Source: a virus (taxonomy: Duplodnaviria; Caudoviricetes). From it: a DNA stretch of 51,206 bases. Within the stretch, counting starts at the first letter, position 1. Every line of letters starts with the position of its first letter. Both the position numbers and the translations under genes were made by a program. The stretch lies in the IMG/VR virus record IMGVR_UViG_3300008222_000010, positions 1 through 51,206 of that record. One strand, 5' to 3'. The notes below the pieces were generated by a model. The model worked only from the letters and a program-made list of their open reading frames with translations. It did not search any database and was not told the DNA's origin. Below, piece by piece: positions 1-51,206 of this stretch.

Positions 1-1512
1 CGATATTGTGTACATTCTCGTTTTTCCATGTTGAACGTAGCTACTCCTAACATCACTTAAAATCAACTCCGTAGCTACTGGGGTTTCGTCACTGGATGTT
101 GTCCAAGTCGTTCCTGACACATGAGCTATAGTTGATGCGGCGTTAGCGCCTATTTCGTAAGTTGGTGCTAAAGGAATAAAAGCGTGGTCGGACTCGCTCC
201 ACGTTGCTAAATCCCCTTCCTCCCATTCCTGAATATCAAATGATTTACGCATAACCCAAGCGCCTAGGCTTCCGCTAGCTAGGTGGGTGTTCGCCCATGA
301 GGCTTGCGTTGCTGTTAAATCCGACATCAATATATAATCATAAGCCCTACCATTCTCATTAACCGTGACGGACGCGCCAATTACTGGATCTAAGGCTGAT
401 AGGCTGGCTACTGTTGCGGTCGGGGTGAATACTAAACTTCTCTCCCTATGTAGCTTTTCCTTTGTGGAATACTCCCAAGTTGTGGCGGCGGTGATTATTC
501 TCCACTCCTCGTAGTCATTACCAGAGCCGATACCCACCACTACCCCGTCGATTAGATTGGTTAGCGCCTCGGCTTCTGCGGTATCAGCGACACCGATAAA
601 CGTAACTGCATCGTCTGACGCGCCACTAGAGCCTTCTCCATCATTAATAACATAAGACCAGTACGTAGTGTCTTCGCGAGCTATACATCGACCTACGTAT
701 ATCATACCGTCTAACTCCGATGGTACTACCATTGTTCTTGCGGAGGATAGATTTACTGCGCTAGTAGAGCTTGACTCTACGAATTGCGGCAACAGCCCAT
801 AAAATTGACCCGTTGCGGCATCTCGATATATTTCAACTGAAACCGCCTCGTCTGTATCAACTAAATCAGCATCCACAATACTTACTAGTATTCCATCCTG
901 CGCAGCATCGTAACCCCATGATATTTGATATTGGTCTTTAGCTATCGATAGGTTGTCTAAGTCGAGAGCGGTTAACGCCTGCCCCTGAGATGTCATATAT
1001 AGGATATCTATGTCTGACGCTGCGGCGTGATTGTACTCTGTGATATCACCAGTTGAAGATATTGAGCGGTAAGTTGTCGCCTCAACGTCCAGTCTGCGAC
1101 TCCCACCGTTAGAGATTTGACCGCCAACTATTTGCCACCCCTCGTTACTGATATAAGTTACCAATGATGATATTTTTGATATCTCAGTAGGTAATCCAGA
1201 GACAGACGCTTGAGACTGGGTGCCGTGATGATTAATTCTATTAAACGAGTCTGACTGAATATCTAGTGGATCGTAAATGGTCGATAGCATGGCGTTATCG
1301 ACTGTTACGTTATCTATCGCGGTGTTCACTTCGCTAATTAATTCGTTCACAGCCCTTTGTGAGTGGGCTACTACTGTGCTAGTGCCTGATTCATCATCAG
1401 ATATCAAATTAGATAATGCGCTGTTAATTTGCGTTGCTACTTGCGATTCGGTTTGCCCGCTCAACGGGTCTGTTGATGCGGACTGCCCCGATGATAGTGA
1501 AGTGTATGACAT
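1..1512 (-). CDS. large virion structural / fibre-like protein, 3'-truncated by the window edge (>504 aa); absent from the ORF track
   Basis: ATG at 1512 with AGGGG RBS; frame read codon by codon is open to base 1 (MSYTSLSSGQ...KTRMYTIS); contains NRINHHGTQSQASVSGL, resembling the RANHTGTQ motif of phage fibre proteins; lies in the head region. Confidence 0.7.
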   Translation of the reverse strand, partial: MSYTSLSSGQSASTDPLSGQTESQVATQINSALSNLISDDESGTSTVVAHSQRAVNELISEVNTAIDNVTVDNAMLSTIYDPLDIQSDSFNRINHHGTQSQASVSGLPTEISKISSLVTYISNEGWQIVGGQISNGGSRRLDVEATTYRSISSTGDITEYNHAAASDIDILYMTSQGQALTALDLDNLSIAKDQYQISWGYDAAQDGILVSIVDADLVDTDEAVSVEIYRDAATGQFYGLLPQFVESSSTSAVNLSSARTMVVPSELDGMIYVGRCIAREDTTYWSYVINDGEGSSGASDDAVTFIGVADTAEAEALTNLIDGVVVGIGSGNDYEEWRIITAATTWEYSTKEKLHRERSLVFTPTATVASLSALDPVIGASVTVNENGRAYDYILMSDLTATQASWANTHLASGSLGAWVMRKSFDIQEWEEGDLATWSESDHAFIPLAPTYEIGANAASTIAHVSGTTWTTSSDETPVATELILSDVRSSYVQHGKTRMYTIS

Positions 1513-1521
1513 GATTGTTTT

Positions 1522-1574
1522 CCCCTATTGTGTTTAGCCCTCTCCGACTGAGTAAGATTATAGCACAATAGGGG
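1522..1574 (-). promoter_or_regulatory. late-type extended -10 promoter (TGCTATAAT, 1565-1557) overlapping an 11-bp inverted repeat that pairs with the RBS
   Basis: CCCCTATTGTG (1522-1532) / CACAATAGGGG (1564-1574) perfect inverted repeat. Confidence 0.75.
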
Positions 1575-1582
1575 GTTGACGA

Positions 1583-1945
1583 TTACCGCAATATGCGACC
1601 GAACCCGCAGTAATCAACAGTTACGCCGCCCGTAACACCCGTAGCAACAACTCGATAAGCTGCTATATCGCCGTATCCGTTTGGCTGCGGTCTGTCTGGA
1701 TCGTATGCGTCTACAGCGTTAAATAATCCGCTATCCATAGTTTGCCACACCTCGTCAGGCGGTAGCGTTGCGCTACCTTGGACGAGGAACGTACCACCTG
1801 TTGGTGTTACCTTGTTGCCTCCTGCGTCGCGAAGGATTGGTGGGTTAAATGTGAATACCGCGTACTCCATTGGAATTAACCGCGTATCAGACGCACCGCT
1901 TACGGTTTGGTCTAAAAGTTTAAATCTCTGTGTTTGTGCTGACAT
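1583..1945 (-). CDS. hypothetical virion-associated protein
   Basis: 120 aa, GGAGA RBS, downstream of the capsid gene. Confidence 0.6.
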   Translation of the reverse strand: MSAQTQRFKLLDQTVSGASDTRLIPMEYAVFTFNPPILRDAGGNKVTPTGGTFLVQGSATLPPDEVWQTMDSGLFNAVDAYDPDRPQPNGYGDIAAYRVVATGVTGGVTVDYCGFGRILR

Positions 1946-1959
1946 ATTTTTATCTCCAT

Positions 1960-1986
1960 AAAAAAAGGGAGCCTAAATTGGCTCCC
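1960..1986 (-). terminator. intrinsic terminator
   Basis: GGGAGCC-aattta-GGCTCCC followed by a T run on the minus strand. Confidence 0.8.
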
Positions 1987-1995
1987 TGTATTTTA

Positions 1996-2265
1996 TCACG
2001 ATTCTTTACTTGCCTTTGGCTTAGGCTTTGGCTTAGGCTTTGGTTTTGGCTTCTCTTCTATCTCGCCAACCTTTGTAACCTTTGGGGTGCCAGTTGCGAT
2101 TAAGTCTTTCTCAAATGAGTCCTTAAACCTGACATCAATAATTTTCAACCCTGCATCACGCGCAAGTTTCTTGACGTCTTCGTTGTAAATTAGGTTGGCG
2201 GGCATTTCTAGTAACCAAACTTTACTTTGCTTGCTTTTGAATTTTCCAATCAATGAGTTATTCAT
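1996..2265 (-). CDS. small head-region protein with (KP)n tail
   Basis: 89 aa, directly after the capsid gene; C-terminal KPKPKPKPKPKPK. Confidence 0.65.
   Translation of the reverse strand: MNNSLIGKFKSKQSKVWLLEMPANLIYNEDVKKLARDAGLKIIDVRFKDSFEKDLIATGTPKVTKVGEIEEKPKPKPKPKPKPKASKES
2014..2052 (-). repeat. 6-bp-period coding repeat (Lys-Pro)x6
   Basis: ctttggcttaggctttggcttaggctttggttttggctt on the + strand. Confidence 0.8.
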
Positions 2266-2279
2266 TTATATTCACCTAT

Positions 2280-2303
2280 AAAAAAGGGGCTGCAATAGCC
2301 CCT
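2280..2303 (-). terminator. intrinsic terminator after the capsid gene
   Basis: AGGGGCT-attgc-AGCCCCT plus a T run. Confidence 0.8.
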
Positions 2304-2323
2304 ATGTAAATTTATTGTTACTA

Positions 2324-3292
2324 CTAAAGAGTGGTAACTAGCACACCAGCGGTATCTTTTACGTCAGTAGCAACGCGATCCCAGTTTGTGGCTGTAGCTA
2401 GAGCTGCATCATTAGGTGAGCGACCACCATTGGCAACGTCCCACGTGTAACCTTTCATGCCTAGATTGAAGTCAAACTCGGCCTTCATGGTGCGCTCAAC
2501 GTTAACTTTGTCGATAGCTTGGTCATGATAAACTTCGTAGTTACCATTATCTTCTAGTAATATAGCGCCGCGAACAAGGCCTAATTGATGGTAGTGATGA
2601 ACGCCAGCCGAAACAGCATCAACAACAACCAAGCTAGGACTATCAGTAACGATAAGTGGGCGACCCGCAGAATCAGCAACAATTGATACCGAACCGAACT
2701 CAAATAGGCGCTCTGCATTCTGTAGATTGGCATCGATAATGTCAGTCTTAGACGTAGAGTGCATAACCCACGCAGCGATTGCAGAAGAGCGATCTCCAAA
2801 CTTACCAGCGCCAGCGTTTAAAGCTCGTAACGAAGCCTTACCGCTTGTGGCTACGTGTACCAAATCAGTTACAGCGCTAGTAGCAGCAACGTAAGACGCG
2901 ATAGCAGAGTTCAGCATATATTGCATAATACCGACTGCAACTTGCTCACCGAAAGCCATACCAGCTTGCTCAGGATCCTCTTGAATCCACTTGAATTGCG
3001 TAGGAGTAACGCGCATCAACGCAGTACCACCGCCAACTTTTACGCTAGCTTCTTGTAATTGCTCTAAATCAACAGCAGTTAAATCACCAGTTGCGCCAGA
3101 GTCGCGGTTGATAACGATATTAGCGATAGAGCCGAATAACGTATCGTAATCATAATCACCGATATTGCTACCAGCGCTTAGTGTGATAGTGCCGTTTGAC
3201 GCACCGTTAAAAAGGTCGACTTGCTGACCGATTACTTCTGTAGCAGCGCTGTAAGCGAAGCTATTGAAGATTTGCATGTTTGCTGTGCCCAT
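2324..3292 (-). CDS. major capsid protein
   Basis: 322 aa after the scaffold; MQIFN...QQVDLFNGASNG and KGYTWD...SPNDAALATATNW...KDTAGV motifs typical of a gammaproteobacterial siphovirus capsid family; followed by a terminator. Confidence 0.85.
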   Translation of the reverse strand: MGTANMQIFNSFAYSAATEVIGQQVDLFNGASNGTITLSAGSNIGDYDYDTLFGSIANIVINRDSGATGDLTAVDLEQLQEASVKVGGGTALMRVTPTQFKWIQEDPEQAGMAFGEQVAVGIMQYMLNSAIASYVAATSAVTDLVHVATSGKASLRALNAGAGKFGDRSSAIAAWVMHSTSKTDIIDANLQNAERLFEFGSVSIVADSAGRPLIVTDSPSLVVVDAVSAGVHHYHQLGLVRGAILLEDNGNYEVYHDQAIDKVNVERTMKAEFDFNLGMKGYTWDVANGGRSPNDAALATATNWDRVATDVKDTAGVLVTTL

Positions 3293-3323
3293 TAGTTTAA
3301 TTCCTGTATTTTATAATTAAGTA

Positions 3324-4067
3324 TTAAGATGCGTGGCTTTTCTTGATTTTAGCTGTCTTTTCAGCCCTGCTCATTTCATTCCACGGCTTGTTCAGGTCTA
3401 ACGCAGCACCGCCTTGTTGTCCCCCTTGTGCGCCAATGCCCGCTTTGGATTGTGGCTTTTTGGCTAGCGCTGCAAATAGGGACTCCCCTTTCAGCATTTC
3501 TGTGTTTGCTTCTAGATTAAATGCAACTGCTGCGCCACTGGCGTCAGTCATTGCAAATTGTCCATCTGCCTCTACAATACGTTGTCGTAACAAGATTTCT
3601 GCCGCTGCTCGTGCTTCATCACTAGCGAATGCACCTGCTAGTTGTGACGCCATTTCACCGATTTTTGCATCAGTGATTGACTTGCGTAAGCCGCTTAGCT
3701 CATCGTCTTTAGCTGCTAATGAATCTAAAACTTTTTGATGCTCAGCTTCTTTGATTTCTTGCTCAAGTTTGTTTAATGCGCTTGTGTTGTTCGATGCTTT
3801 CAATCGTTCGCGTTCAGCTTCCAAGTCGTCTGCCGCTTTTGCTTCTGCTAGCGCTTGTGCTTGCGATGCTTTTTCATTGGCGTCAGCTTGAAAACTATCA
3901 AACTTTTTACTTAATTCAGTGAGTTGACCTTGATTGCGATAAGTCGCTTTTGTCTGCTCTGCTAAATCTTTGTGCATAAAAACGGTTGCGCCGCCTTGCT
4001 CGAATGGTACGAATGAATCTTTAGCTTCTTGCGGAACGTCCGCTTCGTTGCTGTATTGTAGTTGCAT
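3324..4067 (-). CDS. head scaffolding protein
   Basis: 247 aa coiled-coil with Gly-rich C-terminus, between portal and capsid. Confidence 0.8.
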   Translation of the reverse strand: MQLQYSNEADVPQEAKDSFVPFEQGGATVFMHKDLAEQTKATYRNQGQLTELSKKFDSFQADANEKASQAQALAEAKAADDLEAERERLKASNNTSALNKLEQEIKEAEHQKVLDSLAAKDDELSGLRKSITDAKIGEMASQLAGAFASDEARAAAEILLRQRIVEADGQFAMTDASGAAVAFNLEANTEMLKGESLFAALAKKPQSKAGIGAQGGQQGGAALDLNKPWNEMSRAEKTAKIKKSHAS

Positions 4068-4072
4068 GTGTT

Positions 4073-4130
4073 AGACCCTAACTAGTTGCATGTATGTTGT
4101 AAGTGTCTATTATAGCATACAACTAATTAG
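4073..4130 (-). promoter_or_regulatory. late-type extended -10 promoter (TGCTATAAT, 4117-4109) with RBS-sequestering inverted repeat
   Basis: minus-strand CTAATTAGTTGTATG pairs with CATGCAACTAGTTAG(GG): 15 bp including 2 G-U pairs. Confidence 0.75.
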
Positions 4131-4146
4131 TGGTTATTTTGACCAA

Positions 4147-5544
4147 TTACATTTCGAGCTCAGCCAGTATTACATCAACCTCTTCTTTTAGTATTCCTCC
4201 GTCACGCATCTGTCTCAAGCCCTCTTGCTTTGATATTAACGTTGTGGTGACGTCATTGGCGATAGCCTTACGCTCCTCAGGGTCTAACTTACTTTGGTTG
4301 AATTCTTTATTGATTACTAGCTCATATTCAGGTTCTTTATTTGATGTGGACATAAACCCAAAGCAGATATCGATTAGCATTTTATAGCCCTCTTCGATAG
4401 AGTTGGCGATATTGACCAATGCGCGTAACTGCTCTGCTGATTTAATTTTAGTTGTACCTACTGCCTCCTCCGTTGCCTCACTGGTATCAAACGAGCCGCC
4501 GAAAGCTTTAATCTCTTTCTGGTTAGCTTCTAGGTATTTGAAATAATACGAGTTGTCAGCTTTGTTTTCTAGGTAGCTAGCCGTAACGCCAGCGGGTAGA
4601 TTAATACCACCACTTGAGCCAAGCTTGATAGCCATGGTGCCGCCATTCATCTTCTTGTACGCGTCTATCATGTCGTCACTATCCCAACCCGTAGTTACAG
4701 GAGTTGGTTGTGCATCACGATGTAGCACTTCCTTTAAGTCAGCGTTAACTTGGTAGCGTGAGATTGTTTTTAGTACGATAGGGTGAATAACACCATAGTT
4801 AAGTGGCATTTCACTAGAACAATATGGACGGTCTGTAACGATGTAGTGCGGGATATGCATCATCGGCGCGCCTTTGTATTCAGGGTAAACCATTTCGCTC
4901 CTCTGCTCGATGCCGTCGCTATCAATAGTAATTTGCTGTTGATAGTAGTGGCCGTTTTCGTCAAGACCAAGAATTAGCGCAGTTGAGCGTGACTCACGTG
5001 CTAGCGTTTGCTTATTTACGTGCGACGTATGCTCGATTAGTTTTGCGTATGATAGCTGCTTGATGCCGTTAATCATCTCGTAATCCCAATCGAATACAGA
5101 CTCACGCGGGTAGTGCCTAATATAAGCCTGTGCGCCATCGTAGTCAGCTAAAAGGAAGTGGCTACCCATTTGCATAACCTGATAGGCTGTAGCTCTCATG
5201 GACTCTGACAGTGTTGTGTTGGCACCATCGGAATTGTACATTAGATATTCAATTTCGCTCGGTAGGTCATCAGTAATAGCGGGCGTTTGCCACATTGCAC
5301 CACCTAAGCTAATTAGTGTTGCGCCTGCTACCTCGTCAAATTCAGCACGCGCCTTGAATCGATTATACCTAGTAATTGCGCCTTCGCTTGTGGTATCGGT
5401 ATCACTAGGGTGCGGTAGGTAAATTAATGAATTAACACTATTCTTTACTTTGTGCTCACCACCTACAGCGTCACGTATTTTTAATAATTCGTCTTCGTTT
5501 TCTGTGTACTGCACGTGTTTTACGTGCATAACTGCGTGTGTCAT
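4147..5544 (-). CDS. portal protein (DUF4055-like)
   Basis: 465 aa; YLPHPS...RY..FK.RA.F N-terminus and RYQVNADLKEVLH..QPT motif; position before the scaffold. Confidence 0.85.
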   Translation of the reverse strand: MTHAVMHVKHVQYTENEDELLKIRDAVGGEHKVKNSVNSLIYLPHPSDTDTTSEGAITRYNRFKARAEFDEVAGATLISLGGAMWQTPAITDDLPSEIEYLMYNSDGANTTLSESMRATAYQVMQMGSHFLLADYDGAQAYIRHYPRESVFDWDYEMINGIKQLSYAKLIEHTSHVNKQTLARESRSTALILGLDENGHYYQQQITIDSDGIEQRSEMVYPEYKGAPMMHIPHYIVTDRPYCSSEMPLNYGVIHPIVLKTISRYQVNADLKEVLHRDAQPTPVTTGWDSDDMIDAYKKMNGGTMAIKLGSSGGINLPAGVTASYLENKADNSYYFKYLEANQKEIKAFGGSFDTSEATEEAVGTTKIKSAEQLRALVNIANSIEEGYKMLIDICFGFMSTSNKEPEYELVINKEFNQSKLDPEERKAIANDVTTTLISKQEGLRQMRDGGILKEEVDVILAELEM

Positions 5545-5571
5545 GTGATAAGCCCTGATTAAGTTTAGGTA

Positions 5572-5580
5572 ATTATATCA
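5572..5580 (-). promoter_or_regulatory. late-type extended -10 promoter of the portal gene (TGATATAAT)
   Basis: same motif as upstream of other virion genes; back-to-back with the + strand TTGACA promoter; only a weak hairpin here. Confidence 0.65.
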
Positions 5581-5590
5581 TTATTAAGTG

Positions 5591-5618
5591 TTGACATAAT
5601 ATTGTGAGCTGTTAATAT
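5591..5618 (+). promoter_or_regulatory. sigma70-type early promoter
   Basis: TTGACA-16-TAATAT with AT-rich upstream, then AAGGAG RBS. Confidence 0.7.
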
Positions 5619-5647
5619 GGTTACATCTAAAACGAAGGAGAATAAAA

Positions 5648-6244
5648 ATGAAACATACAGGAACATTGGTGTCACATAAAAAAGAAGTAATCATGGCTGC
5701 GGTGGCCGATATGCGAAAGACGATGAGCTTAGCCGAGATAGAGGCCTTGGTTGGCCTCAGCGCGCCAACGATATGTAATATAGCTAACGGCTCAGTGTCG
5801 GAAAGAACCGCGCTAAAAATCATTGCGGCAGCTAAACCGAAACAGGAAAAGAAGGTGGTAGCGCTAAAAATGCCAGAGCTAAACAATGACCTGTCGGATA
5901 TCGCTATCGCGCACAAATACTGCCAAAAGGCCGATAACGCATCAGCGGCTGGTCACTCCTTTAAGTTGAGTTTTGACGAGTATAAAAACTTGATATTGCA
6001 AAAGTTTTGTGCGTATACCGACATTAAAATGACGAGAAGCGGTAAGGGGGCACAAGCACAGACCGACATCACTATCGACCGAGTGGACAACAGTAAGGGT
6101 TATGTCGATGGTAATGTCGTTGCATGCTGCTTCGCTGCTAACCAATTAAAAGGTCACACCGAGAGCCCTGCAAACGCACTAAACATTAACGGCGCGCTTA
6201 TGGTTCTTAATCGAGCTAAGGCACTACTGGAGAAACAAAAATGA
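5648..6244 (+). CDS. HTH + Srd-like/HNH-fold protein
   Basis: N-terminal HTH (SLAEIEALVGLSAPTICNIANG); C-terminal CAYT...TIDRVDNSKGYVDGNVVACCFAANQLK as recalled for phage Srd-family/HNH-like proteins. Confidence 0.65.
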   Translation: MKHTGTLVSHKKEVIMAAVADMRKTMSLAEIEALVGLSAPTICNIANGSVSERTALKIIAAAKPKQEKKVVALKMPELNNDLSDIAIAHKYCQKADNASAAGHSFKLSFDEYKNLILQKFCAYTDIKMTRSGKGAQAQTDITIDRVDNSKGYVDGNVVACCFAANQLKGHTESPANALNINGALMVLNRAKALLEKQK

Positions 6245-6405
6245 TTTACACAAACAATCTAAGCCGCACCCAATACCGCAAATCAGCTAATCACAATTAC
6301 GCTGAATACCGTAGCGATAACGGTGCATGGAAATTGAGCGCATCGGTCAGTAATGATGAACTAGATGACATTAAACGATTTAAACAGGATTTTAATAATG
6401 GGTAA
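6241..6405 (+). CDS. small hypothetical protein (54 aa, not in the ORF track)
   Basis: ATGA overlap with the upstream stop, GGAGA RBS; MIYTNNLSRTQYRK...FNNG. Confidence 0.55.
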   Translation: MIYTNNLSRTQYRKSANHNYAEYRSDNGAWKLSASVSNDELDDIKRFKQDFNNG

Positions 6406-6835
6406 CGAAACGGTAACACTGAACAAGGCAACGTATGACTCAATGAATAGAGAGATTGAGGAATTAAAAGAACTGGTTATTGCAGGCGCGTACAACCTTA
6501 CTTTTGAGTACGTGTACATTAAGGATATAACCGATGTATTCCTAATGCCGCCACGCGGTGATAATGGCCTTTCAGAGCGCGAAGCGAGTCAAAGACTGAG
6601 AGACTGCACCTTTAATCATAATGTATCTATAGCTAGCTTAGGTGATAGTCTGGATGAAATTCAAAAGCGTCAATCTGAACTAAAGTGGGCGTCAGAAAAA
6701 CGCGAGCAAGACGCTAAAAGTGCCGCAGATAAAGGAATAGAAGAAATGATGGAGCTTTGCGACAAGGAGCGAGAGCTAGCAGCGAAGGCGTCAAAAAAAT
6801 TAAAATCAAAACTACCGGGGTGGTTACAATGGTAA
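6398..6835 (+). CDS. hypothetical coiled-coil protein
   Basis: track ORF 6365..6835; likely start MGNETV at 6398 after AGGA. Confidence 0.6.
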   Translation: MGNETVTLNKATYDSMNREIEELKELVIAGAYNLTFEYVYIKDITDVFLMPPRGDNGLSEREASQRLRDCTFNHNVSIASLGDSLDEIQKRQSELKWASEKREQDAKSAADKGIEEMMELCDKERELAAKASKKLKSKLPGWLQW

Positions 6836-7077
6836 ATAAACAACAAACAATCAAAGAATACGCAGACGAACTGGTCGGTACAAGTTACGGCAGTAAAGCA
6901 GCATTAGCTCGAATGATTAATAAGGCTCGGCAGCAGGTTGACCGCTGGGTAAAAGTTAACGGATTGGTAATCGACCACAAGATATATACGCCATCACAAG
7001 GTCACTTTAACGAGGTTACCACAATAAACGGTAAGCCTTACAAAATGGTATTTGATGTCGCGGGTTACTTACCATGA
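6829..7077 (+). CDS. Cro-like HTH DNA-binding protein
   Basis: MVNKQQTIKEY...YGSKAALARMINKARQQVDRWV HTH pattern; start moved to the ATG at 6829. Confidence 0.6.
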   Translation: MVNKQQTIKEYADELVGTSYGSKAALARMINKARQQVDRWVKVNGLVIDHKIYTPSQGHFNEVTTINGKPYKMVFDVAGYLP

Positions 7078-7250
7078 GTCGCAACTCAAAGCAATGGGTG
7101 CAAACGTTCGCATTGGCGCTAGTATTTAGCGTTACTATGCTGGCGTTACTTTATTAACACATACAGAGGTGGCAGGATGAAAATTAACAAGGATTACGTC
7201 GGTGATTTTATTATGTTTATTCTAGCCATCACGTTTCTATGGATGGTATT

Positions 7251-7487
7251 ATGAAAACATTTAAAGGATGTAAATATGTAATCACCGCGACTGGTGAGGT
7301 TGTTGAAGCTGAACTTAATTCGCTGTCAATACTATTCGCGGTTGGCATCGATGGCGCGTACTACAGAAGCGAATTCACAAAGCTCATCATGGACGATAAG
7401 CCTTGGAATGGTGGGAATGATGAGCATGTCGGCATGTCAATGCAGATAGCTAACGACGCAATACGTAAAATGATTAGCCATCAATAA
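7251..7487 (+). CDS. hypothetical protein
   Basis: MKTFKGCK..., last gene of the + strand cassette, converges on the MuF-like gene. Confidence 0.5.
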   Translation: MKTFKGCKYVITATGEVVEAELNSLSILFAVGIDGAYYRSEFTKLIMDDKPWNGGNDEHVGMSMQIANDAIRKMISHQ

Positions 7488-8625
7488 CCCTAAACGCCTT
7501 ATCGGCAATACCACTTTCGCGCAACTCATCGAGCGTCAGTGGTCGGCCTGTTATGTCAGTAAACTTACTGATATGCAGCTTCCCGTCTAGAAACAATCTA
7601 GCGCCAGTAACACCCAAGCTCGACTCCACAAACGCCCTAGGCTGCATACGTAAAAATTCATCACTAGCCATATCTGAACGCACCTTTTGCACACCGTAAC
7701 GCTCGTCTTTATTGCCTTTACGCTTAGTCGAGTAATCGTATTTGTCAGACGTGCCTTGTGTGGCTGGTTTTGTTCCATGTAGCGGGTCGATGCCTTTTAG
7801 TCTAATCAAATAAACGCTACGGCAGTTCATGTGCAACGGTATGCGCGGGTAATTCTTTTCGTCTAAATCCCACTCTTGCAGGTTAAATCTCATGCACGTT
7901 TTAGTTGTACGGTTATCCATCACTGCATAAAAAATACGCGTTTCTGCAATGTCTTTATTAGCTTGATACATTCTATCGCGAGCTGAGTTTGAATAATGAC
8001 TAACGCCAGTGCGTACTAGTGTAGACGCCTGATTCTTTGTTACGCCGTCAAGTATGCCGCCGCTGTATGTTTTTGTGCTGCGATTGTACGTGCCGCGAAT
8101 GTTGCGCGTAATCTCTTGGTTTGTTAGTCCTGCGCCGTAACCAGCGTCAATCTGGCCTATTATCGCGCGACTAGTTGAATCGATATTGTTGCGCACGAAA
8201 TCAGCCCACACGCCCGACCTAGAGCTAGCACCACTTGATAGTACCATTGTCGCGGCGTTAGCATAACCTATCAGCGTCTTGTCTTCTGGAATAGCAAATG
8301 ATGCGCCTAGGAAATCATCGTAAATGTCGTTAACGTGGGCAACGTCTAGCGCGGTCATGTGTTGCATTTGCTGTGTAATCAACTCAAATTCTGGCTGCAT
8401 TAGCGCTTTGATTGACTCACGGATACGCGCACGAATAGCGTTGCGTTCGGATTGATTTAGTTGCTGTAGGTTGCCAAACTCTTCGATAATTGCAGGTAGG
8501 GATTTTGCGAACTCATTGTATGGTACGCCAATGTGTTGATTGATAAGCTGTGACGCGAATCGTGACAAATACACCTCGCGGCGTACAAGTGATTCAATGA
8601 TGGTATCTTCGTTTGGAGTAGCCAT
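7474..8625 (-). CDS. head morphogenesis / minor head protein (SPP1 gp7 / Mu F family)
   Basis: LVRT...AVMDNRTTKTC...PLHMNCRS motif. Confidence 0.85.
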   Translation of the reverse strand: MATPNEDTIIESLVRREVYLSRFASQLINQHIGVPYNEFAKSLPAIIEEFGNLQQLNQSERNAIRARIRESIKALMQPEFELITQQMQHMTALDVAHVNDIYDDFLGASFAIPEDKTLIGYANAATMVLSSGASSRSGVWADFVRNNIDSTSRAIIGQIDAGYGAGLTNQEITRNIRGTYNRSTKTYSGGILDGVTKNQASTLVRTGVSHYSNSARDRMYQANKDIAETRIFYAVMDNRTTKTCMRFNLQEWDLDEKNYPRIPLHMNCRSVYLIRLKGIDPLHGTKPATQGTSDKYDYSTKRKGNKDERYGVQKVRSDMASDEFLRMQPRAFVESSLGVTGARLFLDGKLHISKFTDITGRPLTLDELRESGIADKAFRVIDG

Positions 8626-8662
8626 AAAAAAGCCCTATTGTTTATATAGGGCTATTATAGCA
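8626..8662 (-). promoter_or_regulatory. late extended -10 promoter fused to a terminator-like, RBS-sequestering hairpin
   Basis: minus strand TGCTATAAT-AGCCCTAT-ataaaca-ATAGGGCT-TTTTT-ATG. Confidence 0.8.
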
Positions 8663-8728
8663 TTATGTTTGTTTAGGACATCAAGCCCCAGTCTTCTTCG
8701 CTTAACTCTTTCGTTGTTAAGTTCAATC

Positions 8729-8950
8729 TCATAGCTCCCCCTTGATTACATCTGGATCGAATATGAGCAGCCACATTAAACAGAACTCATTCATGCTGTC
8801 TGCGCTAATCTTTACGGCGTTTCTTATTTCGTTGTCGGATTCCTTTCTTCCGATATACACGCCGCCGTCACCCACCACTGCGGCTAATTCATGAGAGTAA
8901 ACACCTTGAACTTCTCTGTCATTCATTACGTACCCTATCTCGTCACTCAT
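8729..8950 (-). CDS. hypothetical protein
   Basis: 73 aa, ATGA-coupled, AGGAG RBS. Confidence 0.55.
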   Translation of the reverse strand: MSDEIGYVMNDREVQGVYSHELAAVVGDGGVYIGRKESDNEIRNAVKISADSMNEFCLMWLLIFDPDVIKGEL

Positions 8951-9144
8951 TGACTTTTCTCCTTAATCATTCTGACAATATCATCAAGCTCTTCTCTTTC
9001 CGAAACATGCTCAAGGATGAAGTTGGCTTTAGCTGTGATTATACTCCTTTCCAGCCAAGCGACCACTTCGCTACCACCCTCTGAGATATCGATTAATTGT
9101 TGTAGAGTGTCTACTTGTACGTCTAATGCTTCTAGCTTATTCAT
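8947..9144 (-). CDS. hypothetical protein
   Basis: 65 aa, ATGA-coupled, GAGGA RBS. Confidence 0.55.
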   Translation of the reverse strand: MNKLEALDVQVDTLQQLIDISEGGSEVVAWLERSIITAKANFILEHVSEREELDDIVRMIKEKSQ

Positions 9145-9284
9145 TTCTTGTCCTCTATTGATTTACAGATAAATGACACGGCGACAAACATATTGCTAAT
9201 CAAACCGAAATAGTCATCCACTGTGAGCGCGTACGGGACAAGCAACCCGGCAGCTATCAATAATGATGCCGCTGAACACTTCAT
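9141..9284 (-). CDS. small membrane protein (47 aa, not in the ORF track)
   Basis: MKCSAASLLIAAGLLVPYALTVDDYFGLISNMFVAVSFICKSIEDKK; ATGA overlaps at both ends. Confidence 0.6.
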   Translation of the reverse strand: MKCSAASLLIAAGLLVPYALTVDDYFGLISNMFVAVSFICKSIEDKK

Positions 9285-9481
9285 AGCTTAACCTCGGCAG
9301 TAACCGTGCAGTGAAAGCCCCAAGTCGACACCGGGGTTGGTTCAGCCATCAAATCAACCATTAGCGCGAAATCTGTTTCTATTTTAAAGTCGGTGGCGGT
9401 TAGCCCGGTGTCGTCATGAAATGCAGTCACCAACTGCTTAACATCATCCTCTAGCTTGGCTTTCTTTTCTTGTAGTGTCAT
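9281..9481 (-). CDS. hypothetical protein, first gene of an early cassette
   Basis: MTLQEKKAKL... after GGAGA RBS. Confidence 0.6.
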   Translation of the reverse strand: MTLQEKKAKLEDDVKQLVTAFHDDTGLTATDFKIETDFALMVDLMAEPTPVSTWGFHCTVTAEVKL

Positions 9482-9503
9482 ATTAATCTCCAATTAAAAA
9501 ACC

Positions 9504-9531
9504 AGCTTATCACGTCCGTGTGATATGTCAA
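9504..9531 (-). promoter_or_regulatory. sigma70-type early promoter
   Basis: TTGACA-16-TAAGCT with TG extension. Confidence 0.6.
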
Positions 9532-9981
9532 CTATTTAATTGGCTTATCCTGATTGCCACCGAATCTAGTTAATGCAACCTTGGCAATGCTACCCATATG
9601 CGGAGCCGCAAAATAGAATCCTAGTATCAACATCATGGCACCTGTCATTGATTGCGCATCGGCACTTATGACCGCAGCACTTGCCATTAGCTGTTCTGGA
9701 TTCTCGACCCATACGGCAGCTATCAATAAACCCTTAGCAATCAAGTATTGAATCAACCAGACAGCCGTAATCATAAGCGCAAGAAAGCGCCTAGCTAAAT
9801 TCTGACCCTTGGTTGACTCCATCCATCCGATAAGGAAGCTAGCGGCCTGAGCCTTCGCCTTGGCGCCATCCTCAGCCTTTTCTTCATCGGTATAGAATAA
9901 TTTATCAATACCATTGGTAACACCGCTCACAACGCCGTCAAGCGCCTTGTCGCTACCAAATAACCTACCCCAAAAACTCAT
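9532..9981 (-). CDS. putative holin (3TM / GTA-release holin-like)
   Basis: IDKLFYTDEEKA...RRFLALMI...ILGFYF pattern with two long hydrophobic segments. Confidence 0.6.
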   Translation of the reverse strand: MSFWGRLFGSDKALDGVVSGVTNGIDKLFYTDEEKAEDGAKAKAQAASFLIGWMESTKGQNLARRFLALMITAVWLIQYLIAKGLLIAAVWVENPEQLMASAAVISADAQSMTGAMMLILGFYFAAPHMGSIAKVALTRFGGNQDKPIK

Positions 9982-9985
9982 ATTA

Positions 9986-11287
9986 CTAACCCCACTGATT
10001 GAATGATGGTAAAACCGTTGCTGGTTTAATTAATGGATATTTCTTGGCGATAAAATAACCACACGCATCGATAGGATGGTCGGTGTCGCTTGTCTTGTCC
10101 GGCTCGCCATTTTTGTTATACGCTTGCTGCTCAAATGCTTCTACTGTTAATGGGCACTTATCAGGATTAACTAGATACCTACGTAACCCATCAGCATTGC
10201 AAAACATGGCGTTTACCGCGTTTATTCTATCCCTAACTCTAGGGTTTGATTTATCCACAACAACCCTGAACCCAGCATTACGAAGTAGTGTCAAGTCTGT
10301 CTCACTTGCATTAACAGACTTTCTGTTGTTGCCACTAGAATCTGGATAAACGTATATTTTAAACTTCTGAATATATCGACCTGTAGCGACGTCGTACTTC
10401 CAGTATTTGTCCTGAATTAGTCGTATCATTTCCGGTGTATCAAACGCACCCATTATCTCATCAACCGCATGAGCCTCACCGCCTCGCTGGACGTGTGTTA
10501 CCGCTGACATCTTACCAACGTTAAAATCCATACCTATATGCAGTACGTCGCTACCTTCGATTACTTCTGTAGACTTGTTTAGCTTGCGGTCAAACTGGTG
10601 ATACACGATACCGCTGGTCAGATTGGTAAATTCACCATTGATATACGCGTCAATGAGGTTTGATGGGTAAGTGGTGCGTAACGTATCGACGTAATCACTA
10701 GGCAAAAATGGATTAGACAGTGTGCTAGCCTGAATCATTTCATAACCAGCTTTGGGCGTCTTCTTCCAGTATTTGTATACGAACTTAAACCCTTCCGGCG
10801 TAGTGTAAACTGACACGCGGTTAAATGGATTGTCGATACCTTCCGGTGATTGTCTGTTACGCGCTATAATCTTTATCCACGCATCTAACGCCTTCTCTTC
10901 CTTGAGCGTATCCAATTCATCAACGTGCGCACGGTACGTTTGATAACCAATGATTCGAGCCGGATTATCTAGCGTACGTAAAATGAAATCACCCATCTGA
11001 CCGTTGCTGGTATAGATGATGTTCTCGGATTTGTTGTACTTGTAGCGAATGCCGTACTGCTGTAGTTTCTCCTCCATCCGTGGAGCCATGATTAAGCGCA
11101 CCAAATCATAAGTAGGCTCATACAGCCCGATAAGCGCGTTGGATGATGAGCACGCGTCCATGAAGGCTTGGTTAGCCATCGTCTCTGATTTACCTGTACC
11201 AAACCCGCCAACAAAAGCGGGGTGCTTACAGGTCAGCGCATGGAAGTCTGCTTGTGGCTGCGTAGGCCTTATCTTAACCGTTCGCAC
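9986..11287 (-). CDS. terL: terminase large subunit
   Basis: Walker A GGFGTGKS, Walker B AHVDELD, nuclease IGMDFN and DHPIDACGY. Confidence 0.93.
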   Translation of the reverse strand: MRTVKIRPTQPQADFHALTCKHPAFVGGFGTGKSETMANQAFMDACSSSNALIGLYEPTYDLVRLIMAPRMEEKLQQYGIRYKYNKSENIIYTSNGQMGDFILRTLDNPARIIGYQTYRAHVDELDTLKEEKALDAWIKIIARNRQSPEGIDNPFNRVSVYTTPEGFKFVYKYWKKTPKAGYEMIQASTLSNPFLPSDYVDTLRTTYPSNLIDAYINGEFTNLTSGIVYHQFDRKLNKSTEVIEGSDVLHIGMDFNVGKMSAVTHVQRGGEAHAVDEIMGAFDTPEMIRLIQDKYWKYDVATGRYIQKFKIYVYPDSSGNNRKSVNASETDLTLLRNAGFRVVVDKSNPRVRDRINAVNAMFCNADGLRRYLVNPDKCPLTVEAFEQQAYNKNGEPDKTSDTDHPIDACGYFIAKKYPLIKPATVLPSFNQWG

Positions 11288-11759
11288 TGGTCACAACCTC
11301 AATCTCAATCTTGCCGATAGTTTGGTTGTCGCCCTCTACTTCTTTCTCGCCCCACATTTCAGGTGAATGCTTAGATATCAAGAACTTAGCAGCCGCAACA
11401 TCTGGCATGATTTGCTTTTCCATGACTTCTACGCGTGCGACTTCGCCGTTTTCTCTAACTGTTTTGGTCTCTTTGAAGCCGTAGCCTTTCGCGCGCTTAA
11501 CTAACGAGCGATGACACATTGAGGTTAGGTTGATATTAACTTCATTCTTTGCGCGTGACATTGCCGGGTATCGATCAATCCAACCGCCAAGGGTTGACTT
11601 GTCTATGCCAAAAAATGCTGCAATCTCAGGATGGCTACAACCGATAACGGCGTAGTTAGCGTAATGCTCGGGATGATATGTTGCGTCGTACTTTTGATTT
11701 ACGTGCTTAGTCTCGCCTTCCGGATTGTCTTCGCGAGATATTACTTTTCCATCTGCCAT
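11274..11759 (-). CDS. terS: terminase small subunit
   Basis: HTH (EIAAFFGIDKSTLGGW), KRAKGY...PDVAAAKFL...PEMW motif; overlaps terL. Confidence 0.85.
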   Translation of the reverse strand: MADGKVISREDNPEGETKHVNQKYDATYHPEHYANYAVIGCSHPEIAAFFGIDKSTLGGWIDRYPAMSRAKNEVNINLTSMCHRSLVKRAKGYGFKETKTVRENGEVARVEVMEKQIMPDVAAAKFLISKHSPEMWGEKEVEGDNQTIGKIEIEVVTSANG

Positions 11760-11765
11760 TAATAG

Positions 11766-11814
11766 ACCCTATTATTTGACTGTGCCGGACTCCGGCTAAT
11801 AGGGCATTATATCA
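11766..11814 (-). promoter_or_regulatory. late extended -10 promoter with RBS-sequestering hairpin
   Basis: minus strand TGATATAAT-GCCCTATTA-[gccggagtccggc inner hairpin]-acagtcaaa-TAATAGGGT-ctatta-ATG. Confidence 0.8.
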
Positions 11815-11821
11815 TGACAAT

Positions 11822-11843
11822 AAAAAGCCCCGATTAAGGGGCT
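11822..11843 (-). terminator. intrinsic terminator
   Basis: AGCCCC-ttaatc-GGGGCT-TTTT. Confidence 0.8.
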
Positions 11844-11849
11844 TGTGAA

Positions 11850-12278
11850 TTAGTGCGCTTCTTTGTCATTAACGTGCTTATCGAATAGCTTTTTATGTCT
11901 GCGCGAGAACCTTGCCACCCAAGCCACCGCCGCCGCAACCAGTACAGTAATCGTTACGTGATAAAAATCAGAGGCGGCGACCACTAAAAGTGGGAGGAAA
12001 AGCAATGAAAACGCAACCATAAAGAATGCTACTATGCCATCTGAGTAGTAGAGTCCGCATCTTTCTTTGTAATTCCAAGCTCTTGAATCGCTCTCCTCGT
12101 ACCCGAACAGTTTCCCGAATACGTAACTGTTTACCGCGCTAACCCTGCCAACCTTCGAATCATCAATCCAAGACCAAAGCCACTGAACGTACCAGCCAAG
12201 AAGGTAAGTAGCGAACCAGCAAGTAGAGAGAAGGATACCGACAATAAAAGCGATACCGTAAGCGTTAATTTCATTCAT
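11850..12278 (-). CDS. membrane protein, stand-alone moron-like gene
   Basis: 142 aa with ~3 hydrophobic segments; has its own promoter and terminator. Confidence 0.7.
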   Translation of the reverse strand: MNEINAYGIAFIVGILLSTCWFATYLLGWYVQWLWSWIDDSKVGRVSAVNSYVFGKLFGYEESDSRAWNYKERCGLYYSDGIVAFFMVAFSLLFLPLLVVAASDFYHVTITVLVAAAVAWVARFSRRHKKLFDKHVNDKEAH

Positions 12279-12307
12279 TTTATTTCCTTTTGATTAATTG
12301 AGTGCCT

Positions 12308-12335
12308 ACAATATCACACGCACACCACTTGTCAA
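12308..12335 (-). promoter_or_regulatory. sigma70-type early promoter
   Basis: TTGACA-16-TATTGT with TG extension and an UP-like A/T tract. Confidence 0.7.
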
Positions 12336-12356
12336 CACCTTATTTAAATTAAACAC

Positions 12357-12377
12357 AAAAAAACCACCCTAAGGTGG
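12357..12377 (-). terminator. intrinsic terminator
   Basis: CCACC-ttag-GGTGG plus a T run. Confidence 0.7.
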
Positions 12378-12404
12378 CGAAAACTGCTGCTTACTAGCTG
12401 CCAG

Positions 12405-12794
12405 TTATTTTTTTTGGGATTCAACAATCTTTTCTAGAAGTTGGTTGGTCTTTGCTTCTTGGGTCGTTGTTTGGTACATGTCGGCGGCAAACATCAACAG
12501 CAAACCACCAACAAAACTGACCGCTAGGGTGCGTACACTTTTACGCATTTCGTTAACGCTATCAGTGGTAAATGAGTTACGCATAATTGCCTCGTCATGC
12601 TCGTCTGTTTTGGACTCGCATTTTATCACTCGTTTATCTAGCTGATTAAGCTCAATACGCATTGACTCACTAGTTGCCATTGACTCTGCGATTTTATCTA
12701 GGGTCGACTCCATCTTTTCCATGCGCCTGTCGCTATTTTCGTTTGCCTGCGTCTGAACCGCTATGAAACTGGCTATCGTTTGTTCGTCGCTCAT
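12405..12794 (-). CDS. coiled-coil protein with C-terminal TM (possible holin/lysis accessory)
   Basis: 129 aa; heptad region followed by LAVSFVGGLLLMFAA. Confidence 0.55.
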   Translation of the reverse strand: MSDEQTIASFIAVQTQANENSDRRMEKMESTLDKIAESMATSESMRIELNQLDKRVIKCESKTDEHDEAIMRNSFTTDSVNEMRKSVRTLAVSFVGGLLLMFAADMYQTTTQEAKTNQLLEKIVESQKK

Positions 12795-13240
12795 ATTTTA
12801 CCGTCTGGATTATCAAAAGTACTATCACGTATGATACCACAACACCAATAAACGCAAACGCAAACGCTAGAAACGAGATAAAAAAGTCCATTTGTTATCA
12901 CCACCATTGCTGACGCTATCTCGATTGAGAAGTATATGTTTTTCCAGCTCAACATATTGTTTTGTTTTATGTCCACTAATAAGTAATACATATCAGGATG
13001 AATCATTATAGCATTGAATATGCCTGATACTGACATTGATAGGCATAGTAGCAATGCGAAAACTCGTTGTAACCCTCTTCTCGGAATGATTAGCAAACAG
13101 GCTATCGAGGTGGCAATGTATGTGAATGCTGCGACCGTATTGGCTAATCCGTACAGGTACTCATGTACGTAATCCATTGCGGGTGAGGACACAAAAAAGC
13201 CAGCGGTTAAACTGGCAATTAAAATTAAAAGCAACCGCAT
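12791..13240 (-). CDS. multi-pass membrane protein
   Basis: 149 aa with ~4 hydrophobic segments. Confidence 0.6.
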   Translation of the reverse strand: MRLLLILIASLTAGFFVSSPAMDYVHEYLYGLANTVAAFTYIATSIACLLIIPRRGLQRVFALLLCLSMSVSGIFNAIMIHPDMYYLLVDIKQNNMLSWKNIYFSIEIASAMVVITNGLFYLVSSVCVCVYWCCGIIRDSTFDNPDGKI

Positions 13241-13241
13241 A

Positions 13242-13487
13242 TTATGGCTTATCCGGTGGTGGTCTGGTTGTGCCGTCGCCGCGTTTATCTGCCATCAATC
13301 TATCCTCTTTTGAGTGGGACTTAATTGTATCATAGAATGCAAGCGCCACTGAGTAAGGTAGCACTACGGGGGCGAGCGTCACGTTAAGCCAGATAGATTT
13401 ACCGCGCGGGTACCTGTACAGAATCCACGCCACCAGTGCGCATGAGCCGATAATGTATAGTAATAATAATATTAATGCTGTAATCAT
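13242..13487 (-). CDS. membrane protein whose 3' end also encodes a possible 17-aa peptide (13242-13295)
   Basis: 81 aa, N-terminal TM; internal TGATACAAT, GAGGA RBS and ATG give MADKRGDGTTRPPPDKP. Confidence 0.55.
   Translation of the reverse strand: MITALILLLLYIIGSCALVAWILYRYPRGKSIWLNVTLAPVVLPYSVALAFYDTIKSHSKEDRLMADKRGDGTTRPPPDKP
13324..13332 (-). promoter_or_regulatory. probable late extended -10 promoter (TGATACAAT)
   Basis: matches the aTGnTAyAAT motif; lies ~28 nt before an RBS-preceded ATG. Confidence 0.5.
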
Positions 13488-13603
13488 CTTTTGTTCCTCT
13501 TGATTTCTTTTTCGTAGTTAGACGCTTCGTTAAGCCAGTAACTCGTTAGCTTTTCGTGCTTCTTCGTAACATTGTCCTGCTTTACTTTCGTAATACCCTG
13601 TCA

Positions 13604-14728
13604 TTATTGCCCCTTCAATTTAATATCTAGTATCGGTGATTCTAACAGCTTTTCAACTACACTTTCACCCGGTAGCGTTCCACGTACCAATGATAGCATT
13701 GTGTCCTTGAGGCTTGCTCTTATTGGCTTAAGGTACTTAATGTGCCATTCGACAGCCGTTACGCCACCGCTACATATCTCCGACCCAGCCAGCACAACGT
13801 TATCATTTGATGATACGTCGTGAGAATACACCTTTACCTCCTTGCCTTCCCATTCCGAATCGCCCCAGCCATCGATTCTACACATCGTACCAACTGGCGG
13901 TAACTCGCCATTGTCTTTCATTTCTTGTGTGAAGATTGGTTTTATCGTTTCAATCTTTATCGAGCCTGATGGCATTGAGTTGAAAACGTCTTTAAATGCG
14001 GCAGCCTCGGCTTCTGCTTCTTCATGAGAGTAGCCAGAAAAAACCTTCATGTCAATTAGTTTGGTTCTTTCGCTTGGGGTTTCGGTTGTACCCTCGCATG
14101 ACCATTCGCAACCCTTCTCACCGACTGAGAATGTGTAATGCTCGCCATTATTACCGTTTTGACCGATAGCATCGATACGGTTATTGGTAGGCCATTCAAT
14201 AGCTGTCAGCGGAGACGAAAATGTAATATCGCCACTTTTAATTCTACCGATTACCTCATCATGCAACGGGTGGTCAGCAATCGACACTGCGACCGCAGCG
14301 ACACGCTTACTCACATATTCATTACGCGCCATTTCGACAAGCTCAAGCTCCGTGAATTTAGCGGTTTTTGTTACGTAGCGTTTTTTGTTATTTCTGTCAT
14401 CGGCGTCATTAAAGTCATCGCCATCGGTCGCCTCGATTAAAAATAGCTCGCCACTAACGCCAATAAACTTATCACCGCCCTCAAACTTATGCCCTGCCTT
14501 CCAAAACCAGTCAAGCGTTGGGTAGCCGCGACTGGATTGGTCGTCTAGGTTTAGGTCTGAAAAATTATCAATCTCACACTCATTGATATCATTGACATCC
14601 CTATCGCCCCACGTGATAGTCATATTTTTACGTGAAAACATTGCGAATTTCCTGCGATGAAAGCACCAATGTAAGTCACTCGCATCTTTAGTGTTTTCTA
14701 ATGTTAATTTATTATCTTTACCGCGCAT
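13604..14728 (-). CDS. multidomain hypothetical phage protein
   Basis: 374 aa; IDAIGQNGNNGEHY and FTQEMKDNGELPPVG motifs recalled from gammaproteobacterial phage early proteins. Confidence 0.7.
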   Translation of the reverse strand: MRGKDNKLTLENTKDASDLHWCFHRRKFAMFSRKNMTITWGDRDVNDINECEIDNFSDLNLDDQSSRGYPTLDWFWKAGHKFEGGDKFIGVSGELFLIEATDGDDFNDADDRNNKKRYVTKTAKFTELELVEMARNEYVSKRVAAVAVSIADHPLHDEVIGRIKSGDITFSSPLTAIEWPTNNRIDAIGQNGNNGEHYTFSVGEKGCEWSCEGTTETPSERTKLIDMKVFSGYSHEEAEAEAAAFKDVFNSMPSGSIKIETIKPIFTQEMKDNGELPPVGTMCRIDGWGDSEWEGKEVKVYSHDVSSNDNVVLAGSEICSGGVTAVEWHIKYLKPIRASLKDTMLSLVRGTLPGESVVEKLLESPILDIKLKGQ

Positions 14729-14729
14729 G

Positions 14730-15005
14730 TTATTCTCCTAGTGCCAGTTTAATTTTGGTTTCGAGCGCCGCCATCCTACTTACTGCCATGCAGCGAGCCT
14801 CCAATAGCGACTCACACTCACGGACAGCATCTAGACATTCGCGACTTGCTAGAGCAGAGATCAGCCCTTCAATTGTCATATGGTACGTGGTATTGCACAG
14901 CTTTTCTTCACCCGGAATCTTTGCGTCATCACCAGCGATAGACACTTCATGCAACTTGTATTGGTGCGCGTCCGATGTTATCGCGTATTTATCTAGCTTA
15001 ATCAT
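14730..15005 (-). CDS. DUF5405-like phage protein
   Basis: YAITSDAHQYKL.E....G......TYH..IE.L motif. Confidence 0.55.
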   Translation of the reverse strand: MIKLDKYAITSDAHQYKLHEVSIAGDDAKIPGEEKLCNTTYHMTIEGLISALASRECLDAVRECESLLEARCMAVSRMAALETKIKLALGE

Positions 15006-15006
15006 A

Positions 15007-15501
15007 TTATTTCCCCTTTGATAGTTTAATTGTGTATTTTACCTGTGAGACGCTAAGGTCTAACGCCTCACCAATAGCATCGTAAGACATTTTTCCGACC
15101 AGTGCAAGCACTTTATCTGCTCTTTTTAATACTGAGCTTCGGCGCCCTGAATTGAACTTTTCCGAAAACTGCGGGAAGTCGCTATTAACTCTAGCCATAA
15201 CGCGATGCTTGCACACGCCAAATTCAGTTACTAGCTCTTCGATGGTGCCACATTCACGAACCATGCGACCTAGTCGTGCGGTAGAAATTGCAGGCGTACG
15301 AACGAATTTGCAATACTCAGCTGGAAAGTCACGCGCAACACGATATTTAACAAACGATATTTTCTTGTCCCACATGCGACACAGGTCATCGTAAGTACTT
15401 GCCTTGTCGATACATTCTTTTGCGTACTTGATTGTTACCGGATTAAGCCAATCGATAAACTTGCCCTTGCCGCCCCTTTTCATTACAAACATTATTCCCA
15501 T
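15007..15501 (-). CDS. tandem-HTH DNA-binding protein
   Basis: two internal repeats ending (R/S)DFP...KF plus C-terminal HTH YDAIGEALDLSVSQVKY. Confidence 0.6.
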   Translation of the reverse strand: MGIMFVMKRGGKGKFIDWLNPVTIKYAKECIDKASTYDDLCRMWDKKISFVKYRVARDFPAEYCKFVRTPAISTARLGRMVRECGTIEELVTEFGVCKHRVMARVNSDFPQFSEKFNSGRRSSVLKRADKVLALVGKMSYDAIGEALDLSVSQVKYTIKLSKGK

Positions 15502-15845
15502 GCTCCCTTGTATTTCTTATTAAACTTTACCGCAATCTTATACACATGATTCAATGTACAGCCCGCGTATGATGCAATTTGTTTTGCTGTAAGTGTTGGC
15601 GATATAATATCCGCAACCTCTTGCTGTGACAGGTTGCATTTGACCCTCAATTCATCAAGTATACCGCCGTACAAATCCATATTGCGACTAAGTGTGCCCC
15701 TGACACTATTCTCGCTCTGACCGACCAACACAGCCAGAGAATTCATCGAGAAGCTTAGGTCATTATCGATATGCCACGCAATAGCATCAACCGTTTGCTG
15801 ATTTCGCCATTGCATACAGCCACCGCTAGAGCGTGACACTTCCAT
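15492..15845 (-). CDS. double-HTH protein
   Basis: SMNSLAVLVGQSENSVRGTL and TAKQIASYAGCTLNHVYKI. Confidence 0.55.
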   Translation of the reverse strand: MEVSRSSGGCMQWRNQQTVDAIAWHIDNDLSFSMNSLAVLVGQSENSVRGTLSRNMDLYGGILDELRVKCNLSQQEVADIISPTLTAKQIASYAGCTLNHVYKIAVKFNKKYKGAWE

Positions 15846-16021
15846 TACTTACACCACTGTCTAACGTATGCGTAACGGTTTTCGCACAGAGACTTTATGG
15901 CTTTATTTTTGGCTGTTATAGCCGCGCCAAGCGCCTGTACGTATGATTCTTCTGCCAATTCGAACTGATGTTGCCGCTCTTGCTTTAACGCCTTTAGCGC
16001 TAGGTCTTTACATAGTTTCAT
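15845..16021 (-). CDS. small helical protein, ANR-family-like (58 aa, not in the ORF track)
   Basis: MKLCKDLALKALKQERQHQFELAEESYVQALGAA...LCENRYAYV; TAATG coupling at both ends. Confidence 0.5.
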   Translation of the reverse strand: MKLCKDLALKALKQERQHQFELAEESYVQALGAAITAKNKAIKSLCENRYAYVRQWCK

Positions 16022-16413
16022 TATTTGTTACTCCAAGTGTTTTCTCGTGAGTTAAATTCTTCTGGTATCGCACCATTATTATCAATAACGTATTGGCATC
16101 GTTCTTTTAGGTCTTTGAAGGTACTAGGCCAATTATATTCAAAAAAGAATGCCCACGGGTCATCACAAGAATCACTCACACCAAGAAGGCCTACTGAATA
16201 CCTTTCATACATGAAGATATCCGCGCCATAAATAAACTCCTCTGGGTGCCCATCTAGCGCAGCTAAATAGCCAGCGAAACAAAATGATGTGCCGCAAGCA
16301 TTAGTCTTTGGCATGCCTTCCTCACTACCGCAAAAGCTCCTCATATCAAGCTCAAAACTTTCATCAAGTGCAATGCCACGTTTGGCTACTGCTAGGTTTA
16401 GTTTTTTATTCAT
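16021..16413 (-). CDS. conserved hypothetical phage protein
   Basis: CGTSFCFAG motif; AAGGA RBS. Confidence 0.65.
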   Translation of the reverse strand: MNKKLNLAVAKRGIALDESFELDMRSFCGSEEGMPKTNACGTSFCFAGYLAALDGHPEEFIYGADIFMYERYSVGLLGVSDSCDDPWAFFFEYNWPSTFKDLKERCQYVIDNNGAIPEEFNSRENTWSNK

Positions 16414-16437
16414 CTTCTTTTCCTTTTAATTTGTTGC

Positions 16438-16638
16438 TTATTCTGTTTCAACTAAGATGTCGCAAAAGTCGAGGCCAGCAACGTTCATCTCCTTAGCCAC
16501 CATCGGCGTTAAAAATAACACACTAACAACCTTCTCGCTCATGTAGCTTACTGGCATGTGGTCTCCCACGGTAGGCTTGCACGGTAGGATTATTAGTTCA
16601 GTCTTTCCATTTAACTTGTTCGTTACATATACCTTCAT
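16438..16638 (-). CDS. hypothetical protein
   Basis: MKVYVTNK... after AAGGA RBS; GTTGAC element upstream at ~16693-16699. Confidence 0.55.
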   Translation of the reverse strand: MKVYVTNKLNGKTELIILPCKPTVGDHMPVSYMSEKVVSVLFLTPMVAKEMNVAGLDFCDILVETE

Positions 16639-16706
16639 TTTCCTTTCCTTTCCCTTATTAAGTGACACCATAATTACATACCTAAATCATGGCGTCAACA
16701 TTTAAT

Positions 16707-17162
16707 TTAATTATTTTCCCAAGCGCCCATTTGCTCGAACAAATCCATGACGAAATCACCATTATTCATATCAGCGATGTCGTATCCGTACGGTGATGCA
16801 ATCCAGCCAGTGTTAACGATATTTATGCCAGCGCCTTGCTTGAGTTTGTCGTGTATCAATTCGAATTCATTAGCTATATTAATGATGCTTTTTAGCTCGC
16901 CTTTAGACTCTTGGTGAACCTTGATAAACTTCTCTTTTGCTGACTTGATATAACCGTGCACAGCGGCAACGTAAGACCATTTATAGTTACATCGATAGAA
17001 TGCCTCTACTAGTGATGGAGTTGTCGCTACAAAGCCACCAGTGGATAAATCTAACACTCTAATAGGCTCGCTGCCGATAGCACACATGACGTAATCTTTT
17101 AGTAACCCCTGCATTGCACGCTCTTTCGCTAGCCTCGGGCTGTACTTCTTGCGCTTACTCAT
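16707..17162 (-). CDS. hypothetical phage protein
   Basis: 151 aa, MSKRKKYSPR N-terminus, ATGA coupling. Confidence 0.65.
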   Translation of the reverse strand: MSKRKKYSPRLAKERAMQGLLKDYVMCAIGSEPIRVLDLSTGGFVATTPSLVEAFYRCNYKWSYVAAVHGYIKSAKEKFIKVHQESKGELKSIINIANEFELIHDKLKQGAGINIVNTGWIASPYGYDIADMNNGDFVMDLFEQMGAWENN

Positions 17163-17650
17163 CGTTTTGACTCCTGATATTTTAGTAGTGAGTCGATGTG
17201 TATGATGACCTGACTAGTGTGGGGCGCTGGAAAATTTAATATCCACGCGATGTCAGTACTAAAAAATGGCACAGGGTACCTGTAGTACACTTTACCGTCA
17301 TGTGATTTTGCTGGCATACACGGCTGAACCTCCCAGTGACAATCTAAGAAGCACAGGAATTTAATTGAGTTACGATTAAATATTCTCATGTCTGGCATCT
17401 CATTAATCCAAGGCATATTATCAAAGTCGTTGTCGCAATATATACCAACGAAGCACGACAACTCGCCGCTAGGTACGCCTCGATGGTCAAGTTGGTTGCC
17501 GAATAAATCGAACGACGCGCAATCGTCAGTGGACGTAGTACCCTTAATGATACCGCTAGCGACAGACTCCACTAGCAGGTGCTCTCCATTTGACATTGCA
17601 GCGATATCACCGACAACTGGCAGTCTTGGCAGGTGTGTTCTATTTATCAT
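17159..17650 (-). CDS. hypothetical protein, paralogue of the N-terminal part of 19662..20354
   Basis: shared VGD, PW..(D/E)MPD..IF, HDG..Y and I.I..L..YQ motifs. Confidence 0.65.
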   Translation of the reverse strand: MINRTHLPRLPVVGDIAAMSNGEHLLVESVASGIIKGTTSTDDCASFDLFGNQLDHRGVPSGELSCFVGIYCDNDFDNMPWINEMPDMRIFNRNSIKFLCFLDCHWEVQPCMPAKSHDGKVYYRYPVPFFSTDIAWILNFPAPHTSQVIIHIDSLLKYQESKR

Positions 17651-17891
17651 TTTCATTATCCTTAATCTGCCCACGGATATCATTACGCACCAGCGGTAAA
17701 TTCAACAGGTCGCTAATGTCGACATCCTCATTATCGACCACCGTATATAAATAATTAAGGTCGTACTCTTCCGGCCTGTACGCGTTAAATTCGTCCGCAG
17801 CTTCTTCTGGATAATACCAGTACGATACAAAACAATCTAATGTCTCGTCGCAGATGTCAAGTGTTACTAATTCGTTATATGTTGCTGTCAT
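17640..17891 (-). CDS. small acidic protein, first gene after a promoter
   Basis: MTATYNELV... after GGAGA RBS; very D/E/Y-rich. Confidence 0.65.
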   Translation of the reverse strand: MTATYNELVTLDICDETLDCFVSYWYYPEEAADEFNAYRPEEYDLNYLYTVVDNEDVDISDLLNLPLVRNDIRGQIKDNENDK

Positions 17892-17904
17892 ATTATTCTC
17901 CAAT

Positions 17905-17942
17905 AAAAAACCCATCGTATTACGGATGGGTTTGTGTGTCAA
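17905..17942 (-). promoter_or_regulatory. sigma70 promoter embedded in a terminator-like hairpin
   Basis: TTGACA-17-TACGAT; AAACCCATC/GATGGGTTT inverted repeat plus a T run. Confidence 0.75.
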
Positions 17943-17968
17943 CGATTATTTAATTTATTTTGGTGCTA

Positions 17969-18127
17969 TTATCTGTCTACTTCCTCGCTGTCATCGCAGT
18001 AAACGATATACCTTACGGTCTTGTTTTTGTATCCGTCTTGGTCGCGAATCCATGACAAAGCCTCATACAGATTCTTTAGCCCACACAGTCGCCCAATATG
18101 AACTATCATTTCCTCCTGCTCGCTCAT
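17969..18127 (-). CDS. hypothetical protein (52 aa, not in the ORF track)
   Basis: GAGGT RBS, ATGA coupling; MSEQEEMIVHIGRLCG...EEVDR. Confidence 0.55.
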   Translation of the reverse strand: MSEQEEMIVHIGRLCGLKNLYEALSWIRDQDGYKNKTVRYIVYCDDSEEVDR

Positions 18128-18498
18128 TTTGTCACCTCTTTATTATTTAATTTATTTGCGAACTCACTAGCCCTAACATGCGGCTTATCATCAAGCCCTA
18201 ATTCGTAGCGCATGCTTTGCCATTGGCGCTCGCTAATCCCTCTTGACGGATTGTGACATGTTATCATCATCTCCTTGCTTACGTGCATGCGCCCATTACC
18301 AAAAATCCACTCGTCAAGGTTAACCGCCGCGAATTCTAAATCGTTTTGTGGGATGAATTTCCAAGTGGTCAGAAGGTCTGATATTCTGGTAAGGTAGTCG
18401 CCGTCTAGGTCAGCCTTACCATGGCCAGTTGACGTCACGGTCTTGCGTACACCTCTGCGACCCCAAATCTGCCCCACTTTTGGTTTAGGTTGTTTCAT
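18124..18498 (-). CDS. hypothetical protein
   Basis: 124 aa, PKVGQIW N-terminus. Confidence 0.6.
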   Translation of the reverse strand: MKQPKPKVGQIWGRRGVRKTVTSTGHGKADLDGDYLTRISDLLTTWKFIPQNDLEFAAVNLDEWIFGNGRMHVSKEMMITCHNPSRGISERQWQSMRYELGLDDKPHVRASEFANKLNNKEVTK

Positions 18499-18709
18499 TG
18501 TTTAGTACCCTTCCGGCTAAATACAGCTCATGAACGGGAAATGATTCCCACGAATCGCACTCTGATGCCACATCGATTAGCTCGGTTAACGCAAGCTCAA
18601 GCTCATTAACCCTGCCCTCTAGCTCCACCTCTAACTTTTCGTAATACTCAACCAGTAACTCGTTTAGTTGTTCTTTTTTTAGAACGTGACTCATTGTTGG
18701 CTTAATCAT
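18485..18709 (-). CDS. hypothetical protein
   Basis: 74 aa, overlaps its neighbours. Confidence 0.55.
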   Translation of the reverse strand: MIKPTMSHVLKKEQLNELLVEYYEKLEVELEGRVNELELALTELIDVASECDSWESFPVHELYLAGRVLNNETT

Positions 18710-19040
18710 TGTTGTTTCCTCTATTCAGCAAGACCTGAATATCATGTAGCGTTTCCATATCCCATAAATCCGGCGGTGTTTCCATTTGCGGAGTGACGCG
18801 ATTTAGCCTTTTGCTGTTAATCTCATCAATAGCCATATGCAGCTCACGCGACACACTACCAAGCATAGCCTCAAGCTCTTTAATGCGCTCTTGGTTAGCA
18901 TCGTATGCGTTGATAGCATCCTCTGTATACTCCAGTGCTTCCTCGGTCATCTCATTGTATCTACAGTAGATATGTCCTCTCTCGGAAAGCCTTAAGTCTA
19001 CCGCATTCTCAAACACATCGCTCATTTTAATTTTGTTCAT
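18702..19040 (-). CDS. hypothetical protein
   Basis: MNKIKMSDVF...; GGGGA RBS. Confidence 0.6.
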   Translation of the reverse strand: MNKIKMSDVFENAVDLRLSERGHIYCRYNEMTEEALEYTEDAINAYDANQERIKELEAMLGSVSRELHMAIDEINSKRLNRVTPQMETPPDLWDMETLHDIQVLLNRGNNND

Positions 19041-19218
19041 TATCTTCCCCATTAATAATATACTTAGTCACTACAGCTAATTGTGTTGGTTTGTTTTTTG
19101 AGCAATCAAGGGCGTTGTTAGCCAGTAATAGGCACAACTCCTTAGGCTCGTCGTCCCAGTTTCGTAGGGCATTAGCAAGGTCATCGACGATAATCTTCCA
19201 TAGTTTTGCATCGGTCAT
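19027..19218 (-). CDS. hypothetical protein
   Basis: MTDAKLW... after GGAGG RBS. Confidence 0.55.
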   Translation of the reverse strand: MTDAKLWKIIVDDLANALRNWDDEPKELCLLLANNALDCSKNKPTQLAVVTKYIINGEDNEQN

Positions 19219-19280
19219 CTTAACACCCTCCACACTTTATACCACCAATAAATACTAAAACTCCACACTTATTGATACGA

Positions 19281-19315
19281 ATGCCCACCTTACGCTAGCA
19301 GGGTGGGTATGTCAA
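19281..19315 (-). promoter_or_regulatory. sigma70 promoter spanned by an inverted repeat
   Basis: TTGACA-17-TAAGGT; ATACCCACC/GGTGGGCAT arms. Confidence 0.7.
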
Positions 19316-19365
19316 CTTTAATTACAGCCTGTTGGTTGTTTATTTATTAAACAGGCTTTGGATTG

Positions 19366-19665
19366 TTATTTCAGCACTCGGCATTTTGACTTAAATATCG
19401 ACTTGTAGTATTCGCAACCAATGTATCTTGACTTTAACTTATGCGCCTTAATTAAGCTTACAATCCCGACCGTAGGAACTATAGCCAGATACAGCACTGG
19501 TACGTACGCCACTTTAATCAAGTCTAGCAAGCACCACCTTAGGGGGTTGAGGTTAACGTCAGGAAAACCAATAGACACCTCGTTAGCCCATAAATAATGA
19601 AGTCTCCACCTGTACGGCATGGTTTCGAATTCTTTTATATAAACATCTCTTGTTACTGTTTTCAT
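19366..19665 (-). CDS. hypothetical membrane protein
   Basis: 99 aa with one hydrophobic segment; ATGA coupling. Confidence 0.55.
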   Translation of the reverse strand: MKTVTRDVYIKEFETMPYRWRLHYLWANEVSIGFPDVNLNPLRWCLLDLIKVAYVPVLYLAIVPTVGIVSLIKAHKLKSRYIGCEYYKSIFKSKCRVLK

Positions 19666-20354
19666 TTCTTAGTCCACCATACGATTGCGTTGCCTTGGGT
19701 TAGGTATGGACGACAATCGTTAATTCTCACACCGCAATCCACTAGGCCATCACTAAGGCTAACTACGTAATCAACGCCCTTACGCAGCTCTTTGTCATCA
19801 TAATCGTCATCGGCACTAAACTGCTCAATATTAATCGTGTCGCCAACCTCGATGTTATTACGATTATCTTCTGTCACACGCACTCGCTCGGTAACAGCAG
19901 GAATTTGCTTTCCCTGTTGATATTCGCGCAACTCTTCGATAGATATTAGGCTGTCGCGCCATTGGTCTTGCGTTAGGGTTGGCATACGCACAAGTGACAA
20001 TAACGAATAGTCACCATGCTTGACGGTGAAATACTCTTCGCCATCGTGAATTTCTGGCTTGGCGGTGTACGCGTACCACACGCACTCGTCCTCATCATAA
20101 GACAACCACTTAACATCATCAGTAAAAATACCAGCGTCAGGCATATCATCAAGCCACGGGCGAGGGTTTACTTTTGATATGATGTTTAATTCAGGCCTGC
20201 CACCACAGTTTGAGCCATCGTTAAGATGTACGGATGGCAGACGCCCGTCAGCAGCAAACACATAATAAAACCCGTGCCTTGCTATTAACTCGGTCTCGTT
20301 ACCTTCACCATTCAAAAACCTATCACCAACTTCCGAACCTTTTAAATTAATCAT
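19662..20354 (-). CDS. mosaic two-module hypothetical protein
   Basis: start MINLKG after AAGGA; N-part resembles 17159..17650, C-part resembles 22634..23068. Confidence 0.7.
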   Translation of the reverse strand: MINLKGSEVGDRFLNGEGNETELIARHGFYYVFAADGRLPSVHLNDGSNCGGRPELNIISKVNPRPWLDDMPDAGIFTDDVKWLSYDEDECVWYAYTAKPEIHDGEEYFTVKHGDYSLLSLVRMPTLTQDQWRDSLISIEELREYQQGKQIPAVTERVRVTEDNRNNIEVGDTINIEQFSADDDYDDKELRKGVDYVVSLSDGLVDCGVRINDCRPYLTQGNAIVWWTKK

Positions 20355-20556
20355 TTTTATTTTCCTTTTTGTTAACGATAACGACATAGTACAGCCAGTA
20401 GTGGTATTCACTATCATCATCATCATTTAGATCGTCGCACTGCTTCGTCGCGTCATCAACATTGTCGTGAACGCGCACCGTTGTTATCTCGCCCATTTCG
20501 TACTCTGGCATGTTGACAGCCGCAACCTCGTACTCGTATTCGTTAATCATTGTCAT
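20347..20556 (-). CDS. small acidic protein
   Basis: 69 aa with CDDLNDDDDSEY. Confidence 0.55.
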   Translation of the reverse strand: MTMINEYEYEVAAVNMPEYEMGEITTVRVHDNVDDATKQCDDLNDDDDSEYHYWLYYVVIVNKKENKND

Positions 20557-20761
20557 TCTCCAGTGTTATTTTTCCGGTGTAGTCCTCGAAGCAGTCCATG
20601 TTCCACTTTGTCTCGGAATACCCCACGCTATGGCAGCCACTCCTAATCACGGTGCCACACCCGGGCTTAGAAAACAATACAATACCGACAACCCCGACAC
20701 CAATCATTAACTTCGGATACTCACTACCCTTTACTGCCGCTGCTTCTGTTGATTTAATCAT
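20543..20761 (-). CDS. hypothetical phage protein
   Basis: YPKLM...IVLF....GTVI...W....F..Y.G.ITLEN motif; AGGAG RBS. Confidence 0.65.
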   Translation of the reverse strand: MIKSTEAAAVKGSEYPKLMIGVGVVGIVLFSKPGCGTVIRSGCHSVGYSETKWNMDCFEDYTGKITLENDND

Positions 20762-20892
20762 TTCACTCTCCTAAATTTATATTCTTGAGGCTTTAACTTA
20801 TCATCTTTGCGCTTAAATGCAAGGATTACCGCGATAAATATTACAAGCCCGGTTAATAATGCCGCTGCTATTTGGATTGTTAGTGTTGTCAT
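20758..20892 (-). CDS. small single-pass membrane protein (44 aa, not in the ORF track)
   Basis: MTTLTIQIAAALLTGLVIFIAVILAFKRK...; AAGGA RBS; first gene after a promoter. Confidence 0.6.
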   Translation of the reverse strand: MTTLTIQIAAALLTGLVIFIAVILAFKRKDDKLKPQEYKFRRVK

Positions 20893-20938
20893 GGTATTCC
20901 TTAATTAAAGCCCGCATTATTGCTTGCTTGATGTAGCC

Positions 20939-20967
20939 ATATTAATACGGCTTGGTTGTAGTGTCAA
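20939..20967 (-). promoter_or_regulatory. sigma70-type early promoter
   Basis: TTGACA-17-TAATAT; AGCCGTATT/AATATGGCT inverted repeat across the -10. Confidence 0.7.
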
Positions 20968-21233
20968 CACTTTATTTGATTAATATCAAAAAAGATTGCC
21001 AATCTCCTGTGACCGTTAGGTTCAACCAGCTCTATAAACTTCCCATCGCCAGACGCTTTTATTAAAGCGTTGTAGCACGATGAGTTAAATACCGGGGTGT
21101 TCGTAACCACATTTAAAAACACTCTATTATTATACAACTGTAGCCCACTAAAGCAATCACAAGGAGTAAGCTCAAAGCCAATCTGCTTTTTAATTTTCGA
21201 TATTACATTGCTTATAATTTCTGATTCTTTCAT
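20964..21233 (-). CDS. hypothetical protein (single-gene cassette)
   Basis: 89 aa between two promoters. Confidence 0.6.
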   Translation of the reverse strand: MKESEIISNVISKIKKQIGFELTPCDCFSGLQLYNNRVFLNVVTNTPVFNSSCYNALIKASGDGKFIELVEPNGHRRLAIFFDINQIKC

Positions 21234-21263
21234 GGGTTTATTCCGTTTCGTTTCAGTAGGCCT

Positions 21264-21292
21264 ATACTACCTAACCCCTAACTAAGTGTCAA
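21264..21292 (-). promoter_or_regulatory. sigma70-type early promoter
   Basis: AAATAAAGTG-TTGACA-17-TAGTAT. Confidence 0.75.
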
Positions 21293-21300
21293 CACTTTAT

Positions 21301-21477
21301 TTAATATTCTTCATTTATTTTTTCAATCATCTCTTCTAGCGTGTATTGCGACTCATTAATACGCATATCATCATCGCGCATTTCTTTAATTGCCGCGTCA
21401 ATTGCCCGGTTTAGGCGCTCTAGCTGTGCGTTCATCATGTTTCTAGCTATTAAAAGCTCTTTAAGTGCTACGCTCAT
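21301..21477 (-). CDS. small coiled-coil protein (58 aa, not in the ORF track)
   Basis: GAGGT RBS; MSVALKELLIARNMMNAQLERLNRAIDAAIKEMRDDD...EEY. Confidence 0.65.
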   Translation of the reverse strand: MSVALKELLIARNMMNAQLERLNRAIDAAIKEMRDDDMRINESQYTLEEMIEKINEEY

Positions 21478-21533
21478 ATTTACCTCGATTGGTTTACAAG
21501 TGGTTAAAAAATGTACTCAAAAGTTGTCAACGG

Positions 21534-21573
21534 AGACGTCTAGACGTCTAAACATCTAAACGTCCAGATGGCT
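21534..21573. promoter_or_regulatory. tandem array of five Met boxes (host MetJ operator-like)
   Basis: AGACGTCT AGACGTCT AAACATCT AAACGTCC AGATGGCT in exact 8-bp register; MetJ consensus is AGACGTCT; intergenic. Confidence 0.8.
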
Positions 21574-22099
21574 AATTGAGCGATAAATAGTCTAGCACTT
21601 CTTGCTTTGTTAGTGGTGTGTATCTATCGTATGGTGCGTGACCGCTGTATCTCATTAAGCATATATCACCATCACCACTGCGAACCAAACACGGATACTT
21701 AACCGTTACTGGGACTTGCATTTGTACATATTCGGTATCTCTTTTGTAATCATCAAGCTCATCACCATTTACCGCTTTCAATGGGAGATGCCCACGACTA
21801 AATAGCGTAACCTCAGCTAGCGCCTTACCGCTGTTCGCATGCCGATACCCAACAGCCTCACCCATGCGGTCAGCGTCAAATGGTATCCATTCTAGGTTTG
21901 TTGGTTGTTTGAGTTCGAATTTACCGACTAGGTAGCCGTAACCTGACCGATGCACGCCACCTTTGTCGTCAATAACACCAACCTCGCCATCTAGCGCTGA
22001 TATCTTGTAGCTACCATCTTTTGTGAAGCAGCTGCCTGACTCGCCAGCGAAAACAACAACATCCCCAACTTTCAAAGCCTTTGCTTGTTCAATATTCAT
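21572..22099 (-). CDS. hypothetical protein (SH3-like LKVGDVV N-terminus)
   Basis: 175 aa; TAATG coupling. Confidence 0.65.
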   Translation of the reverse strand: MNIEQAKALKVGDVVVFAGESGSCFTKDGSYKISALDGEVGVIDDKGGVHRSGYGYLVGKFELKQPTNLEWIPFDADRMGEAVGYRHANSGKALAEVTLFSRGHLPLKAVNGDELDDYKRDTEYVQMQVPVTVKYPCLVRSGDGDICLMRYSGHAPYDRYTPLTKQEVLDYLSLN

Positions 22100-22401
22100 T
22101 AAATCACCTTCGTATTGTTAATTGAATCTTTCAGCTCTTCGTTTTTAGCCTCAAGAAAATCTATTTCTTCGTTGATACCTTTGCGAATGAATGTCATCGC
22201 AAGCTTGTAGTGCGACTTGACTTCAGTTTGGTGGAAGGCTATTTCAACCTCCGCCTCGCCATTAGTTATGTGTAGTGACCTTTGGTTTCCGCCTAACGTG
22301 GTGCCGCGAAGGCTTTCAAGCGCTTCGATTCTTGACGAATTGCTACGTAGCTGGTCTAACATATCGGTGGTGCGCGCTAGTATTTGCTGGTTAGATTTCA
22401 T
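22099..22401 (-). CDS. hypothetical protein
   Basis: 100 aa, translationally coupled. Confidence 0.6.
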   Translation of the reverse strand: MKSNQQILARTTDMLDQLRSNSSRIEALESLRGTTLGGNQRSLHITNGEAEVEIAFHQTEVKSHYKLAMTFIRKGINEEIDFLEAKNEELKDSINNTKVI

Positions 22402-22637
22402 TATTCCGTTCCTTTCATTTGCGTTAAATCGCCAACGTTTTGCGAGCTAACCACTGTAAACTTGCCAACTAAATTAATTGATTTGAACTTCTTTTTGTTT
22501 GTTCTGCTAATCTTCATCTGAACCAGGTGTGAGTCGTCGGCATGGTTCACCACGGCAACATCGACCCAGTTAGACCACCAACTAAAACGGCCTATTTTTA
22601 CGTCATCCACGGTTAGTACATTTACCTTAGGCATCAC
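22401..22637 (-). CDS. hypothetical protein
   Basis: 78 aa; AGGAGG RBS. Confidence 0.6.
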   Translation of the reverse strand: MMPKVNVLTVDDVKIGRFSWWSNWVDVAVVNHADDSHLVQMKISRTNKKKFKSINLVGKFTVVSSQNVGDLTQMKGTE

Positions 22638-23068
22638 ACATCCTCCTTTTTAATCCACCAAACCACAGCGCCGTTAGTTGTTAGGTCTGGGCAGTACATA
22701 TCGCTACTCGCCGAAATGTGTATACAATCATCGTCACCGCTACCGTCATTGAGAGTAACTTCGTATAGCTCACCTATAGTTAGGTTGAGCTTATACTTGC
22801 GACCCTCATCACTGCTAAACGCCTCAATAACAATAAAATCACCTTTCGGTATTTCACTACGATTGTTCTCAGTAACTAGCGTTCGCACTGGCTCAATCAC
22901 AGTCGCTACAACAGGCTTTTTAGCCACGCCACCTACAGGATAACGCAACCGCTCAAGTGCTGCATCATTGATGCGTGTACGTGTTTCTGAGGCCGCGATA
23001 AGCTTATTTAATTTAATCCGTGCATCTTCTTCGGCTATGTTAGCCATCATTAATTGTTCAATCTTCAT
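22634..23068 (-). CDS. hypothetical protein sharing its C-terminal domain with 19662..20354
   Basis: VTENNR...GD.I.IE.FS.D...DC...P.LT...A.VWW.KK. Confidence 0.7.
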   Translation of the reverse strand: MKIEQLMMANIAEEDARIKLNKLIAASETRTRINDAALERLRYPVGGVAKKPVVATVIEPVRTLVTENNRSEIPKGDFIVIEAFSSDEGRKYKLNLTIGELYEVTLNDGSGDDDCIHISASSDMYCPDLTTNGAVVWWIKKEDV

Positions 23069-23306
23069 TTTGCTCTCCTTTAATACACTGTGTCATTGTG
23101 TAGGTGTGGTGGTCATGTAGCGGCATGGAAACAGCCATAATATCAACTACATCATTAGTTATGGTTGTCATTACGTAGTTTTTATAGGTGGCAGTAGATG
23201 AAACCTTGAATTCACCACCGCGCAAGCCTATCGTAAACACCATCACCATCAATCGATAGGCTTCATCTTTATTGTTACTGTTCACTCTAATCGTTTCAAT
23301 CTTCAT
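23058..23306 (-). CDS. hypothetical protein, tandem paralogue A
   Basis: MKIETI...GLRGGEFK. Confidence 0.65.
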   Translation of the reverse strand: MKIETIRVNSNNKDEAYRLMVMVFTIGLRGGEFKVSSTATYKNYVMTTITNDVVDIMAVSMPLHDHHTYTMTQCIKGEQNED

Positions 23307-23307
23307 T

Positions 23308-23535
23308 TTATTCTCCAATTCTCTTTATAATGTATTTGTGTGAGCGGTCGCCGTCGAGTGTTTTAACTGACTCAATTGAGGTTATACCGTCCGAAAGCTT
23401 TATACCAATAGCGTCTTCGAATACACCAACAGAAACCATCTTAAACTCATCGCCTCTTAATGCCATTGAGAACAGCTCGCCAGCTAACCAGTGCCCGTTA
23501 CCGTCATCGGTGCTACATGTGATCACTGTCTTCAT
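23308..23535 (-). CDS. hypothetical protein, tandem paralogue B
   Basis: MKTVIT...ALRGDEFK. Confidence 0.65.
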   Translation of the reverse strand: MKTVITCSTDDGNGHWLAGELFSMALRGDEFKMVSVGVFEDAIGIKLSDGITSIESVKTLDGDRSHKYIIKRIGE

Positions 23536-23626
23536 CTTCTTCTCCAATATTAACTGTCAACACATACAATAAAGCACTACCGCCAACAAGTAAAGCGGTA
23601 AATGCTAATAGCCCATAAATAATCAT
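23513..23626 (-). CDS. small membrane protein (37 aa, not in the ORF track)
   Basis: MIIYGLLAFTALLVGGSALLYVLTVNIGEEDEDSDHM; ATGA coupling. Confidence 0.5.
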   Translation of the reverse strand: MIIYGLLAFTALLVGGSALLYVLTVNIGEEDEDSDHM

Positions 23627-23805
23627 TCTAAGGACTCAACAACAGCAACCAGCGCACATTTACGGTCACGCGGTAATTCTTTTTCGCAGTGTTTAATTTG
23701 CTCGCCGCTGCCTTTTTGGTAGTTCGGGTCATTGAGCGCGGCAATAAACAAAATAAGCGCGCCAATAGCTATACCGACAGCAATACCATTTACAAACTTA
23801 TCCAT
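23623..23805 (-). CDS. small membrane protein
   Basis: N-terminal TM then CEKELPRDRKC. Confidence 0.6.
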   Translation of the reverse strand: MDKFVNGIAVGIAIGALILFIAALNDPNYQKGSGEQIKHCEKELPRDRKCALVAVVESLE

Positions 23806-23806
23806 A

Positions 23807-24184
23807 TTATCCCACCTTCTTATACATTTTAGTGTTGTTTTGATTATGGAATATAAATCCGGGCGGGTGTATTAATATGGGGGTCTCAGAGTGTCCGCTA
23901 TTTGAGACCACCGAATACTCCCTATAAAGTTCGATACTATCGTTGTCGCCGCGATCCTCAAAAGCTACAGTATCGTACTTGTACACACCACCCACGTTAT
24001 CATCAGTCACCAATTGCCACATAGACGCATCCGTAAAGTCCATACGCGCATTATCTTCATCATTTGATACCATCGTACCAGTGATAATCTTTAGCACCTT
24101 ATGCAGTAATTCTAGGCGTCTGGTTTCGATCGCGATCATTGAATTAAGTCCAGATATCACTTGCTCTTGTTTTGTTGTGTTCAT
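23807..24184 (-). CDS. hypothetical protein
   Basis: 125 aa; C-part LVTDDN...KK is a weak third copy of the shared domain. Confidence 0.6.
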   Translation of the reverse strand: MNTTKQEQVISGLNSMIAIETRRLELLHKVLKIITGTMVSNDEDNARMDFTDASMWQLVTDDNVGGVYKYDTVAFEDRGDNDSIELYREYSVVSNSGHSETPILIHPPGFIFHNQNNTKMYKKVG

Positions 24185-24579
24185 TTCTCATTCTCCACTT
24201 GTGCCAAGATTTCTTTGGCTAGTTTAATTACGTGTTGTGGCGCCTCACGCCATGATAGATTTTTAATAAACTGCTGGTTGAATGGTGTAGTGTTACTGTC
24301 CGCTTCGTCGTGCGAGTCCTGCAAATCGTAAGCAAGCGTTGCTGATATGCATTTACCGCCAGAATTATTTAGTGCTTTTCGTACGGAATAGTCTGTAGCG
24401 CCCTGAGTGTTAAAGCTTTCATCATACTCACTATCATCAATGCCATGCCCGATAATGCATTTGTTTCCGCACGGTGCACGGTACAGGCAGGCGCCATCCG
24501 AGTTAACCGACCGAGCATTCTGCTTAAACATACCCATAAACATCTTGGTTAGTATTTCTGTTTCTGTTAGTTGTTTCAT
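24181..24579 (-). CDS. conserved hypothetical phage protein (possible metal-binding)
   Basis: CLYR..CG.KC.IG...LQDSHD motif. Confidence 0.65.
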   Translation of the reverse strand: MKQLTETEILTKMFMGMFKQNARSVNSDGACLYRAPCGNKCIIGHGIDDSEYDESFNTQGATDYSVRKALNNSGGKCISATLAYDLQDSHDEADSNTTPFNQQFIKNLSWREAPQHVIKLAKEILAQVENEK

Positions 24580-24592
24580 AATATTCCCTTAG

Positions 24593-24736
24593 TTATTCGT
24601 GGTCTTCTTTTGCGTCTTCCCACCCGTCAGACCAGTATTCGGCATCAATTCCAGTGTGGGGGTTGTCGCACTCAGTTTCGCCGTAGTCATAAGCCTCATA
24701 TCCATCTCTATATATCTCTTGGTTGCGTTCGTTCAT
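24593..24736 (-). CDS. acidic Rmf/CrpP-fold-like protein (47 aa, not in the ORF track)
   Basis: AAGGAG RBS; MNERNQEIYRDGYEAYDYGETECDNPHTGIDAEYWSDGWEDAKEDHE matches the GYxA...G...P......WxxGW..A pattern. Confidence 0.7.
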   Translation of the reverse strand: MNERNQEIYRDGYEAYDYGETECDNPHTGIDAEYWSDGWEDAKEDHE

Positions 24737-24769
24737 TTTTCACTCCTTTGCCCCGAAGGGCGTTAATGT

Positions 24770-24979
24770 TTATACGAAGTAGCTATTGCAAATCCATTTG
24801 CCATCTTTTTCTTTTACCGCAACGGTATCGCCATTTAATTCAAGCTCGATGATTGTGCCATCAAATGCTTGTAGTGATGACGCCTTGCGTTTAGCTGCTG
24901 TCAAGTTCTTAGCTTCGAATGTAACGCCTTCGCGTTGTGAGTTCGTGTTTTGCTTTTCGGTCATTGTGTAAGTGTTCAT
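24770..24979 (-). CDS. acrIF9: anti-CRISPR protein AcrIF9 homologue
   Basis: Y...E.QN.NS.REG...E...L..AKR.AS..Q.F.GT......G.....KE....W matches the recalled AcrIF9 sequence end to end; 69 aa; first gene after a strong promoter. Confidence 0.85.
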   Translation of the reverse strand: MNTYTMTEKQNTNSQREGVTFEAKNLTAAKRKASSLQAFDGTIIELELNGDTVAVKEKDGKWICNSYFV

Positions 24980-25021
24980 AATATTTCCTTAGTTAATTGT
25001 CGTTTCGTTTTATCTGCAACC

Positions 25022-25049
25022 ATCATAACAGCCTGATATCGCATGTCAA
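25022..25049 (-). promoter_or_regulatory. strong early promoter driving the acrIF9 operon
   Basis: A/T UP tract, TTGACA-16-TATGAT with TG extension. Confidence 0.8.
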
Positions 25050-25119
25050 CAATTTATTTGATTAATCTATACATGTAATAAAAACGTGTATAGATAATGG
25101 GATTATGTGTGCATGTTGG

Positions 25120-25480
25120 TTGAAAAAGTCGTTAGCAGAGAATTCGGAGGGGCTACCGACTTTGCTACCGACTTTTCTTCTCTAAGTTATTGAATATATT
25201 ATATATATAGATATATATATATAGTTAATAGTTAATAGTTAATAGTTATCCTTCTTTTTTTTAAAAATACCTAAAAACAGACTATAAGTAAACTCTCTTT
25301 TAACTATTAAGTGTGTATATCTATATATGTATCTATACTACTGCTATCGACTTTTGACTTTCGACCAGCGGCTTTTGGCTTTTACTTCATAAGAATCAGT
25401 CACTTAAAAGTAAAACTCGCAAGTAAAGTCGTGCGTTATCGACTTTTCTCCTGCTATCGACTCCTGACTTTCGGTTAAAA
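25120..25480. other. putative replication origin
   Basis: multiple GCTA(C/T/A)CGACT iterons (25124, 25152, 25164, 25341, 25451) flanking an (AT)n tract and (TAGTTAA)x4 at 25222-25248; directly downstream of the primase gene. Confidence 0.75.
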
Positions 25481-25486
25481 AACGCA

Positions 25487-25510
25487 CAAAAAAGCCGCAA
25501 TTAAGCGGCT
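25487..25510 (-). terminator. intrinsic terminator after the primase gene
   Basis: AGCCGC-ttaatt-GCGGCT plus a T run. Confidence 0.75.
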
Positions 25511-25529
25511 AAGTGATATTGACTTGTAT

Positions 25530-27851
25530 TTAAGTTAGCATCCAGAGGATATGCTTCTTTTTGTTTCCAACTTTAGGAACTAGCACTTTAGTTGTAGTCC
25601 CTTTATTTTCTAACCAGTCGAGAGCTTTAGAAACATCCTCAGATTTGTAGCTTCTGCATCTGTTTTTAACTTGACCGTGTGGCATTCCCACTTTTTTATC
25701 GAGCATGGATTCGATTCTTGCGATTAAAGCGCCACCTTTATCGTTGTCTTCTTCTGCCATGTTCGACTTAGCGAGCCTTATTTTGCCGTCAATATCCTTT
25801 CTAACAAGAGCGTAAGCCCACGAAACATCATCAACGTGACGCGTTTTATCGTCATGCCCGATAGCTAGGACGAAGCTTATTTTAAGGACTAGCTCGAACC
25901 CTCGGCGTACAACCGCCTCTAACCCGGTAGCTCCTTTGTGGTGCTCTGCGTAATCAAAGAAGAAGTCTTGAATGTCATCTAGTGCCTTTGCAGCTTCCGA
26001 ACTTGTCTTGACGGGCGTCCTTTCCTGCCTAAACTCGATGCGTTTATCTGCTAGTGTGTCGGCGCAGCCACCGCCAGCTAATGATGAGATGCGCATTTTC
26101 AGAATATCGCTCATTGGCTTTTTCTTAAATCCTCGCTTAGCCCTAGGGTTGGTTTCCTTCTCTTCAAATACAAGAGAGCGACCAATAAACCCGTTGGTTG
26201 AGTTCTCGTAGCTCACTACGCTGTTGAACGTTACTGGGGTTGTGTAGCCTATCAGCGATAAGAATGGGCGCACTAGGCCGCCTGTCATTATCTCATTTGA
26301 AAGCTGTGTTAACTGTTCTGCCTTCTCTTCGTTGCGCTCGGGGTTGGTGTTTTCGCTTGCAAGTTTTCTAAAGTGCGCCGCTTGCTTGTTTAGCTCACCA
26401 ACTGATGATGACATTAAATCAGAACTAAGAAGCATTCTGTCGTCAGCTTTACTATACGCAGACATTAACGTCCCGATAACGCCCTCTAGATATGAAGCGC
26501 CACCCTTGGTACGTGCGTTTTCTATCTTTTGCAGGAATATACCAAGCTCATCCATAATGTAGAAGTTAGCTTGGTGAGCCAGTAGGCCGCGTACAATTTC
26601 CTGCTCAGATTTAATACCGCCCATAGTTGCTGCGCCAAATCCTGCTGCCATGTGTATCTTGGCTTGGGACTGCTGAATGGCCTCCTTACCTGTTGAAGAA
26701 CCTGCAACACATAATATGAACTGGTTTGCAGTCACGCCGTAATCTTCATCAAAATGCGTTAAGCCGCCGATATTACCAAGCGATGACAAGGCAGACGCTA
26801 CCGCTAATTGTTCACGTGGGAAACGAGAATTGCTATTGATGTATTCCACTAAATCACCAGCCAAGCCCGTACATTTTAGTAGGTCTACTTTATCTATGTT
26901 GACCGGATGGCCACGCCTAGCGGTTGGTTCTTCCACTACTTCACTTGATGGCATGACCTCATTTCCGGTCATTACTAAGTCTGTTACGAATGTTACGGAC
27001 TCCTTGTAACCTGCCTCCTCCGCTAAATGCTTTAACGTGCCAAATGTCACTGGGCTGCTAGACTTGCCGAAGCTGTGCCACTTTTGGTTGATCGCCTCAT
27101 GCCCGCAATAGTCTGTACCTTTGGCGCTCCAATCATCCCACAGTAAATCACCCTCACCGTTAGTAGCGTCATGAATAGCCATACCTATAGATACCCACTG
27201 CTCGTAGTCGCAATCGGGCGATATAAACTCAAGCATGGAGTTAATATCTTCGTTACTAACCTCTTGTGAGCAAGCAAAGTTATCACTACTCGGTGTACGC
27301 ACAGCTCTTGTTAAAAGCTCGATAAGTTCACTTGGCATATCGCCAATATCACTTGGGTGACCCTTTTCGGTCGAGTAAGTGCTTCCGCTCTTATGCATTG
27401 AGCCAGAGCCGACCACGAACCCGTTGTATTTAAAATCGATGCCCGGGTAGCTCTCAAGCTTACCAAGTAGGCGAACATCATCTGGCGCGTTGAAGTATAT
27501 GTGATGACCACCGCCACCAGTGGCAACAACGAACTCCGATGCGTCCTTGTAATCTATGCCTGTGTCCTTACACATTTTAACGTAGCTTGCATCACCACCG
27601 TTTCTAGGGTCGATATCTATAATAAGTAGGCCATCGACAATTACGCCGAAGCCAGTCTTGAATTGACCTGTCATTTCCATGACATCAAGCTGATCATCTG
27701 TCCATGCTGGTGTGTGCTGCCAGCTACTAACGCGGGGGTGCTTATATAGCGCTTCACATTCCACGTTGCCACACTCACAATTGCCGTTGGCATCAACACC
27801 ATTTAAACCAAATACCTTTACATCTGCCTCTACATAATTCCATACCGACAT
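25530..27851 (-). CDS. bifunctional primase-polymerase (Prim-Pol + PriCT-2 + helicase-like domain)
   Basis: CECG..C...KHP, IIDIDPRNGG, TGGGGHHIYF, YEQWVSIGMAIH..WDDWS, AGSSTGKE, MDELG. Confidence 0.9.
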   Translation of the reverse strand: MSVWNYVEADVKVFGLNGVDANGNCECGNVECEALYKHPRVSSWQHTPAWTDDQLDVMEMTGQFKTGFGVIVDGLLIIDIDPRNGGDASYVKMCKDTGIDYKDASEFVVATGGGGHHIYFNAPDDVRLLGKLESYPGIDFKYNGFVVGSGSMHKSGSTYSTEKGHPSDIGDMPSELIELLTRAVRTPSSDNFACSQEVSNEDINSMLEFISPDCDYEQWVSIGMAIHDATNGEGDLLWDDWSAKGTDYCGHEAINQKWHSFGKSSSPVTFGTLKHLAEEAGYKESVTFVTDLVMTGNEVMPSSEVVEEPTARRGHPVNIDKVDLLKCTGLAGDLVEYINSNSRFPREQLAVASALSSLGNIGGLTHFDEDYGVTANQFILCVAGSSTGKEAIQQSQAKIHMAAGFGAATMGGIKSEQEIVRGLLAHQANFYIMDELGIFLQKIENARTKGGASYLEGVIGTLMSAYSKADDRMLLSSDLMSSSVGELNKQAAHFRKLASENTNPERNEEKAEQLTQLSNEIMTGGLVRPFLSLIGYTTPVTFNSVVSYENSTNGFIGRSLVFEEKETNPRAKRGFKKKPMSDILKMRISSLAGGGCADTLADKRIEFRQERTPVKTSSEAAKALDDIQDFFFDYAEHHKGATGLEAVVRRGFELVLKISFVLAIGHDDKTRHVDDVSWAYALVRKDIDGKIRLAKSNMAEEDNDKGGALIARIESMLDKKVGMPHGQVKNRCRSYKSEDVSKALDWLENKGTTTKVLVPKVGNKKKHILWMLT

Positions 27852-28153
27852 TATACTAACTCCTTATAGTTGTTGTTATGGTCACACGGCACCCATTCGA
27901 CGCCTGTGTTATCAAGAGCCTTCTCCCAACTATATCCTTTAAAGTTGTTGCTGCCTGTCGTGCGCCAAAAACCCTCCATGCCTTCGTCGCTTTCCTTTAT
28001 ATAGATAACGTAAAACGTTAGCGTGAGCTTGTTACCGCTATCGTCGAACATTTTTGGCGCTCCTGCATCACTGTATTGCCCCATAAACACTAGATTTGGA
28101 TTGAGCGAACTAAGGTCGACTATCGCCGCTGTACCGTCTTTGTTTTCTTTCAT
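27851..28153 (-). CDS. hypothetical protein
   Basis: 100 aa; coupled to the primase gene. Confidence 0.55.
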   Translation of the reverse strand: MKENKDGTAAIVDLSSLNPNLVFMGQYSDAGAPKMFDDSGNKLTLTFYVIYIKESDEGMEGFWRTTGSNNFKGYSWEKALDNTGVEWVPCDHNNNYKELV

Positions 28154-28183
28154 TGCTTTTTACCTTCTGTTTGTTGAACCGCT

Positions 28184-28287
28184 ATAATGCACAAATACGT
28201 GCTAACTGTCAACTGTAACTACTAATATAGATATTAATATATTTATTTAAAATAAGTGTTGACTAACAAAAACCGTCATGGCAAGAT
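28184..28287. promoter_or_regulatory. divergent sigma70 promoters of the replication module
   Basis: minus TTGACA-17-CATTAT (28212-28184); plus TTGACT-17-CAAGAT (28259-28287); AT-rich spacer between them. Confidence 0.65.
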
Positions 28288-28321
28288 AGCTCCACTAACA
28301 CGAACTAAGGAGAAGTAAAAC

Positions 28322-29167
28322 ATGGCACTATCAACAGTAGAAGTTAAAAAGACAGCACCAATGATAACGGTGGTGGGAACGCCCGGCACTGGCAAGACAA
28401 CGTTAGCCGCAACATTCCCTAACGCTATATTCATTCAAGCGGAAAGAGCAACAACAATCTTCGAATCTTTCGATGATGATGTTATGCCGCAGGTGTATCC
28501 AGTATTACCGCGCAGTAATTACAAGCGCACAAACAAGTTAAGCACTAAAGATACATTACTTGCGCAACTGCGCGAACTTGCAACAGAAGAGCATGACCGC
28601 AAGACGGTAATCATCGATAGTATCACCTCGTTACACGCAAAATTCGAGCATGAGCTATGTGAGATGTATAACGTAGACAACGTGGCAGATTCCGCGGGCG
28701 GCTATCAGAAAGGTTATTTGGTTGTTGCTGAAATGCACAATGAGATTATGAACGCTTGTAACGTACTGCGTAAAAAAGGTATGGCTATTGTTTTCTTGGC
28801 TCACACTGGTGTGCAGCGCATTAAAGATAGCCCGGAACTTGACGAGCATTGTGTTTATACGCTTGACATGCACAAACAAAGTGTGCCAACATACGTAAAC
28901 CAAGTGGACGCGGTTGTTTACATCACCAAGGATTCATTTGTTAGCGGTAAAGAAACAAACAAAAAAGGTCAAGTCACAAAATACGGCAAACTGATTCAGA
29001 CTGGCGACCGTAAATTGATCACGGCTTCTGACGGGAAGATCGGATACGTAGCAGCAAAAACAAGATACCCAATGGACGTTGAAATCCCATTAGGTTTAGG
29101 TGAAAACCCTTTATTAGAATTAATTCCATTTTTTAACGAAACACAACTAAACAAAGAGAGTAAATAA
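28322..29167 (+). CDS. AAA_24 / Sak4-like ATPase (ssDNA-annealing recombinase)
   Basis: GTPGTGKTT, TVIIDSIT, GGYQKGY, FLAH, AKTRY motifs; adjacent SSB. Confidence 0.85.
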   Translation: MALSTVEVKKTAPMITVVGTPGTGKTTLAATFPNAIFIQAERATTIFESFDDDVMPQVYPVLPRSNYKRTNKLSTKDTLLAQLRELATEEHDRKTVIIDSITSLHAKFEHELCEMYNVDNVADSAGGYQKGYLVVAEMHNEIMNACNVLRKKGMAIVFLAHTGVQRIKDSPELDEHCVYTLDMHKQSVPTYVNQVDAVVYITKDSFVSGKETNKKGQVTKYGKLIQTGDRKLITASDGKIGYVAAKTRYPMDVEIPLGLGENPLLELIPFFNETQLNKESK

Positions 29168-29168
29168 T

Positions 29169-29711
29169 ATGTCATTTTTTCAACTAAGCGATAATTCAGC
29201 ATTCGATACATCCGGTTCATTTGAAATGGGCGGCGGCAAGATTGAGCCAATCCCAAACAACACGCAAGTTAAAGCTATCATTGACGAAGCAAAATGGGAC
29301 GACTACAACAACGAGCGTTACATTAGTCTCCGTTGGTCTATCATCGATGGCGAATTTGTTAACCGTAAAATCTTCCAAAAGGTAAAGGTTTGCGAATCAG
29401 ACAGCGCCAAACGCGATAAAGCATTACGCATGTTAGCAGCCATCGACACAAACTCAGGCGGCGGCTTAATGAAGTTAGGCTATGAGCCTACGGAAATGGA
29501 TTTAGCGGCAAACCTAACCAATAAACCGCAAGCCATCCTGCTACAGACTTGGGAAATGACCAAGGATAACGGCGAAGAGATTAGCGGCAACTGGGTTTCA
29601 CAGGTAGCGCCAGTGGGTAACAACTTTGCATCAGCGCAAAAATCAGCGCCACAACAAGCAGCCCAACAAGCCGCGCAAGATGTAAACTTCGATGAAGATA
29701 TCGACTTCTAG
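29169..29711 (+). CDS. single-stranded DNA-binding protein (DUF669-like)
   Basis: 180 aa with acidic aromatic tail VNFDEDIDF. Confidence 0.8.
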   Translation: MSFFQLSDNSAFDTSGSFEMGGGKIEPIPNNTQVKAIIDEAKWDDYNNERYISLRWSIIDGEFVNRKIFQKVKVCESDSAKRDKALRMLAAIDTNSGGGLMKLGYEPTEMDLAANLTNKPQAILLQTWEMTKDNGEEISGNWVSQVAPVGNNFASAQKSAPQQAAQQAAQDVNFDEDIDF

Positions 29712-29726
29712 GGGTTAATCAGGTAA

Positions 29727-29757
29727 TAAAAAAGGCGCTTTGTTAGCGCCTTTTTTA
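29727..29757 (+). terminator. intrinsic terminator, probably bidirectional
   Basis: A run-GGCGCT-ttgtt-AGCGCC-T run. Confidence 0.8.
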
Positions 29758-29781
29758 TGTCAAAATAAGGAGTGAGAAACC

Positions 29782-31644
29782 ATGTCATATACATTAAGAA
29801 AATACCAGGACGAGGCTGTGGAGTCAGCTAAGTCACACCTAAAGAAATCAACAACATCTTGCGTTTTGGAGTTAGCCACAGGCGCAGGTAAGAGCATGAT
29901 ATGCGCTGAATTGGCGTACTGGCTTAAAGGTATAAGCGGTAAGAAAGTATTGTGTTTACAGCCATCTAAAGAGCTTGTGGAACAAAACCTTGAAAAGTAT
30001 TTAGCTACAGGTGCGGAGGCATCAATATATTGTGCATCGGTAAGCAGCAATAAAGATATGTCAAAGCCCGTGGTCTATGGCTCGCCGCAAACGGTTTCTA
30101 GGTCACTAGATAAGTTCGGCGCTCAGTTCGGTGGTGTAATAGTCGATGAGGCGCACAGAACCGACGATACGGTAAAGCGTATTATCGACCATATGCGCTC
30201 AAAGAATCCAGCACTTAGAGTCATCGGCATGACGGCAACACCGTACAGAATGGGTTCAGGATACATATACGGCGTTGGCATCGATAACAAGACATTAGGC
30301 GAAGACCAGACGCTAAACCCATACTACGGAAAGTTAGTGCATCAGGTTCTTGCGCCGTACCTTATAGGCGAGGGGTATCTAACCAAGCCGACAACCGAAG
30401 TAACCACGGGCGCATACGACACAAGCAACCTAAAAACAAAGTCTAACGGCGAATTTACGCAAGGGAGTGTCGAGGCTGCATTTGTTGGTCAAGGACGAAA
30501 GACCGCATCAATAGTTGAGCAGGTTGTGAGGGCGTCAGTCAGCCGAAAAGGTGTAATGATATTCGCATCGACAATACAACATGCTAATGAAGTTATGGAG
30601 TCCCTACCAGAAAGCAAGGCGGTAATAACAGGGCAACTAAATAAAGGTGAGCGTGAGTTAATAATCAAACAGTTCAAGGCAAAGAAAATAAAATACCTAG
30701 TAAGTGTTGCTACGTTAACTACCGGATTTGATGCGCCACACGTAGACCTAGTTGCCGTAATGAGAGCTACCGAATCCGCATCGTTATTCCAACAGATAGT
30801 TGGTCGAGGACTAAGGCTTGATGATGGCAAGGATGATTGTGCAATCATGGACTTCGCCGGAAACATAGAGCGTCACGACCTAGAAGACGATCTATTCTCG
30901 CCAAAAATAACCACAGGAATGCGCAGCGGAGAATCATTTAACCTAGATGCGACCTGCCCCACATGCAACACAGTTAATGAATTTACCGGGCGAAGCGACC
31001 CTGATTTTAACGACTTCGAGGTTAACGATAACGGGTACTATATAGACCTGTCAGGGCATATAGTCGAAAACGATGAAGGCCAGCAAGTGCCAGCCCACTA
31101 TGGGCGAAGGTGTTTAGGGAATGCAATAATCAAAGGAGAGTACCAGCGGTGTGATTATAGGTGGTCTTCTAAAGTTTGCTCTGAGTGCGAACAGGACAAT
31201 GATATAGCCGCTAGGTATTGCAGCAACAAGAAATGCAAAGCGGAGTTAATTGACCCTAACGAAAAGCTGGATATAGACTTCAAAAAGTTTAAGTCAGACC
31301 CGTACTCACAGACCAGTGATAAGGTGCTAGGTTGGATGTGTAAACCGTGGCATAGCCAGAAGGGCAATTACACGCTAAAGGTGGACTTTACCACAGAGTA
31401 CAGAACGTTCAGCATATGGCTGACACCAGAAGGTAAGACAGTATCGCAAATTCGCCAGTGGAACGCATTTAGTGAGGCTGTCTTTGGTGAGGGTCATGCT
31501 GCGCCAGACGTCGACACACTGGTTAGGGGGCTAAAAACAAAACATGCAACAATGCCGAAAACGGTAACAGTTAAGCGCATTAACGGTAGTTCGTTTTACA
31601 ACGTGTACTCATACAATGACAAAGAAACTGTCATTAATGGTTGA
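29782..31644 (+). CDS. superfamily 2 DEAH helicase (RadD/YejH-like) with Zn fingers
   Basis: LATGAGKS, DEAH, TATP, TTGFDAP, QIVGRGLR, CxxC pairs. Confidence 0.92.
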   Translation: MSYTLRKYQDEAVESAKSHLKKSTTSCVLELATGAGKSMICAELAYWLKGISGKKVLCLQPSKELVEQNLEKYLATGAEASIYCASVSSNKDMSKPVVYGSPQTVSRSLDKFGAQFGGVIVDEAHRTDDTVKRIIDHMRSKNPALRVIGMTATPYRMGSGYIYGVGIDNKTLGEDQTLNPYYGKLVHQVLAPYLIGEGYLTKPTTEVTTGAYDTSNLKTKSNGEFTQGSVEAAFVGQGRKTASIVEQVVRASVSRKGVMIFASTIQHANEVMESLPESKAVITGQLNKGERELIIKQFKAKKIKYLVSVATLTTGFDAPHVDLVAVMRATESASLFQQIVGRGLRLDDGKDDCAIMDFAGNIERHDLEDDLFSPKITTGMRSGESFNLDATCPTCNTVNEFTGRSDPDFNDFEVNDNGYYIDLSGHIVENDEGQQVPAHYGRRCLGNAIIKGEYQRCDYRWSSKVCSECEQDNDIAARYCSNKKCKAELIDPNEKLDIDFKKFKSDPYSQTSDKVLGWMCKPWHSQKGNYTLKVDFTTEYRTFSIWLTPEGKTVSQIRQWNAFSEAVFGEGHAAPDVDTLVRGLKTKHATMPKTVTVKRINGSSFYNVYSYNDKETVING

Positions 31645-31669
31645 CACAATCAAAACAACAGCGTATTGT
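31641..31669 (+). promoter_or_regulatory. sigma70-type promoter
   Basis: TTGACA-17-TATTGT. Confidence 0.75.
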
Positions 31670-31693
31670 TGAATAACTTAATAGGGGAATGAT

Positions 31694-31873
31694 ATGAAGC
31701 TAACAATAGAATCGGTAGGCAACATACTTTGCACGTACTGCAAGCCGGACAGTGCAAATTTGTTTGAGCGCGTTGGTAATGTAGACAGTGGCGGCATTGA
31801 CCCGCTATATGGAAATACCGCATCAAACATGGATTTTAAAACATTTACAATGACGGTGACTTACCATGTCTAA
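31694..31873 (+). CDS. hypothetical protein (59 aa, not in the ORF track)
   Basis: AGGGG RBS; MKLTIESVGNILCTYCKPD... Confidence 0.5.
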   Translation: MKLTIESVGNILCTYCKPDSANLFERVGNVDSGGIDPLYGNTASNMDFKTFTMTVTYHV

Positions 31874-31954
31874 ACAATACAGAGACAATAGCGGCGGCTA
31901 CATAGCAATAATTATAGTCGTAGTGTTACTGGTTTTATTTATAGAGGGTGTACC

Positions 31955-32374
31955 ATGAGAAAAAAAGACATACAACAACTAATCGATAATGACATACCTA
32001 TTTATGGTGATATCGACTATCGCGGAAAATGCCCTCAAGAGACACCGGAGCAAATAACCGCCGTAGGAATCGTTAGACGCACAATGCCAAAACTTGGCGC
32101 TGTCATGTTTCATGTAAAGAACGAAGGTAAGCGAATCAGAGGCGCGGCCAAAGAGAAGGTTTCAGGAATGGTTACAGGAACTAGCGACCTAGTTGCGCCC
32201 GGCAACCCTTCGTTTGTGTGTGAAATAAAGCGCAAAGACCACACGGAAAGCAAGATAAGTGACGAGCAGATAAAGTACCTAATCAACGCAAAGGCTTTGG
32301 GTTCGTTCGTGTGTGTAGCTCTAGGGCATCAGGCCGTAATCGACGCAGCAAAAGATTGGGAGTTATTACAGTAA
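31955..32374 (+). CDS. VRR-NUC domain endonuclease
   Basis: FHVKNEG...GM..G.SDL.....CEIKR.....S.EQ..Y. Confidence 0.85.
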   Translation: MRKKDIQQLIDNDIPIYGDIDYRGKCPQETPEQITAVGIVRRTMPKLGAVMFHVKNEGKRIRGAAKEKVSGMVTGTSDLVAPGNPSFVCEIKRKDHTESKISDEQIKYLINAKALGSFVCVALGHQAVIDAAKDWELLQ

Positions 32375-32583
32375 TGAGTATATTTCAAAAGATAAAGATT
32401 AAGTTGTTCGGCAAGCAAAGATGGCGTGTGGTGGTCACTGGTGACGCCAAGGCGTTCGACGTTATATGTTATTACAGTCATTCAAAACCTAGGGAGATTG
32501 ATGGTTGGGCTATGCTAGATAGAGTAAATTACAGAAGAATGTATTTAAACGAACGAATAACAATATACAGGCGCGTAAAATGA
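32374..32583 (+). CDS. hypothetical protein
   Basis: MSIFQKIK..., TAATG coupling. Confidence 0.55.
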   Translation: MSIFQKIKIKLFGKQRWRVVVTGDAKAFDVICYYSHSKPREIDGWAMLDRVNYRRMYLNERITIYRRVK

Positions 32584-32825
32584 AACCAGACCACTGCCAT
32601 GAGCATGACCTAAAGTGGGCTGACGAACTAATAAACAGCCTACCTAGGGAGTTACACTTAAGGGTTTGCTTGGCTTACTGCAATGCGTATAAAGATGCGT
32701 ACAGCAACGAGCCAATAGAGCACAAAAAAGAGGGCGCTGCTAGAATTGAGGCAAATACTAGACTCAGGAAGTTTGTAGCTAAATACAACGAAAAAAACAA
32801 AGACAATTGGAGCTTTAACAAATGA
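32580..32825 (+). CDS. conserved hypothetical phage protein
   Basis: W....I..LP......Y...Y......EP..HKK...AR..AN.RLR.FV pattern. Confidence 0.65.
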   Translation: MKPDHCHEHDLKWADELINSLPRELHLRVCLAYCNAYKDAYSNEPIEHKKEGAARIEANTRLRKFVAKYNEKNKDNWSFNK

Positions 32826-33316
32826 ATTTATTTCAAATGAACCACCAGCAGCGAGAATTACTATCAGTTATCGAAAACGGTGAATTATCACCAGAGGACG
32901 CGGCTGACACATTGGACGCAATGGACTATGATTTTGACAAAAAGGTCGAAGACATATGCCACGTGCTACGTGACTTAACATCGAGAGAGCAGTCGATAAA
33001 GAATGAAATGGAAAGACTGACCAGTCTCAAGTCGTCAGTGTCTAATAATATTATTCGACTTAAAGAGTACGCGCTACAAGGTATGATATCCAGTGGGAAG
33101 ACGTCTATAAAGTCAGACCTGTTTAACGTGTCATTAAGAAAAGGTCGTCAAGTTGTTGATGTTAAATGCCATGAAAGCATACCTGACGAGTACGTTAGAA
33201 TTACGCCAGCAACAGAATCACCGGACAAGGCAAAGATACTAAAAGCCCTGAAAAGCGGTGAAAAAGTAGACGGGTGCGCAATCACTACAGGTAAGCAATC
33301 ACTAAACATAAAATAA
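32822..33316 (+). CDS. siphovirus Gp157-family protein
   Basis: ADTLDAM...K......EMERL...IPDEY.....PDKAKI.KALKSGE.V.G...SL.IK. Confidence 0.85.
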   Translation: MNLFQMNHQQRELLSVIENGELSPEDAADTLDAMDYDFDKKVEDICHVLRDLTSREQSIKNEMERLTSLKSSVSNNIIRLKEYALQGMISSGKTSIKSDLFNVSLRKGRQVVDVKCHESIPDEYVRITPATESPDKAKILKALKSGEKVDGCAITTGKQSLNIK

Positions 33317-33319
33317 AGC

Positions 33320-33351
33320 TTGCAATTAAAATCTAGATGCTTTATTATAAT
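33320..33351 (+). promoter_or_regulatory. sigma70-type promoter of the non-coding locus
   Basis: TTGCAA-17-TATTAT with overlapping TATAAT. Confidence 0.7.
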
Positions 33352-33356
33352 AAACA

Positions 33357-33975
33357 TTGAAGTACGGGGATGAAGTTTATCCCTAAGCGGTTTTAGTAGA
33401 TGCCGATTGCCTGTTGTGATGATTCCCTTCCTTAATCATTATAACGCTCTCAAGGTGATAATCTGTAGGCGGGTTTAGATTCCCTCTCCGCGCTGGTCAC
33501 GTTGCCGATTCGACCGTTTATTTTGTGTAGCGCCTTAGATGTTTAGGGTGTTATTCAAAGTACTTGTACTTAGGCAAAGTTATTACTATTCAGCGCTTGG
33601 TCAGCGTGCCGATCCGACCATGAGACAACATTAAATCTGTCAAGGCAAAGACATAAAAATACACTTTATTAGCCTTATTGCGGAGTTAGCGGCAAATAGG
33701 TAGCGTAACTGTGAGTTGGCCGCTTTAAAAGCCTACAAGAGCCTAGAGATGGCCTAAAACATCCGACTGATAGCCGTAAGTTATCAACTATATTTGTATG
33801 CGCTCTATGTAATTGTCGAATTCGGCTTGCCAGTCGTCAGGGTCTTTTAGAGCGCATAACAAATATAAACAATGCACCTCCCGCTTGAAACGGCTGGATA
33901 TAACAACTGTCAGCGAAAACGCGTAAGTAGCTGACGGCGAAATAGTTGAGATATTACTCGGCAGGTGCGCCATAT
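33357..33975 (+). ncRNA. cluster of putative structured non-coding RNAs
   Basis: no credible + strand ORF; consecutive stems whose G-U pairs work only on the + strand; repeated ~27-nt motif. Confidence 0.65.
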
Positions 33976-33988
33976 TAAAGGTGTAAAA

Positions 33989-34270
33989 ATGATATACGAA
34001 GCTAGCGATATAAATTCAATGCTAGATGTTATTGATAAAGAGTTAGGCCAAGATATGTGGTCTGGTGATCTTGAATTCATAGCTGACAGCATAAAAATCA
34101 AGCATGTATCTAGAGTCGACACAGCAAGACGAGAGGTTGTGGTGCTCATTGATAGTGCGGAAGGTCGAATATATAAAGGGCTAATTAACGAAAGGTCGCT
34201 ACTAAAGATTAGGTCTTTTAAAGCTACGTACTCGGGGAAAGTTATCTTCGAATGGAGCGCTAAGGATTAA
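33989..34270 (+). CDS. hypothetical protein embedded in the ncRNA locus
   Basis: MIYEASD... after AAGGTG RBS. Confidence 0.55.
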   Translation: MIYEASDINSMLDVIDKELGQDMWSGDLEFIADSIKIKHVSRVDTARREVVVLIDSAEGRIYKGLINERSLLKIRSFKATYSGKVIFEWSAKD

Positions 34271-34410
34271 CGAATTAACAACACCTTCCACGCCTAACTT
34301 AACAATGCGCTAATCGGAGTGTTACTATTATAACTATATCGCATTGCCGCACACGCGGTTACCCCTATGCTGAGTAAGTACGTATAATAACTATATCCAT
34401 CTGCATTTTC

Positions 34411-34436
34411 GGCCTCTTAATTGAGGTCTTTTTTTT
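34411..34436 (+). terminator. intrinsic terminator
   Basis: GGCCTC-ttaatt-GAGGTC-T8. Confidence 0.85.
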
Positions 34437-34451
34437 GCCTAAAATAAAGTG

Positions 34452-34479
34452 TTGACTTTAATTGTCATTGTGTTAATTT
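34452..34479 (+). promoter_or_regulatory. sigma70-type promoter
   Basis: AAATAAAGTG-TTGACT-16-TAATTT with TG extension. Confidence 0.65.
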
Positions 34480-34506
34480 GTATGCTCTTAATAAAAGGAG
34501 ACTAAT

Positions 34507-36096
34507 ATGACAAAGTTAAGGCAAGACGATTTAATAGAGTGCGTAAGACTCAAAGAGCAAGAGGGTATGTCGTATCGTCCTATTGCCGAGGTTATGGGCG
34601 TGACGGTAACGTCGATTGGTGAGTTTTTTCGCCGTAAGACATTTAAAGATTTTTGGGAACAGCACGACAAGAAGCCGATTGCAAAGGGCACCATTCTAAC
34701 CAACAAAGATAAGCGCGAGCCATTAGCGGGTAAACGTTTCGTGTTTACGTCAGCTCAGAACAACACACACGTACACAAACCGTTTCTTGATGCGATACTA
34801 CAGTATTGTGAGTATAACGGCGCAGAATTGATTGTAAGCGGTTTTACCTACGACAAATCTGGGCGTCAAAGTAGCGAAAAGGGCGATGACGGATTGTGGT
34901 ATGACCCTGCAATTACTCCATACCTAATTAACGAAGAGCGCCAAATAGCTAAAGGCCTAGTCTGGTGCGGTGATGTTAATACCCTACCAACAAACAAAAG
35001 TCCAACCACGCCGTTTGTTAACCACACGAACCATGATAGCGCGATTATCCCACACGCTAAATTGCAGCTGCGCTCAGTCGCAACACCAAAGGCAATGGAC
35101 GCTCGATTACTGTATTCGACTGGCTGTATTACGCAACGTAACTACATACAGAAGACAGCCGGGCAAGTTGCTAGTCATCACCATTCATTTAGTGCGTTAG
35201 TTGTTGAGATTGATAGCGACGGCGATTGGTTTGTGCGGCAGTTATGCGCCGAGAAATTAACTGGCGCGTTTTATGACCTAGGTAAATACTACACTGGTAC
35301 TGGCGTAGCTAACAGCGAATCGGTAGAGGCTATTAATTTTGGCGATATCCACAGTGCTAAACCAGATGATACTGTGGCGCTAGCCAGTTGGTGCGGTAAA
35401 GATTCGATGCTTGATGTGTTACGCCCTAGGTTTGTGTTCCTTCATGATACGCTAGACCAGCAAGCGCGTAATCACCATAACGTGCGCGACCCTCATTTCA
35501 TGTTTGCTATGCATCACCATAAAACCGAATGTGTACGCGGAGAGATTGAGTTAACTGTTGATACCATGCGTGAATTTGAGCGTGATTTTTGTACCACCGT
35601 AGTAGTTGAATCTAATCATGATAAATCAATCGAGAAATGGTTGAAAGAACAGGACTATCGGCACGACCCGGTAAACGCAATATTCTTTCTGGAGTTGCAG
35701 TTAGCTAAGTACAATTCAATCGTAAGCGGCGGTAATTTTAGCGCGTTCGAACATGCATGTAGCATGGTGGGTTTTGGTGGCGACGATGCAATATTCCTAC
35801 GCGAAGATGAATCGTTTATGATTGCTAACGGAATTGAATGCGGCGCACACAGTCACCTAGGTTCGAACGGTGGTCGCGGTAGCGTTCAAGCATACGTTGT
35901 GACGGGCGTTAGACACAATATAGGCCATAGCCATAGCGCAACGATTAAAGACGGCGTATGGCAAGCTGGCGTATCAGGTTCGCTCGATATGGGGTACAAC
36001 TCCGGCAATAGCAGTTGGTCGCACAGCCATATCATCACATACAAAAACGGAAAACGTCAAATGATTACAATTAAAAATGGGAAGTGGCGAGCGTGA
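34507..36096 (+). CDS. T5 A1-like protein: HTH + calcineurin-like metallophosphoesterase/nuclease
   Basis: FTSAQNNT.VH, GDIH, FLHD, NHH, ESNHD, HLG.NG.RG, IGHSHS, DMGYN..SSWSHSH motifs. Confidence 0.75.
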   Translation: MTKLRQDDLIECVRLKEQEGMSYRPIAEVMGVTVTSIGEFFRRKTFKDFWEQHDKKPIAKGTILTNKDKREPLAGKRFVFTSAQNNTHVHKPFLDAILQYCEYNGAELIVSGFTYDKSGRQSSEKGDDGLWYDPAITPYLINEERQIAKGLVWCGDVNTLPTNKSPTTPFVNHTNHDSAIIPHAKLQLRSVATPKAMDARLLYSTGCITQRNYIQKTAGQVASHHHSFSALVVEIDSDGDWFVRQLCAEKLTGAFYDLGKYYTGTGVANSESVEAINFGDIHSAKPDDTVALASWCGKDSMLDVLRPRFVFLHDTLDQQARNHHNVRDPHFMFAMHHHKTECVRGEIELTVDTMREFERDFCTTVVVESNHDKSIEKWLKEQDYRHDPVNAIFFLELQLAKYNSIVSGGNFSAFEHACSMVGFGGDDAIFLREDESFMIANGIECGAHSHLGSNGGRGSVQAYVVTGVRHNIGHSHSATIKDGVWQAGVSGSLDMGYNSGNSSWSHSHIITYKNGKRQMITIKNGKWRA

Positions 36097-36359
36097 TTGC
36101 CATTCTATTTGTAGCAAGTTTCGCTCAAGTGTTTTTGCTTGGGCTTAACTCGCAATTCGTGCGCGACCAGCGGGTAATGATGGTGTTCATTGTTAGTTGG
36201 TTTATATCAATCTCACAGTACACATACACCAAAATAGTAGCTAGCGAAAATAGCGATTGGTTATTTATCGCTAGCGCTATGGGTGGCTCACTCGGTATCG
36301 TTAGCAGTATTTATTTTTATAGATGGTTACTGCCTAAAATTAAAAAGGACAACAAATGA
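36084..36359 (+). CDS. small 3-TM membrane protein
   Basis: QVFLLG.NS..VRD and GG.LGI motifs. Confidence 0.6.
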   Translation: MASVIAILFVASFAQVFLLGLNSQFVRDQRVMMVFIVSWFISISQYTYTKIVASENSDWLFIASAMGGSLGIVSSIYFYRWLLPKIKKDNK

Positions 36360-36937
36360 AAAAAGTAATAATATTTAACGCACCACCACGCAGCGGTAAA
36401 GACATGGTGTGCGATTGGCTGAATGATAAATACGGATACACTAAGTTATCGTTCAAATCTAAGTTAATCGAGATGGCAGCTAGGTTTTTCGATATGTCAG
36501 TTGATGAATTTATGCAGCATTATGACGAACAAGAGGTCGATGGTTCATGGTTTAAAGATGTAGAGCTTTATACGCTGGCTGTTGGTAATGAATACTACTC
36601 ACAACGCACAGCGCTACAACATGTTAGCGAGAATGTAGCTAAACCGATGTTTGGCGATGGCGTATTCGGTCATGCGCTAGCTGAGCAGATGAAAGGCGAT
36701 GGTGTGTACGTTGTTAGTGACGGCGGTTTTGATGCTGAATTGCAGCCAATCATTGACGCTGTGGATTATGATAATATCCTAATCATTGAGATAGAGCGCA
36801 AGGGTTGCACGTTCGATGGTGACACTAGGGATTACTTCACCGTTAGCGATTGCTGGCATACAAGAATGGTAAATAACGGAACTGAGGAAGAGTTTTTTAA
36901 TAAGGTCGATAATTTAATTACGGAATTCTTAATTTAA
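36356..36937 (+). CDS. P-loop kinase (deoxynucleoside monophosphate kinase-like)
   Basis: IFNAPPRSGKD, SDGGFDAE, F.GDTR motifs. Confidence 0.75.
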   Translation: MKKVIIFNAPPRSGKDMVCDWLNDKYGYTKLSFKSKLIEMAARFFDMSVDEFMQHYDEQEVDGSWFKDVELYTLAVGNEYYSQRTALQHVSENVAKPMFGDGVFGHALAEQMKGDGVYVVSDGGFDAELQPIIDAVDYDNILIIEIERKGCTFDGDTRDYFTVSDCWHTRMVNNGTEEEFFNKVDNLITEFLI

Positions 36938-36940
36938 TTG

Positions 36941-36969
36941 TTGACACGTTATCAGTTGTTCGATATTGT
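36941..36969 (+). promoter_or_regulatory. sigma70-type promoter
   Basis: TTGACA-17-TATTGT. Confidence 0.75.
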
Positions 36970-37007
36970 GGAGCAACTGAAACGAATAACTAAACAAAAG
37001 GAATAAC

Positions 37008-37175
37008 ATGAAACATTTTATCGGAGCATTATTTTTAGCGGTAGCAGGATTGATTGGTATGCACATGATGAGTATTAACGCATCAAGCTCAATCCATCAG
37101 GCATATCAAGGCATCTTACTGATTGCATGTATTTGTAGCGCTGGTTTTGGCTGCTTAATCATGAAGGGAAAATAA
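37008..37175 (+). CDS. small 2-TM membrane protein (55 aa, not in the ORF track)
   Basis: AAGGA RBS; MKHFIGALFLAVAGLIG...LLIACICSAGFGCLIMKGK. Confidence 0.65.
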   Translation: MKHFIGALFLAVAGLIGMHMMSINASSSIHQAYQGILLIACICSAGFGCLIMKGK

Positions 37176-37234
37176 CATGTACGAAGATAATACAGACTAT
37201 TTTGGCGAAGACTACCAAGTTGAGGTTAAATAAT

Positions 37235-37453
37235 ATGCAAACATTAGACTTTAGACATACGGGCGAAAAGGCAGAAGCTAACGCGGTTCAGTGCCGAATC
37301 AATGACTTAAACGAAGCGGGCGAGCTTACGCGTTATGACCCTAACACCAAGTCAACACCAGAAAAGCGCAAAATTAAAGCACGAATGGATGCGTTACGTG
37401 AAAAGCAAGACTTTGACGATATGGTCTACAGTGACCCCGACTTGCAAATTTAG
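37235..37453 (+). CDS. hypothetical protein
   Basis: MQTLDFRH... after GAGGT RBS. Confidence 0.55.
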   Translation: MQTLDFRHTGEKAEANAVQCRINDLNEAGELTRYDPNTKSTPEKRKIKARMDALREKQDFDDMVYSDPDLQI

Positions 37454-37489
37454 CCAAAAAGTGGTAGATTAAACTAACTAATCATTAGA

Positions 37490-37744
37490 ATGACTACCAT
37501 GAGATTTTATACTTACGAAATGTGTATGCAGATTGAAAAAATCGCATTGCAAAGATTGAACGAAGAAGACTACGAGCAGGCCACTTACGAGTATAGGCGC
37601 GCACGGGCTAGATATGTAACGCTGATTGAGCGAAACATTAATGTCGATGCGCCGCTTGCTCGATGCGACTTACAAATAGAATATATGTCGGACTTCCTTG
37701 ATGAGGATGATGACTTTAACACTGAGGGTGATGACTTTGAATAG
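37490..37744 (+). CDS. hypothetical protein with acidic tail
   Basis: 84 aa; weak RBS; TTGCAA-17-TAGATT (TG-extended) upstream. Confidence 0.5.
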   Translation: MTTMRFYTYEMCMQIEKIALQRLNEEDYEQATYEYRRARARYVTLIERNINVDAPLARCDLQIEYMSDFLDEDDDFNTEGDDFE

Positions 37745-38120
37745 GTTAATTATTGAGCGATTTAGTACGCACCCTGAAACGATAGGGCAGGCGACTTATG
37801 GTGACTTTCAATGTTTTACTATCGAGCGTCCGTGGTTGCAAAATAAATCATTTGTTAGTTGTATACCGCCGAATATTTACAAGTGCAAAAAGATTACAAG
37901 TCCCTCTAATGGGGAGTGCTTCGAAATTCTTGATGTTCCTAATCGTACTGACATTCAAGGTCACATTGCTAATTATGTTCGCAATGTCGTTGGCTGCGTC
38001 GGGTTTGGTGATTCTATTCGCCGCTCTGATAAGGATGGCAGGTGGGTATCAAACAGTAGCAAGACATTTAAAAAACTAATGTCGTTGCTACCGGATGAAT
38101 TTGAGTTGGTTATTGGTTAA
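37731..38120 (+). CDS. DUF5675-family protein, candidate endolysin (L,D-transpeptidase-like H..GC motif)
   Basis: TIG...CFTIERPW..N....SCIP...Y...DVPNR..I..H.AN.....GC..G; start at 37731 (ATG) or 37737 (TTG). Confidence 0.7.
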   Translation: MTLNRLIIERFSTHPETIGQATYGDFQCFTIERPWLQNKSFVSCIPPNIYKCKKITSPSNGECFEILDVPNRTDIQGHIANYVRNVVGCVGFGDSIRRSDKDGRWVSNSSKTFKKLMSLLPDEFELVIG

Positions 38121-39727
38121 ACCTCTCTTAATCTAGTTGCGCCATTACTATTAATGAATGTTGCGCCAGTATCAGCCAGCAGCGGGTTATCAATCCCGCT
38201 TTTAGTTTTAAGGCTTCCATTGTTTACCAGTGTCGTGTTTGCGTTTAGCGCTATAATCATTAACCTCTGACCCGCTATAGCACCAGTGACCCCAGTTATG
38301 CTTGTTGCTGCTGAGAAGTTCGTATATACAAGCTCATATCCTGACACGTTGAATTTCCCAGTGGTAACATCTGCATCGGTAACAGTTAGGGAGTCAAACT
38401 TTCTAACTATTCCGCTTGTGCGATAGTGGTCTGCTGCAACTCTGAACCTGTTGTTGTTGTGAAACTCAAGTTGCCACTCTTCCGCATCGGTGCGGACACC
38501 AACCTTTACTAGTCCGAAGCTGGTCTGTTGTCCTGCCGACTCGAACGTTTGCCTAGCATTAGCCCAATGCAACGTGTCTTTCGCAAACTGCACCGGCTTG
38601 CCCTTGTGATTAAATCTAGGCATCGAACCAATGTCACCAAACGTCACTACGCTATCTATGTCTGATACGTGCGCCTGATAGTTCCGTATGAACTCGAAAT
38701 CAAGATTGCCGTCAGATACAGTGCCGGTGGTGTGAGTTGGTGGTGTAGTGCCGCAAGACCCACTACTTTGAACTCGGTACAACCTTAGTTCGTATAGAAC
38801 ATAATCAAGCGCATCGAGCGGCTTTGTTGGATACCAAAAATTCTTCATTGGTGTACGCCATTCGGTGTCGCTAGTGTCCATATAATGCATCTTCATAGGT
38901 ACATTATTGCCATCATTAAATCCGAAGTGCATGCCAGTAAAAACGCCCCAAGTGTTTCCATCACCTCTGTTTTTAGTACCTATTACAGCTACGCCATTCT
39001 CACCATTTAACCCTGCATGATTACCTGTTTTGGTAAATATATTGAATATCCTATAGCTAACGTCTGCATCAGCGTAAGGTATCCCATCGTAACCGTCATA
39101 CGGGTCTAGCATCCAGTCCAGTTTAGAGACAGTACCATTTTCAACGTTGCCGTAAGGCTCCATATGCTGACGAAAAACCTTAGCTTGTGGTGTCGCTTGC
39201 AGTAGCCCGTGGTCGTTTGGTGCATTGTTAGGAACCTTCATTACTGTAGCTTGCGTGTATGTGTGTATATCCCTAATGCTAGCCAGTACCACGCCAGCGG
39301 TTGACGTTGCTAGATAGATATCCCCGTCAGCAACCCCTGACTCGTACTTGTATCTGCCCATCCCCTTATCACTAATGTCAACGTAATCACCAGTCGCAGC
39401 GTCAGTATCTGCGACAGCCTCGGCTAGCGTTTTAACTTGTACGCCCTTTGGTGAGTCTGCGAATGTCTGCTCATCGATACACGCAGTAATAGGAATCTCT
39501 AATCCTGCATATGAAACGTAATAGTTACCCGGCTCGCACCAAAACTTAAACGTGCCGTTAACATCTGAGGTTGCGCCAACTTGAGTGATGATTGCTCCCG
39601 CCTCTGTGTATATCTGCACTAGCGTGCCGTCTGAGTATTTGAGCACAGACAGTGGTGCATTTGGAACGATACTTACAACAGTATCATTCTCTATTTGTGT
39701 TACAATTGAATATCCCGATCTAGCCAT
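38117..39727 (-). CDS. tail fibre / receptor-binding protein
   Basis: 536 aa, last tail gene; SD.NG.F.FW..PG.Y N-terminal anchor and G..GTTPPTHTTGTVSDG motif. Confidence 0.75.
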   Translation of the reverse strand: MARSGYSIVTQIENDTVVSIVPNAPLSVLKYSDGTLVQIYTEAGAIITQVGATSDVNGTFKFWCEPGNYYVSYAGLEIPITACIDEQTFADSPKGVQVKTLAEAVADTDAATGDYVDISDKGMGRYKYESGVADGDIYLATSTAGVVLASIRDIHTYTQATVMKVPNNAPNDHGLLQATPQAKVFRQHMEPYGNVENGTVSKLDWMLDPYDGYDGIPYADADVSYRIFNIFTKTGNHAGLNGENGVAVIGTKNRGDGNTWGVFTGMHFGFNDGNNVPMKMHYMDTSDTEWRTPMKNFWYPTKPLDALDYVLYELRLYRVQSSGSCGTTPPTHTTGTVSDGNLDFEFIRNYQAHVSDIDSVVTFGDIGSMPRFNHKGKPVQFAKDTLHWANARQTFESAGQQTSFGLVKVGVRTDAEEWQLEFHNNNRFRVAADHYRTSGIVRKFDSLTVTDADVTTGKFNVSGYELVYTNFSAATSITGVTGAIAGQRLMIIALNANTTLVNNGSLKTKSGIDNPLLADTGATFINSNGATRLREV

Positions 39728-42282
39728 TATGATTGACGTCCTTTTATATTTAAACTGTTATTGCCGGACGTTATTGTCACGGCGTTACCGTTGCTTATTA
39801 TAGCAAACCCAGCGAGACCAGCATTTGAGCTAATCGAGCTGCTATTTGTGTCTCGCTGCGAGTCCTCACCGAATAGGCCGCCAGATACGCCTGCCAGTGT
39901 TCCGGGTGCTGTTTGAGTGCCCGTAACACCATCTAGTGCTGTTCGTGTGTAAAACCCAGTTACGTTACCCGTAAGTGCTCCGTTGCCACCTATGAAGCCT
40001 TGACCGCCACTGCCACCGTTACCAGCGACAGGAGAAAACACGCCAGCCTTTATTTCTATTACGTAAGATGTGCCGCCATTAACGCCACCACCACCAGCCC
40101 AAACTTCACCACCACCAGCGTTTATCGTGGTCGGTACTGTTATGTTGATTGCGGTGCCGCCAGTGCCGCCATTCTGTCCTATCGATTCCTCTACGAAGCC
40201 CTCGGTCGTTGGTAAGTTGCCACCGTTGCCACCATGACCGCCAGCGCCTAGGATTGAACCACGGACGATTATTTCAAATGACACGCCCGCCGCCTGTGCG
40301 CCCTCGTCAAACGCTGGGATAGATACGTCAGTTGGCCCAATGACCACGCCAGCTTCGATTAGTATTACGTAGTGACCAGCCACTGGCGCGAACTCAGTTG
40401 ACAGGTCATAATTAATCTTGTTTTCGCTAATGGTAAAATCTACGGCGCTAGCCGTTTCAGGGTCTTGAAATAACCGCGTATTAACCCTGTAGTGAGGCGT
40501 GCCTTTTAACTGCTGGATACTCAACACTTGATGTAGCTTCGATTTAAACGAGCCGTCAGCATGCTGTGATTGCGATGTAGCCAAGCTGACTAGCGAGCCT
40601 AGTTCCATCGTGCCATTTGGCGTATTACCTACATCTTCGGCGTCAATGACAAACTCACCCAGCTCTGGCACGTCTTGGTTTCGGTCAATTAGTCGCTGAC
40701 CTATCGACGTGCCTTTTGCCGTATCCCCAACCGCATTAGTTAGCCATGAGCACGGAAACAAATCTTTCTCGTTGACTTCGCCCAAGTTTCGCGGTATTTC
40801 ATTCCCAATGTTAATAGGCAAGTAACGAATGGAAAAATCTTCCTCGTCAGTCGCTTTTGTTGCGTCATATGGTGCCCACGCAATCGGATATCGGGTATAT
40901 TGATTCTTGGTGTCGCGAGTAATTTTAGCCGTGTTACTCATGATGTTAACGCCCTCTTCGAACGTTAGTGGCTGCAAATCTTGGTCTGTAACTGGCTTTA
41001 TTTTAATTAGCTTTTCTGTGTCACTAAAAAACAACGTCAAATCAGCCACTACAATCAACTCGTTAACCAGCTTGCTAATGGCTGTTGGTTTACTTAGCAT
41101 TCTCGTAACTGTCTTTGATGATGTTGCCGATATAACTGCCGTGTAATCATCTAAAAACCTAGACTCGATTGATGTGCCATCCGTGAATAGCTCATTAATG
41201 ACAGTGACGGGATTTTCATCGACCCACCAGCGACACTCTTGTACCGTCGAGTTGACGCTATGATTCTGTTGCTCCGAGCCGTGCGACGCCCTGTTGATAA
41301 TGGTTAGCTCAAAATCGGACGCGTGCGTACACTCTATAATCTCGCTATCGATTCTGACATACGTTGTAACACCCACAGCGCCATATTTGAGCGCTATATC
41401 GTTAGCATATGTAATCGCAAGGGATACATCATCAATAGCTGCCACAAGCGTTGCGTCGGACGCTAACGGCAGCTTAGACTTTGATTCCTCTGCTAACATC
41501 AGCGGGTCAACACCGAATAGTGTTACATTGCCATTTTGACGCTGGACATCATCAATAACATACTCAGTTGATATAAAGTTGTCGATGTCAAAATTAAGTG
41601 GATCGAATCCCTTGTAATGCTCGATTTTTCGCCCCGTCATATTTGGGTGGCGAGCCAGAATCTTACCCCACAGCGTGCCATTGCTAGACCTGCGCTCGGG
41701 ATAAGGCAGGTAGTTATCGTTATCGATACCATCAGCTAGCGTTACTGACAATGTGGCACGACTGCCCATTGATACCGCTGGCGCAACTCTGCCCGATGTG
41801 GCGCTGGCACTGCGGAATCCGCTGTACGTTATTTGACCATGTGACAATCTAGAGCTGGGAAATCTAAATACTTTTGTTGATGCTGCGAGGTACGCATCAC
41901 TTGATGAGCAATTGTGAGGGAATCCATAGCATGACGAGTCAGCTTCACCTTTATGTGCTAAGCGCATAGCCGTTGCTGCGTGCGCCACTGCAACCGTACC
42001 AAGCTCGCCCCGTGAGGTAATATTAACGGTGGTATCGTTAACAATGGTAACTTTCATTAGCTCACTATCAATCTTTGCGTACCCGTCCGTGAGGCTCCAT
42101 AGCGTAGCGTTGCCACCTGACACGGTTACGTTGCCCGTGTAAGTATCATTGATTGCGGATGCAAGCGTTAAAGATCCGGCAGCTATGTATTCGTCGCTAA
42201 CGTATTTGCACCAGTCAAATGTAATATCAACGAATTCGCATAGCGTTTGCTCGGCTTGAGCCTTTTTAATGTCATATGTCAT
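39727..42282 (-). CDS. tail tip / central tail protein
   Basis: 851 aa; two IDSE(L/I)...RG..G...H repeats; Gly-rich C-terminus. Confidence 0.8.
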   Translation of the reverse strand: MTYDIKKAQAEQTLCEFVDITFDWCKYVSDEYIAAGSLTLASAINDTYTGNVTVSGGNATLWSLTDGYAKIDSELMKVTIVNDTTVNITSRGELGTVAVAHAATAMRLAHKGEADSSCYGFPHNCSSSDAYLAASTKVFRFPSSRLSHGQITYSGFRSASATSGRVAPAVSMGSRATLSVTLADGIDNDNYLPYPERRSSNGTLWGKILARHPNMTGRKIEHYKGFDPLNFDIDNFISTEYVIDDVQRQNGNVTLFGVDPLMLAEESKSKLPLASDATLVAAIDDVSLAITYANDIALKYGAVGVTTYVRIDSEIIECTHASDFELTIINRASHGSEQQNHSVNSTVQECRWWVDENPVTVINELFTDGTSIESRFLDDYTAVISATSSKTVTRMLSKPTAISKLVNELIVVADLTLFFSDTEKLIKIKPVTDQDLQPLTFEEGVNIMSNTAKITRDTKNQYTRYPIAWAPYDATKATDEEDFSIRYLPINIGNEIPRNLGEVNEKDLFPCSWLTNAVGDTAKGTSIGQRLIDRNQDVPELGEFVIDAEDVGNTPNGTMELGSLVSLATSQSQHADGSFKSKLHQVLSIQQLKGTPHYRVNTRLFQDPETASAVDFTISENKINYDLSTEFAPVAGHYVILIEAGVVIGPTDVSIPAFDEGAQAAGVSFEIIVRGSILGAGGHGGNGGNLPTTEGFVEESIGQNGGTGGTAINITVPTTINAGGGEVWAGGGGVNGGTSYVIEIKAGVFSPVAGNGGSGGQGFIGGNGALTGNVTGFYTRTALDGVTGTQTAPGTLAGVSGGLFGEDSQRDTNSSSISSNAGLAGFAIISNGNAVTITSGNNSLNIKGRQS

Positions 42283-43089
42283 TTATGCGTAACCGTTTAT
42301 GTCTAGTGCGATATCGGAGTGGTATGGTGTGCGGTATTTTGGTTTGGTCATTGTTGATACATTTTGACGCCCGTACATAACTTGGTCGCTGTTTTTAGAC
42401 CACTTTAAAAATAGAGTTTTGCTGTCTAGTGCGTGGTTTTGGAAATCTTCATACCAAGTATCTAGGTCGCTAAATTCAAGTAATTTAAACTCGGCTTTCT
42501 CGTTAAAGCCTTTATTTAGTCTTCGCCCGATATTGAATAAATTGCCATCAGCCTGAAATCCCACAACCGTATCCATGGGTGAAAACCTACCCGGCTGAAA
42601 ACCTATTGACGGGCACTTTAACTTTGTTGCCGCTCCAATCTGAATTGCGCCTATGTACATTTTTTGAGCACATGTAAACGTAAGGCGTTGCTGGTTTGAT
42701 ATGATTGAATCAAACGTAGCCATAAATGGACGGTCATCTTTGACGGGAGTAAACTCCGCAACTGTAACCCAAGTGGTGCCATCGTGAACTTCTAGCATTC
42801 CCGACATATCAGCGGTGAACGAATTATGTACAGCAAACGCAAAATAATCGATAGGCGTGGCACTTGACTGGCTGAAATTAATTGTCGTTGTGCCGTTCGT
42901 AGCGGATGGACTGTAAACAGTAGTGTCGCGATAATCTAGCGTGTTGGCGAATGGGTAGGCAGAATCTTCACCATGACCAGTTGCTGTTGATGTTGGCAGT
43001 ACTGATTTAAAACCAAGTGAGGCGCAATCGGTAGCTGTTGATGCGGTAACTGCCGCTGTGCCGCTTGCTATTAATACATTTGTGGTCAT
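42283..43089 (-). CDS. distal tail / baseplate-hub region protein
   Basis: 268 aa between tape measure and tip; DYFAFAVHN motif. Confidence 0.7.
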   Translation of the reverse strand: MTTNVLIASGTAAVTASTATDCASLGFKSVLPTSTATGHGEDSAYPFANTLDYRDTTVYSPSATNGTTTINFSQSSATPIDYFAFAVHNSFTADMSGMLEVHDGTTWVTVAEFTPVKDDRPFMATFDSIISNQQRLTFTCAQKMYIGAIQIGAATKLKCPSIGFQPGRFSPMDTVVGFQADGNLFNIGRRLNKGFNEKAEFKLLEFSDLDTWYEDFQNHALDSKTLFLKWSKNSDQVMYGRQNVSTMTKPKYRTPYHSDIALDINGYA

Positions 43090-43090
43090 T

Positions 43091-43127
43091 TATAACACCC
43101 TATGATAATCTATAGGGTATTATATCA
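43091..43127 (-). promoter_or_regulatory. late extended -10 promoter inside an RBS-sequestering hairpin
   Basis: minus strand TGA-TATAATACCCTAT-agattatc-ATAGGGTGTTATA-a-ATG; 13-bp stem with one U-G pair. Confidence 0.8.
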
Positions 43128-43134
43128 TGCCGAT

Positions 43135-45609
43135 TTATCCTGTTACGCCAAGGCGAGCTGCTTGCTGTTGTGCGTTGTTTAGGTCGATTAATACATCATC
43201 ATCACCTACCGCCAACTTCATTATCTCGCGCACCTGATTGATTGGTATTAGTGCGCCAGAATCAAAACCTATCAACTCTATTGTCCGTGGCGCCTGTTGT
43301 ACAGTTTCCGCTGTAGACGTTGCAGATGTTGATGTTGATGCCGTTGTTGCAGACGCTACGCTTGACACCGACCCGGACGCGCTACTTATCGCCGCCAAGT
43401 TCGTTAGCCCTGTCGCTGCAATCGATGCGGCAATCGGGACAGCGGTGGCGAAATCATTAGTTGCAAACGCCAATGAGATACCGGCGGCGGTATCGATTAT
43501 CACACTTTTCTTACGGGCGCGTTTCTTTTCTTTTTCTGTTTTCGCGTTGTTAGATATCGCACTACTAAGTAGTGAGGTGCCTAAATTAACGCCAATGCCA
43601 ATCAGCTTGTTATTATTAGCTTGCTCAAGCTCGTTTCGCTTACTTGCGGCATCCGTTGCTATATCTGTAAGCTTCTGTTGGTGCTCCGCTTCGGTTGTTT
43701 GAGCTAGTAAATCGTACTCCGCCTTAATGTCCTGTTGCGCTATAAAGTCGTTTTTGGTCAACTCAAGAGCGGCGGCGCGCCTAGCTAGCTGAGCCTCAAC
43801 CTGTGCGGTGTTTCTGACTTCTTCCGCGACTATCTCGGCCGTTTTGAATCCACCGCGAATATCAGATACTTGTTGTAAATGATTAACGATTGCGTTTCGT
43901 TCGTCTTCAAATTCAGTGAATAGCGCGTCAAGCTTTGCTACTCGTTGCTTTTCTAGCGTGTCGTCTTTTACGCTTGTTCCAGCTGAAACGACTGTATCTT
44001 CTGGTGAAATTTGTGGGGCTGCCGCCTCAATGCCTCTTAACTCCTCAAGACGAGCCACTATATCAGCAATTTTAGCTTCTGTTTTTTCTAGGTTTTCCCT
44101 AGCCAAATCAGAGCCTTCGAGAAGTACATCGACCCACTTGTCGCTATTTCTAAGCTCAAGAAGCCTAGCCTGCATGGATAGCAACTGTCGTTCAAGCGAA
44201 GCTATCGAATTAACCTCGTCGACATCTTTGAATGCGTTTATAAAATCAATTATAGCGGCGGTGGCATCGGGTATGCCCTCGGCGGTAATGCGCAGTAACT
44301 CTTCGACCGCAGGAGCAAGTGACGCGCTTATCGCGGTCGATGCTTTGGTCGCAGTACTATTCATTAAGTCAAAGGTTTCAGAAACTCTAGATAGGTCTTT
44401 AACCTCAATTGAGGTCAATGATAGCTGCTGATTTAGGGCGTTAAACCCTTGCGTCAATCTAATAAGCTCCGCGCCGTTATTTGCGAACAGTGGTATTAAT
44501 TTTGTGGCATCATTACCTACCGACTCCATTGCGAAGCTCATTTTGCCAGCACTAACGCCAGCTGCCTCCATTCGGGACACCATGACACCTAGCACCTGAG
44601 CGCCGCTCATTTTCTCAAACTCTAACGCAGTTGCCGCCGCTTGTTCTTTGGTTAGCTTCATTACATCAGCGTAATCCTGAAACGTACCAGTGCCGGCTGC
44701 GGCAAATTCGGAAACCTTCTCCTGAACATCTTTCGATATATCGCTAATTCGCTCTGCGTTAATGCCATACTGCGTTGTAGCATGGGCTAACGCTGTGAAT
44801 TCATCAACAGACACACCGACAAGCCTAGCCATATTGGTAAGCTCTCGGTTATTCCTTGCACTAGCAACCGTCATTGCTGTTAGCGCCGAGCCTGCCGCCG
44901 CAACCGCCACCGCGACGCCTAACGCAACTTTAGATATCGACGCTATTGATTTTGCCACCTTCTTACTTGACGCTATCGATCTCTTTTCCTGCGCTTCCAA
45001 TGATGCGAGTTTCTTTTTGTGTTTCTCAAGTGACGCCGTTGACCTGTCATACTGAGTCTCGCTTTCGCTGACCTCCTTTGACGCTTTGTCCATTGTGTCT
45101 GTAAGTTCTTTCTGCCTCTTTGACATTAACTCTGACTGAACTGACGATTTCTTAATCGACTCCGCCAGTAACTCATGCCTGTTTAGCATTTCGTTTATTT
45201 TGGCTGTAGACTTTTCTCGCCTAGCGTCTAGACTTGCTTGTTGCTTTTCTGTGTTTGCGGTCGCTGACGATAGGTCTGCCGACTTTTCTATCGCCAACGC
45301 GAGGGCATGAGCAGACTCAACTTCTCTATTTTTTAGTTTTGCAGCTGCCTCCGCCGCTTTCTCTTGCGACTTCGCTAGCTTATCCGATTCGGCTCCTGCC
45401 TTTGATAGGGACCTCGCTGCATTAGTCATGGTTGCAGATAATTCCTTATTACTGGATTGTAACCCAGTAACCTCGCCGTCTAGATTCTTGATATCCTTTG
45501 CGGTCTTGTCCGAGTCAGAGCCTAGACCAACCATTTTTTTGCTTAATGAATCTATGCCTGTTTTTGCGCCGTTAGCACGCAATGCAACATCAATATATTT
45601 AGTTACCAT
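43135..45609 (-). CDS. tail tape measure protein
   Basis: 824 aa, Ala/Ser/Lys-rich helical, directly after the chaperones. Confidence 0.9.
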   Translation of the reverse strand: MVTKYIDVALRANGAKTGIDSLSKKMVGLGSDSDKTAKDIKNLDGEVTGLQSSNKELSATMTNAARSLSKAGAESDKLAKSQEKAAEAAAKLKNREVESAHALALAIEKSADLSSATANTEKQQASLDARREKSTAKINEMLNRHELLAESIKKSSVQSELMSKRQKELTDTMDKASKEVSESETQYDRSTASLEKHKKKLASLEAQEKRSIASSKKVAKSIASISKVALGVAVAVAAAGSALTAMTVASARNNRELTNMARLVGVSVDEFTALAHATTQYGINAERISDISKDVQEKVSEFAAAGTGTFQDYADVMKLTKEQAAATALEFEKMSGAQVLGVMVSRMEAAGVSAGKMSFAMESVGNDATKLIPLFANNGAELIRLTQGFNALNQQLSLTSIEVKDLSRVSETFDLMNSTATKASTAISASLAPAVEELLRITAEGIPDATAAIIDFINAFKDVDEVNSIASLERQLLSMQARLLELRNSDKWVDVLLEGSDLARENLEKTEAKIADIVARLEELRGIEAAAPQISPEDTVVSAGTSVKDDTLEKQRVAKLDALFTEFEDERNAIVNHLQQVSDIRGGFKTAEIVAEEVRNTAQVEAQLARRAAALELTKNDFIAQQDIKAEYDLLAQTTEAEHQQKLTDIATDAASKRNELEQANNNKLIGIGVNLGTSLLSSAISNNAKTEKEKKRARKKSVIIDTAAGISLAFATNDFATAVPIAASIAATGLTNLAAISSASGSVSSVASATTASTSTSATSTAETVQQAPRTIELIGFDSGALIPINQVREIMKLAVGDDDVLIDLNNAQQQAARLGVTG

Positions 45610-45952
45610 TTTTATTTAATTTCCGTTTTATTTCGTTGCATCGGGTTTCTATATATTCAGCATCAATTTGCTTTATGGCCTCAACAATCAAGTCGAGTGG
45701 ATAGCCAAGCGAACCATTAAAGCCAACGTAAACATGAATATCACTAACTCGAATAGGCATTGGTGCGCCATTTTCTAATCTACGCTCTTGAGATAGCTCG
45801 TTAAACATGGATAATAACTGGTATCGCCTATCTGTCATTTCTGGTTTCATTGTTTCAATCCTCGCCATATTCCCGCTAAGCCTAGCCATTTCTAGCGTAT
45901 CGTCCTCATCCCTGCCGTAACCAACTTGGGCGCGATACTTTATTTCTTTTTT
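45599..45952 (-). CDS. tail assembly chaperone, -1 frameshift extension (lambda gpT analogue)
   Basis: -1 frame is open from the slippery site (..KEIKYRAQVGYGRDEDDTLE-MARLSG..) to 45599. Confidence 0.8.
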   Translation of the reverse strand, partial: KKEIKYRAQVGYGRDEDDTLEMARLSGNMARIETMKPEMTDRRYQLLSMFNELSQERRLENGAPMPIRVSDIHVYVGFNGSLGYPLDLIVEAIKQIDAEYIETRCNEIKRKLNKNGN

Positions 45953-46341
45953 ACCTCTTCTACGTCCTCGCTCATATCATCAAATAGATAATTAGCGTAG
46001 TTTGTAGCGTGAACTAGTAGCGCCTGATTTAGAGATAGCATGTATTCAGGATTGGTAAATATCGCCAGTGCAGCACGTTTTGAGTACTCGTCTTCTGGGT
46101 CACTATCATCATTAAGCACATCCCAACCTGTTACGCCATATTCAGCCAGCCAGTGCCCCATTAATAAATCATTATCGGGTTTGCTAGTGAATCCAAAAAG
46201 AAACTTTGACAACTTCTCAATCTCAATGCGGGTTTGCTGTGTGCCTAATCTGCGTACGTACATGCACAAATCATCGCTAACGTAGAATGGTGAGCCTTTT
46301 TCTTGCTTGTCGATATCTTCTTTGTATAATTCTAAATTCAT
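45940..46341 (-). CDS. tail assembly chaperone (lambda gpG analogue)
   Basis: 133 aa between tube and tape measure; ends GTA AAA AAG AAA TAA. Confidence 0.85.
   Translation of the reverse strand: MNLELYKEDIDKQEKGSPFYVSDDLCMYVRRLGTQQTRIEIEKLSKFLFGFTSKPDNDLLMGHWLAEYGVTGWDVLNDDSDPEDEYSKRAALAIFTNPEYMLSLNQALLVHATNYANYLFDDMSEDVEEVKKK
45946..45952 (-). promoter_or_regulatory. -1 ribosomal frameshift site A_AAA_AAG
   Basis: in-frame heptamer with an SD-like GAGGA shortly upstream. Confidence 0.85.
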
Positions 46342-46346
46342 AAACT

Positions 46347-46368
46347 AAAACGGCGCAATTAAGCGCCG
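46347..46368 (-). terminator. intrinsic terminator after the tail tube gene (probably leaky)
   Basis: CGGCGC-ttaatt-GCGCCG-TTTT. Confidence 0.65.
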
Positions 46369-46387
46369 CCCTTACATCAAATTGTTG

Positions 46388-47551
46388 TTAAACCCAGTTA
46401 CGGAAAATCTGGATAGTTGCGCCAGTTGTTGCGTCACCTTCTGCCGTGTAGCTCATTTCATTTTCGACAATCTCGCCATCGGTGAATGAGTGCTCAGTAA
46501 CGACAGCGCGTGTAATCTCGATAACCATCCAGCGGTCATCAGGCCAAGTCATATGCGCCGCTAATGCAACGCGCGTGCCATTGTCTCGACGGTCAGCCCA
46601 TTGGGTAGATGAATCAGCGAATGTCTTAGCGATTAACGAACCGGACAGGCTAATTACGCCGCGTCCGAATTCCTCGGTACAACCACCCGCGCCACCTTCA
46701 TCACCAACGAAGTTATTGGCAAACTCGATACCCATTGTTGATAGGACGCAACCTATATTTTGGCCGTCCACATACAGCATCTTAGTGTTGTTGATTGCGC
46801 TAACAGAATCACTAGTATCGACTGTTGCATCAGTTTGGCCTGCTATAGCTGCCGTGCCCGCTTCTGGATTACCCATCTTAGCGCCGAATGAACCTGTTAC
46901 GATTCCCGACTTTTCAATCGAGATTGAACCAGTATCCATCAATGTATCTTTGACGGTTTTGTATGCAATGTTACCAACTTTAGAGTTATCAAGTACGCGT
47001 TGCTGGGTGGTTAACACTGTGCGCTGAGTGCCGTTAGAGCATTTTAAGCTAGACATTACGATACTTGCGCCTGCCGCTTCTGTGGCTGCCGGAGCTTGCG
47101 ATGTGGTAATCTCGGTCGCGCTATCGATAGATGCAACTTTATACGCGGTATCCAAATCAGCGTTAGTAGAACCTAAAATCCCAAACCAATCGCCAACACT
47201 TAAACCAGATACGTGACCCGCTGGCATAACATAGCCTGTTGCGGTCGCCTCAATGCCAGTTGATGCGGCTTGACCGTTATCAGTTTGAGCACCGTGAATT
47301 AGCGCCTCGAAATACTTAGCGGTTTCTTGTGACATATCGAAATCAACAGACATTGACGTTTCGCGTCTATCCTGAACCTGCTGCGGCGCATTGCCATCGG
47401 TCGGAATCTCGTTACCTGTAACATATGTTGGGGCGCTAACTAATGAGCCGCCCGTTTTGCGTATCTCAGTGAAAACAGGATTGGTATCAATCGTGCCCTC
47501 GACAGCCTGAGCTGAAATTAATAATTTTATGTCGCTGCGCTGCAAGCCCAT
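46388..47551 (-). CDS. major tail (tube) protein
   Basis: 387 aa between the tail terminator and the chaperones. Confidence 0.8.
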   Translation of the reverse strand: MGLQRSDIKLLISAQAVEGTIDTNPVFTEIRKTGGSLVSAPTYVTGNEIPTDGNAPQQVQDRRETSMSVDFDMSQETAKYFEALIHGAQTDNGQAASTGIEATATGYVMPAGHVSGLSVGDWFGILGSTNADLDTAYKVASIDSATEITTSQAPAATEAAGASIVMSSLKCSNGTQRTVLTTQQRVLDNSKVGNIAYKTVKDTLMDTGSISIEKSGIVTGSFGAKMGNPEAGTAAIAGQTDATVDTSDSVSAINNTKMLYVDGQNIGCVLSTMGIEFANNFVGDEGGAGGCTEEFGRGVISLSGSLIAKTFADSSTQWADRRDNGTRVALAAHMTWPDDRWMVIEITRAVVTEHSFTDGEIVENEMSYTAEGDATTGATIQIFRNWV

Positions 47552-47554
47552 CGT

Positions 47555-47962
47555 TTAACCCTCAAAGTAGTATTCTGTTTGTATCTGTATAGTATACCAC
47601 GCATCGTTATTGCCAGTGAAAATGACGCTCGATTCCGTGGTTCGTGTGTTGCTCATTTGCTGTTTTCGCCATGCTCGCTGTAGAAGCTCTGCATGGTCGA
47701 TTGCTGTTTTAACGCCGAAAGTGCTACCCTTAGGCGTGTTAATTTCTAGCGTTATGATGCCGAACGTTCTACGCCATCCCGCACCTGCTGCTGCATCGAT
47801 AGTGTTGTTATTGGTGATATCAACCCTAATCCAGTTGGCGTCTTTTGGTGCCTCGCGGTCATCATTTGGCAGGTATACGTCATTATCAGTATATCCCGCT
47901 GGTAAATTTGCGCTAATGTGTGCTATTAAGTCGCTGTATGTTGATACTAATGAATCAGCCAA
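47555..47962 (-). CDS. tail terminator protein
   Basis: PND...P..NWIRV...G.I.LEI.TPKG..G pattern; synteny. Confidence 0.75.
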   Translation of the reverse strand: MADSLVSTYSDLIAHISANLPAGYTDNDVYLPNDDREAPKDANWIRVDITNNNTIDAAAGAGWRRTFGIITLEINTPKGSTFGVKTAIDHAELLQRAWRKQQMSNTRTTESSVIFTGNNDAWYTIQIQTEYYFEG

Positions 47963-48344
47963 ATCTTACGTCCTCGAATTCCAATCCCGCTTTTTGTACT
48001 GCCGCTGCGATGAAGTGGCTATTCTGGTCAGACCAACCATTTTCTAATCGCTCCATGTACGGTTTTAGCGATGTAACGTACAAATCACTAAGCTCGACCG
48101 TAGCCGTACCCTTTCGGATTCGTGCGTTGTTTTCAGTTTGTGCGCCACCAGCTCTACGTGATTTTGAGCGCTCTTTACGCGGAGGTTCGTCAATGCCGAT
48201 TTGCCATGAACCGCGAGCCTCGCCCGTATCTGCTGGCGTATCTTTCAGTAAGTCGTTTGACACGCTAAACGCCATAATTCGTTGCGCTTTCTGTACGTCA
48301 TCAGTCAATTCGTCGGTAATATCAAAATCAGTTTCGTGACTCAT
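47955..48344 (-). CDS. tail completion / neck protein (HK97 gp10-like)
   Basis: TPADTGEARGSW and PYMERLENGWSDQ. Confidence 0.8.
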   Translation of the reverse strand: MSHETDFDITDELTDDVQKAQRIMAFSVSNDLLKDTPADTGEARGSWQIGIDEPPRKERSKSRRAGGAQTENNARIRKGTATVELSDLYVTSLKPYMERLENGWSDQNSHFIAAAVQKAGLEFEDVRFG

Positions 48345-48703
48345 TTATCATGCACCTGTAATGTCCATTCTGATTTCGTCTCACTTATTGCCACAGCCAC
48401 GATATTAACCTCTGTACCATTCACTGTACATGATAGAGATTTATTAATTGTGCAATTGAGAGGGTTCGCTGGAAAGCCAACGTTGTAATCAGTCAGCCCG
48501 ATACTGTCACTGGCACGCTCGTAGTTTTTAAAGTCGTACACACGAGCAACTGTAATCGTATCAGTTGCGGTAACTGCCTTAACACCAGTCATAGGATCTT
48601 CTCTGCCGTATTCAGTTAACACGATGGTGTTGATTGTTTGTCCTGAGAACACCTGAGAGTACAGCTCATTAGCTATAGACAAACACTGAGGATTAGTTAG
48701 CAT
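48341..48703 (-). CDS. head closure protein
   Basis: 120 aa; synteny between adaptor and neck. Confidence 0.65.
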   Translation of the reverse strand: MLTNPQCLSIANELYSQVFSGQTINTIVLTEYGREDPMTGVKAVTATDTITVARVYDFKNYERASDSIGLTDYNVGFPANPLNCTINKSLSCTVNGTEVNIVAVAISETKSEWTLQVHDK

Positions 48704-48705
48704 GA

Positions 48706-49233
48706 TTAACCCCTACTGAATGAGAATGCGCTATCTGAACCGCTAGCTGTAACTGATAACATATCAAGATAAATTTCAGATGTCGGAGAGCCTGCTGCTT
48801 CAGTTGCGATACCTGCCGCGCTAGATGCACTTTGGTAGTACTCAACCTTCAACGTGTCCAACTGCTGAGACTTAACGTCTCCAGTGGTTGACGCAGAAGA
48901 CGCAGCGTCAAGGTCGCCTTTGAATTTAGATACAGCCGCTTCGAGTTGGGCGCGTTTTAGTTCTTTTGGAATTTCTGTGGATGCAACAAGTACGCCACTG
49001 GCGTAGCTAGATGATTGCGGATAACGCAAGGCTTGACTGGTAGTTGTTTTTAGAATGAATGCGGTTAAAAATTGCTCAGTGTAATCGCCACCGCTGATTA
49101 ACTCAATCTCGCGAGCTGTTGCGGTTGCGCCAATTGATATTCCACGCGCCGCTGCGTATGCAACATATTCCGCATCAGTATTGTAACTGTTTGCTGTAGC
49201 GACTCCGCTACCGTCTTCGATTATAATTGCCAC
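48706..49233 (-). CDS. head-tail adaptor (DnaT-like family)
   Basis: GTG start giving MAIIIEDGSGVATANSY; QALRYP, IPKELKRAQ.E.A, LKVEY motifs. Confidence 0.8.
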   Translation of the reverse strand: MAIIIEDGSGVATANSYNTDAEYVAYAAARGISIGATATAREIELISGGDYTEQFLTAFILKTTTSQALRYPQSSSYASGVLVASTEIPKELKRAQLEAAVSKFKGDLDAASSASTTGDVKSQQLDTLKVEYYQSASSAAGIATEAAGSPTSEIYLDMLSVTASGSDSAFSFSRG

Positions 49234-49271
49234 AAAAAAGCCCAATAAAAATGTATTGGGCTATTATAGCA
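49234..49271 (-). promoter_or_regulatory. late extended -10 promoter fused to a terminator-like, RBS-sequestering hairpin
   Basis: minus strand TGCTATAAT-AGCCCAATA-catttt-TATTGGGCT-TTTTT-GTG. Confidence 0.8.
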
Positions 49272-49277
49272 TATCGG

Positions 49278-49484
49278 TTATTTTGGTGGTTCGGGTAGGT
49301 GTTGCCAGTGTGTCGCACTCAGTAATACCATCTCGTCTTCATCAAGCACGTCGAACGTTGTAGTATCGGCACTATGCAGGGGCGAAAACCACCCACTACT
49401 AACCCCCTCTACGTCACCACCGCGCACGTTAACCAGCTCGCCAGAGCACGGCAACTCATCATTAATGCTTATCCAGTTACTCAT
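49278..49484 (-). CDS. DUF551-family protein
   Basis: WISINDELP...ATHWQHLPEPP. Confidence 0.8.
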   Translation of the reverse strand: MSNWISINDELPCSGELVNVRGGDVEGVSSGWFSPLHSADTTTFDVLDEDEMVLLSATHWQHLPEPPK

Positions 49485-49912
49485 AGACTATACACCTTAA
49501 CATCACCGCCAGTATAAATATCTCTGGTCTTTGCGTACTCCACGGCCTCTTTTGCTGACTTGTCAAAATCAAGCGCCGCTAACGCGAAATCTCTACCGCT
49601 GCCAAGTGTAAAGTTATGTGTAATCAACTCTTCGCAGAATATGCCGTCATCAACAAACGAGTAATAAACCCCACCCTCGCGAATAACTAGCGCCACACAG
49701 TCGAGCGTAACATCACTATTGAATAAATCATTTTTCTTTAGCGTCATAAAATCAGGTATATCACACACGCAGCCAGCTATAACCCATACTGAGCCGTCCT
49801 TGTGCGTATGCGCCTTTATTTCGCTGTCATTAACGATAACCCCTTGGCGATTTGATTTTCTTGAGTCAACGGCAACCTCTCCGTCCTCGTAGTTATATGC
49901 AATTGTGGTCAT
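49481..49912 (-). CDS. Ntn-hydrolase, HslV/proteasome beta-like peptidase
   Basis: MTTIAY, AVDSR, GSGRDFALAA, A.EAV..A..RD.YTGG. Confidence 0.75.
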   Translation of the reverse strand: MTTIAYNYEDGEVAVDSRKSNRQGVIVNDSEIKAHTHKDGSVWVIAGCVCDIPDFMTLKKNDLFNSDVTLDCVALVIREGGVYYSFVDDGIFCEELITHNFTLGSGRDFALAALDFDKSAKEAVEYAKTRDIYTGGDVKVYSL

Positions 49913-50013
49913 ACGATAATCCCCGCGACAAGATTTACAACCAAGATTAAATTAACCGCTAGTGATACCACTAGGCATCCGTATATGTATCGCATTTGCT
50001 CTGCTGTAGTCAT
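49909..50013 (-). CDS. small membrane peptide (34 aa, not in the ORF track)
   Basis: AGGAG RBS; MTTAEQMRYIYGCLVVSLAVNLILVVNLVAGIIV; ATGA coupling. Confidence 0.55.
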   Translation of the reverse strand: MTTAEQMRYIYGCLVVSLAVNLILVVNLVAGIIV

Positions 50014-50024
50014 TTGTTTATCTC

Positions 50025-50393
50025 CTATTTAACCAAGTCGGCGGCGTATTCAATTAAGTAAAGCTTTGGTGCAATCCAGATTTGAAGTATTATCATTAGC
50101 TTTGATATTGCAACAAGTGTAAACGCCACCATGACAACAAACGAGGACAGACCTATACCAATCAACTCATCATCACTTTTGAGCGCCACCACAAGTAACC
50201 ACGCCGCTAATGATGCGATAATAGAAAAGACTACGAAGTAAATGCCAGCCTTAATGCTATGCCACATTAAAAGTTGATGCACGATATCCGGCACCTCGCC
50301 AGCGACAAAGTCAATCGCACCGCTTGCTGTATCTGTCGCTTTATTAATTAGTGAGATTACCGCTTCGTTTAGTTTATCTGTTGAATCAGACAT
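50025..50393 (-). CDS. membrane protein
   Basis: DF...EVPDIV.QLL.W and IWIAPKLYLIEYAA motifs; two TM segments. Confidence 0.7.
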   Translation of the reverse strand: MSDSTDKLNEAVISLINKATDTASGAIDFVAGEVPDIVHQLLMWHSIKAGIYFVVFSIIASLAAWLLVVALKSDDELIGIGLSSFVVMVAFTLVAISKLMIILQIWIAPKLYLIEYAADLVK

Positions 50394-50416
50394 TTTTATT
50401 TCCCTTTAGTAAGTAG

Positions 50417-50452
50417 AAAACCCACAATACGTTAATATTGTGGGTCTGTCAA
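50417..50452 (-). promoter_or_regulatory. sigma70 promoter embedded in a terminator-like hairpin
   Basis: TTGACA-17-TATTGT; GACCCACAATA/TATTGTGGGTT plus TT. Confidence 0.75.
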
Positions 50453-50474
50453 CGGTTTATTAAAGTTATTTAGC

Positions 50475-50999
50475 TTACGGGTATCTAGCCCACTTTTCCA
50501 CCCTTAATGATGCGCATGGTGCTGCGTTTATTAGTGGATTTGTTGGCTCAGACCTTATTAACCCACCCGAATCAGACCCAGCCTCATCCCTAATCATTTT
50601 GTATTTTATTACAGTGCCAGAAGGGAGGTATAGCCACGAATCATTCTCGAATGACCTAACATCATTCGCGTTAACAACTCTATCGAACACGCTCCTCCCA
50701 GCCTGCACGCCATTTACTTCTGCGAATGCATACAGATGAGCGGTTCCAGCAGATCCTGAGCGCCCAAATTCGTAAGATATCTTTATTCTGTACGTACCAC
50801 TGGTCACTATGGTTAGCTCACCAGCGGCGGACAGGGATACAAAATCATTGGACTCTGCCGCGCCAAAGGTTATGCTTAGCGCGTTACTTATGCCTTGACC
50901 GCTGGGGTTTTGCTCAGCTAGCGGCGACTCCGAATCTATAACGCGCTCAATATTAACATCCGTTTCAGGGTTTGTTATATTATTTAATGGTGTGTACAT
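50475..50999 (-). CDS. virion protein, C1q/TNF-like beta-sandwich candidate
   Basis: 174 aa; G.LTI..SGTYRI.....F pattern; lies in the head region. Confidence 0.55.
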   Translation of the reverse strand: MYTPLNNITNPETDVNIERVIDSESPLAEQNPSGQGISNALSITFGAAESNDFVSLSAAGELTIVTSGTYRIKISYEFGRSGSAGTAHLYAFAEVNGVQAGRSVFDRVVNANDVRSFENDSWLYLPSGTVIKYKMIRDEAGSDSGGLIRSEPTNPLINAAPCASLRVEKWARYP

Positions 51000-51001
51000 A
51001 G

Positions 51002-51205
51002 CTAACCCATTATCGCAATAAACGAGATTGTTATTTTTAAATCCGCACTATTCTCAGAATGTCTAGAGAATTCTATAGCATTAACACCAGCTCGCTCTAC
51101 ATCTACCGCTCTAGAGAACGCATCTGTTAATGTCGATTCAGATGTATACGTAACGTTACACACATCAATAGCCCCCAACACTGAAAACTCCGTACTTGAA
51201 TCCGT
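51002..51205 (-). CDS. 3' end of a CDS cut by the window edge
   Basis: open frame TDSSTEFSVLGAIDVC...ISFIAIMG* ending 2 nt before the ATG of 50475..50999. Confidence 0.6.
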   Translation of the reverse strand, partial: TDSSTEFSVLGAIDVCNVTYTSESTLTDAFSRAVDVERAGVNAIEFSRHSENSADLKITISFIAIMG

Positions 51206-51206
51206 A

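Follow-up and report, generated by a model that had tools for sequence, protein, structure and literature searches.

Extended −10 promoters overlapping ribosome-site hairpins upstream of virion genes in an uncultured siphovirus-like phage genome

Virion genes of the phage record IMGVR_UViG_3300008222_000010 are preceded by the motif TGnTATAAT, and most copies overlap an inverted repeat that reaches the ribosome site. What does this arrangement do? The window analysed is the 51,206-nt stretch of that record, which is a complete uncultured tailed-phage genome, siphovirus-like. Gene functions were assigned by PHROG scans of 70 ORFs. The window was compared with relatives whose proteins share 40–70% amino acid identity with its own: G1 and G2, which were fetched in full, and sequences of further relatives (L-numbers). 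In T4, hairpins lock the ribosome-binding sites (RBS) of genes e, soc, 49 and I-TevI (PMC3014915).

We found nine matches to TGnTATAAT in the window, all on the minus strand, compared with 3.31 (sd 1.67) expected over both strands; nine were equalled in 1 of 100 shuffles. Seven of the nine are intergenic in a genome with 9.3% intergenic DNA (binomial 1.8e-6), and all seven precede virion units. The promoters and one variant are as follows.

11806..11814, minus strand: extended −10 promoter TGATATAAT of the TerS/TerL unit (PHROG); same position in G2, L136, L119, L129 and L121
8654..8662, minus strand: extended −10 promoter TGCTATAAT of the SPP1 gp7-like head-morphogenesis gene (gp7); conserved in G1, G2, L136, L194, L196, L197 and L119
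5572..5580, minus strand: extended −10 promoter of the portal gene; no hairpin
4109..4117, minus strand: extended −10 promoter of the scaffold/major head protein unit; conserved in G1, G2, L123, L124, L127 and L129
1557..1565, minus strand: extended −10 promoter of a 504+-aa gene of unknown family (p504; gene 1512..1, running off the record)
49263..49271, minus strand: extended −10 promoter serving the head-tail adaptor (Ad1)/tail unit; kept in G1, G2 and L189
43119..43127, minus strand: extended −10 promoter in the fibre block, serving both a 268-aa gene (p268), which follows an 824-aa ORF, and the tail-fibre genes; present in G1, G2 and L189
13324..13332, minus strand: variant TGATACAAT upstream of 149-aa and 129-aa genes of unknown function

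A sequence-only reading had reported these seven copies, the variant at 13324 and the lack of a recognisable −35, and all three observations hold. The best TTGACA match at a spacing of 16–18 is 2–3 of 6 at six sites and 4 of 6 (GTAACA) at 43119; in three genomes a 4/6 match occurs at 2 of 23 sites versus about 3 expected at random, a score no better than chance. Among the TGnTATAAT sites of the window, a consensus promoter scan reports 43119 alone. Motif counts by strand were 6/1 in G001, 1/8 in G002 and 1/4 in G003, with 0–1 for reversed-pattern controls. The motif is retained before the same virion genes in the relatives, and the counterpart of the 13324 variant in G1, G2 and L136 is a perfect TGCTATAAT. 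The scaffold promoter takes the forms TGATACAAT and TGTTACAAT in L119, L120 and L121, where TGnTACAAT is in use. The p268 promoter is missing from L190, L191 and L192, whose counterparts of the two ORFs overlap (TTAATG), and the p504 gene and its site are absent from both G1 and G2. Strand specificity, intergenic placement and conserved position support the view that the TGnTATAAT motifs behave as a genuine promoter class.

Hairpins were found at six of the seven intergenic sites, which bears out the earlier description of promoters overlapping or abutting an inverted repeat with the RBS in its 3′ arm; the portal site has none. Folding energy of the long form was tested against 300 dinucleotide shuffles per site; z and the fraction of shuffles as stable are given below.

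11766..11805, minus strand: long-range TerS stem GCCCTATT/AATAGGGT, 8 bp, one G.U; arms 11798–11805 and 11766–11773; z −2.5, fraction 0.017
8626..8653, minus strand: gp7 hairpin AGCCCTAT/ATAGGGCT, then T5 and ATG (8625); stem-loop 8631–8653, 8 bp; z −1.9, fraction 0.043
4078..4130, minus strand: scaffold stem, 15 bp, two U.G pairs; arms 4116–4130 and 4078–4092; z −5.3, fraction 0; longest-stem test 11/2000
1522..1574, minus strand: perfect 11-bp p504 stem CCCCTATTGTG/CACAATAGGGG; arms 1564–1574 and 1522–1532; z −3.4, fraction 0; longest-stem test 3/2000
49234..49262, minus strand: Ad1 hairpin AGCCCAATA/TATTGGGCT, then T5 and GTG (49233); stem-loop 49239–49262, 9 bp; z −2.6, fraction 0.017
43092..43123, minus strand: p268 hairpin, core ACCCTAT/ATAGGGT (7 bp, 43097–43118), 12–13 bp extended, one U.G; z −3.0, fraction 0.01

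Six of the seven long forms are thus more stable than at least 95% of their shuffles (portal, z −0.8). Short forms, started at the promoter, fold to 0 kcal/mol at four sites (gp7, portal, Ad1 and p268). The cruder longest-stem test was significant at three of seven sites, p268 included (0/2000), and the blunt RBS-accessibility test was clearly significant at one of eight (p268, 0/200). Significance in the relatives was incomplete, being reached at 3 of 6 sites in G1 and 2 of 8 in G2.

The gp7 and Ad1 hairpins begin at −6 of the promoter, have the form of intrinsic terminators and score as such. The 5′ arm of the TerS stem occupies −6 to +2, and those of the scaffold and p504 stems end in the promoter TG. 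Every 3′ arm contains the GGG of the ribosome site: the Shine-Dalgarno sequence (SD) lies in it at gp7, Ad1, TerS, p268 and p504 (AGGGG), and the scaffold arm reaches it. All possible start sites lie downstream of the 5′ arm, so RNA made from the promoter itself cannot fold into the hairpin.

The four non-Watson-Crick pairs (4126/4082, 4119/4089, 11805/11766 and 43119/43096) are all G.U on the coding strand, as had been claimed, although the positions cited for them mark stem ends and not wobbles. The step from these pairs to a role at the RNA level is a thin one, as whole-region folds were better in sense than in antisense in just 4 of 12 cases.

Conservation of pairing, proposed earlier as a check, gave a divided answer: arms covary at gp7 and p268, whereas the long TerS and scaffold stems are not conserved. 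In the gp7 alignment of eight sequences, 98% of cells are paired and G1 carries one compensatory C-G to U-A change; the covariation count rests on this single change and was equalled in 50 of 500 shuffles. The p268 hairpin of G1, AACTCAAT/ATTGGGTT, has a compensatory change and a U.G pair. The Ad1 stem is unchanged in G1, G2 and L189, while the loop differs in L189. The stem-loops at 8631–8653 and 49239–49262 are the best conserved, kept in all three full genomes with a T5–6 run just before the start codon. The TerS long-range stem is found in the window only and is not reproduced in G2 (z −0.4); the 15-bp scaffold stem is likewise specific to the window, G1 and G2 folding a hairpin wholly upstream instead. 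At both sites the 3′ arm belongs to a separately conserved local hairpin of 5 bp with an RGU triloop, listed here with a second local hairpin of the TerS leader.

11761..11773, minus strand: RBS hairpin AATAG-GGT-CTATT, 1 nt before the TerS start codon (11759)
4070..4082, minus strand: RBS hairpin GTTAG-GGT-CTAAC, 2 nt before the scaffold start codon (4067)
11784..11796, minus strand: TerS leader hairpin GCCGG-AGT-CCGGC, 5 bp, AGU triloop

The scaffold form stands before the start in 14 of 14 genomes (5 bp in 12, 4 bp in 2). The TerS leader hairpin of relatives reads GCGCG-AGT-CGCGC, AGGCA-AGT-TGCCT, AGCCA-AGT-TGGCT, TGGCA-AGT-TGCCA or CCCC-AGT-GGGG. The portal gene has the sole late promoter without a hairpin, and no hairpin was found at this site in G1 or G2 either. 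Its upstream neighbour is divergently transcribed in all three genomes, and in the window its promoter stands back to back with the early-type promoter of the divergent gene (5591–5618, plus strand). The G1 and G2 unit that matches 13324 has a co-directional upstream gene, yet no hairpin was found there.

A second promoter class contrasts sharply with the extended −10 class. It consists of an AT-rich tract, a perfect (G)TTGACA and a weak −10, and promoters of the TTGACA type precede the primase, helicase, Sak4, SSB and Gam genes. Two examples lie near virion units.

50424..50452, minus strand: early-type promoter in the virion region, TTGACA-17-TATTGT; z −5.8
12308..12335, minus strand: early-type promoter (AT tract, GTGTTGACA, TATTGT) of a 142-aa gene just upstream of the TerS unit

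At 50424..50452 a hairpin, CCCACAATA/TATTGTGGG, with a T-run extends across the spacer and the −10. The orthologous triplet of window 50452, G1 9805 and G2 10875 covaries (CCTACAAT/ATTGTAGG; CCCGCAAT/ATTGTGGG in G1 and G2). In the three genomes, 18 of 48 candidate early-type promoters have a hairpin of z < −2 spanning the spacer and −10, far from ribosome sites; in the window alone, z reaches −2.0 or below at only 5 of 16. Nesting of promoter and hairpin is therefore general and not a late-gene device.

The explanation that we favour, at about even confidence, is that promoters are nested in hairpins which terminate or silence read-through RNA and so insulate the units, with two promoter classes read by the primary-sigma RNA polymerase of the host. 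Replication genes and many small ORFs would stand behind an AT tract, (G)TTGACA and a weak −10, and virion units behind a perfect TGnTATAAT with nothing at −35. Both classes would commonly be nested, with the start site inside or after the hairpin, which would therefore form only in RNA arriving from upstream. Late-unit hairpins would begin at −6 or end in TG, and the 3′ arm would coincide with the SD region because leaders are only 20–45 nt long. At gp7 and Ad1, the hairpin with its U-run would terminate read-through just before the start codon; at p268, and in the window also at TerS, scaffold and p504, there is no U-run and the SD would be masked instead. The output of each virion unit would then be set by its own −35-independent promoter, insulated from upstream transcription. 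By analogy, a temporal switch could come from loss of −35/UP-dependent initiation, for example through a factor binding sigma region 4 or the beta-flap, which would silence early-class promoters and leave those of the extended −10 class working. P23-45 gp39 spares extended −10 middle and late promoters, and the early class of the window relies on the −35 and AT tract that known phage factors disable (PMC3950348). Start sites, timing and termination are all predicted here from sequence, and extended −10 promoters, which should be active with unmodified holoenzyme, might fire early, which counts against this explanation. So do the incomplete hairpin significance in G1 and G2, the hairpin-free counterpart of the 13324 unit in those genomes, the count of 5 in 16 early-type promoters and the weak outcome of the cruder tests. 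The portal promoter, without a hairpin and with a divergent neighbour, is consistent with it.

The earlier proposal was that read-through RNA is translationally locked and RNA from the internal promoter is free. The second half agrees with a transcript lacking the 5′ arm. The first is incomplete: 8631–8653 and 49239–49262 score as terminators, so termination would operate in addition to any translational locking, and in our reading a T4-like RBS lock is one facet of insulation. That such locks on early read-through RNA, released by a late promoter within them, are the main purpose seems unlikely to us, even though the geometry is like that of T4 gene e (PMC3014915), the 3′ arm contains the SD at six sites, and candidate early-type promoters lie upstream of the TerS (12335), Ad1 (50452) and perhaps gp7 (9531) units. 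Four of the six hairpins have no U-run and so cannot be simple terminators. However, both hairpins conserved across the three genomes have terminator character, which would let little read-through RNA get as far as the gene, and the TerS and scaffold stems, which have no U-run, are not conserved. Moreover, a virion gene lies next upstream of scaffold, p268 and p504, which would make the locked RNA late and not early, and early-type promoters bear the same nested hairpin without an RBS. We also doubt that compaction suffices, with the hairpins being terminators or 3′-end stabilisers of upstream units and the promoter/RBS overlap having no regulatory meaning. Spaces between genes at these sites are 32–103 nt, and promoter-coupled terminators and terminator/promoter overlap are known, the latter widespread in bacteria (bioRxiv 10.64898/2026.08.19.745784). 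The window also has separate ordinary terminators (1966–1987, 2285–2303, 11825–11844 and 12363–12378). Against this stand the four hairpins without a U-run, and the p504 and scaffold arms, which are separated by a whole promoter and leader (27- and 23-nt loops) in a manner unlike terminators. The arms also track the SD, with CCCTAT/ATAGGG recurring at four sites, placed in two different ways relative to the −10.

The gp7, Ad1 and p504 arms are perfect palindromic half-sites over the promoter, and terminator palindromes can double as transcription-factor sites, according to the bioRxiv preprint (10.64898/2026.08.19.745784). It is nevertheless very improbable that the repeats are DNA operators at which a dimeric protein, from phage or host, represses or activates late promoters: arm sequences vary between sites with no common half-site, arm changes are compensatory or G.U, and loops measure 4–10 nt in the gp7 orthologues, where they also differ in sequence, and 5–27 nt across sites. 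Somewhat unlikely, in our view, is that the extended −10 sites are simply strong and constitutive with no early/late switch, any timing coming from gene dosage after replication or from RNA stability. A consensus TGnTATAAT needs no activator (PMC3950348), and the PHROG scans of 70 ORFs identified no switch factor, there being no sigma, RNAP or anti-sigma homologue bar one secondary hit. On the other hand, the promoter designs split cleanly between replication and virion genes in three genomes, and the early class depends on the very elements that such factors target. As for novelty, the sequence-only reading did not recognise the systematic design as described; each of its parts has precedents in other phages, and combining them systematically makes a tidy variant that adds no new principle.

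The secondary PHROG hit, "Srd anti-sigma", falls on an HNH-like protein with no orthologue in G1 or G2. Three further elements lie outside the nested sites.

11825..11844, minus strand: intrinsic terminator AAGCCCC..GGGGCTT with a T-run, whose end lies 10 nt upstream of the TerS promoter's TG
13005..13013, minus strand: TGCTATAAT within the 149-aa ORF
39797..39805, minus strand: TGCTATAAT in the terminal part of the 851-aa fibre gene, 70 nt upstream of a 536-aa gene; no hairpin, z −0.5

The terminator at 11825..11844 is a promoter-coupled terminator in the usual order, and a hairpin with a T-run lies similarly upstream of the TerS promoter in G2, L136, L119 and L129. The two intragenic matches are additional to the seven reported earlier. 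No counterpart of 13005 was found in relatives, and this copy has no support as a promoter. The 39797 copy is a possible internal promoter, and TGTTATAAT occurs at the matching position in G2.

The record of the window is linear and 100% complete according to CheckV. Its 504-aa ORF (1-1512, minus strand) runs off the record start, and an open frame enters at 51002-51205 (minus strand), its register off by one base. Probably the record is a circular permutation whose cut falls in the 504-aa gene and whose assembly left a small overlap or gap. The main genes are as follows.

11274-11759, minus strand, TerS (PHROG match)
9986-11287, minus strand, TerL (PHROG match)
7474-8625, minus strand, SPP1 gp7-like head-morphogenesis protein (PHROG match)
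4147-5544, minus strand, portal (PHROG match)
3324-4067, minus strand, scaffold (PHROG match)
2324-3292, minus strand, major head protein (PHROG match)
48706-49233, minus strand, head-tail adaptor Ad1 (PHROG match)
minus strand, 824-aa ORF, tape measure by position alone
minus strand, 268-aa protein, function unassigned
minus strand, 851-aa fibre protein
25530-33316, both strands, primase, helicase, Sak4, SSB and Gam-like replication genes

The predicted order of the virion genes is the standard siphovirus layout, on the minus strand. Among 70 ORFs compared with PHROGs there was neither an RNA polymerase nor a sigma factor, and the phage must therefore depend on the host enzyme. Pfam gave no match for the 20 ORFs scanned, and the window contains no Rfam family and no tRNA gene (ARAGORN).

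Megablast of window positions 1-20000 gave no match to cultured phages, and the portal is at most 32% identical to the portals of Pseudoalteromonas/Alteromonas siphophages (tblastn); the window thus has no annotated close relative. No relative was obtained when viral contigs were scanned with the portal as a single protein, and 32 loci were retrieved from them with a portal alignment. The two nearest genomes, G001 (46.8 kb) and G002 (48.6 kb), were taken whole; their proteins are 35-73% identical to those of the window. An exact-pattern scan with TGNTATAATRSCCCTAT returned 114 stretches, at least 82 of them listed, and 116 loci were then compared by tblastn. Besides the window's own two loci, a distant locus, L109 (22-30% identity), was the sole tblastn match among the matches listed, and the pattern matches were set aside as chance matches on the same listed set. 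A metagenome scan added four further loci only, all short and all of gp7.

The motif TGnTATAAT occurs nine times exactly in the window, always on the minus strand, where 3.3 occurrences are expected on both strands and one of 100 shuffles reaches nine. Seven of the nine are intergenic (intergenic sequence makes up 9.3% of the genome; P = 1.8e-6), each directly before a virion gene.

1557, minus strand, before the 504-aa gene (p504)
4109, minus strand, before the scaffold gene
5572, minus strand, before the portal gene
8654, minus strand, before the gp7-like gene
11806, minus strand, before TerS
43119, minus strand, before the 268-aa gene (p268)
49263, minus strand, before Ad1

At these sites TG stands one base 5' of a near-consensus -10 and no -35 is discernible, which is the form of a sigma70-type extended -10 promoter. 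The -35 region scored at random level, with 4/6 matches at 2 of 23 sites in the three genomes against about 3 expected, and a two-hexamer consensus scan picked up 43119 alone among the extended -10 sites. The seven virion-unit sites without a -35 proposed in the sequence-only reading were thus confirmed, and the search in relatives that it had called for gave the same picture. The motif is biased to one strand in G001 (6 vs 1) and G002 (8 vs 1), reversed-pattern controls giving 0-1, and it precedes there the counterparts of the window's genes, namely TerS, gp7-like, portal, scaffold, Ad1, the 268-aa gene and the gene after the fibre, as well as the unit whose window counterpart has the variant TGATACAAT at 13324. 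In more distant relatives the motif is kept at TerS, gp7 and scaffold, in places as TGnTACAAT. Taken together, the sequence comparisons are good evidence that the TGnTATAAT sites form a real promoter class.

Some related motifs were also seen. At 1990-1998 (minus strand), TGATAAAAT has one mismatch from TGnTATAAT, and its TG falls within the preceding gene's stop codon; 2 nt further on lies the terminator 1966-1987, AGGGAGCC..GGCTCCCT followed by T7. The layout of 1966-1998, -10 and then hairpin, is that of the late sites, but the RBS (GGAG) lies 3' of the T-run. At 47591-47599 (minus strand), TGGTATACT lies about 40 nt 5' of the start of a 387-aa gene (46388-47551; major tail by position alone) and is possibly a weaker member of the late class. 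In the more distant relatives L120 (9201), L121 (5897) and L119 (13775, plus strand in each case), the roughly 80 nt after some extended -10 motifs are GC-rich, structured and seemingly non-coding, and these stretches could be small RNAs.

From the intergenic listing and a scan for (G)TTGAC, a second, early-type class was found. It is very uniform: an AT-rich tract (often AAATAA), (G)TTGACA, a spacer of 16-18 nt and a weak -10, TAnnnT.

50452, 28212, 25049, 21292, 20967, 19315, 17942, 16698, 12335 and 9531, minus strand, early-type -35 boxes
5591, 28259, 34452 and 36941, plus strand, early-type -35 boxes

These promoters precede replication genes and many small ORFs, and lie within the virion region at three or four places (12335, 9531, 50452 and, on the plus strand, 5591). 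The two predicted promoter designs are split by gene function.

The inverted repeats that had been described around the late promoters were present at six of the seven sites, with the RBS GGG in the 3' arm; the portal site has none. At these six the SD falls within the helix of the long form, that is, read-through RNA carrying both arms. The 5' arms reach -6 to +1, or sit 5' of the -10, and are absent from the short form, the RNA made from the site's own promoter. The long form, folded from 22 nt 5' of TG to the start codon, gave z = -1.9 to -5.3 against dinucleotide shuffles at the six hairpin sites and z = -0.8 at the portal. Short forms, whose start was taken as +7 after the hexamer, gave 0 to -3.4 kcal/mol, four leaders being unstructured; TerS was exceptional at -10.1 kcal/mol, owing to its inner hairpins. 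When RBS accessibility (-16..+2) was compared between long and short forms with the upstream part shuffled, p268 alone was clearly separated (0/200), TerS gave 0.05 and the remaining six window sites 0.11-0.875. When the longest contiguous stem, with G.U allowed, was compared with mononucleotide shuffles, scaffold, p504 and p268 reached significance and TerS (162/2000), gp7 (163/2000) and Ad1 (666/2000) did not, the 5' segment being cut at +2, which shortened the Ad1 stem. These two tests are cruder than the energy test and much less convincing.

Two of the six hairpins, 8631-8653 (gp7-like) and 49239-49262 (Ad1), consist of an 8-9 bp stem with four G-C pairs, a loop of 6-7 nt and a T5 run. 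Both are terminator-like in a consensus scan and, like their orthologues, have the make-up of an intrinsic terminator. They share the form of canonical intrinsic terminators, but they adjoin the start codon at 0 nt and hold the SD of that gene. No U-run follows the stem at 1522-1574, 4078-4130, 11766-11805 or 43092-43123, where the tails before the start codon are AAAACAATC, GGTCTAAC, CTATTA and AA, respectively.

Pairing is conserved in relatives at some of the sites. The gp7-like hairpin was found in all eight sequences, with nearly invariant arms, loops varying in length and sequence, and one compensatory change in G001 (C-G to U-A); a T-run always lies 3' of it, and ATG comes immediately next in 7/8, the tract of L119 being TTTATTTT, with an uncertain start codon. 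The Ad1 hairpin is the same in four genomes save for the loop of relative L189, again followed by the T-run and GTG. At the 268-aa site the hairpin, which has no T-run, is retained, with U.G pairs and a compensatory change, in the window, G001 and L189 and is weaker in G002; three other relatives lack the 268-aa cassette and the two ORFs simply overlap. Neither G001 nor G002 reproduces the window's long stems at scaffold (15 bp) and TerS (8 bp), and in comparison with these two genomes the 504-aa gene with its 11-bp stem is restricted to the window. The expectation that pairing, with the SD inside it, would be retained in relatives therefore held for gp7-like, Ad1 and the 268-aa gene and failed for the TerS and scaffold stems. 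What is conserved is mainly a terminator-type hairpin starting at -6 of the promoter.

Other explanations of the paired arms were considered. Mismatches of the G.U type had been taken to point to a role in RNA, and all four non-Watson-Crick pairs are indeed G.U on the coding strand; however, the sense fold is more stable than the antisense fold in just 4/12 comparisons, so this argument is not general. Ribosomes finishing the upstream ORF might melt the hairpin and thereby couple translation, but at most sites 12-76 nt separate the stop codon from the 5' arm, and coupling is thus no general explanation. That the CCC following the -10 reflects a GC-rich discriminator was rejected, since its offset varies (AGCCC, GCCC, ACCC, AACTC) and the same arm at p504 is 5' of TG. 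RNase III sites are unlikely with stems of 7-15 bp.

At TerS and scaffold a different element was found. Both start codons are immediately preceded by a 5-bp stem that closes a GGU or AGU triloop, and a second copy occurs in the TerS leader.

4070-4082, minus strand, RGU-triloop hairpin before the scaffold start
11761-11773, minus strand, RGU-triloop hairpin before the TerS start
11784-11796, minus strand, RGU-triloop hairpin in the TerS leader

Matching places carry it in relatives L117-L130 and L136. With a G-C closing pair the motif occurs three times in the window, each time at one of these positions; the opposite strand has none, and 0/30 shuffles reach three on one strand. In 14/14 genomes such a hairpin stands before the scaffold start, two of them having a 4-bp version, and in eight one stands before the TerS start. 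The scaffold-leader stems differ (GTTAG/CTAAC, GATAG/CTATC, ATCGG/CCGAT, TTCGG/CCGAA, ATTAA/TTAAT) and the loop G/A-G-U is kept. The rows of the alignment were chosen by a scan demanding perfect stems, so its 100% pairing is circular, and independent support comes from position (14/14 scaffold leaders) and rarity. What the sequence-only reading had taken for 3' arms at 4078 and 11766 is in each case one half of this element, and the element competes with the long-range stems. This hairpin, a concrete candidate translational operator in head assembly, may act as a protein operator or as a structured ribosome site. A precedent is the P22 scaffold, which reportedly regulates its own synthesis (attributed to Wyckoff and Casjens, 1985).

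Hairpins are also nested in early-type promoters. Among 48 early-type candidates in the window, G001 and G002, 18 have a hairpin with z < -2 that runs from just after the -35 and takes in the -10, and in 7 of these 18 a T4+ run comes next. The arms of orthologous hairpins covary, being CCCACAAT/ATTGTGGG in the window, CCTACAAT/ATTGTAGG in G001 and CCCGCAAT/ATTGTGGG in G002. No ribosome site is involved at these promoters. Nesting in hairpins whose formation is limited to read-through RNA is therefore a habit of this lineage and not one confined to late genes.

In the T4 genes e, soc, 49 and I-TevI a helix sequesters the SD or AUG, and late promoters within the helix 5' strand of e and I-TevI yield translatable RNA, according to the available part of PMC3014915. 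As far as that part of the account goes, the window resembles T4 in that the SD or start region is in a helix, the 5' strand overlaps or lies 5' of the promoter, and long transcripts alone carry the inhibitory strand. The T4 promoter, TATAAATA, is read by gp55, whereas the window has a host-type extended -10, and T4 uses the design at a few genes within early regions, the window at most virion units. The T4-like lock proposed for the window stands in part: the SD is in the helix and the 5' strand is missing from the promoter's own RNA, but two of the hairpins are full terminators, the TerS and scaffold stems are not conserved, and early-type promoters are nested as well without an RBS. The geometry is alike as read from the nucleotide sequence, and membership of the T4 class is not claimed.

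AsiA spares extended -10 promoters. No homologue of AsiA, gp39 or gp76 was detected among the window's 70 ORFs (PHROGs). In Thermus phage P23-45, middle and late promoters are of the extended -10 type and are spared by gp39, which displaces sigma region 4 (available text of PMC3950348). That text describes a phage which, like the window's, depends on host RNAP and has its later genes on extended -10 promoters lacking a -35, the -10/-35 promoters being the ones open to shut-off; the early class of the window differs in its AT-rich upstream tract. Hairpin nesting is not mentioned for P23-45 in the available text.

Bacterial terminators and promoters are often coupled, typically with termination about 10 bp upstream of the start; a promoter-coupled terminator has its termination site no more than about 35 bp before a start on the same strand, and its T-tract just 5' of the -10 (Fletcher et al., bioRxiv 10.64898/2026.08.19.745784, available part). 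The window resembles the coupling described there in placing one unit's terminator and the next unit's promoter within the same few dozen bp. The TerS site, with a hairpin (11825-11844) at about -35, a T-run and then TG at 11814, has what appears to be the preferred order reported in that text. The gp7-like and Ad1 sites invert it, the -10 being followed by a hairpin from -6 to about +17, so that predicted termination lies downstream of the predicted start. Unlike the cases in the available text, early-type hairpins span the spacer and -10, and late-site stems include the RBS. The words 'phage' and 'ribosome' do not occur in the main text of Fletcher et al., and cases of inverted geometry could be in its supplementary tables. 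The inverted layout would extend promoter-terminator coupling from bacteria to phages and add a new arrangement. A limited full-text literature search found no siphovirus for which the combined design is described, which is not proof of absence.

The observation behind the sequence-only reading is confirmed, and its interpretation, now broadened, is partly supported. The TerS, Ad1 and gp7-like units have early-type promoters 5' of them, with terminators in between, and scaffold, p268 and p504 each have a virion gene as their upstream neighbour. Read-through RNA would be terminated at the gp7-like and Ad1 units and translationally masked at the 268-aa gene and, in the window, also at TerS, scaffold and the 504-aa gene. 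Every virion unit would then respond only to its own promoter. By analogy with gp39 of P23-45, the temporal switch might consist in disabling -35-dependent initiation. The portal, the sole late promoter without a hairpin, has a divergent upstream neighbour in the window, G001 and G002, which is consistent with this model; against it, the unit matching 13324 in G001 and G002 has no hairpin, nor do most early-type promoters in the window. No family binding sigma region 4 or the beta-flap was matched among 70 ORFs (PHROGs) or 20 (Pfam), which is weak evidence because such proteins are small and fast-evolving. A 198-aa protein (5648-6244, plus strand), divergent from the portal promoter, has an HNH endonuclease as its best PHROG match (2.8e-28); the families of its secondary matches bear the labels 'Srd anti-sigma factor' and 'decoy of host sigma70'. 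Pfam gave no match for the protein, and neither G001 nor G002 has an orthologue; it is probably a mobile nuclease, not the switch factor.

We offer only tentatively, and as a reading that may well prove wrong, the view that RNA structure wires the whole late programme without any need for a phage-encoded polymerase or sigma factor: nearly every unit would start at a hairpin-nested promoter, the start point deciding whether RNA is terminated, translationally silent or active, and the 5-bp/RGU-triloop operator would offer the TerS and scaffold SD to a regulator. If the model of the preceding paragraph is right, a compact phage controls virion output unit by unit with host polymerase alone, and one cassette of 40-60 nt joins -35-independent promoters, promoter-overlapping terminators and start-dependent SD masking, all of them known tricks. 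It would also provide a rule, readable from sequence, by which early and late units could be annotated in uncultured marine siphoviruses lacking expression data, and small portable insulator-promoter parts for synthetic biology.

Three other non-coding stretches were seen. The 550 nt at 24980-25529, 5' of the primase gene, contain AAAGTCGATAGCAG / AAAGTCGGTAGC repeats, AACTATT repeats and a long AT-only tract, and look like a replication origin. In the plus-strand block, 33317-33964 is 648 nt without an ORF, with no Rfam family and no tRNA within it, and has a pair of GC-rich segments that resemble each other, ..GCCGATTCGACC.. and ..GCCGATCCGACC... The stretch 46342-46387 (minus strand), which separates the 387-aa gene from the next ORF, holds a terminator-like hairpin, GGCGC..GCGCC, with a T-rich tail, GTTTTAGTTT. 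The sole SD-like AAGGG there is 5' of the hairpin, about 35 nt from ATG, and the hairpin might bring it nearer the start codon as a split ribosome site.

Follow-up and report, generated by a model that had tools for sequence, protein, structure and literature searches.

The window, i.e. the whole stretch of DNA analysed here (51,206 nt), corresponds to IMG/VR virus record IMGVR_UViG_3300008222_000010, a complete 51,206-bp record of a marine-type tailed phage with a G+C content of 40–48%. Genes for terminase, portal, capsid and tape-measure proteins, a primase and a helicase are present, and most of the early ORFs scanned have no known family in Pfam or PHROGs. A Met-box array of five tandem 8-bp boxes was located within an operon, where it occupies the 94-bp spacer that separates two small ORFs; all of the local genes are encoded on the minus strand. 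The features of the locus are as follows:

21534–21573, no strand assigned: Met-box array of five tandem 8-bp boxes (51.1 bits with the matrix; also reported by Tandem Repeats Finder)
21534–41: box 1, AGACGTCT, 12.6 bits
21542–49: box 2, AGACGTCT, 12.6 bits
21550–57: box 3, AAACATCT, 9.3 bits
21558–65: box 4, AAACGTCC, 8.5 bits
21566–73: box 5, AGATGGCT, 8.1 bits
21523–21531, minus strand: 9-mer GTTGACAAC, 2 nt from box 1, holding a perfect −35-like TTGACA (21530–21525)
21301–21477, minus strand: 58-aa ORF, the first gene downstream of the array, with a GAGGT Shine-Dalgarno sequence (plus-strand positions 21482–21486)
21572–22099, minus strand: 175-aa ORF upstream of the array, its TAG stop (21572–21574) overlapping box 5
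21292–21264, minus strand: promoter-like TTGACA-17-TAGTAT, consensus-like, 9 nt past the stop of the 58-aa ORF
25022–25049, minus strand: promoter-like TTGACA-16-TATGAT with TG, the nearest strong site upstream of the array

Natural MetJ operators hold two to five boxes. The five units of the array are contiguous, in an 8-bp register without a gap, and boxes 1 and 2 are perfect. Scoring was performed with the half-box bit matrix of Augustus and Spicer (PMC3228920, Table 3) together with their acceptance rules: a box counts if it reaches one quarter of the consensus bits or more, and a site is accepted if its total is no lower than the consensus bits (threshold 12.58). The array was the only matrix-accepted site in the 51-kb window, and 34 of its 40 bases matched the consensus, against 23 of 40 for the runner-up five-box stretch. 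Independently, Tandem Repeats Finder reported 21534–21568 with a period of 8 and the consensus AGACGTCT. When 200 first-order Markov random windows were scored, a mean of 0.8 passing sites was obtained, with a maximum of 19.6 bits and a longest run of three boxes. A chance origin of the array is excluded, and an arbitrary tandem duplication of an 8-mer is not expected to hit the MetJ consensus. Where the three degenerate boxes depart from the consensus (an A in position 2, an A in position 5/T in position 4, a C in position 8 and a G in position 6), they do so only at positions tolerated in natural boxes according to the matrix of PMC3228920. Both sequence characteristics of a MetJ operator were therefore found in the array, namely at least two adjacent in-register AGACGTCT-like boxes and a score that passes the published matrix criteria. 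A preliminary description of this DNA had claimed five boxes in exact 8-bp register, two of them perfect and adjacent, and this was borne out at 21534–21573. A third AGACGTCT of the window, at 33099, is a solitary box within a coding region and was set aside.

The array lies 56 nt from the start of the 58-aa ORF, and 45 bases separate the 9-mer from the ATG; for host MetJ operators, a mean distance to the start of ∼75 nt is given in PMC3228920. The preliminary description had placed the array in intergenic DNA, 3 nt upstream of a GTTGACA with a poor −10. The spacer position between the 175-aa and 58-aa ORFs stands, except that box 5 overlaps the TAG stop of the former; the 3 nt apply to the TTGACA hexamer, the GTTGACAAC 9-mer itself being 2 nt from box 1. 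No −10 element after the GTTGACAAC of the window passed the promoter scan, and the best candidate by eye was TTTAAC at 16 bp. The other strong promoter-like sites of the phage take the form AAATAAAGTG-TTGACA-16/17-TAnnAT, including the family of the 21292–21264 site, and at the array site the Met boxes stand where the promoters of this family have their A/T-rich upstream part. No minus-strand terminator-like site was found between the 25049 promoter and the array, so that read-through transcripts should reach the array. Because the array is within a transcription unit and a promoter directly follows the 58-aa ORF, only this ORF should be affected when the array is bound.

Neither the 58-aa nor the 175-aa ORF was assigned to a Pfam family. 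A profile search with the 58-aa ORF against 1.8 billion representative proteins gave the short relatives P0001 (the ORF itself), P0002 and P0003, none of which is named; two long coiled-coil matches from the same search were treated as composition matches. The word-indexed protein search matched the ORF to itself only, and the protein atlas returned only unnamed clusters with scores of up to 0.78. In the AlphaFold2 model, the 58-aa protein forms one long helix (residues 3–57, pLDDT 86) and is predicted to be coiled-coil-like. No link of this ORF to methionine or SAM metabolism was found that would make it a member of the met regulon. Relatives of the 175-aa ORF were not found in viral contigs.

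Related loci were collected by several scans of the viral contigs. When IMG/VR was searched for exact matches to two perfect boxes, four other contigs were returned. One of them, L002, is a syntenic yet distant relative of the window (71% aa identity for the head-morphogenesis protein, ∼29–46% for the early proteins), in which six in-register 8-mers (five of the six pass the matrix) are followed by GTTGACAAC and then by a homologous small ORF, with 65% identity to that of the window over a 23-aa core. The remaining three contigs (L003, L004 and L005) have two perfect boxes each, which by a rough estimate is about what chance would give in that collection, and were set aside. In L002, the counterpart of the 175-aa ORF (29% identical) is found on the opposite side of the small ORF, which indicates that the neighbourhood was rearranged while the array and the small ORF were kept together as a unit. 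With a back-translated core-motif scan, two more phages, L031 and L032, were found. L031 carries five boxes (45.6 bits), GTTGACAAC and the homologous ORF. L032 carries GTTGACAAC and a shortened ORF without boxes, and at the same spot there are two CGTCAAAA(A/T)GTTGAC palindromes, which look like an operator swap. The protein-alignment search for related loci detected the L002 contig only and none in metagenome contigs; the back-translated motif, scanned against metagenome contigs, added only L033 and L034, which are exact copies of the L002 sequence and were left out of the independent count, which comprises four homologous loci (the window, L002, L031 and L032).

An array of five or six boxes plus GTTGACAAC thus lies directly upstream of a ∼55-aa gene at three of the four independent loci, all in uncultured phages that are only distantly related. 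The array is in this way retained over a distance at which non-coding DNA would be expected to have diverged, as under selection. Between L002 and L031 the flanks are near-identical, and the boxes differ in number and sequence while most of them still pass the matrix, a pattern that fits turnover under selection for binding. The 9-mer GTTGACAAC is identical in L002, L031 and L032, where it follows the array or its replacement. In these three relatives the TTGACA-containing 9-mer is only 13 nt from the ATG; it is therefore not the −35 element of the small ORF in the L002 group, and for this reason the TTGACA of GTTGACAAC is also a doubtful −35 element in the window. A strong promoter after the small ORF was found in the window and its relatives, in the form TTGACG-17 in L002 and L032.

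Neither megablast nor blastn gave a close DNA relative of the 51-kb phage in the phage collection. At the protein level, its primase shares 47% identity with its counterparts in Pseudoalteromonas phage H103 and in Vibrio phage pYD21-A, and its large terminase is 56–61% identical to the terminases of Salmonella, E. coli and Hafnia siphophages. The hosts of these cultured relatives belong to the Enterobacterales, Vibrionales and Alteromonadales, orders that carry MetJ according to PMC3228920. A six-frame search of the phage gave no MetJ homologue at E ≤ 10. Of the 82 candidate ORFs with 60 aa or more, 50 were scanned with Pfam or PHROGs, and no methionine or SAM gene was recognised among them; nor was there a match to any Rfam family, SAM riboswitches included. 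The earlier statement that the phage has no Met/SAM genes held in all three of these searches.

A scan of phage databases for tandem Met boxes, which the preliminary description had proposed, was run as BLAST surveys of 50,697 phage records, which detect only arrays resembling the queries, and arrays were found in many unrelated phages. With the 55-bp region of the window as the query, 14 records from eight phages of Providencia, Vibrio, Aeromonas and E. coli were matched, and the same 55-bp query gave no BLAST match in E. coli genomes at E ≤ 10. With the 72-bp array of Providencia phage PR1, 68 records were matched, distributed by host as follows:

Vibrio, 16 records; Escherichia, 13; Klebsiella, 11; Erwinia, 6
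Providencia, 4 records; Aeromonas, 4; Pseudoalteromonas, 4; Yersinia, 4
Pectobacterium, 2 records; Serratia, 2; Salmonella, 1; Xanthomonas, 1

The hosts of 67 of the 68 records belong to MetJ-bearing orders, as listed in PMC3228920, this being a raw count that is not set against the host make-up of the collection. The single exception is phage XbC2, whose recorded host is Xanthomonas vesicatoria. Arrays with the same consensus, of 3–16 boxes, were present in at least eight unrelated phage groups, including T5-like, jumbo and T7-like phages. Sixteen phage loci were fetched, including the window, L002 and L031, and all 16 were confirmed with the matrix, with an array of at least 20 bits:

Window, 5 boxes; L002, 5 passing boxes (6 units); L031, 5 boxes
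pYD21-A, two 3-box sites
Ceto, 10 boxes, one array per terminal repeat
AhSzw-1, 16 boxes, a single array
PR1, 9 boxes, one array per terminal repeat
PSTCR5, 9 boxes
CarlMeissner (E. coli K-12 phage), 4 boxes
NNA-G4 (Drulisvirus), 5 boxes
PGT2 (Ermolevavirus), 9 boxes
121Q, XbC2, JSF10, HP1 and PH1, array confirmed at 20 bits or more

Pattern scans of whole records located the arrays at a single place in each genome or in each terminal repeat; the reversed pattern gave 0–1 matches. No strong site was found in H103, the closest cultured relative by primase (best 14.0 bits), and no array in the injection-stop region of T5 (9000–11000; best 13.4 bits). The arrays are almost always in unannotated DNA, mostly near the genome termini. 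In the T5-like phages they lie in the terminal repeats and adjoin DnaA-box and LexA-box-like motifs, and those of PR1, PSTCR5, Ceto and AhSzw-1 are ∼60–110 bp from TTATCCACA boxes. In Drulisvirus NNA-G4 and Ermolevavirus PGT2, ∼110 bp or less separate the array from the genome end; for the jumbo phages CBB, BF and XbC2 and the Erwinia SNUABM phages, this distance is ∼700 bp. In pYD21-A, the two 3-box sites lie in paralogous origin-like regions, with a promoter ∼65–100 bp downstream of them. For 284 phage half-boxes, the symmetrised base frequencies agree with the host matrix at each of the four positions; as this same matrix had served to select the boxes, the comparison is biased. C at position 3 occurs in ∼10% of the host half-boxes and in 20% of the phage half-boxes. 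No paper on Met boxes in phage genomes was found in the literature searches, the supplements of two regulon papers lying outside their scope.

The chromosomal MetJ operators (those of metA, metB/J, metC, metE, metF and metY, among others) resemble the array in their tandem, in-register AGACGTCT-type boxes, in having at least two adjacent boxes, in lying shortly upstream of a start codon and in passing the matrix criteria. The array differs from them in that it is located in a phage, stands before a gene without a link to methionine or SAM, and has two perfect adjacent boxes. Two other readings of the array were dismissed. A captured host met promoter is contradicted by flanks that match nothing and by the occurrence of the 24-mer of boxes 1–3 only in high-GC Lysobacterales operators; a TrpR-type CTAG operator was dismissed, as the flanking bases differ from its consensus. 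The 24-mer was found upstream of a metY/metB-like gene in four Lysobacterales metagenome-assembled genomes (MAGs), which are high in GC, and in these MAGs the host operators consist of 3–7 boxes between the promoter and the metY/metB-like gene. MetJ is encoded in all four of these genomes and in 25 of the 27 genomes of one of their families; since Lysobacterales MAGs encode MetJ, the protein reaches beyond the five orders listed in 2011. Its presence in some Lysobacterales may explain the exception of Xanthomonas phage XbC2.

Sites for host regulators have been described in other phages. According to PMC10976474, cyanophages S-PM2d (Pho boxes for PhoB) and P-SSM2 (pstS under the host PhoBR) carry sites for a host nutrient regulator; the binding of PhoB to phage DNA was determined there by gel shift, and predicted boxes often fail to bind. 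The present array is similar in being a phage region with a site for a host metabolic regulator, and the cyanophage genes follow the nutrient state of the host; it differs in its regulator (MetJ), its signal (SAM) and its array of five presumably cooperative boxes instead of a single box. In the T5-like phages, the injection-stop region is non-coding and conserved and holds DnaA-box clusters, and neither MetJ nor methionine is mentioned in the preprint that describes them (10.1101/866236). These clusters are like the Met-box arrays in that the sites of a host DNA-binding protein are clustered in non-coding phage DNA, whereas the array of the window lies outside such a region and the region of T5 itself has no array. 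As far as the searches reach, MetJ/SAM as a borrowed regulator, with tandem arrays of up to 16 boxes, is new.

The array is very probably bound by host MetJ, most likely together with SAM. The same consensus in at least eight unrelated groups, with hosts in MetJ-bearing orders for 67 of 68 records, points to a shared host factor; given that the phage has no MetJ of its own and that the consensus recurs in unrelated families on MetJ-bearing hosts, host MetJ is the most likely binder. The preliminary description had proposed a host MetJ operator in a phage, and at the sequence level the matrix score, the tolerated substitutions, the conserved relatives and the recurrence all agree with this proposal. 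As to its effect, the chances are about even that SAM-charged host MetJ lowers transcription into the 58-aa gene. In this mechanism, up to five MetJ dimers would occupy adjacent positions on the 40-bp array that lies between the 175-aa and 58-aa genes. At high SAM, the MetJ-bound array would lower transcription of the 58-aa gene, either because it covers the upstream-element/−35 zone of a weak putative local promoter or because it halts RNA polymerases that arrive from the 25049 promoter. The 58-aa gene would be turned on once SAM drops or once phage replication yields more genomes than there is MetJ, and the strong promoter right after it would keep the remaining early genes independent of MetJ.

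Such a cis-regulatory operator is favoured by the short spacer, the single fixed partner gene, the apparent swap in L032 and the promoter directly after the gene. The confidence is limited to about an even chance because the local promoter is only putative, because no documentation of MetJ as an elongation roadblock was found in the literature covered, and because the long genome-end arrays elsewhere indicate other uses, which might extend to this locus. Also counting against an operator are the retention of the gene without boxes in L032, the weak best site of H103, the missing link of the gene to Met/SAM metabolism and the ability of the spacer RNA to form a hairpin. As the arrays of other phages have 9–16 boxes or lie at least 65–100 bp from promoters, gene repression is not their general function and is maybe not the function here. 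The preliminary description had suggested a SAM sensor or roadblock gating the downstream early genes. The anatomy fits this suggestion for the 58-aa gene, but the early genes in general should not be gated, because the consensus-like promoter at 21292–21264 would restart transcription after the 58-aa gene.

Several alternatives were weighed against the operator. The array could instead recruit MetJ-SAM as a structural or signalling element of the chromosome, acting in the start of replication, DNA entry, end protection or packaging, so that its link to the small ORF would be mere co-inheritance. The arrays of other phages suit such a role, being far larger than the host sites of 2–7 boxes and lying in long unannotated non-coding DNA: those of Ceto (10 boxes), PR1 and PSTCR5 (9) and AhSzw-1 (16) adjoin DnaA-box and LexA-box-like motifs, those of NNA-G4, PGT2 and the jumbo phages are near genome ends, and the 3-box sites of pYD21-A are within origin-like regions. 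The window array, however, stands in a 94-bp intra-operon spacer that is neither origin-like nor terminal. It does not have the character of replication-origin iterons, and the origin-like repeats of the window lie elsewhere, at ∼25050–25530, without a Met box (repeats and an (AT)n tract at ∼25150–25365). Its fixed position before one gene at three of the four loci and the palindromes that replace it in L032 also fit a cis-regulatory site, and a structural role was considered unlikely for this locus. A decoy, which the preliminary description had offered as its other option, would soak up MetJ as the arrays replicate, derepress the host met regulon, including metK, and raise Met/SAM. Two perfect boxes and a total of 51 bits should indeed bind tightly, ∼100 genome copies would add hundreds of boxes (simple arithmetic with an assumed copy number), and the scan of 50 of the 82 ORFs gave no Met/SAM gene in the phage itself. 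A decoy, though, would not depend on any particular neighbour, and this array stands before the same gene at three of the four loci; moreover, the window has only one array. According to PMC3228920, Met boxes at metK are confined to a few members of the Vibrionales and Alteromonadales and are missing from the Aeromonadales, while the longest arrays belong to Aeromonas and Vibrio phages. T5 degrades host DNA early, as stated in the abstract of 10.64898/2026.04.02.716235; if the T5-like phages, which have the longest arrays, did the same, which is an extrapolation, nothing would be left to derepress. On account of the fixed position, the scarce metK Met boxes and the extrapolated loss of host DNA, the decoy fits poorly, and it is improbable and the weaker of the two options first proposed.

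Comparably improbable is the binding of the boxes by a protein other than MetJ, such as a phage ribbon-helix-helix-type protein, another repeat-binder or a host factor, with a partial or convergent likeness to Met boxes. This would accommodate the many boxes elsewhere that read AGCCATCT or AGCCGTCT, the commoner C at position 3 in phages, the record of XbC2 on Xanthomonas vesicatoria and the large share of early ORFs without a known family. On the other hand, no MetJ-like protein was found in the phage at E ≤ 10, a single phage-encoded specificity is unlikely to be common to unrelated phage families, the 284 half-boxes track the host matrix (with the selection bias given above), and XbC2 may be no exception in view of the MetJ of some Lysobacterales. 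The array might also act as RNA: its tandem palindromes would form a hairpin in the read-through transcript and so direct processing, stabilise the RNA or attenuate transcription. The minus-strand segment 21478–21590 folds with a 14-bp stem (−26.4 kcal/mol, z = −2.77; 1 of 200 shuffles as good), but any tandem palindrome folds in this way, and the hairpin is an automatic by-product of the sequence. A U-tract is absent after the stem, with the nearest U-run starting 11 nt on, no terminator-like site was found in 20900–22200, so that the array does not resemble an intrinsic terminator, and no Rfam family was matched. An RNA role would moreover leave the MetJ-consensus unit and the untranscribed genome-end arrays elsewhere unexplained, and it is highly improbable.

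Host transcription-factor sites known in phage DNA include those of LexA, DnaA, IHF and PhoB, and no report of a phage sensing MetJ/SAM through cis-DNA alone was found in the literature searches. Taken across phages, it is tentatively proposed, at somewhat short of even chances, that phages of MetJ-bearing gammaproteobacteria have repeatedly evolved arrays of 3–16 boxes that use SAM-charged host MetJ as a borrowed sensor or architectural protein. The settings of the arrays would then include early-gene spacers, origin-like regions, the first-step-transfer end of the T5 type and the extreme termini, with the array of the window as a small, operator-like example of the class. DNA methylation draws on SAM as its methyl donor; SAM is also a cofactor of several restriction systems, and it mirrors the methionine supply. 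By reading SAM through MetJ, a phage could match the timing of a gene to the metabolic or defence state of its host, and it would need no sensor of its own. The survey suggests that the same trick, or a longer-array relative of it, is present in cultured phages, including CarlMeissner. Non-coding arrays at phage termini, which are usually labelled only ‘repeat region’ or left unannotated, may thus be decodable by scans with host-regulator matrices, and, if the proposal is true, the SAM status of the host would be a general input to phage development that gene-based annotation does not see.

In the window, the primase terminator is followed by 480 bp of non-coding DNA, in which AAAGTCGATAGCAG-type repeats, four copies of ATAGTTA, an (AT)15 tract and two copies of GCTACCGACTTT were found. 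This stretch is probably a replication origin, and no Met boxes were present within it. A family of near-consensus sigma-70-like promoters was also observed in the window, the members of which have a AAATAAAGTG-type upstream element in common, with GAAACGA downstream in several of them. The 254-aa and 144-aa early ORFs, neither of which gave a Pfam match, resemble each other at the C-terminus (...GNAIVWWTKK in one, ...NGAVVWWIKKEDV in the other), and this similarity suggests a paralogous family.

Features of the window
25050-25530: non-coding stretch, 480 bp
5591 (+), 36941 (+), 25049 (-), 21292 (-), 20967 (-), 12335 (-): sigma-70-like promoter family
19662-20426, minus: early ORF, 254 aa
22634-23068, minus: early ORF, 144 aa

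In L032, an uncultured phage in which the homologue of the 58-aa ORF of the window is shortened to 45 aa, the position held by Met boxes in its relatives is occupied by two CGTCAAAA(A/T)GTTGAC palindromes (~110 nt upstream of the small ORF, reading the reverse strand). The conserved GTTGACAAC falls within the second palindrome, and the pair may represent an operator for a different regulator.

Among the phages with BLAST hits to the PR1 array, XbC2 was the only one with a recorded host genus (Xanthomonas) not known to have MetJ. Its arrays of 8 and 4 boxes (L020, record about 650-770) match in position those of its relatives infecting Pectobacterium, Erwinia and Serratia. In four Lysobacterales/Xanthomonadales MAGs (L023-L026), arrays of 3-7 boxes were located between a promoter and a metY/metB-like gene; MetJ was encoded in all four of these genomes, as well as in 25 of the 27 genomes of one family (G002-G028). 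The 2011 (PMC3228920) and 2014 regulon papers place MetJ in only five or six other gammaproteobacterial groups.

Among T7-like phages, Met-box-like arrays were also found in Drulisvirus and Ermolevavirus, at the physical left end or within ~110 bp of it. In several jumbo phages (CBB, BF, fHe-Yen9-04 and Erwinia SNUABM phages), BLAST matches placed them within ~50-800 bp of the start of the record. Annotated terminal repeats often enclose these genome-end arrays.

Met-box-like arrays of T7-like phages
L016 500-539 (record 1-40): Klebsiella phage NNA-G4
L017 483-554: E. coli phage PGT2

Vibrio phage pYD21-A has two paralogous non-coding regions (L014 1050-1700 and 39000-39460) with one arrangement in common, in which TGATCA-type repeats come first, then AGATA repeats, a purine tract and an AT-rich stretch, followed by three Met boxes, further GTGATCATAAGT repeats and a TTGAC-17-TAAAGT promoter. 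The two regions have the look of an origin or control region that was duplicated.

The T5-like phages that infect Providencia, Vibrio and Aeromonas carried arrays of 9-16 Met boxes, ~60-110 bp from TTATCCACA DnaA boxes and from CTGT-N8-ACAG palindromes that resemble LexA boxes (both by consensus).

Regions with a Met array, TTATCCACA and CTGT-N8-ACAG
L010 1500-1700: PR1
L011 1469-1700: PSTCR5
L008 385-620: Ceto
L009 1492-1800: AhSzw-1

Given this proximity, the non-coding terminal-repeat region of the T5-like phages looks like a grouping of sites for host regulators.

Follow-up and report, generated by a model that had tools for sequence, protein, structure and literature searches.

A structured non-coding RNA locus in a siphovirus genome: a new CCA-ended four-way-junction RNA family and a possible operon of small RNAs

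What does a phage encode in a stretch devoid of genes that lies in the middle of its replication functions? The question is raised by positions 33357-33975 of an IMG/VR virus record of 51,206 bp (IMGVR_UViG_3300008222_000010), rated 100% complete, the whole of which is hereafter called the window and provides all coordinates unless another record is named. The presence of portal, major head, terminase, tape-measure and tail-fibre genes identifies the window as the genome of a siphovirus, and the terminases closest to its own in GenBank are about 61% identical. The locus sits within a + strand block of replication and recombination genes (Table 1). A first-pass annotation made from the sequence had described it as a promoter-driven, ORF-free run of stems in an otherwise gene-dense genome, yielding several small RNAs of no recognisable class. 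The ORF-free character was borne out: 33358-33787 is the longest run in the genome without an ORF of at least 45 aa in six frames, and the sole longer frame in the remainder of 33357-33975 is a 61-aa antisense ORF. ORF93, which follows, was assigned to no family and has no PHROG or Pfam match; a search for homologues returned only ORF93 itself, present on six contigs. The analysis presented below leaves us in little doubt that this is a real structured non-coding RNA locus. Its best overall explanation, to which we give a probability of about 0.5, is a modular small-RNA operon whose transcript would be processed into RNAs acting as anti-defence decoys.

Table 1. Features of the locus, its neighbourhood and the related unit of contig L083
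Feature	Position	Strand	Remark
Sak4-like, SSB, helicase, phrog_824 and phrog_852 genes			Upstream of the ORF-free locus
Gp157/'Gam-like' gene	32822-33316		Directly upstream neighbour of the ORF-free locus
Sigma-70-like promoter TTGCAA-17-TATTAT	33320-33348	+	9/12 consensus matches
RNA-1, multi-hairpin, ~160 nt	33356-33517	+	Homologous to L083 3777-3579 (-)
RNA-1 hairpin H1	33366-33384	+	
RNA-1 hairpin H2	33388-33405	+	
RNA-1 hairpin H3	33413-33445	+	Followed by a 3' domain
26-nt box, 3' end of RNA-1	33490-33515	+	26/26 identical in L083
Hairpin A, ~19 bp, G-U-rich	33519-33562	+	Contains stem 33528-33553
Box 2, diverged second box copy	33593-33619	+	104 nt after first box
Window-specific spacer	33623-33787	+	Stems 33680-33765 and 33769-33787; structure without support
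Long hairpin	33789-33867	+	19-bp stem, one bulged A, variable apical part
Four-way-junction RNA, ~100 nt	33873-33972	+	Four aligned homologues
P1	33873-33879/33963-33969	+	Closing stem UGCACCU/AGGUGCG
P2	33880-33897	+	Helix of four-way RNA
P3	33907-33914/33930-33937	+	Helix of four-way RNA
P4	33946-33950/33957-33961	+	Helix of four-way RNA
CCA end	33970-33972	+	Invariant in 4/4 homologues
ORF93, 93 aa	33989-34270	+	Small ORF, predicted to share the transcription unit of the RNAs
Degenerate abiF-like hairpin	34284-34322	+	RF03085, 17 bits, below gathering score 37
Intrinsic terminator-like hairpin and T run	34411-34437	+	First + strand site after promoter
T5 A1-like 'DNA transfer' phosphoesterase gene	34507-36096		Downstream of ORF93
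dNMP kinase gene			Downstream of locus, past A1-like gene
L083 promoter-like site TTTACA-17-TAATAT	3820-3792	-	
L083 intrinsic terminator	3305-3286	-	

The multibranch element at the 3' end of the run is a genuine, new structured RNA family. Its alignment comprises four sequences, from the window, Vibrio phage 1.060.A (MG592438), an IMG/VR contig (L083) and a metagenome contig (L142); the consensus is accordingly thin, these four being the family members among the matches listed in exact-pattern scans. In this alignment 97.9% of the 94 cells making up 24 pairs are paired, and 11 of the 24 pairs show compensatory change on both sides, strong covariation that no shuffle out of 500 reached by any measure and that slid controls did not approach (32-39% pairing, at most two pairs changed on both sides). 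The element also folds more stably than its shuffled versions (z = -2.2). Covariation runs freely through helices P2, P3 and P4. The CCA, the junction strands, P1 and the leader AAYAAU are invariant, the leader followed by G, P1 and a terminal GCCA being found in all four sequences, and similarity among the homologues stops directly after the CCA. P1 consists of 6-7 pairs (8 counting a U-G at position -1), its seventh pair being C:G in two of the four sequences and a C-C mismatch in the other two, and its stack with P4 amounts to 9-13 bp overall and to 11-13 bp in three of the four. The 5' strand of P1 resembles the anti-Shine-Dalgarno sequence, any reading of P1 being speculation. A covariance model built on the family (R1) scores a single copy in the window at 117.5 bits, the runner-up reaching 11 bits; the L083 record and 1.060.A also have one copy each.

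That no cloverleaf or CCA end was to be seen at the locus, as the first-pass annotation had stated, is contradicted by this element, a four-way junction followed by an invariant CCA. Like a tRNA, it joins four helices at one junction, stacks its closing stem on a stem of 3-5 pairs (P4) and ends in a purine followed by CCA; unlike a tRNA, it is devoid of a D-loop, a T-loop and a 7-nt anticodon loop, and its junction strands are 8-11 nt long. Standard searches place it in no known class. ARAGORN reported no tRNA gene in the window at its default setting or at ps80, and no tmRNA, with standard or permuted tag frame, at either; at ps60 its calls were intron-bearing or permuted only and were read as noise. 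Rfam gave no match in the window at gathering score. Lowering the threshold to E<=10 in 33200-34100 brought up three matches, all far below gathering score and read as chance, and none to the tRNA model RF00005. The tRNA tools do find the tRNA-Gly genes that neighbour the element in 1.060.A and L142. Nothing inside 33357-33975 was explained by the Rfam and ARAGORN checks, and the earlier description of the RNAs as belonging to no recognisable class holds as far as Rfam is concerned; it needs amending in view of the tRNA-like topology and GCCA end, and of the known Rfam family found in the related unit described below.

Could the four-way RNA be a working tRNA-like molecule, charged or otherwise handled by tRNA enzymes in the service of phage translation or replication? 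The junction itself, a closing stem and GCCA as invariant as identity elements would be, and the adjacency of a tRNA-Gly in two of the contexts would all fit; given that neither ARAGORN nor the Rfam tRNA model sees the element, that its P3 loop of 15-18 nt lacks anticodon-loop form and that its P4 loops of 4-6 nt are not T-loops, we consider this improbable.

The contexts in which the element occurs are informative in their own right. Blastn against GenBank returned one match to the locus, at 78% identity over 33867-33972, in Vibrio phage 1.060.A, where the element lies in the head/lysis region, in an unannotated gap directly after a same-strand tRNA-Gly(UCC). On the 1.7-kb metagenome contig, some 50 nt separate it from a following tRNA-Gly(UCC) that is quite unlike the first. 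In eight close relatives of 1.060.A, the sequence just downstream is retained but tRNA-Gly and element are both missing, suggesting that the two form an accessory and mobile cassette; in one relative, a small ORF occupies the cassette slot. What follows the element differs in all four contexts (an ORF, a terminator, a distant terminator and a tRNA). In the window it ends 16 nt before the start codon of ORF93, and a scan of the region found no terminator-like site between the RNAs and this ORF, an arrangement that would also suit a cis-acting leader controlling ORF93 and the A1-like gene as a riboswitch or through stability or processing. Such a leader would be expected to keep its downstream gene or expression platform constant, and four contexts with four different neighbours make this explanation very improbable.

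The family appears to be rare, in the sense of rare among exact matches to the patterns used. Scans of viral contigs with such patterns gave 2, 4, 69, 27, 1, 11 and 13 stretches, among which only L083 was real, the others being read as chance or coding matches; the metagenome-contig scan gave 80 stretches, only L142 being real, and the genome-contig scan at least 120, none of them real among the matches listed. A search anchored on the Gp157/Gam-like protein found no further locus, and blastn of the phage collection with the L083 unit as query gave no match. When L142 served as query, the module was matched by 1.060.A alone among the 20 records listed of 115 with a match, the other 19 matching in the tRNA-Gly part only. 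R1 matched five times in 151 sampled bacterial genomes, at 22.6-30.5 bits, and all five matches were rejected: two are intergenic, without CCA and poorly paired, and the other three fall within long open frames, including an ABC-ATPase gene. We note that the E-values of R1 are over-optimistic, this short-calibrated model yielding false positives at 30 bits.

Contig L083 provides the one homologue of the locus as a whole, which was found in two phages only among the matches listed, the L083 record being 67% complete. There, an ORF-free stretch of about 0.5-0.65 kb on the minus strand is flanked by an SSB gene and a gene for a phosphoesterase-type 'DNA repair exonuclease'. Window and L083 have in common the box at the end of RNA-1, the two arms of the long hairpin (86% and 89% identity), the sequence around promoter and start (73%) and the four-way RNA (67%). 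Of the window's ORFs, only four have a counterpart in the 13.8-kb L083 locus, with identities of 24.5-54.4%, and the contrast with RNA blocks that are 67-100% identical suggests that selection acts on the RNA. A functionless, decaying remnant of a former tRNA gene cluster, which the tRNA-like topology of the 3' module and its tRNA neighbours in other phages might bring to mind, is hardly credible when all 26 positions of the box and a series of compensatory changes have been kept between phages whose proteins have diverged to 24-54% identity.

Support for the individual stems is uneven. Those that had been reported at 33366-33384, 33413-33445, 33528-33553, 33769-33787 and 33789-33807/33848-33867, and the element closed by UGCACCU/AGGUGCG, exist as described; going beyond chance are the long hairpin, the four-way RNA and, by its compensatory pairs, the segment 33361-33517. 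For RNA-1, an RNAalifold consensus of 27 pairs is 100% paired in both the window and L083 and includes five compensatory pairs, in H2 and H3, with none in slid controls; the prediction used this same pair of sequences, and its covariation was also reached in 17 of 500 shuffles. The folding energy of 33361-33517 is unremarkable (z = -0.5). The long hairpin has a z of -5.1 on the + strand in both window and L083. The minus strand of L083 folds poorly (z = -1.9; -16.3 versus -25.3 kcal/mol), which points to an RNA rather than a DNA structure. Its 19 pairs are 97.4% paired, with two compensatory changes and one wobble change (C-G to U-G), a covariation that on two sequences is not significant (reached by 111 of 500 shuffles). 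The stems of the spacer fared less well, with z-scores of -0.4 (33676-33790) and -1.05 (33623-33690) and no conserved L083 block found inside 33623-33784. The preference for the + strand, earlier deduced from G-U pairing, proved general: this strand is the more stable in every segment folded.

Between RNA-1 and the spacer lie Hairpin A and a second, diverged copy of the box. The segment holding them (33518-33622) does not rise above its shuffles, with a z of -1.6 on the + strand and -0.7 on the - strand, and no separate homologue of Hairpin A was found; by eye, it looks similar to the beginning of the long hairpin located after the box in L083. Box 2 matches the first box at 82% identity over a 22-nt core and the L083 box at 82.6%. 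A repeat search gave only these two copies of the 22-nt core, 104 nt apart, and none of the tandem direct repeats of about 36 nt that characterise ToxI. With two mismatches allowed, the box pattern had no match in the 401 bacterial genomes sampled. Sequence complementary to its loop, sought in the window as a possible target, turned up 13 times against 13.2 expected. Two readings made by eye, a tmRNA-like one of the box and a pairing of the 5' end with the box tail, failed to hold in both phages and were dropped.

Both phages place the locus between replication/recombination genes and a phosphoesterase gene, and it contains repeats and inverted repeats, as might be expected of a replication origin, a recombination site or another element acting at the level of DNA. 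This is scarcely likely considering that G-U pairing and the compensatory changes make sense only on the + strand, that another phage carries the 3' module in its head/lysis region and that the repeats, in two copies, are not iteron-like.

The structured RNAs are probably transcribed together. The region contains eight promoter-like sites, which is not above chance (5.5 +/- 2.1 in shuffles), and the 9/12 match credited earlier as a good promoter derives its support from its position, L083 having TTTACA-17-TAATAT at the equivalent place. Transcription from this site would start at about 33355, just before the conserved AGTACGGGG, which begins at 33361. From there to the first terminator-like site on the same strand, the ORF-free run would form the main part of a single promoter-to-terminator unit extending from about 33355 to 34437; that this unit reaches past 33357-33975 is suggested by a diverged abiF-like copy, discussed below, which lies after ORF93 and before the terminator.

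A transcript of this kind could work whole, as a single large 'ornate' RNA of about 0.5-0.6 kb comparable to GOLLD, ROOL or the non-coding RNA of phage ICP1 and perhaps self-assembling. The length and the promoter-to-terminator layout of the L083 unit fit; long ORF-free phage transcripts, often near tRNAs, are known, among them the most abundant transcript of ICP1, of about 800 nt (PMC7567579); and the palindromic CGCG kept in the P3 apical loop of all four family members could allow loop-loop dimers. However, neither the GOLLD nor the ROOL model matched, in the window at gathering score or in 33200-34100 at E<=10, and the gap encoding the ICP1 RNA has no similarity to the locus. The modules, moreover, occur separately: two other contexts have the 3' module by itself, the window and L083 differ in which modules they carry and in what order, and the window's unit has an ORF inserted in it. 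We regard a single large RNA as unlikely. The solitary occurrence of the 3' module beside tRNA-Gly in 1.060.A and L142 is better accounted for by several RNAs in one precursor, and the earlier proposal of several RNAs is upheld to the extent that the modules are separable. On balance, we think it probable that the locus is modular and processed.

The lead as to function comes from the relative. Between the long hairpin and the four-way RNA of L083, at 3452-3488 (-), lies an abiF RNA (Rfam RF03085; 43.2 bits against a gathering score of 37), the sole above-gathering Rfam match of this kind in the homologous loci scanned. The abiF RNA (AbiFr/RCd22) is reported to be the antitoxin of AbiF, an Abi_2 protein with a HEPN domain, in a type III-like abortive-infection system (10.1101/2025.04.15.648962; PMC12737573; PMC13064643), and to bind the AbiF toxin, which it can neutralise in trans as well as in cis (10.1101/2025.04.15.648962). 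The motif normally occupies the position immediately before the toxin gene, and one bacterial genome from the order sampled (L339) conforms, with a 35.9-bit motif directly upstream of an Abi_2 gene; the phage records, by contrast, are without Abi_2 (PF07751), no such gene being found in the window, in MG592438 or in the L083 record, which is 67% complete and whose missing part could hold one. In L083, then, an antitoxin RNA for which the recorded part yielded no toxin gene is predicted to be co-transcribed with RNAs homologous to those of the window, and this may be the first natural phage with an orphan AbiF antitoxin RNA. No prior report of one was found in the literature searched, which did not cover the primary AbiF-Cas13 paper.

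The above-threshold motif belongs to the relative, and the window's own copy lies outside 33357-33975, where RF03085 has no match at E<=10 in 33200-34100. This copy is degenerate and under threshold (E = 0.076 per genome and E = 2 in a second scan); it can be aligned with the L083 motif through the flanks, where 11 bases directly upstream are identical. None of the other modules is related to abiF RNA, and an anti-defence role for them would be guilt by association. A defence decoy, one of the functions first suggested for the RNAs, has acquired a concrete but indirect basis, circumstantial evidence in the form of an abiF RNA in the L083 unit with no Abi_2 gene found. No credible host RNA mimicked by the box or by the four-way RNA emerged from the 401 and 151 bacterial genomes sampled for each. 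We hold an anti-defence role of the locus to be a tentative proposal, with the odds leaning somewhat against it.

Under the modular small-RNA operon that we favour, the unit would be transcribed as one precursor holding several independently folding small RNAs, namely an RNA of about 160 nt with several hairpins and the box, a 19-bp hairpin and the four-way RNA of about 100 nt. RNase III is known to cut hairpins of about 19 bp, and it may cut the long ones here, the long hairpin being a candidate site. The four-way RNA is built like a tRNA precursor, with a U at -1, a closing stem that starts with G, a stacked stem and a 3' G-CCA. RNase P is described in PMC11143913 as relying on a U at -1, pairing with the 3' RCCA and a ruler made of a 12-bp acceptor/T stack, and as cutting phage RNAs other than tRNAs. 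The corresponding sequence determinants (U-1, G+1, stacked stem and 3' RCCA) are present in all four homologues, and cleavage is predicted to occur between U33873 and G33874, before P1, the 3' end presumably being trimmed back to the CCA. The stable RNAs so freed would bind host defence proteins as decoys or sponges against RNA-based defences, AbiF-type RNA-antitoxin systems and tRNA-attacking nucleases being the candidate targets. An abiF hairpin might stand in for the labile antitoxin of the host, and the four-way RNA might, more speculatively, offer its acceptor stem and CCA tail to tRNA-attacking enzymes.

Phage phiTE is reported to carry a pseudo-ToxI, an RNA mimic of a type III antitoxin (PMC3475682); the principle is the same, in that a phage-borne RNA copies the antitoxin of the host and so disarms a toxin of abortive infection. 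The antitoxin family differs, and the tandem repeats of about 36 nt given for ToxI in 10.1101/2025.04.15.648962 are absent here. On the side of processing, the C4 RNA of P1/P7 and the M3 RNA of phi80 are non-tRNA phage substrates of RNase P; these and the tRNA-like RNAs of T-even phages are small and stable, have an acceptor-like stem and a 3' CCA, are cut from longer transcripts and, in some cases, reside in tRNA clusters (PMC11143913). The likeness is one of design and not of sequence, blastn of the phage collection with the copies of the window and of L142 having matched 1.060.A alone at the module among the matches listed. In T4, small RNAs of this tRNA-like kind include 'species 1 and 2'.

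The counter-defences known from phages are mostly proteins, and RNA decoys such as pseudo-ToxI and the RNA anti-CRISPRs are few. Against this background, the locus provides a new RNA family, well supported by covariation and designed like a tRNA precursor, and with it the idea that RNA counter-defences could be bundled in one operon. The most specific form of this idea, an RNA anti-defence island in which an orphan AbiF antitoxin, a CCA-tailed mimic of the tRNA acceptor and the box RNA share one operon, is in our view doubtful. If true, each decoy would disarm a different RNA-sensing or RNA-cutting system of the host, the modules would be shuffled among distant phages as protein anti-defence genes are, and ORF-free stretches of phage genomes would become a search ground for RNA counter-defences.

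The RNA with a four-way junction that lies in the noncoding unit of the window recurs beside a tRNA-Gly in Vibrio phage 1.060.A, where the unannotated stretch carrying the two is bounded by a promoter-like site (2646-2673) and a terminator-like site (3238-3257), and this cassette is absent from eight close relatives of that phage. The feature table places the tRNA-Gly on the minus strand of the locus, whereas ARAGORN and Rfam both place it on the plus strand. For the four-way RNA, the covariance model also returned a match of 30 bits within an ABC-transporter ATPase gene in loci from sampled bacterial genomes (L334, L335 1501-1603), which indicates that the E-values of this model are too optimistic. 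The end of the short hairpin in L142, a metagenome contig, is similar to that of the 26-nt box (UCGACCA or UCGACCG) in the window and in the phage contig L083.

Features discussed in this section
Feature	Locus and positions	Strand	Remarks
tRNA-Gly + four-way RNA cassette	L002 (MG592438.1) 2590-3290		unannotated stretch, ~0.6 kb
Short hairpin ending CGACCA	L142 1400-1352	-	between four-way RNA and tRNA-Gly
ORF93	window 33989-34270	+	within noncoding unit
Weak abiF-like hairpin	window 34284-34322	+	17 bits, under Rfam's 37
Canonical abiF motif + Abi_2 gene	L339 1500-2585	+	motif 35.9 bits, Abi_2 162 bits

ORF93 belongs to no family in PHROG or Pfam, and its sole match among 5.8 billion protein clusters was ORF93 itself, on six contigs. 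Between this frame and the terminator downstream of it lies the abiF-like hairpin, whose flanks are homologous to those of a bona fide abiF motif in L083. In L339, which comes from one of 151 bacterial genomes sampled within the order, the Abi_2 gene directly follows the abiF motif on its 3' side.

Elsewhere in the window, positions 24980-25529 (550 nt) form the longest run free of ORFs of at least 60 aa; at a 45-aa cut-off, 24980-25310 ranks as the second-longest ORF-free run. Most of this stretch falls within the lowest-GC kilobase of the window (25001-26000, GC 0.377), and the primase gene lies just downstream. It may represent an origin or control region.
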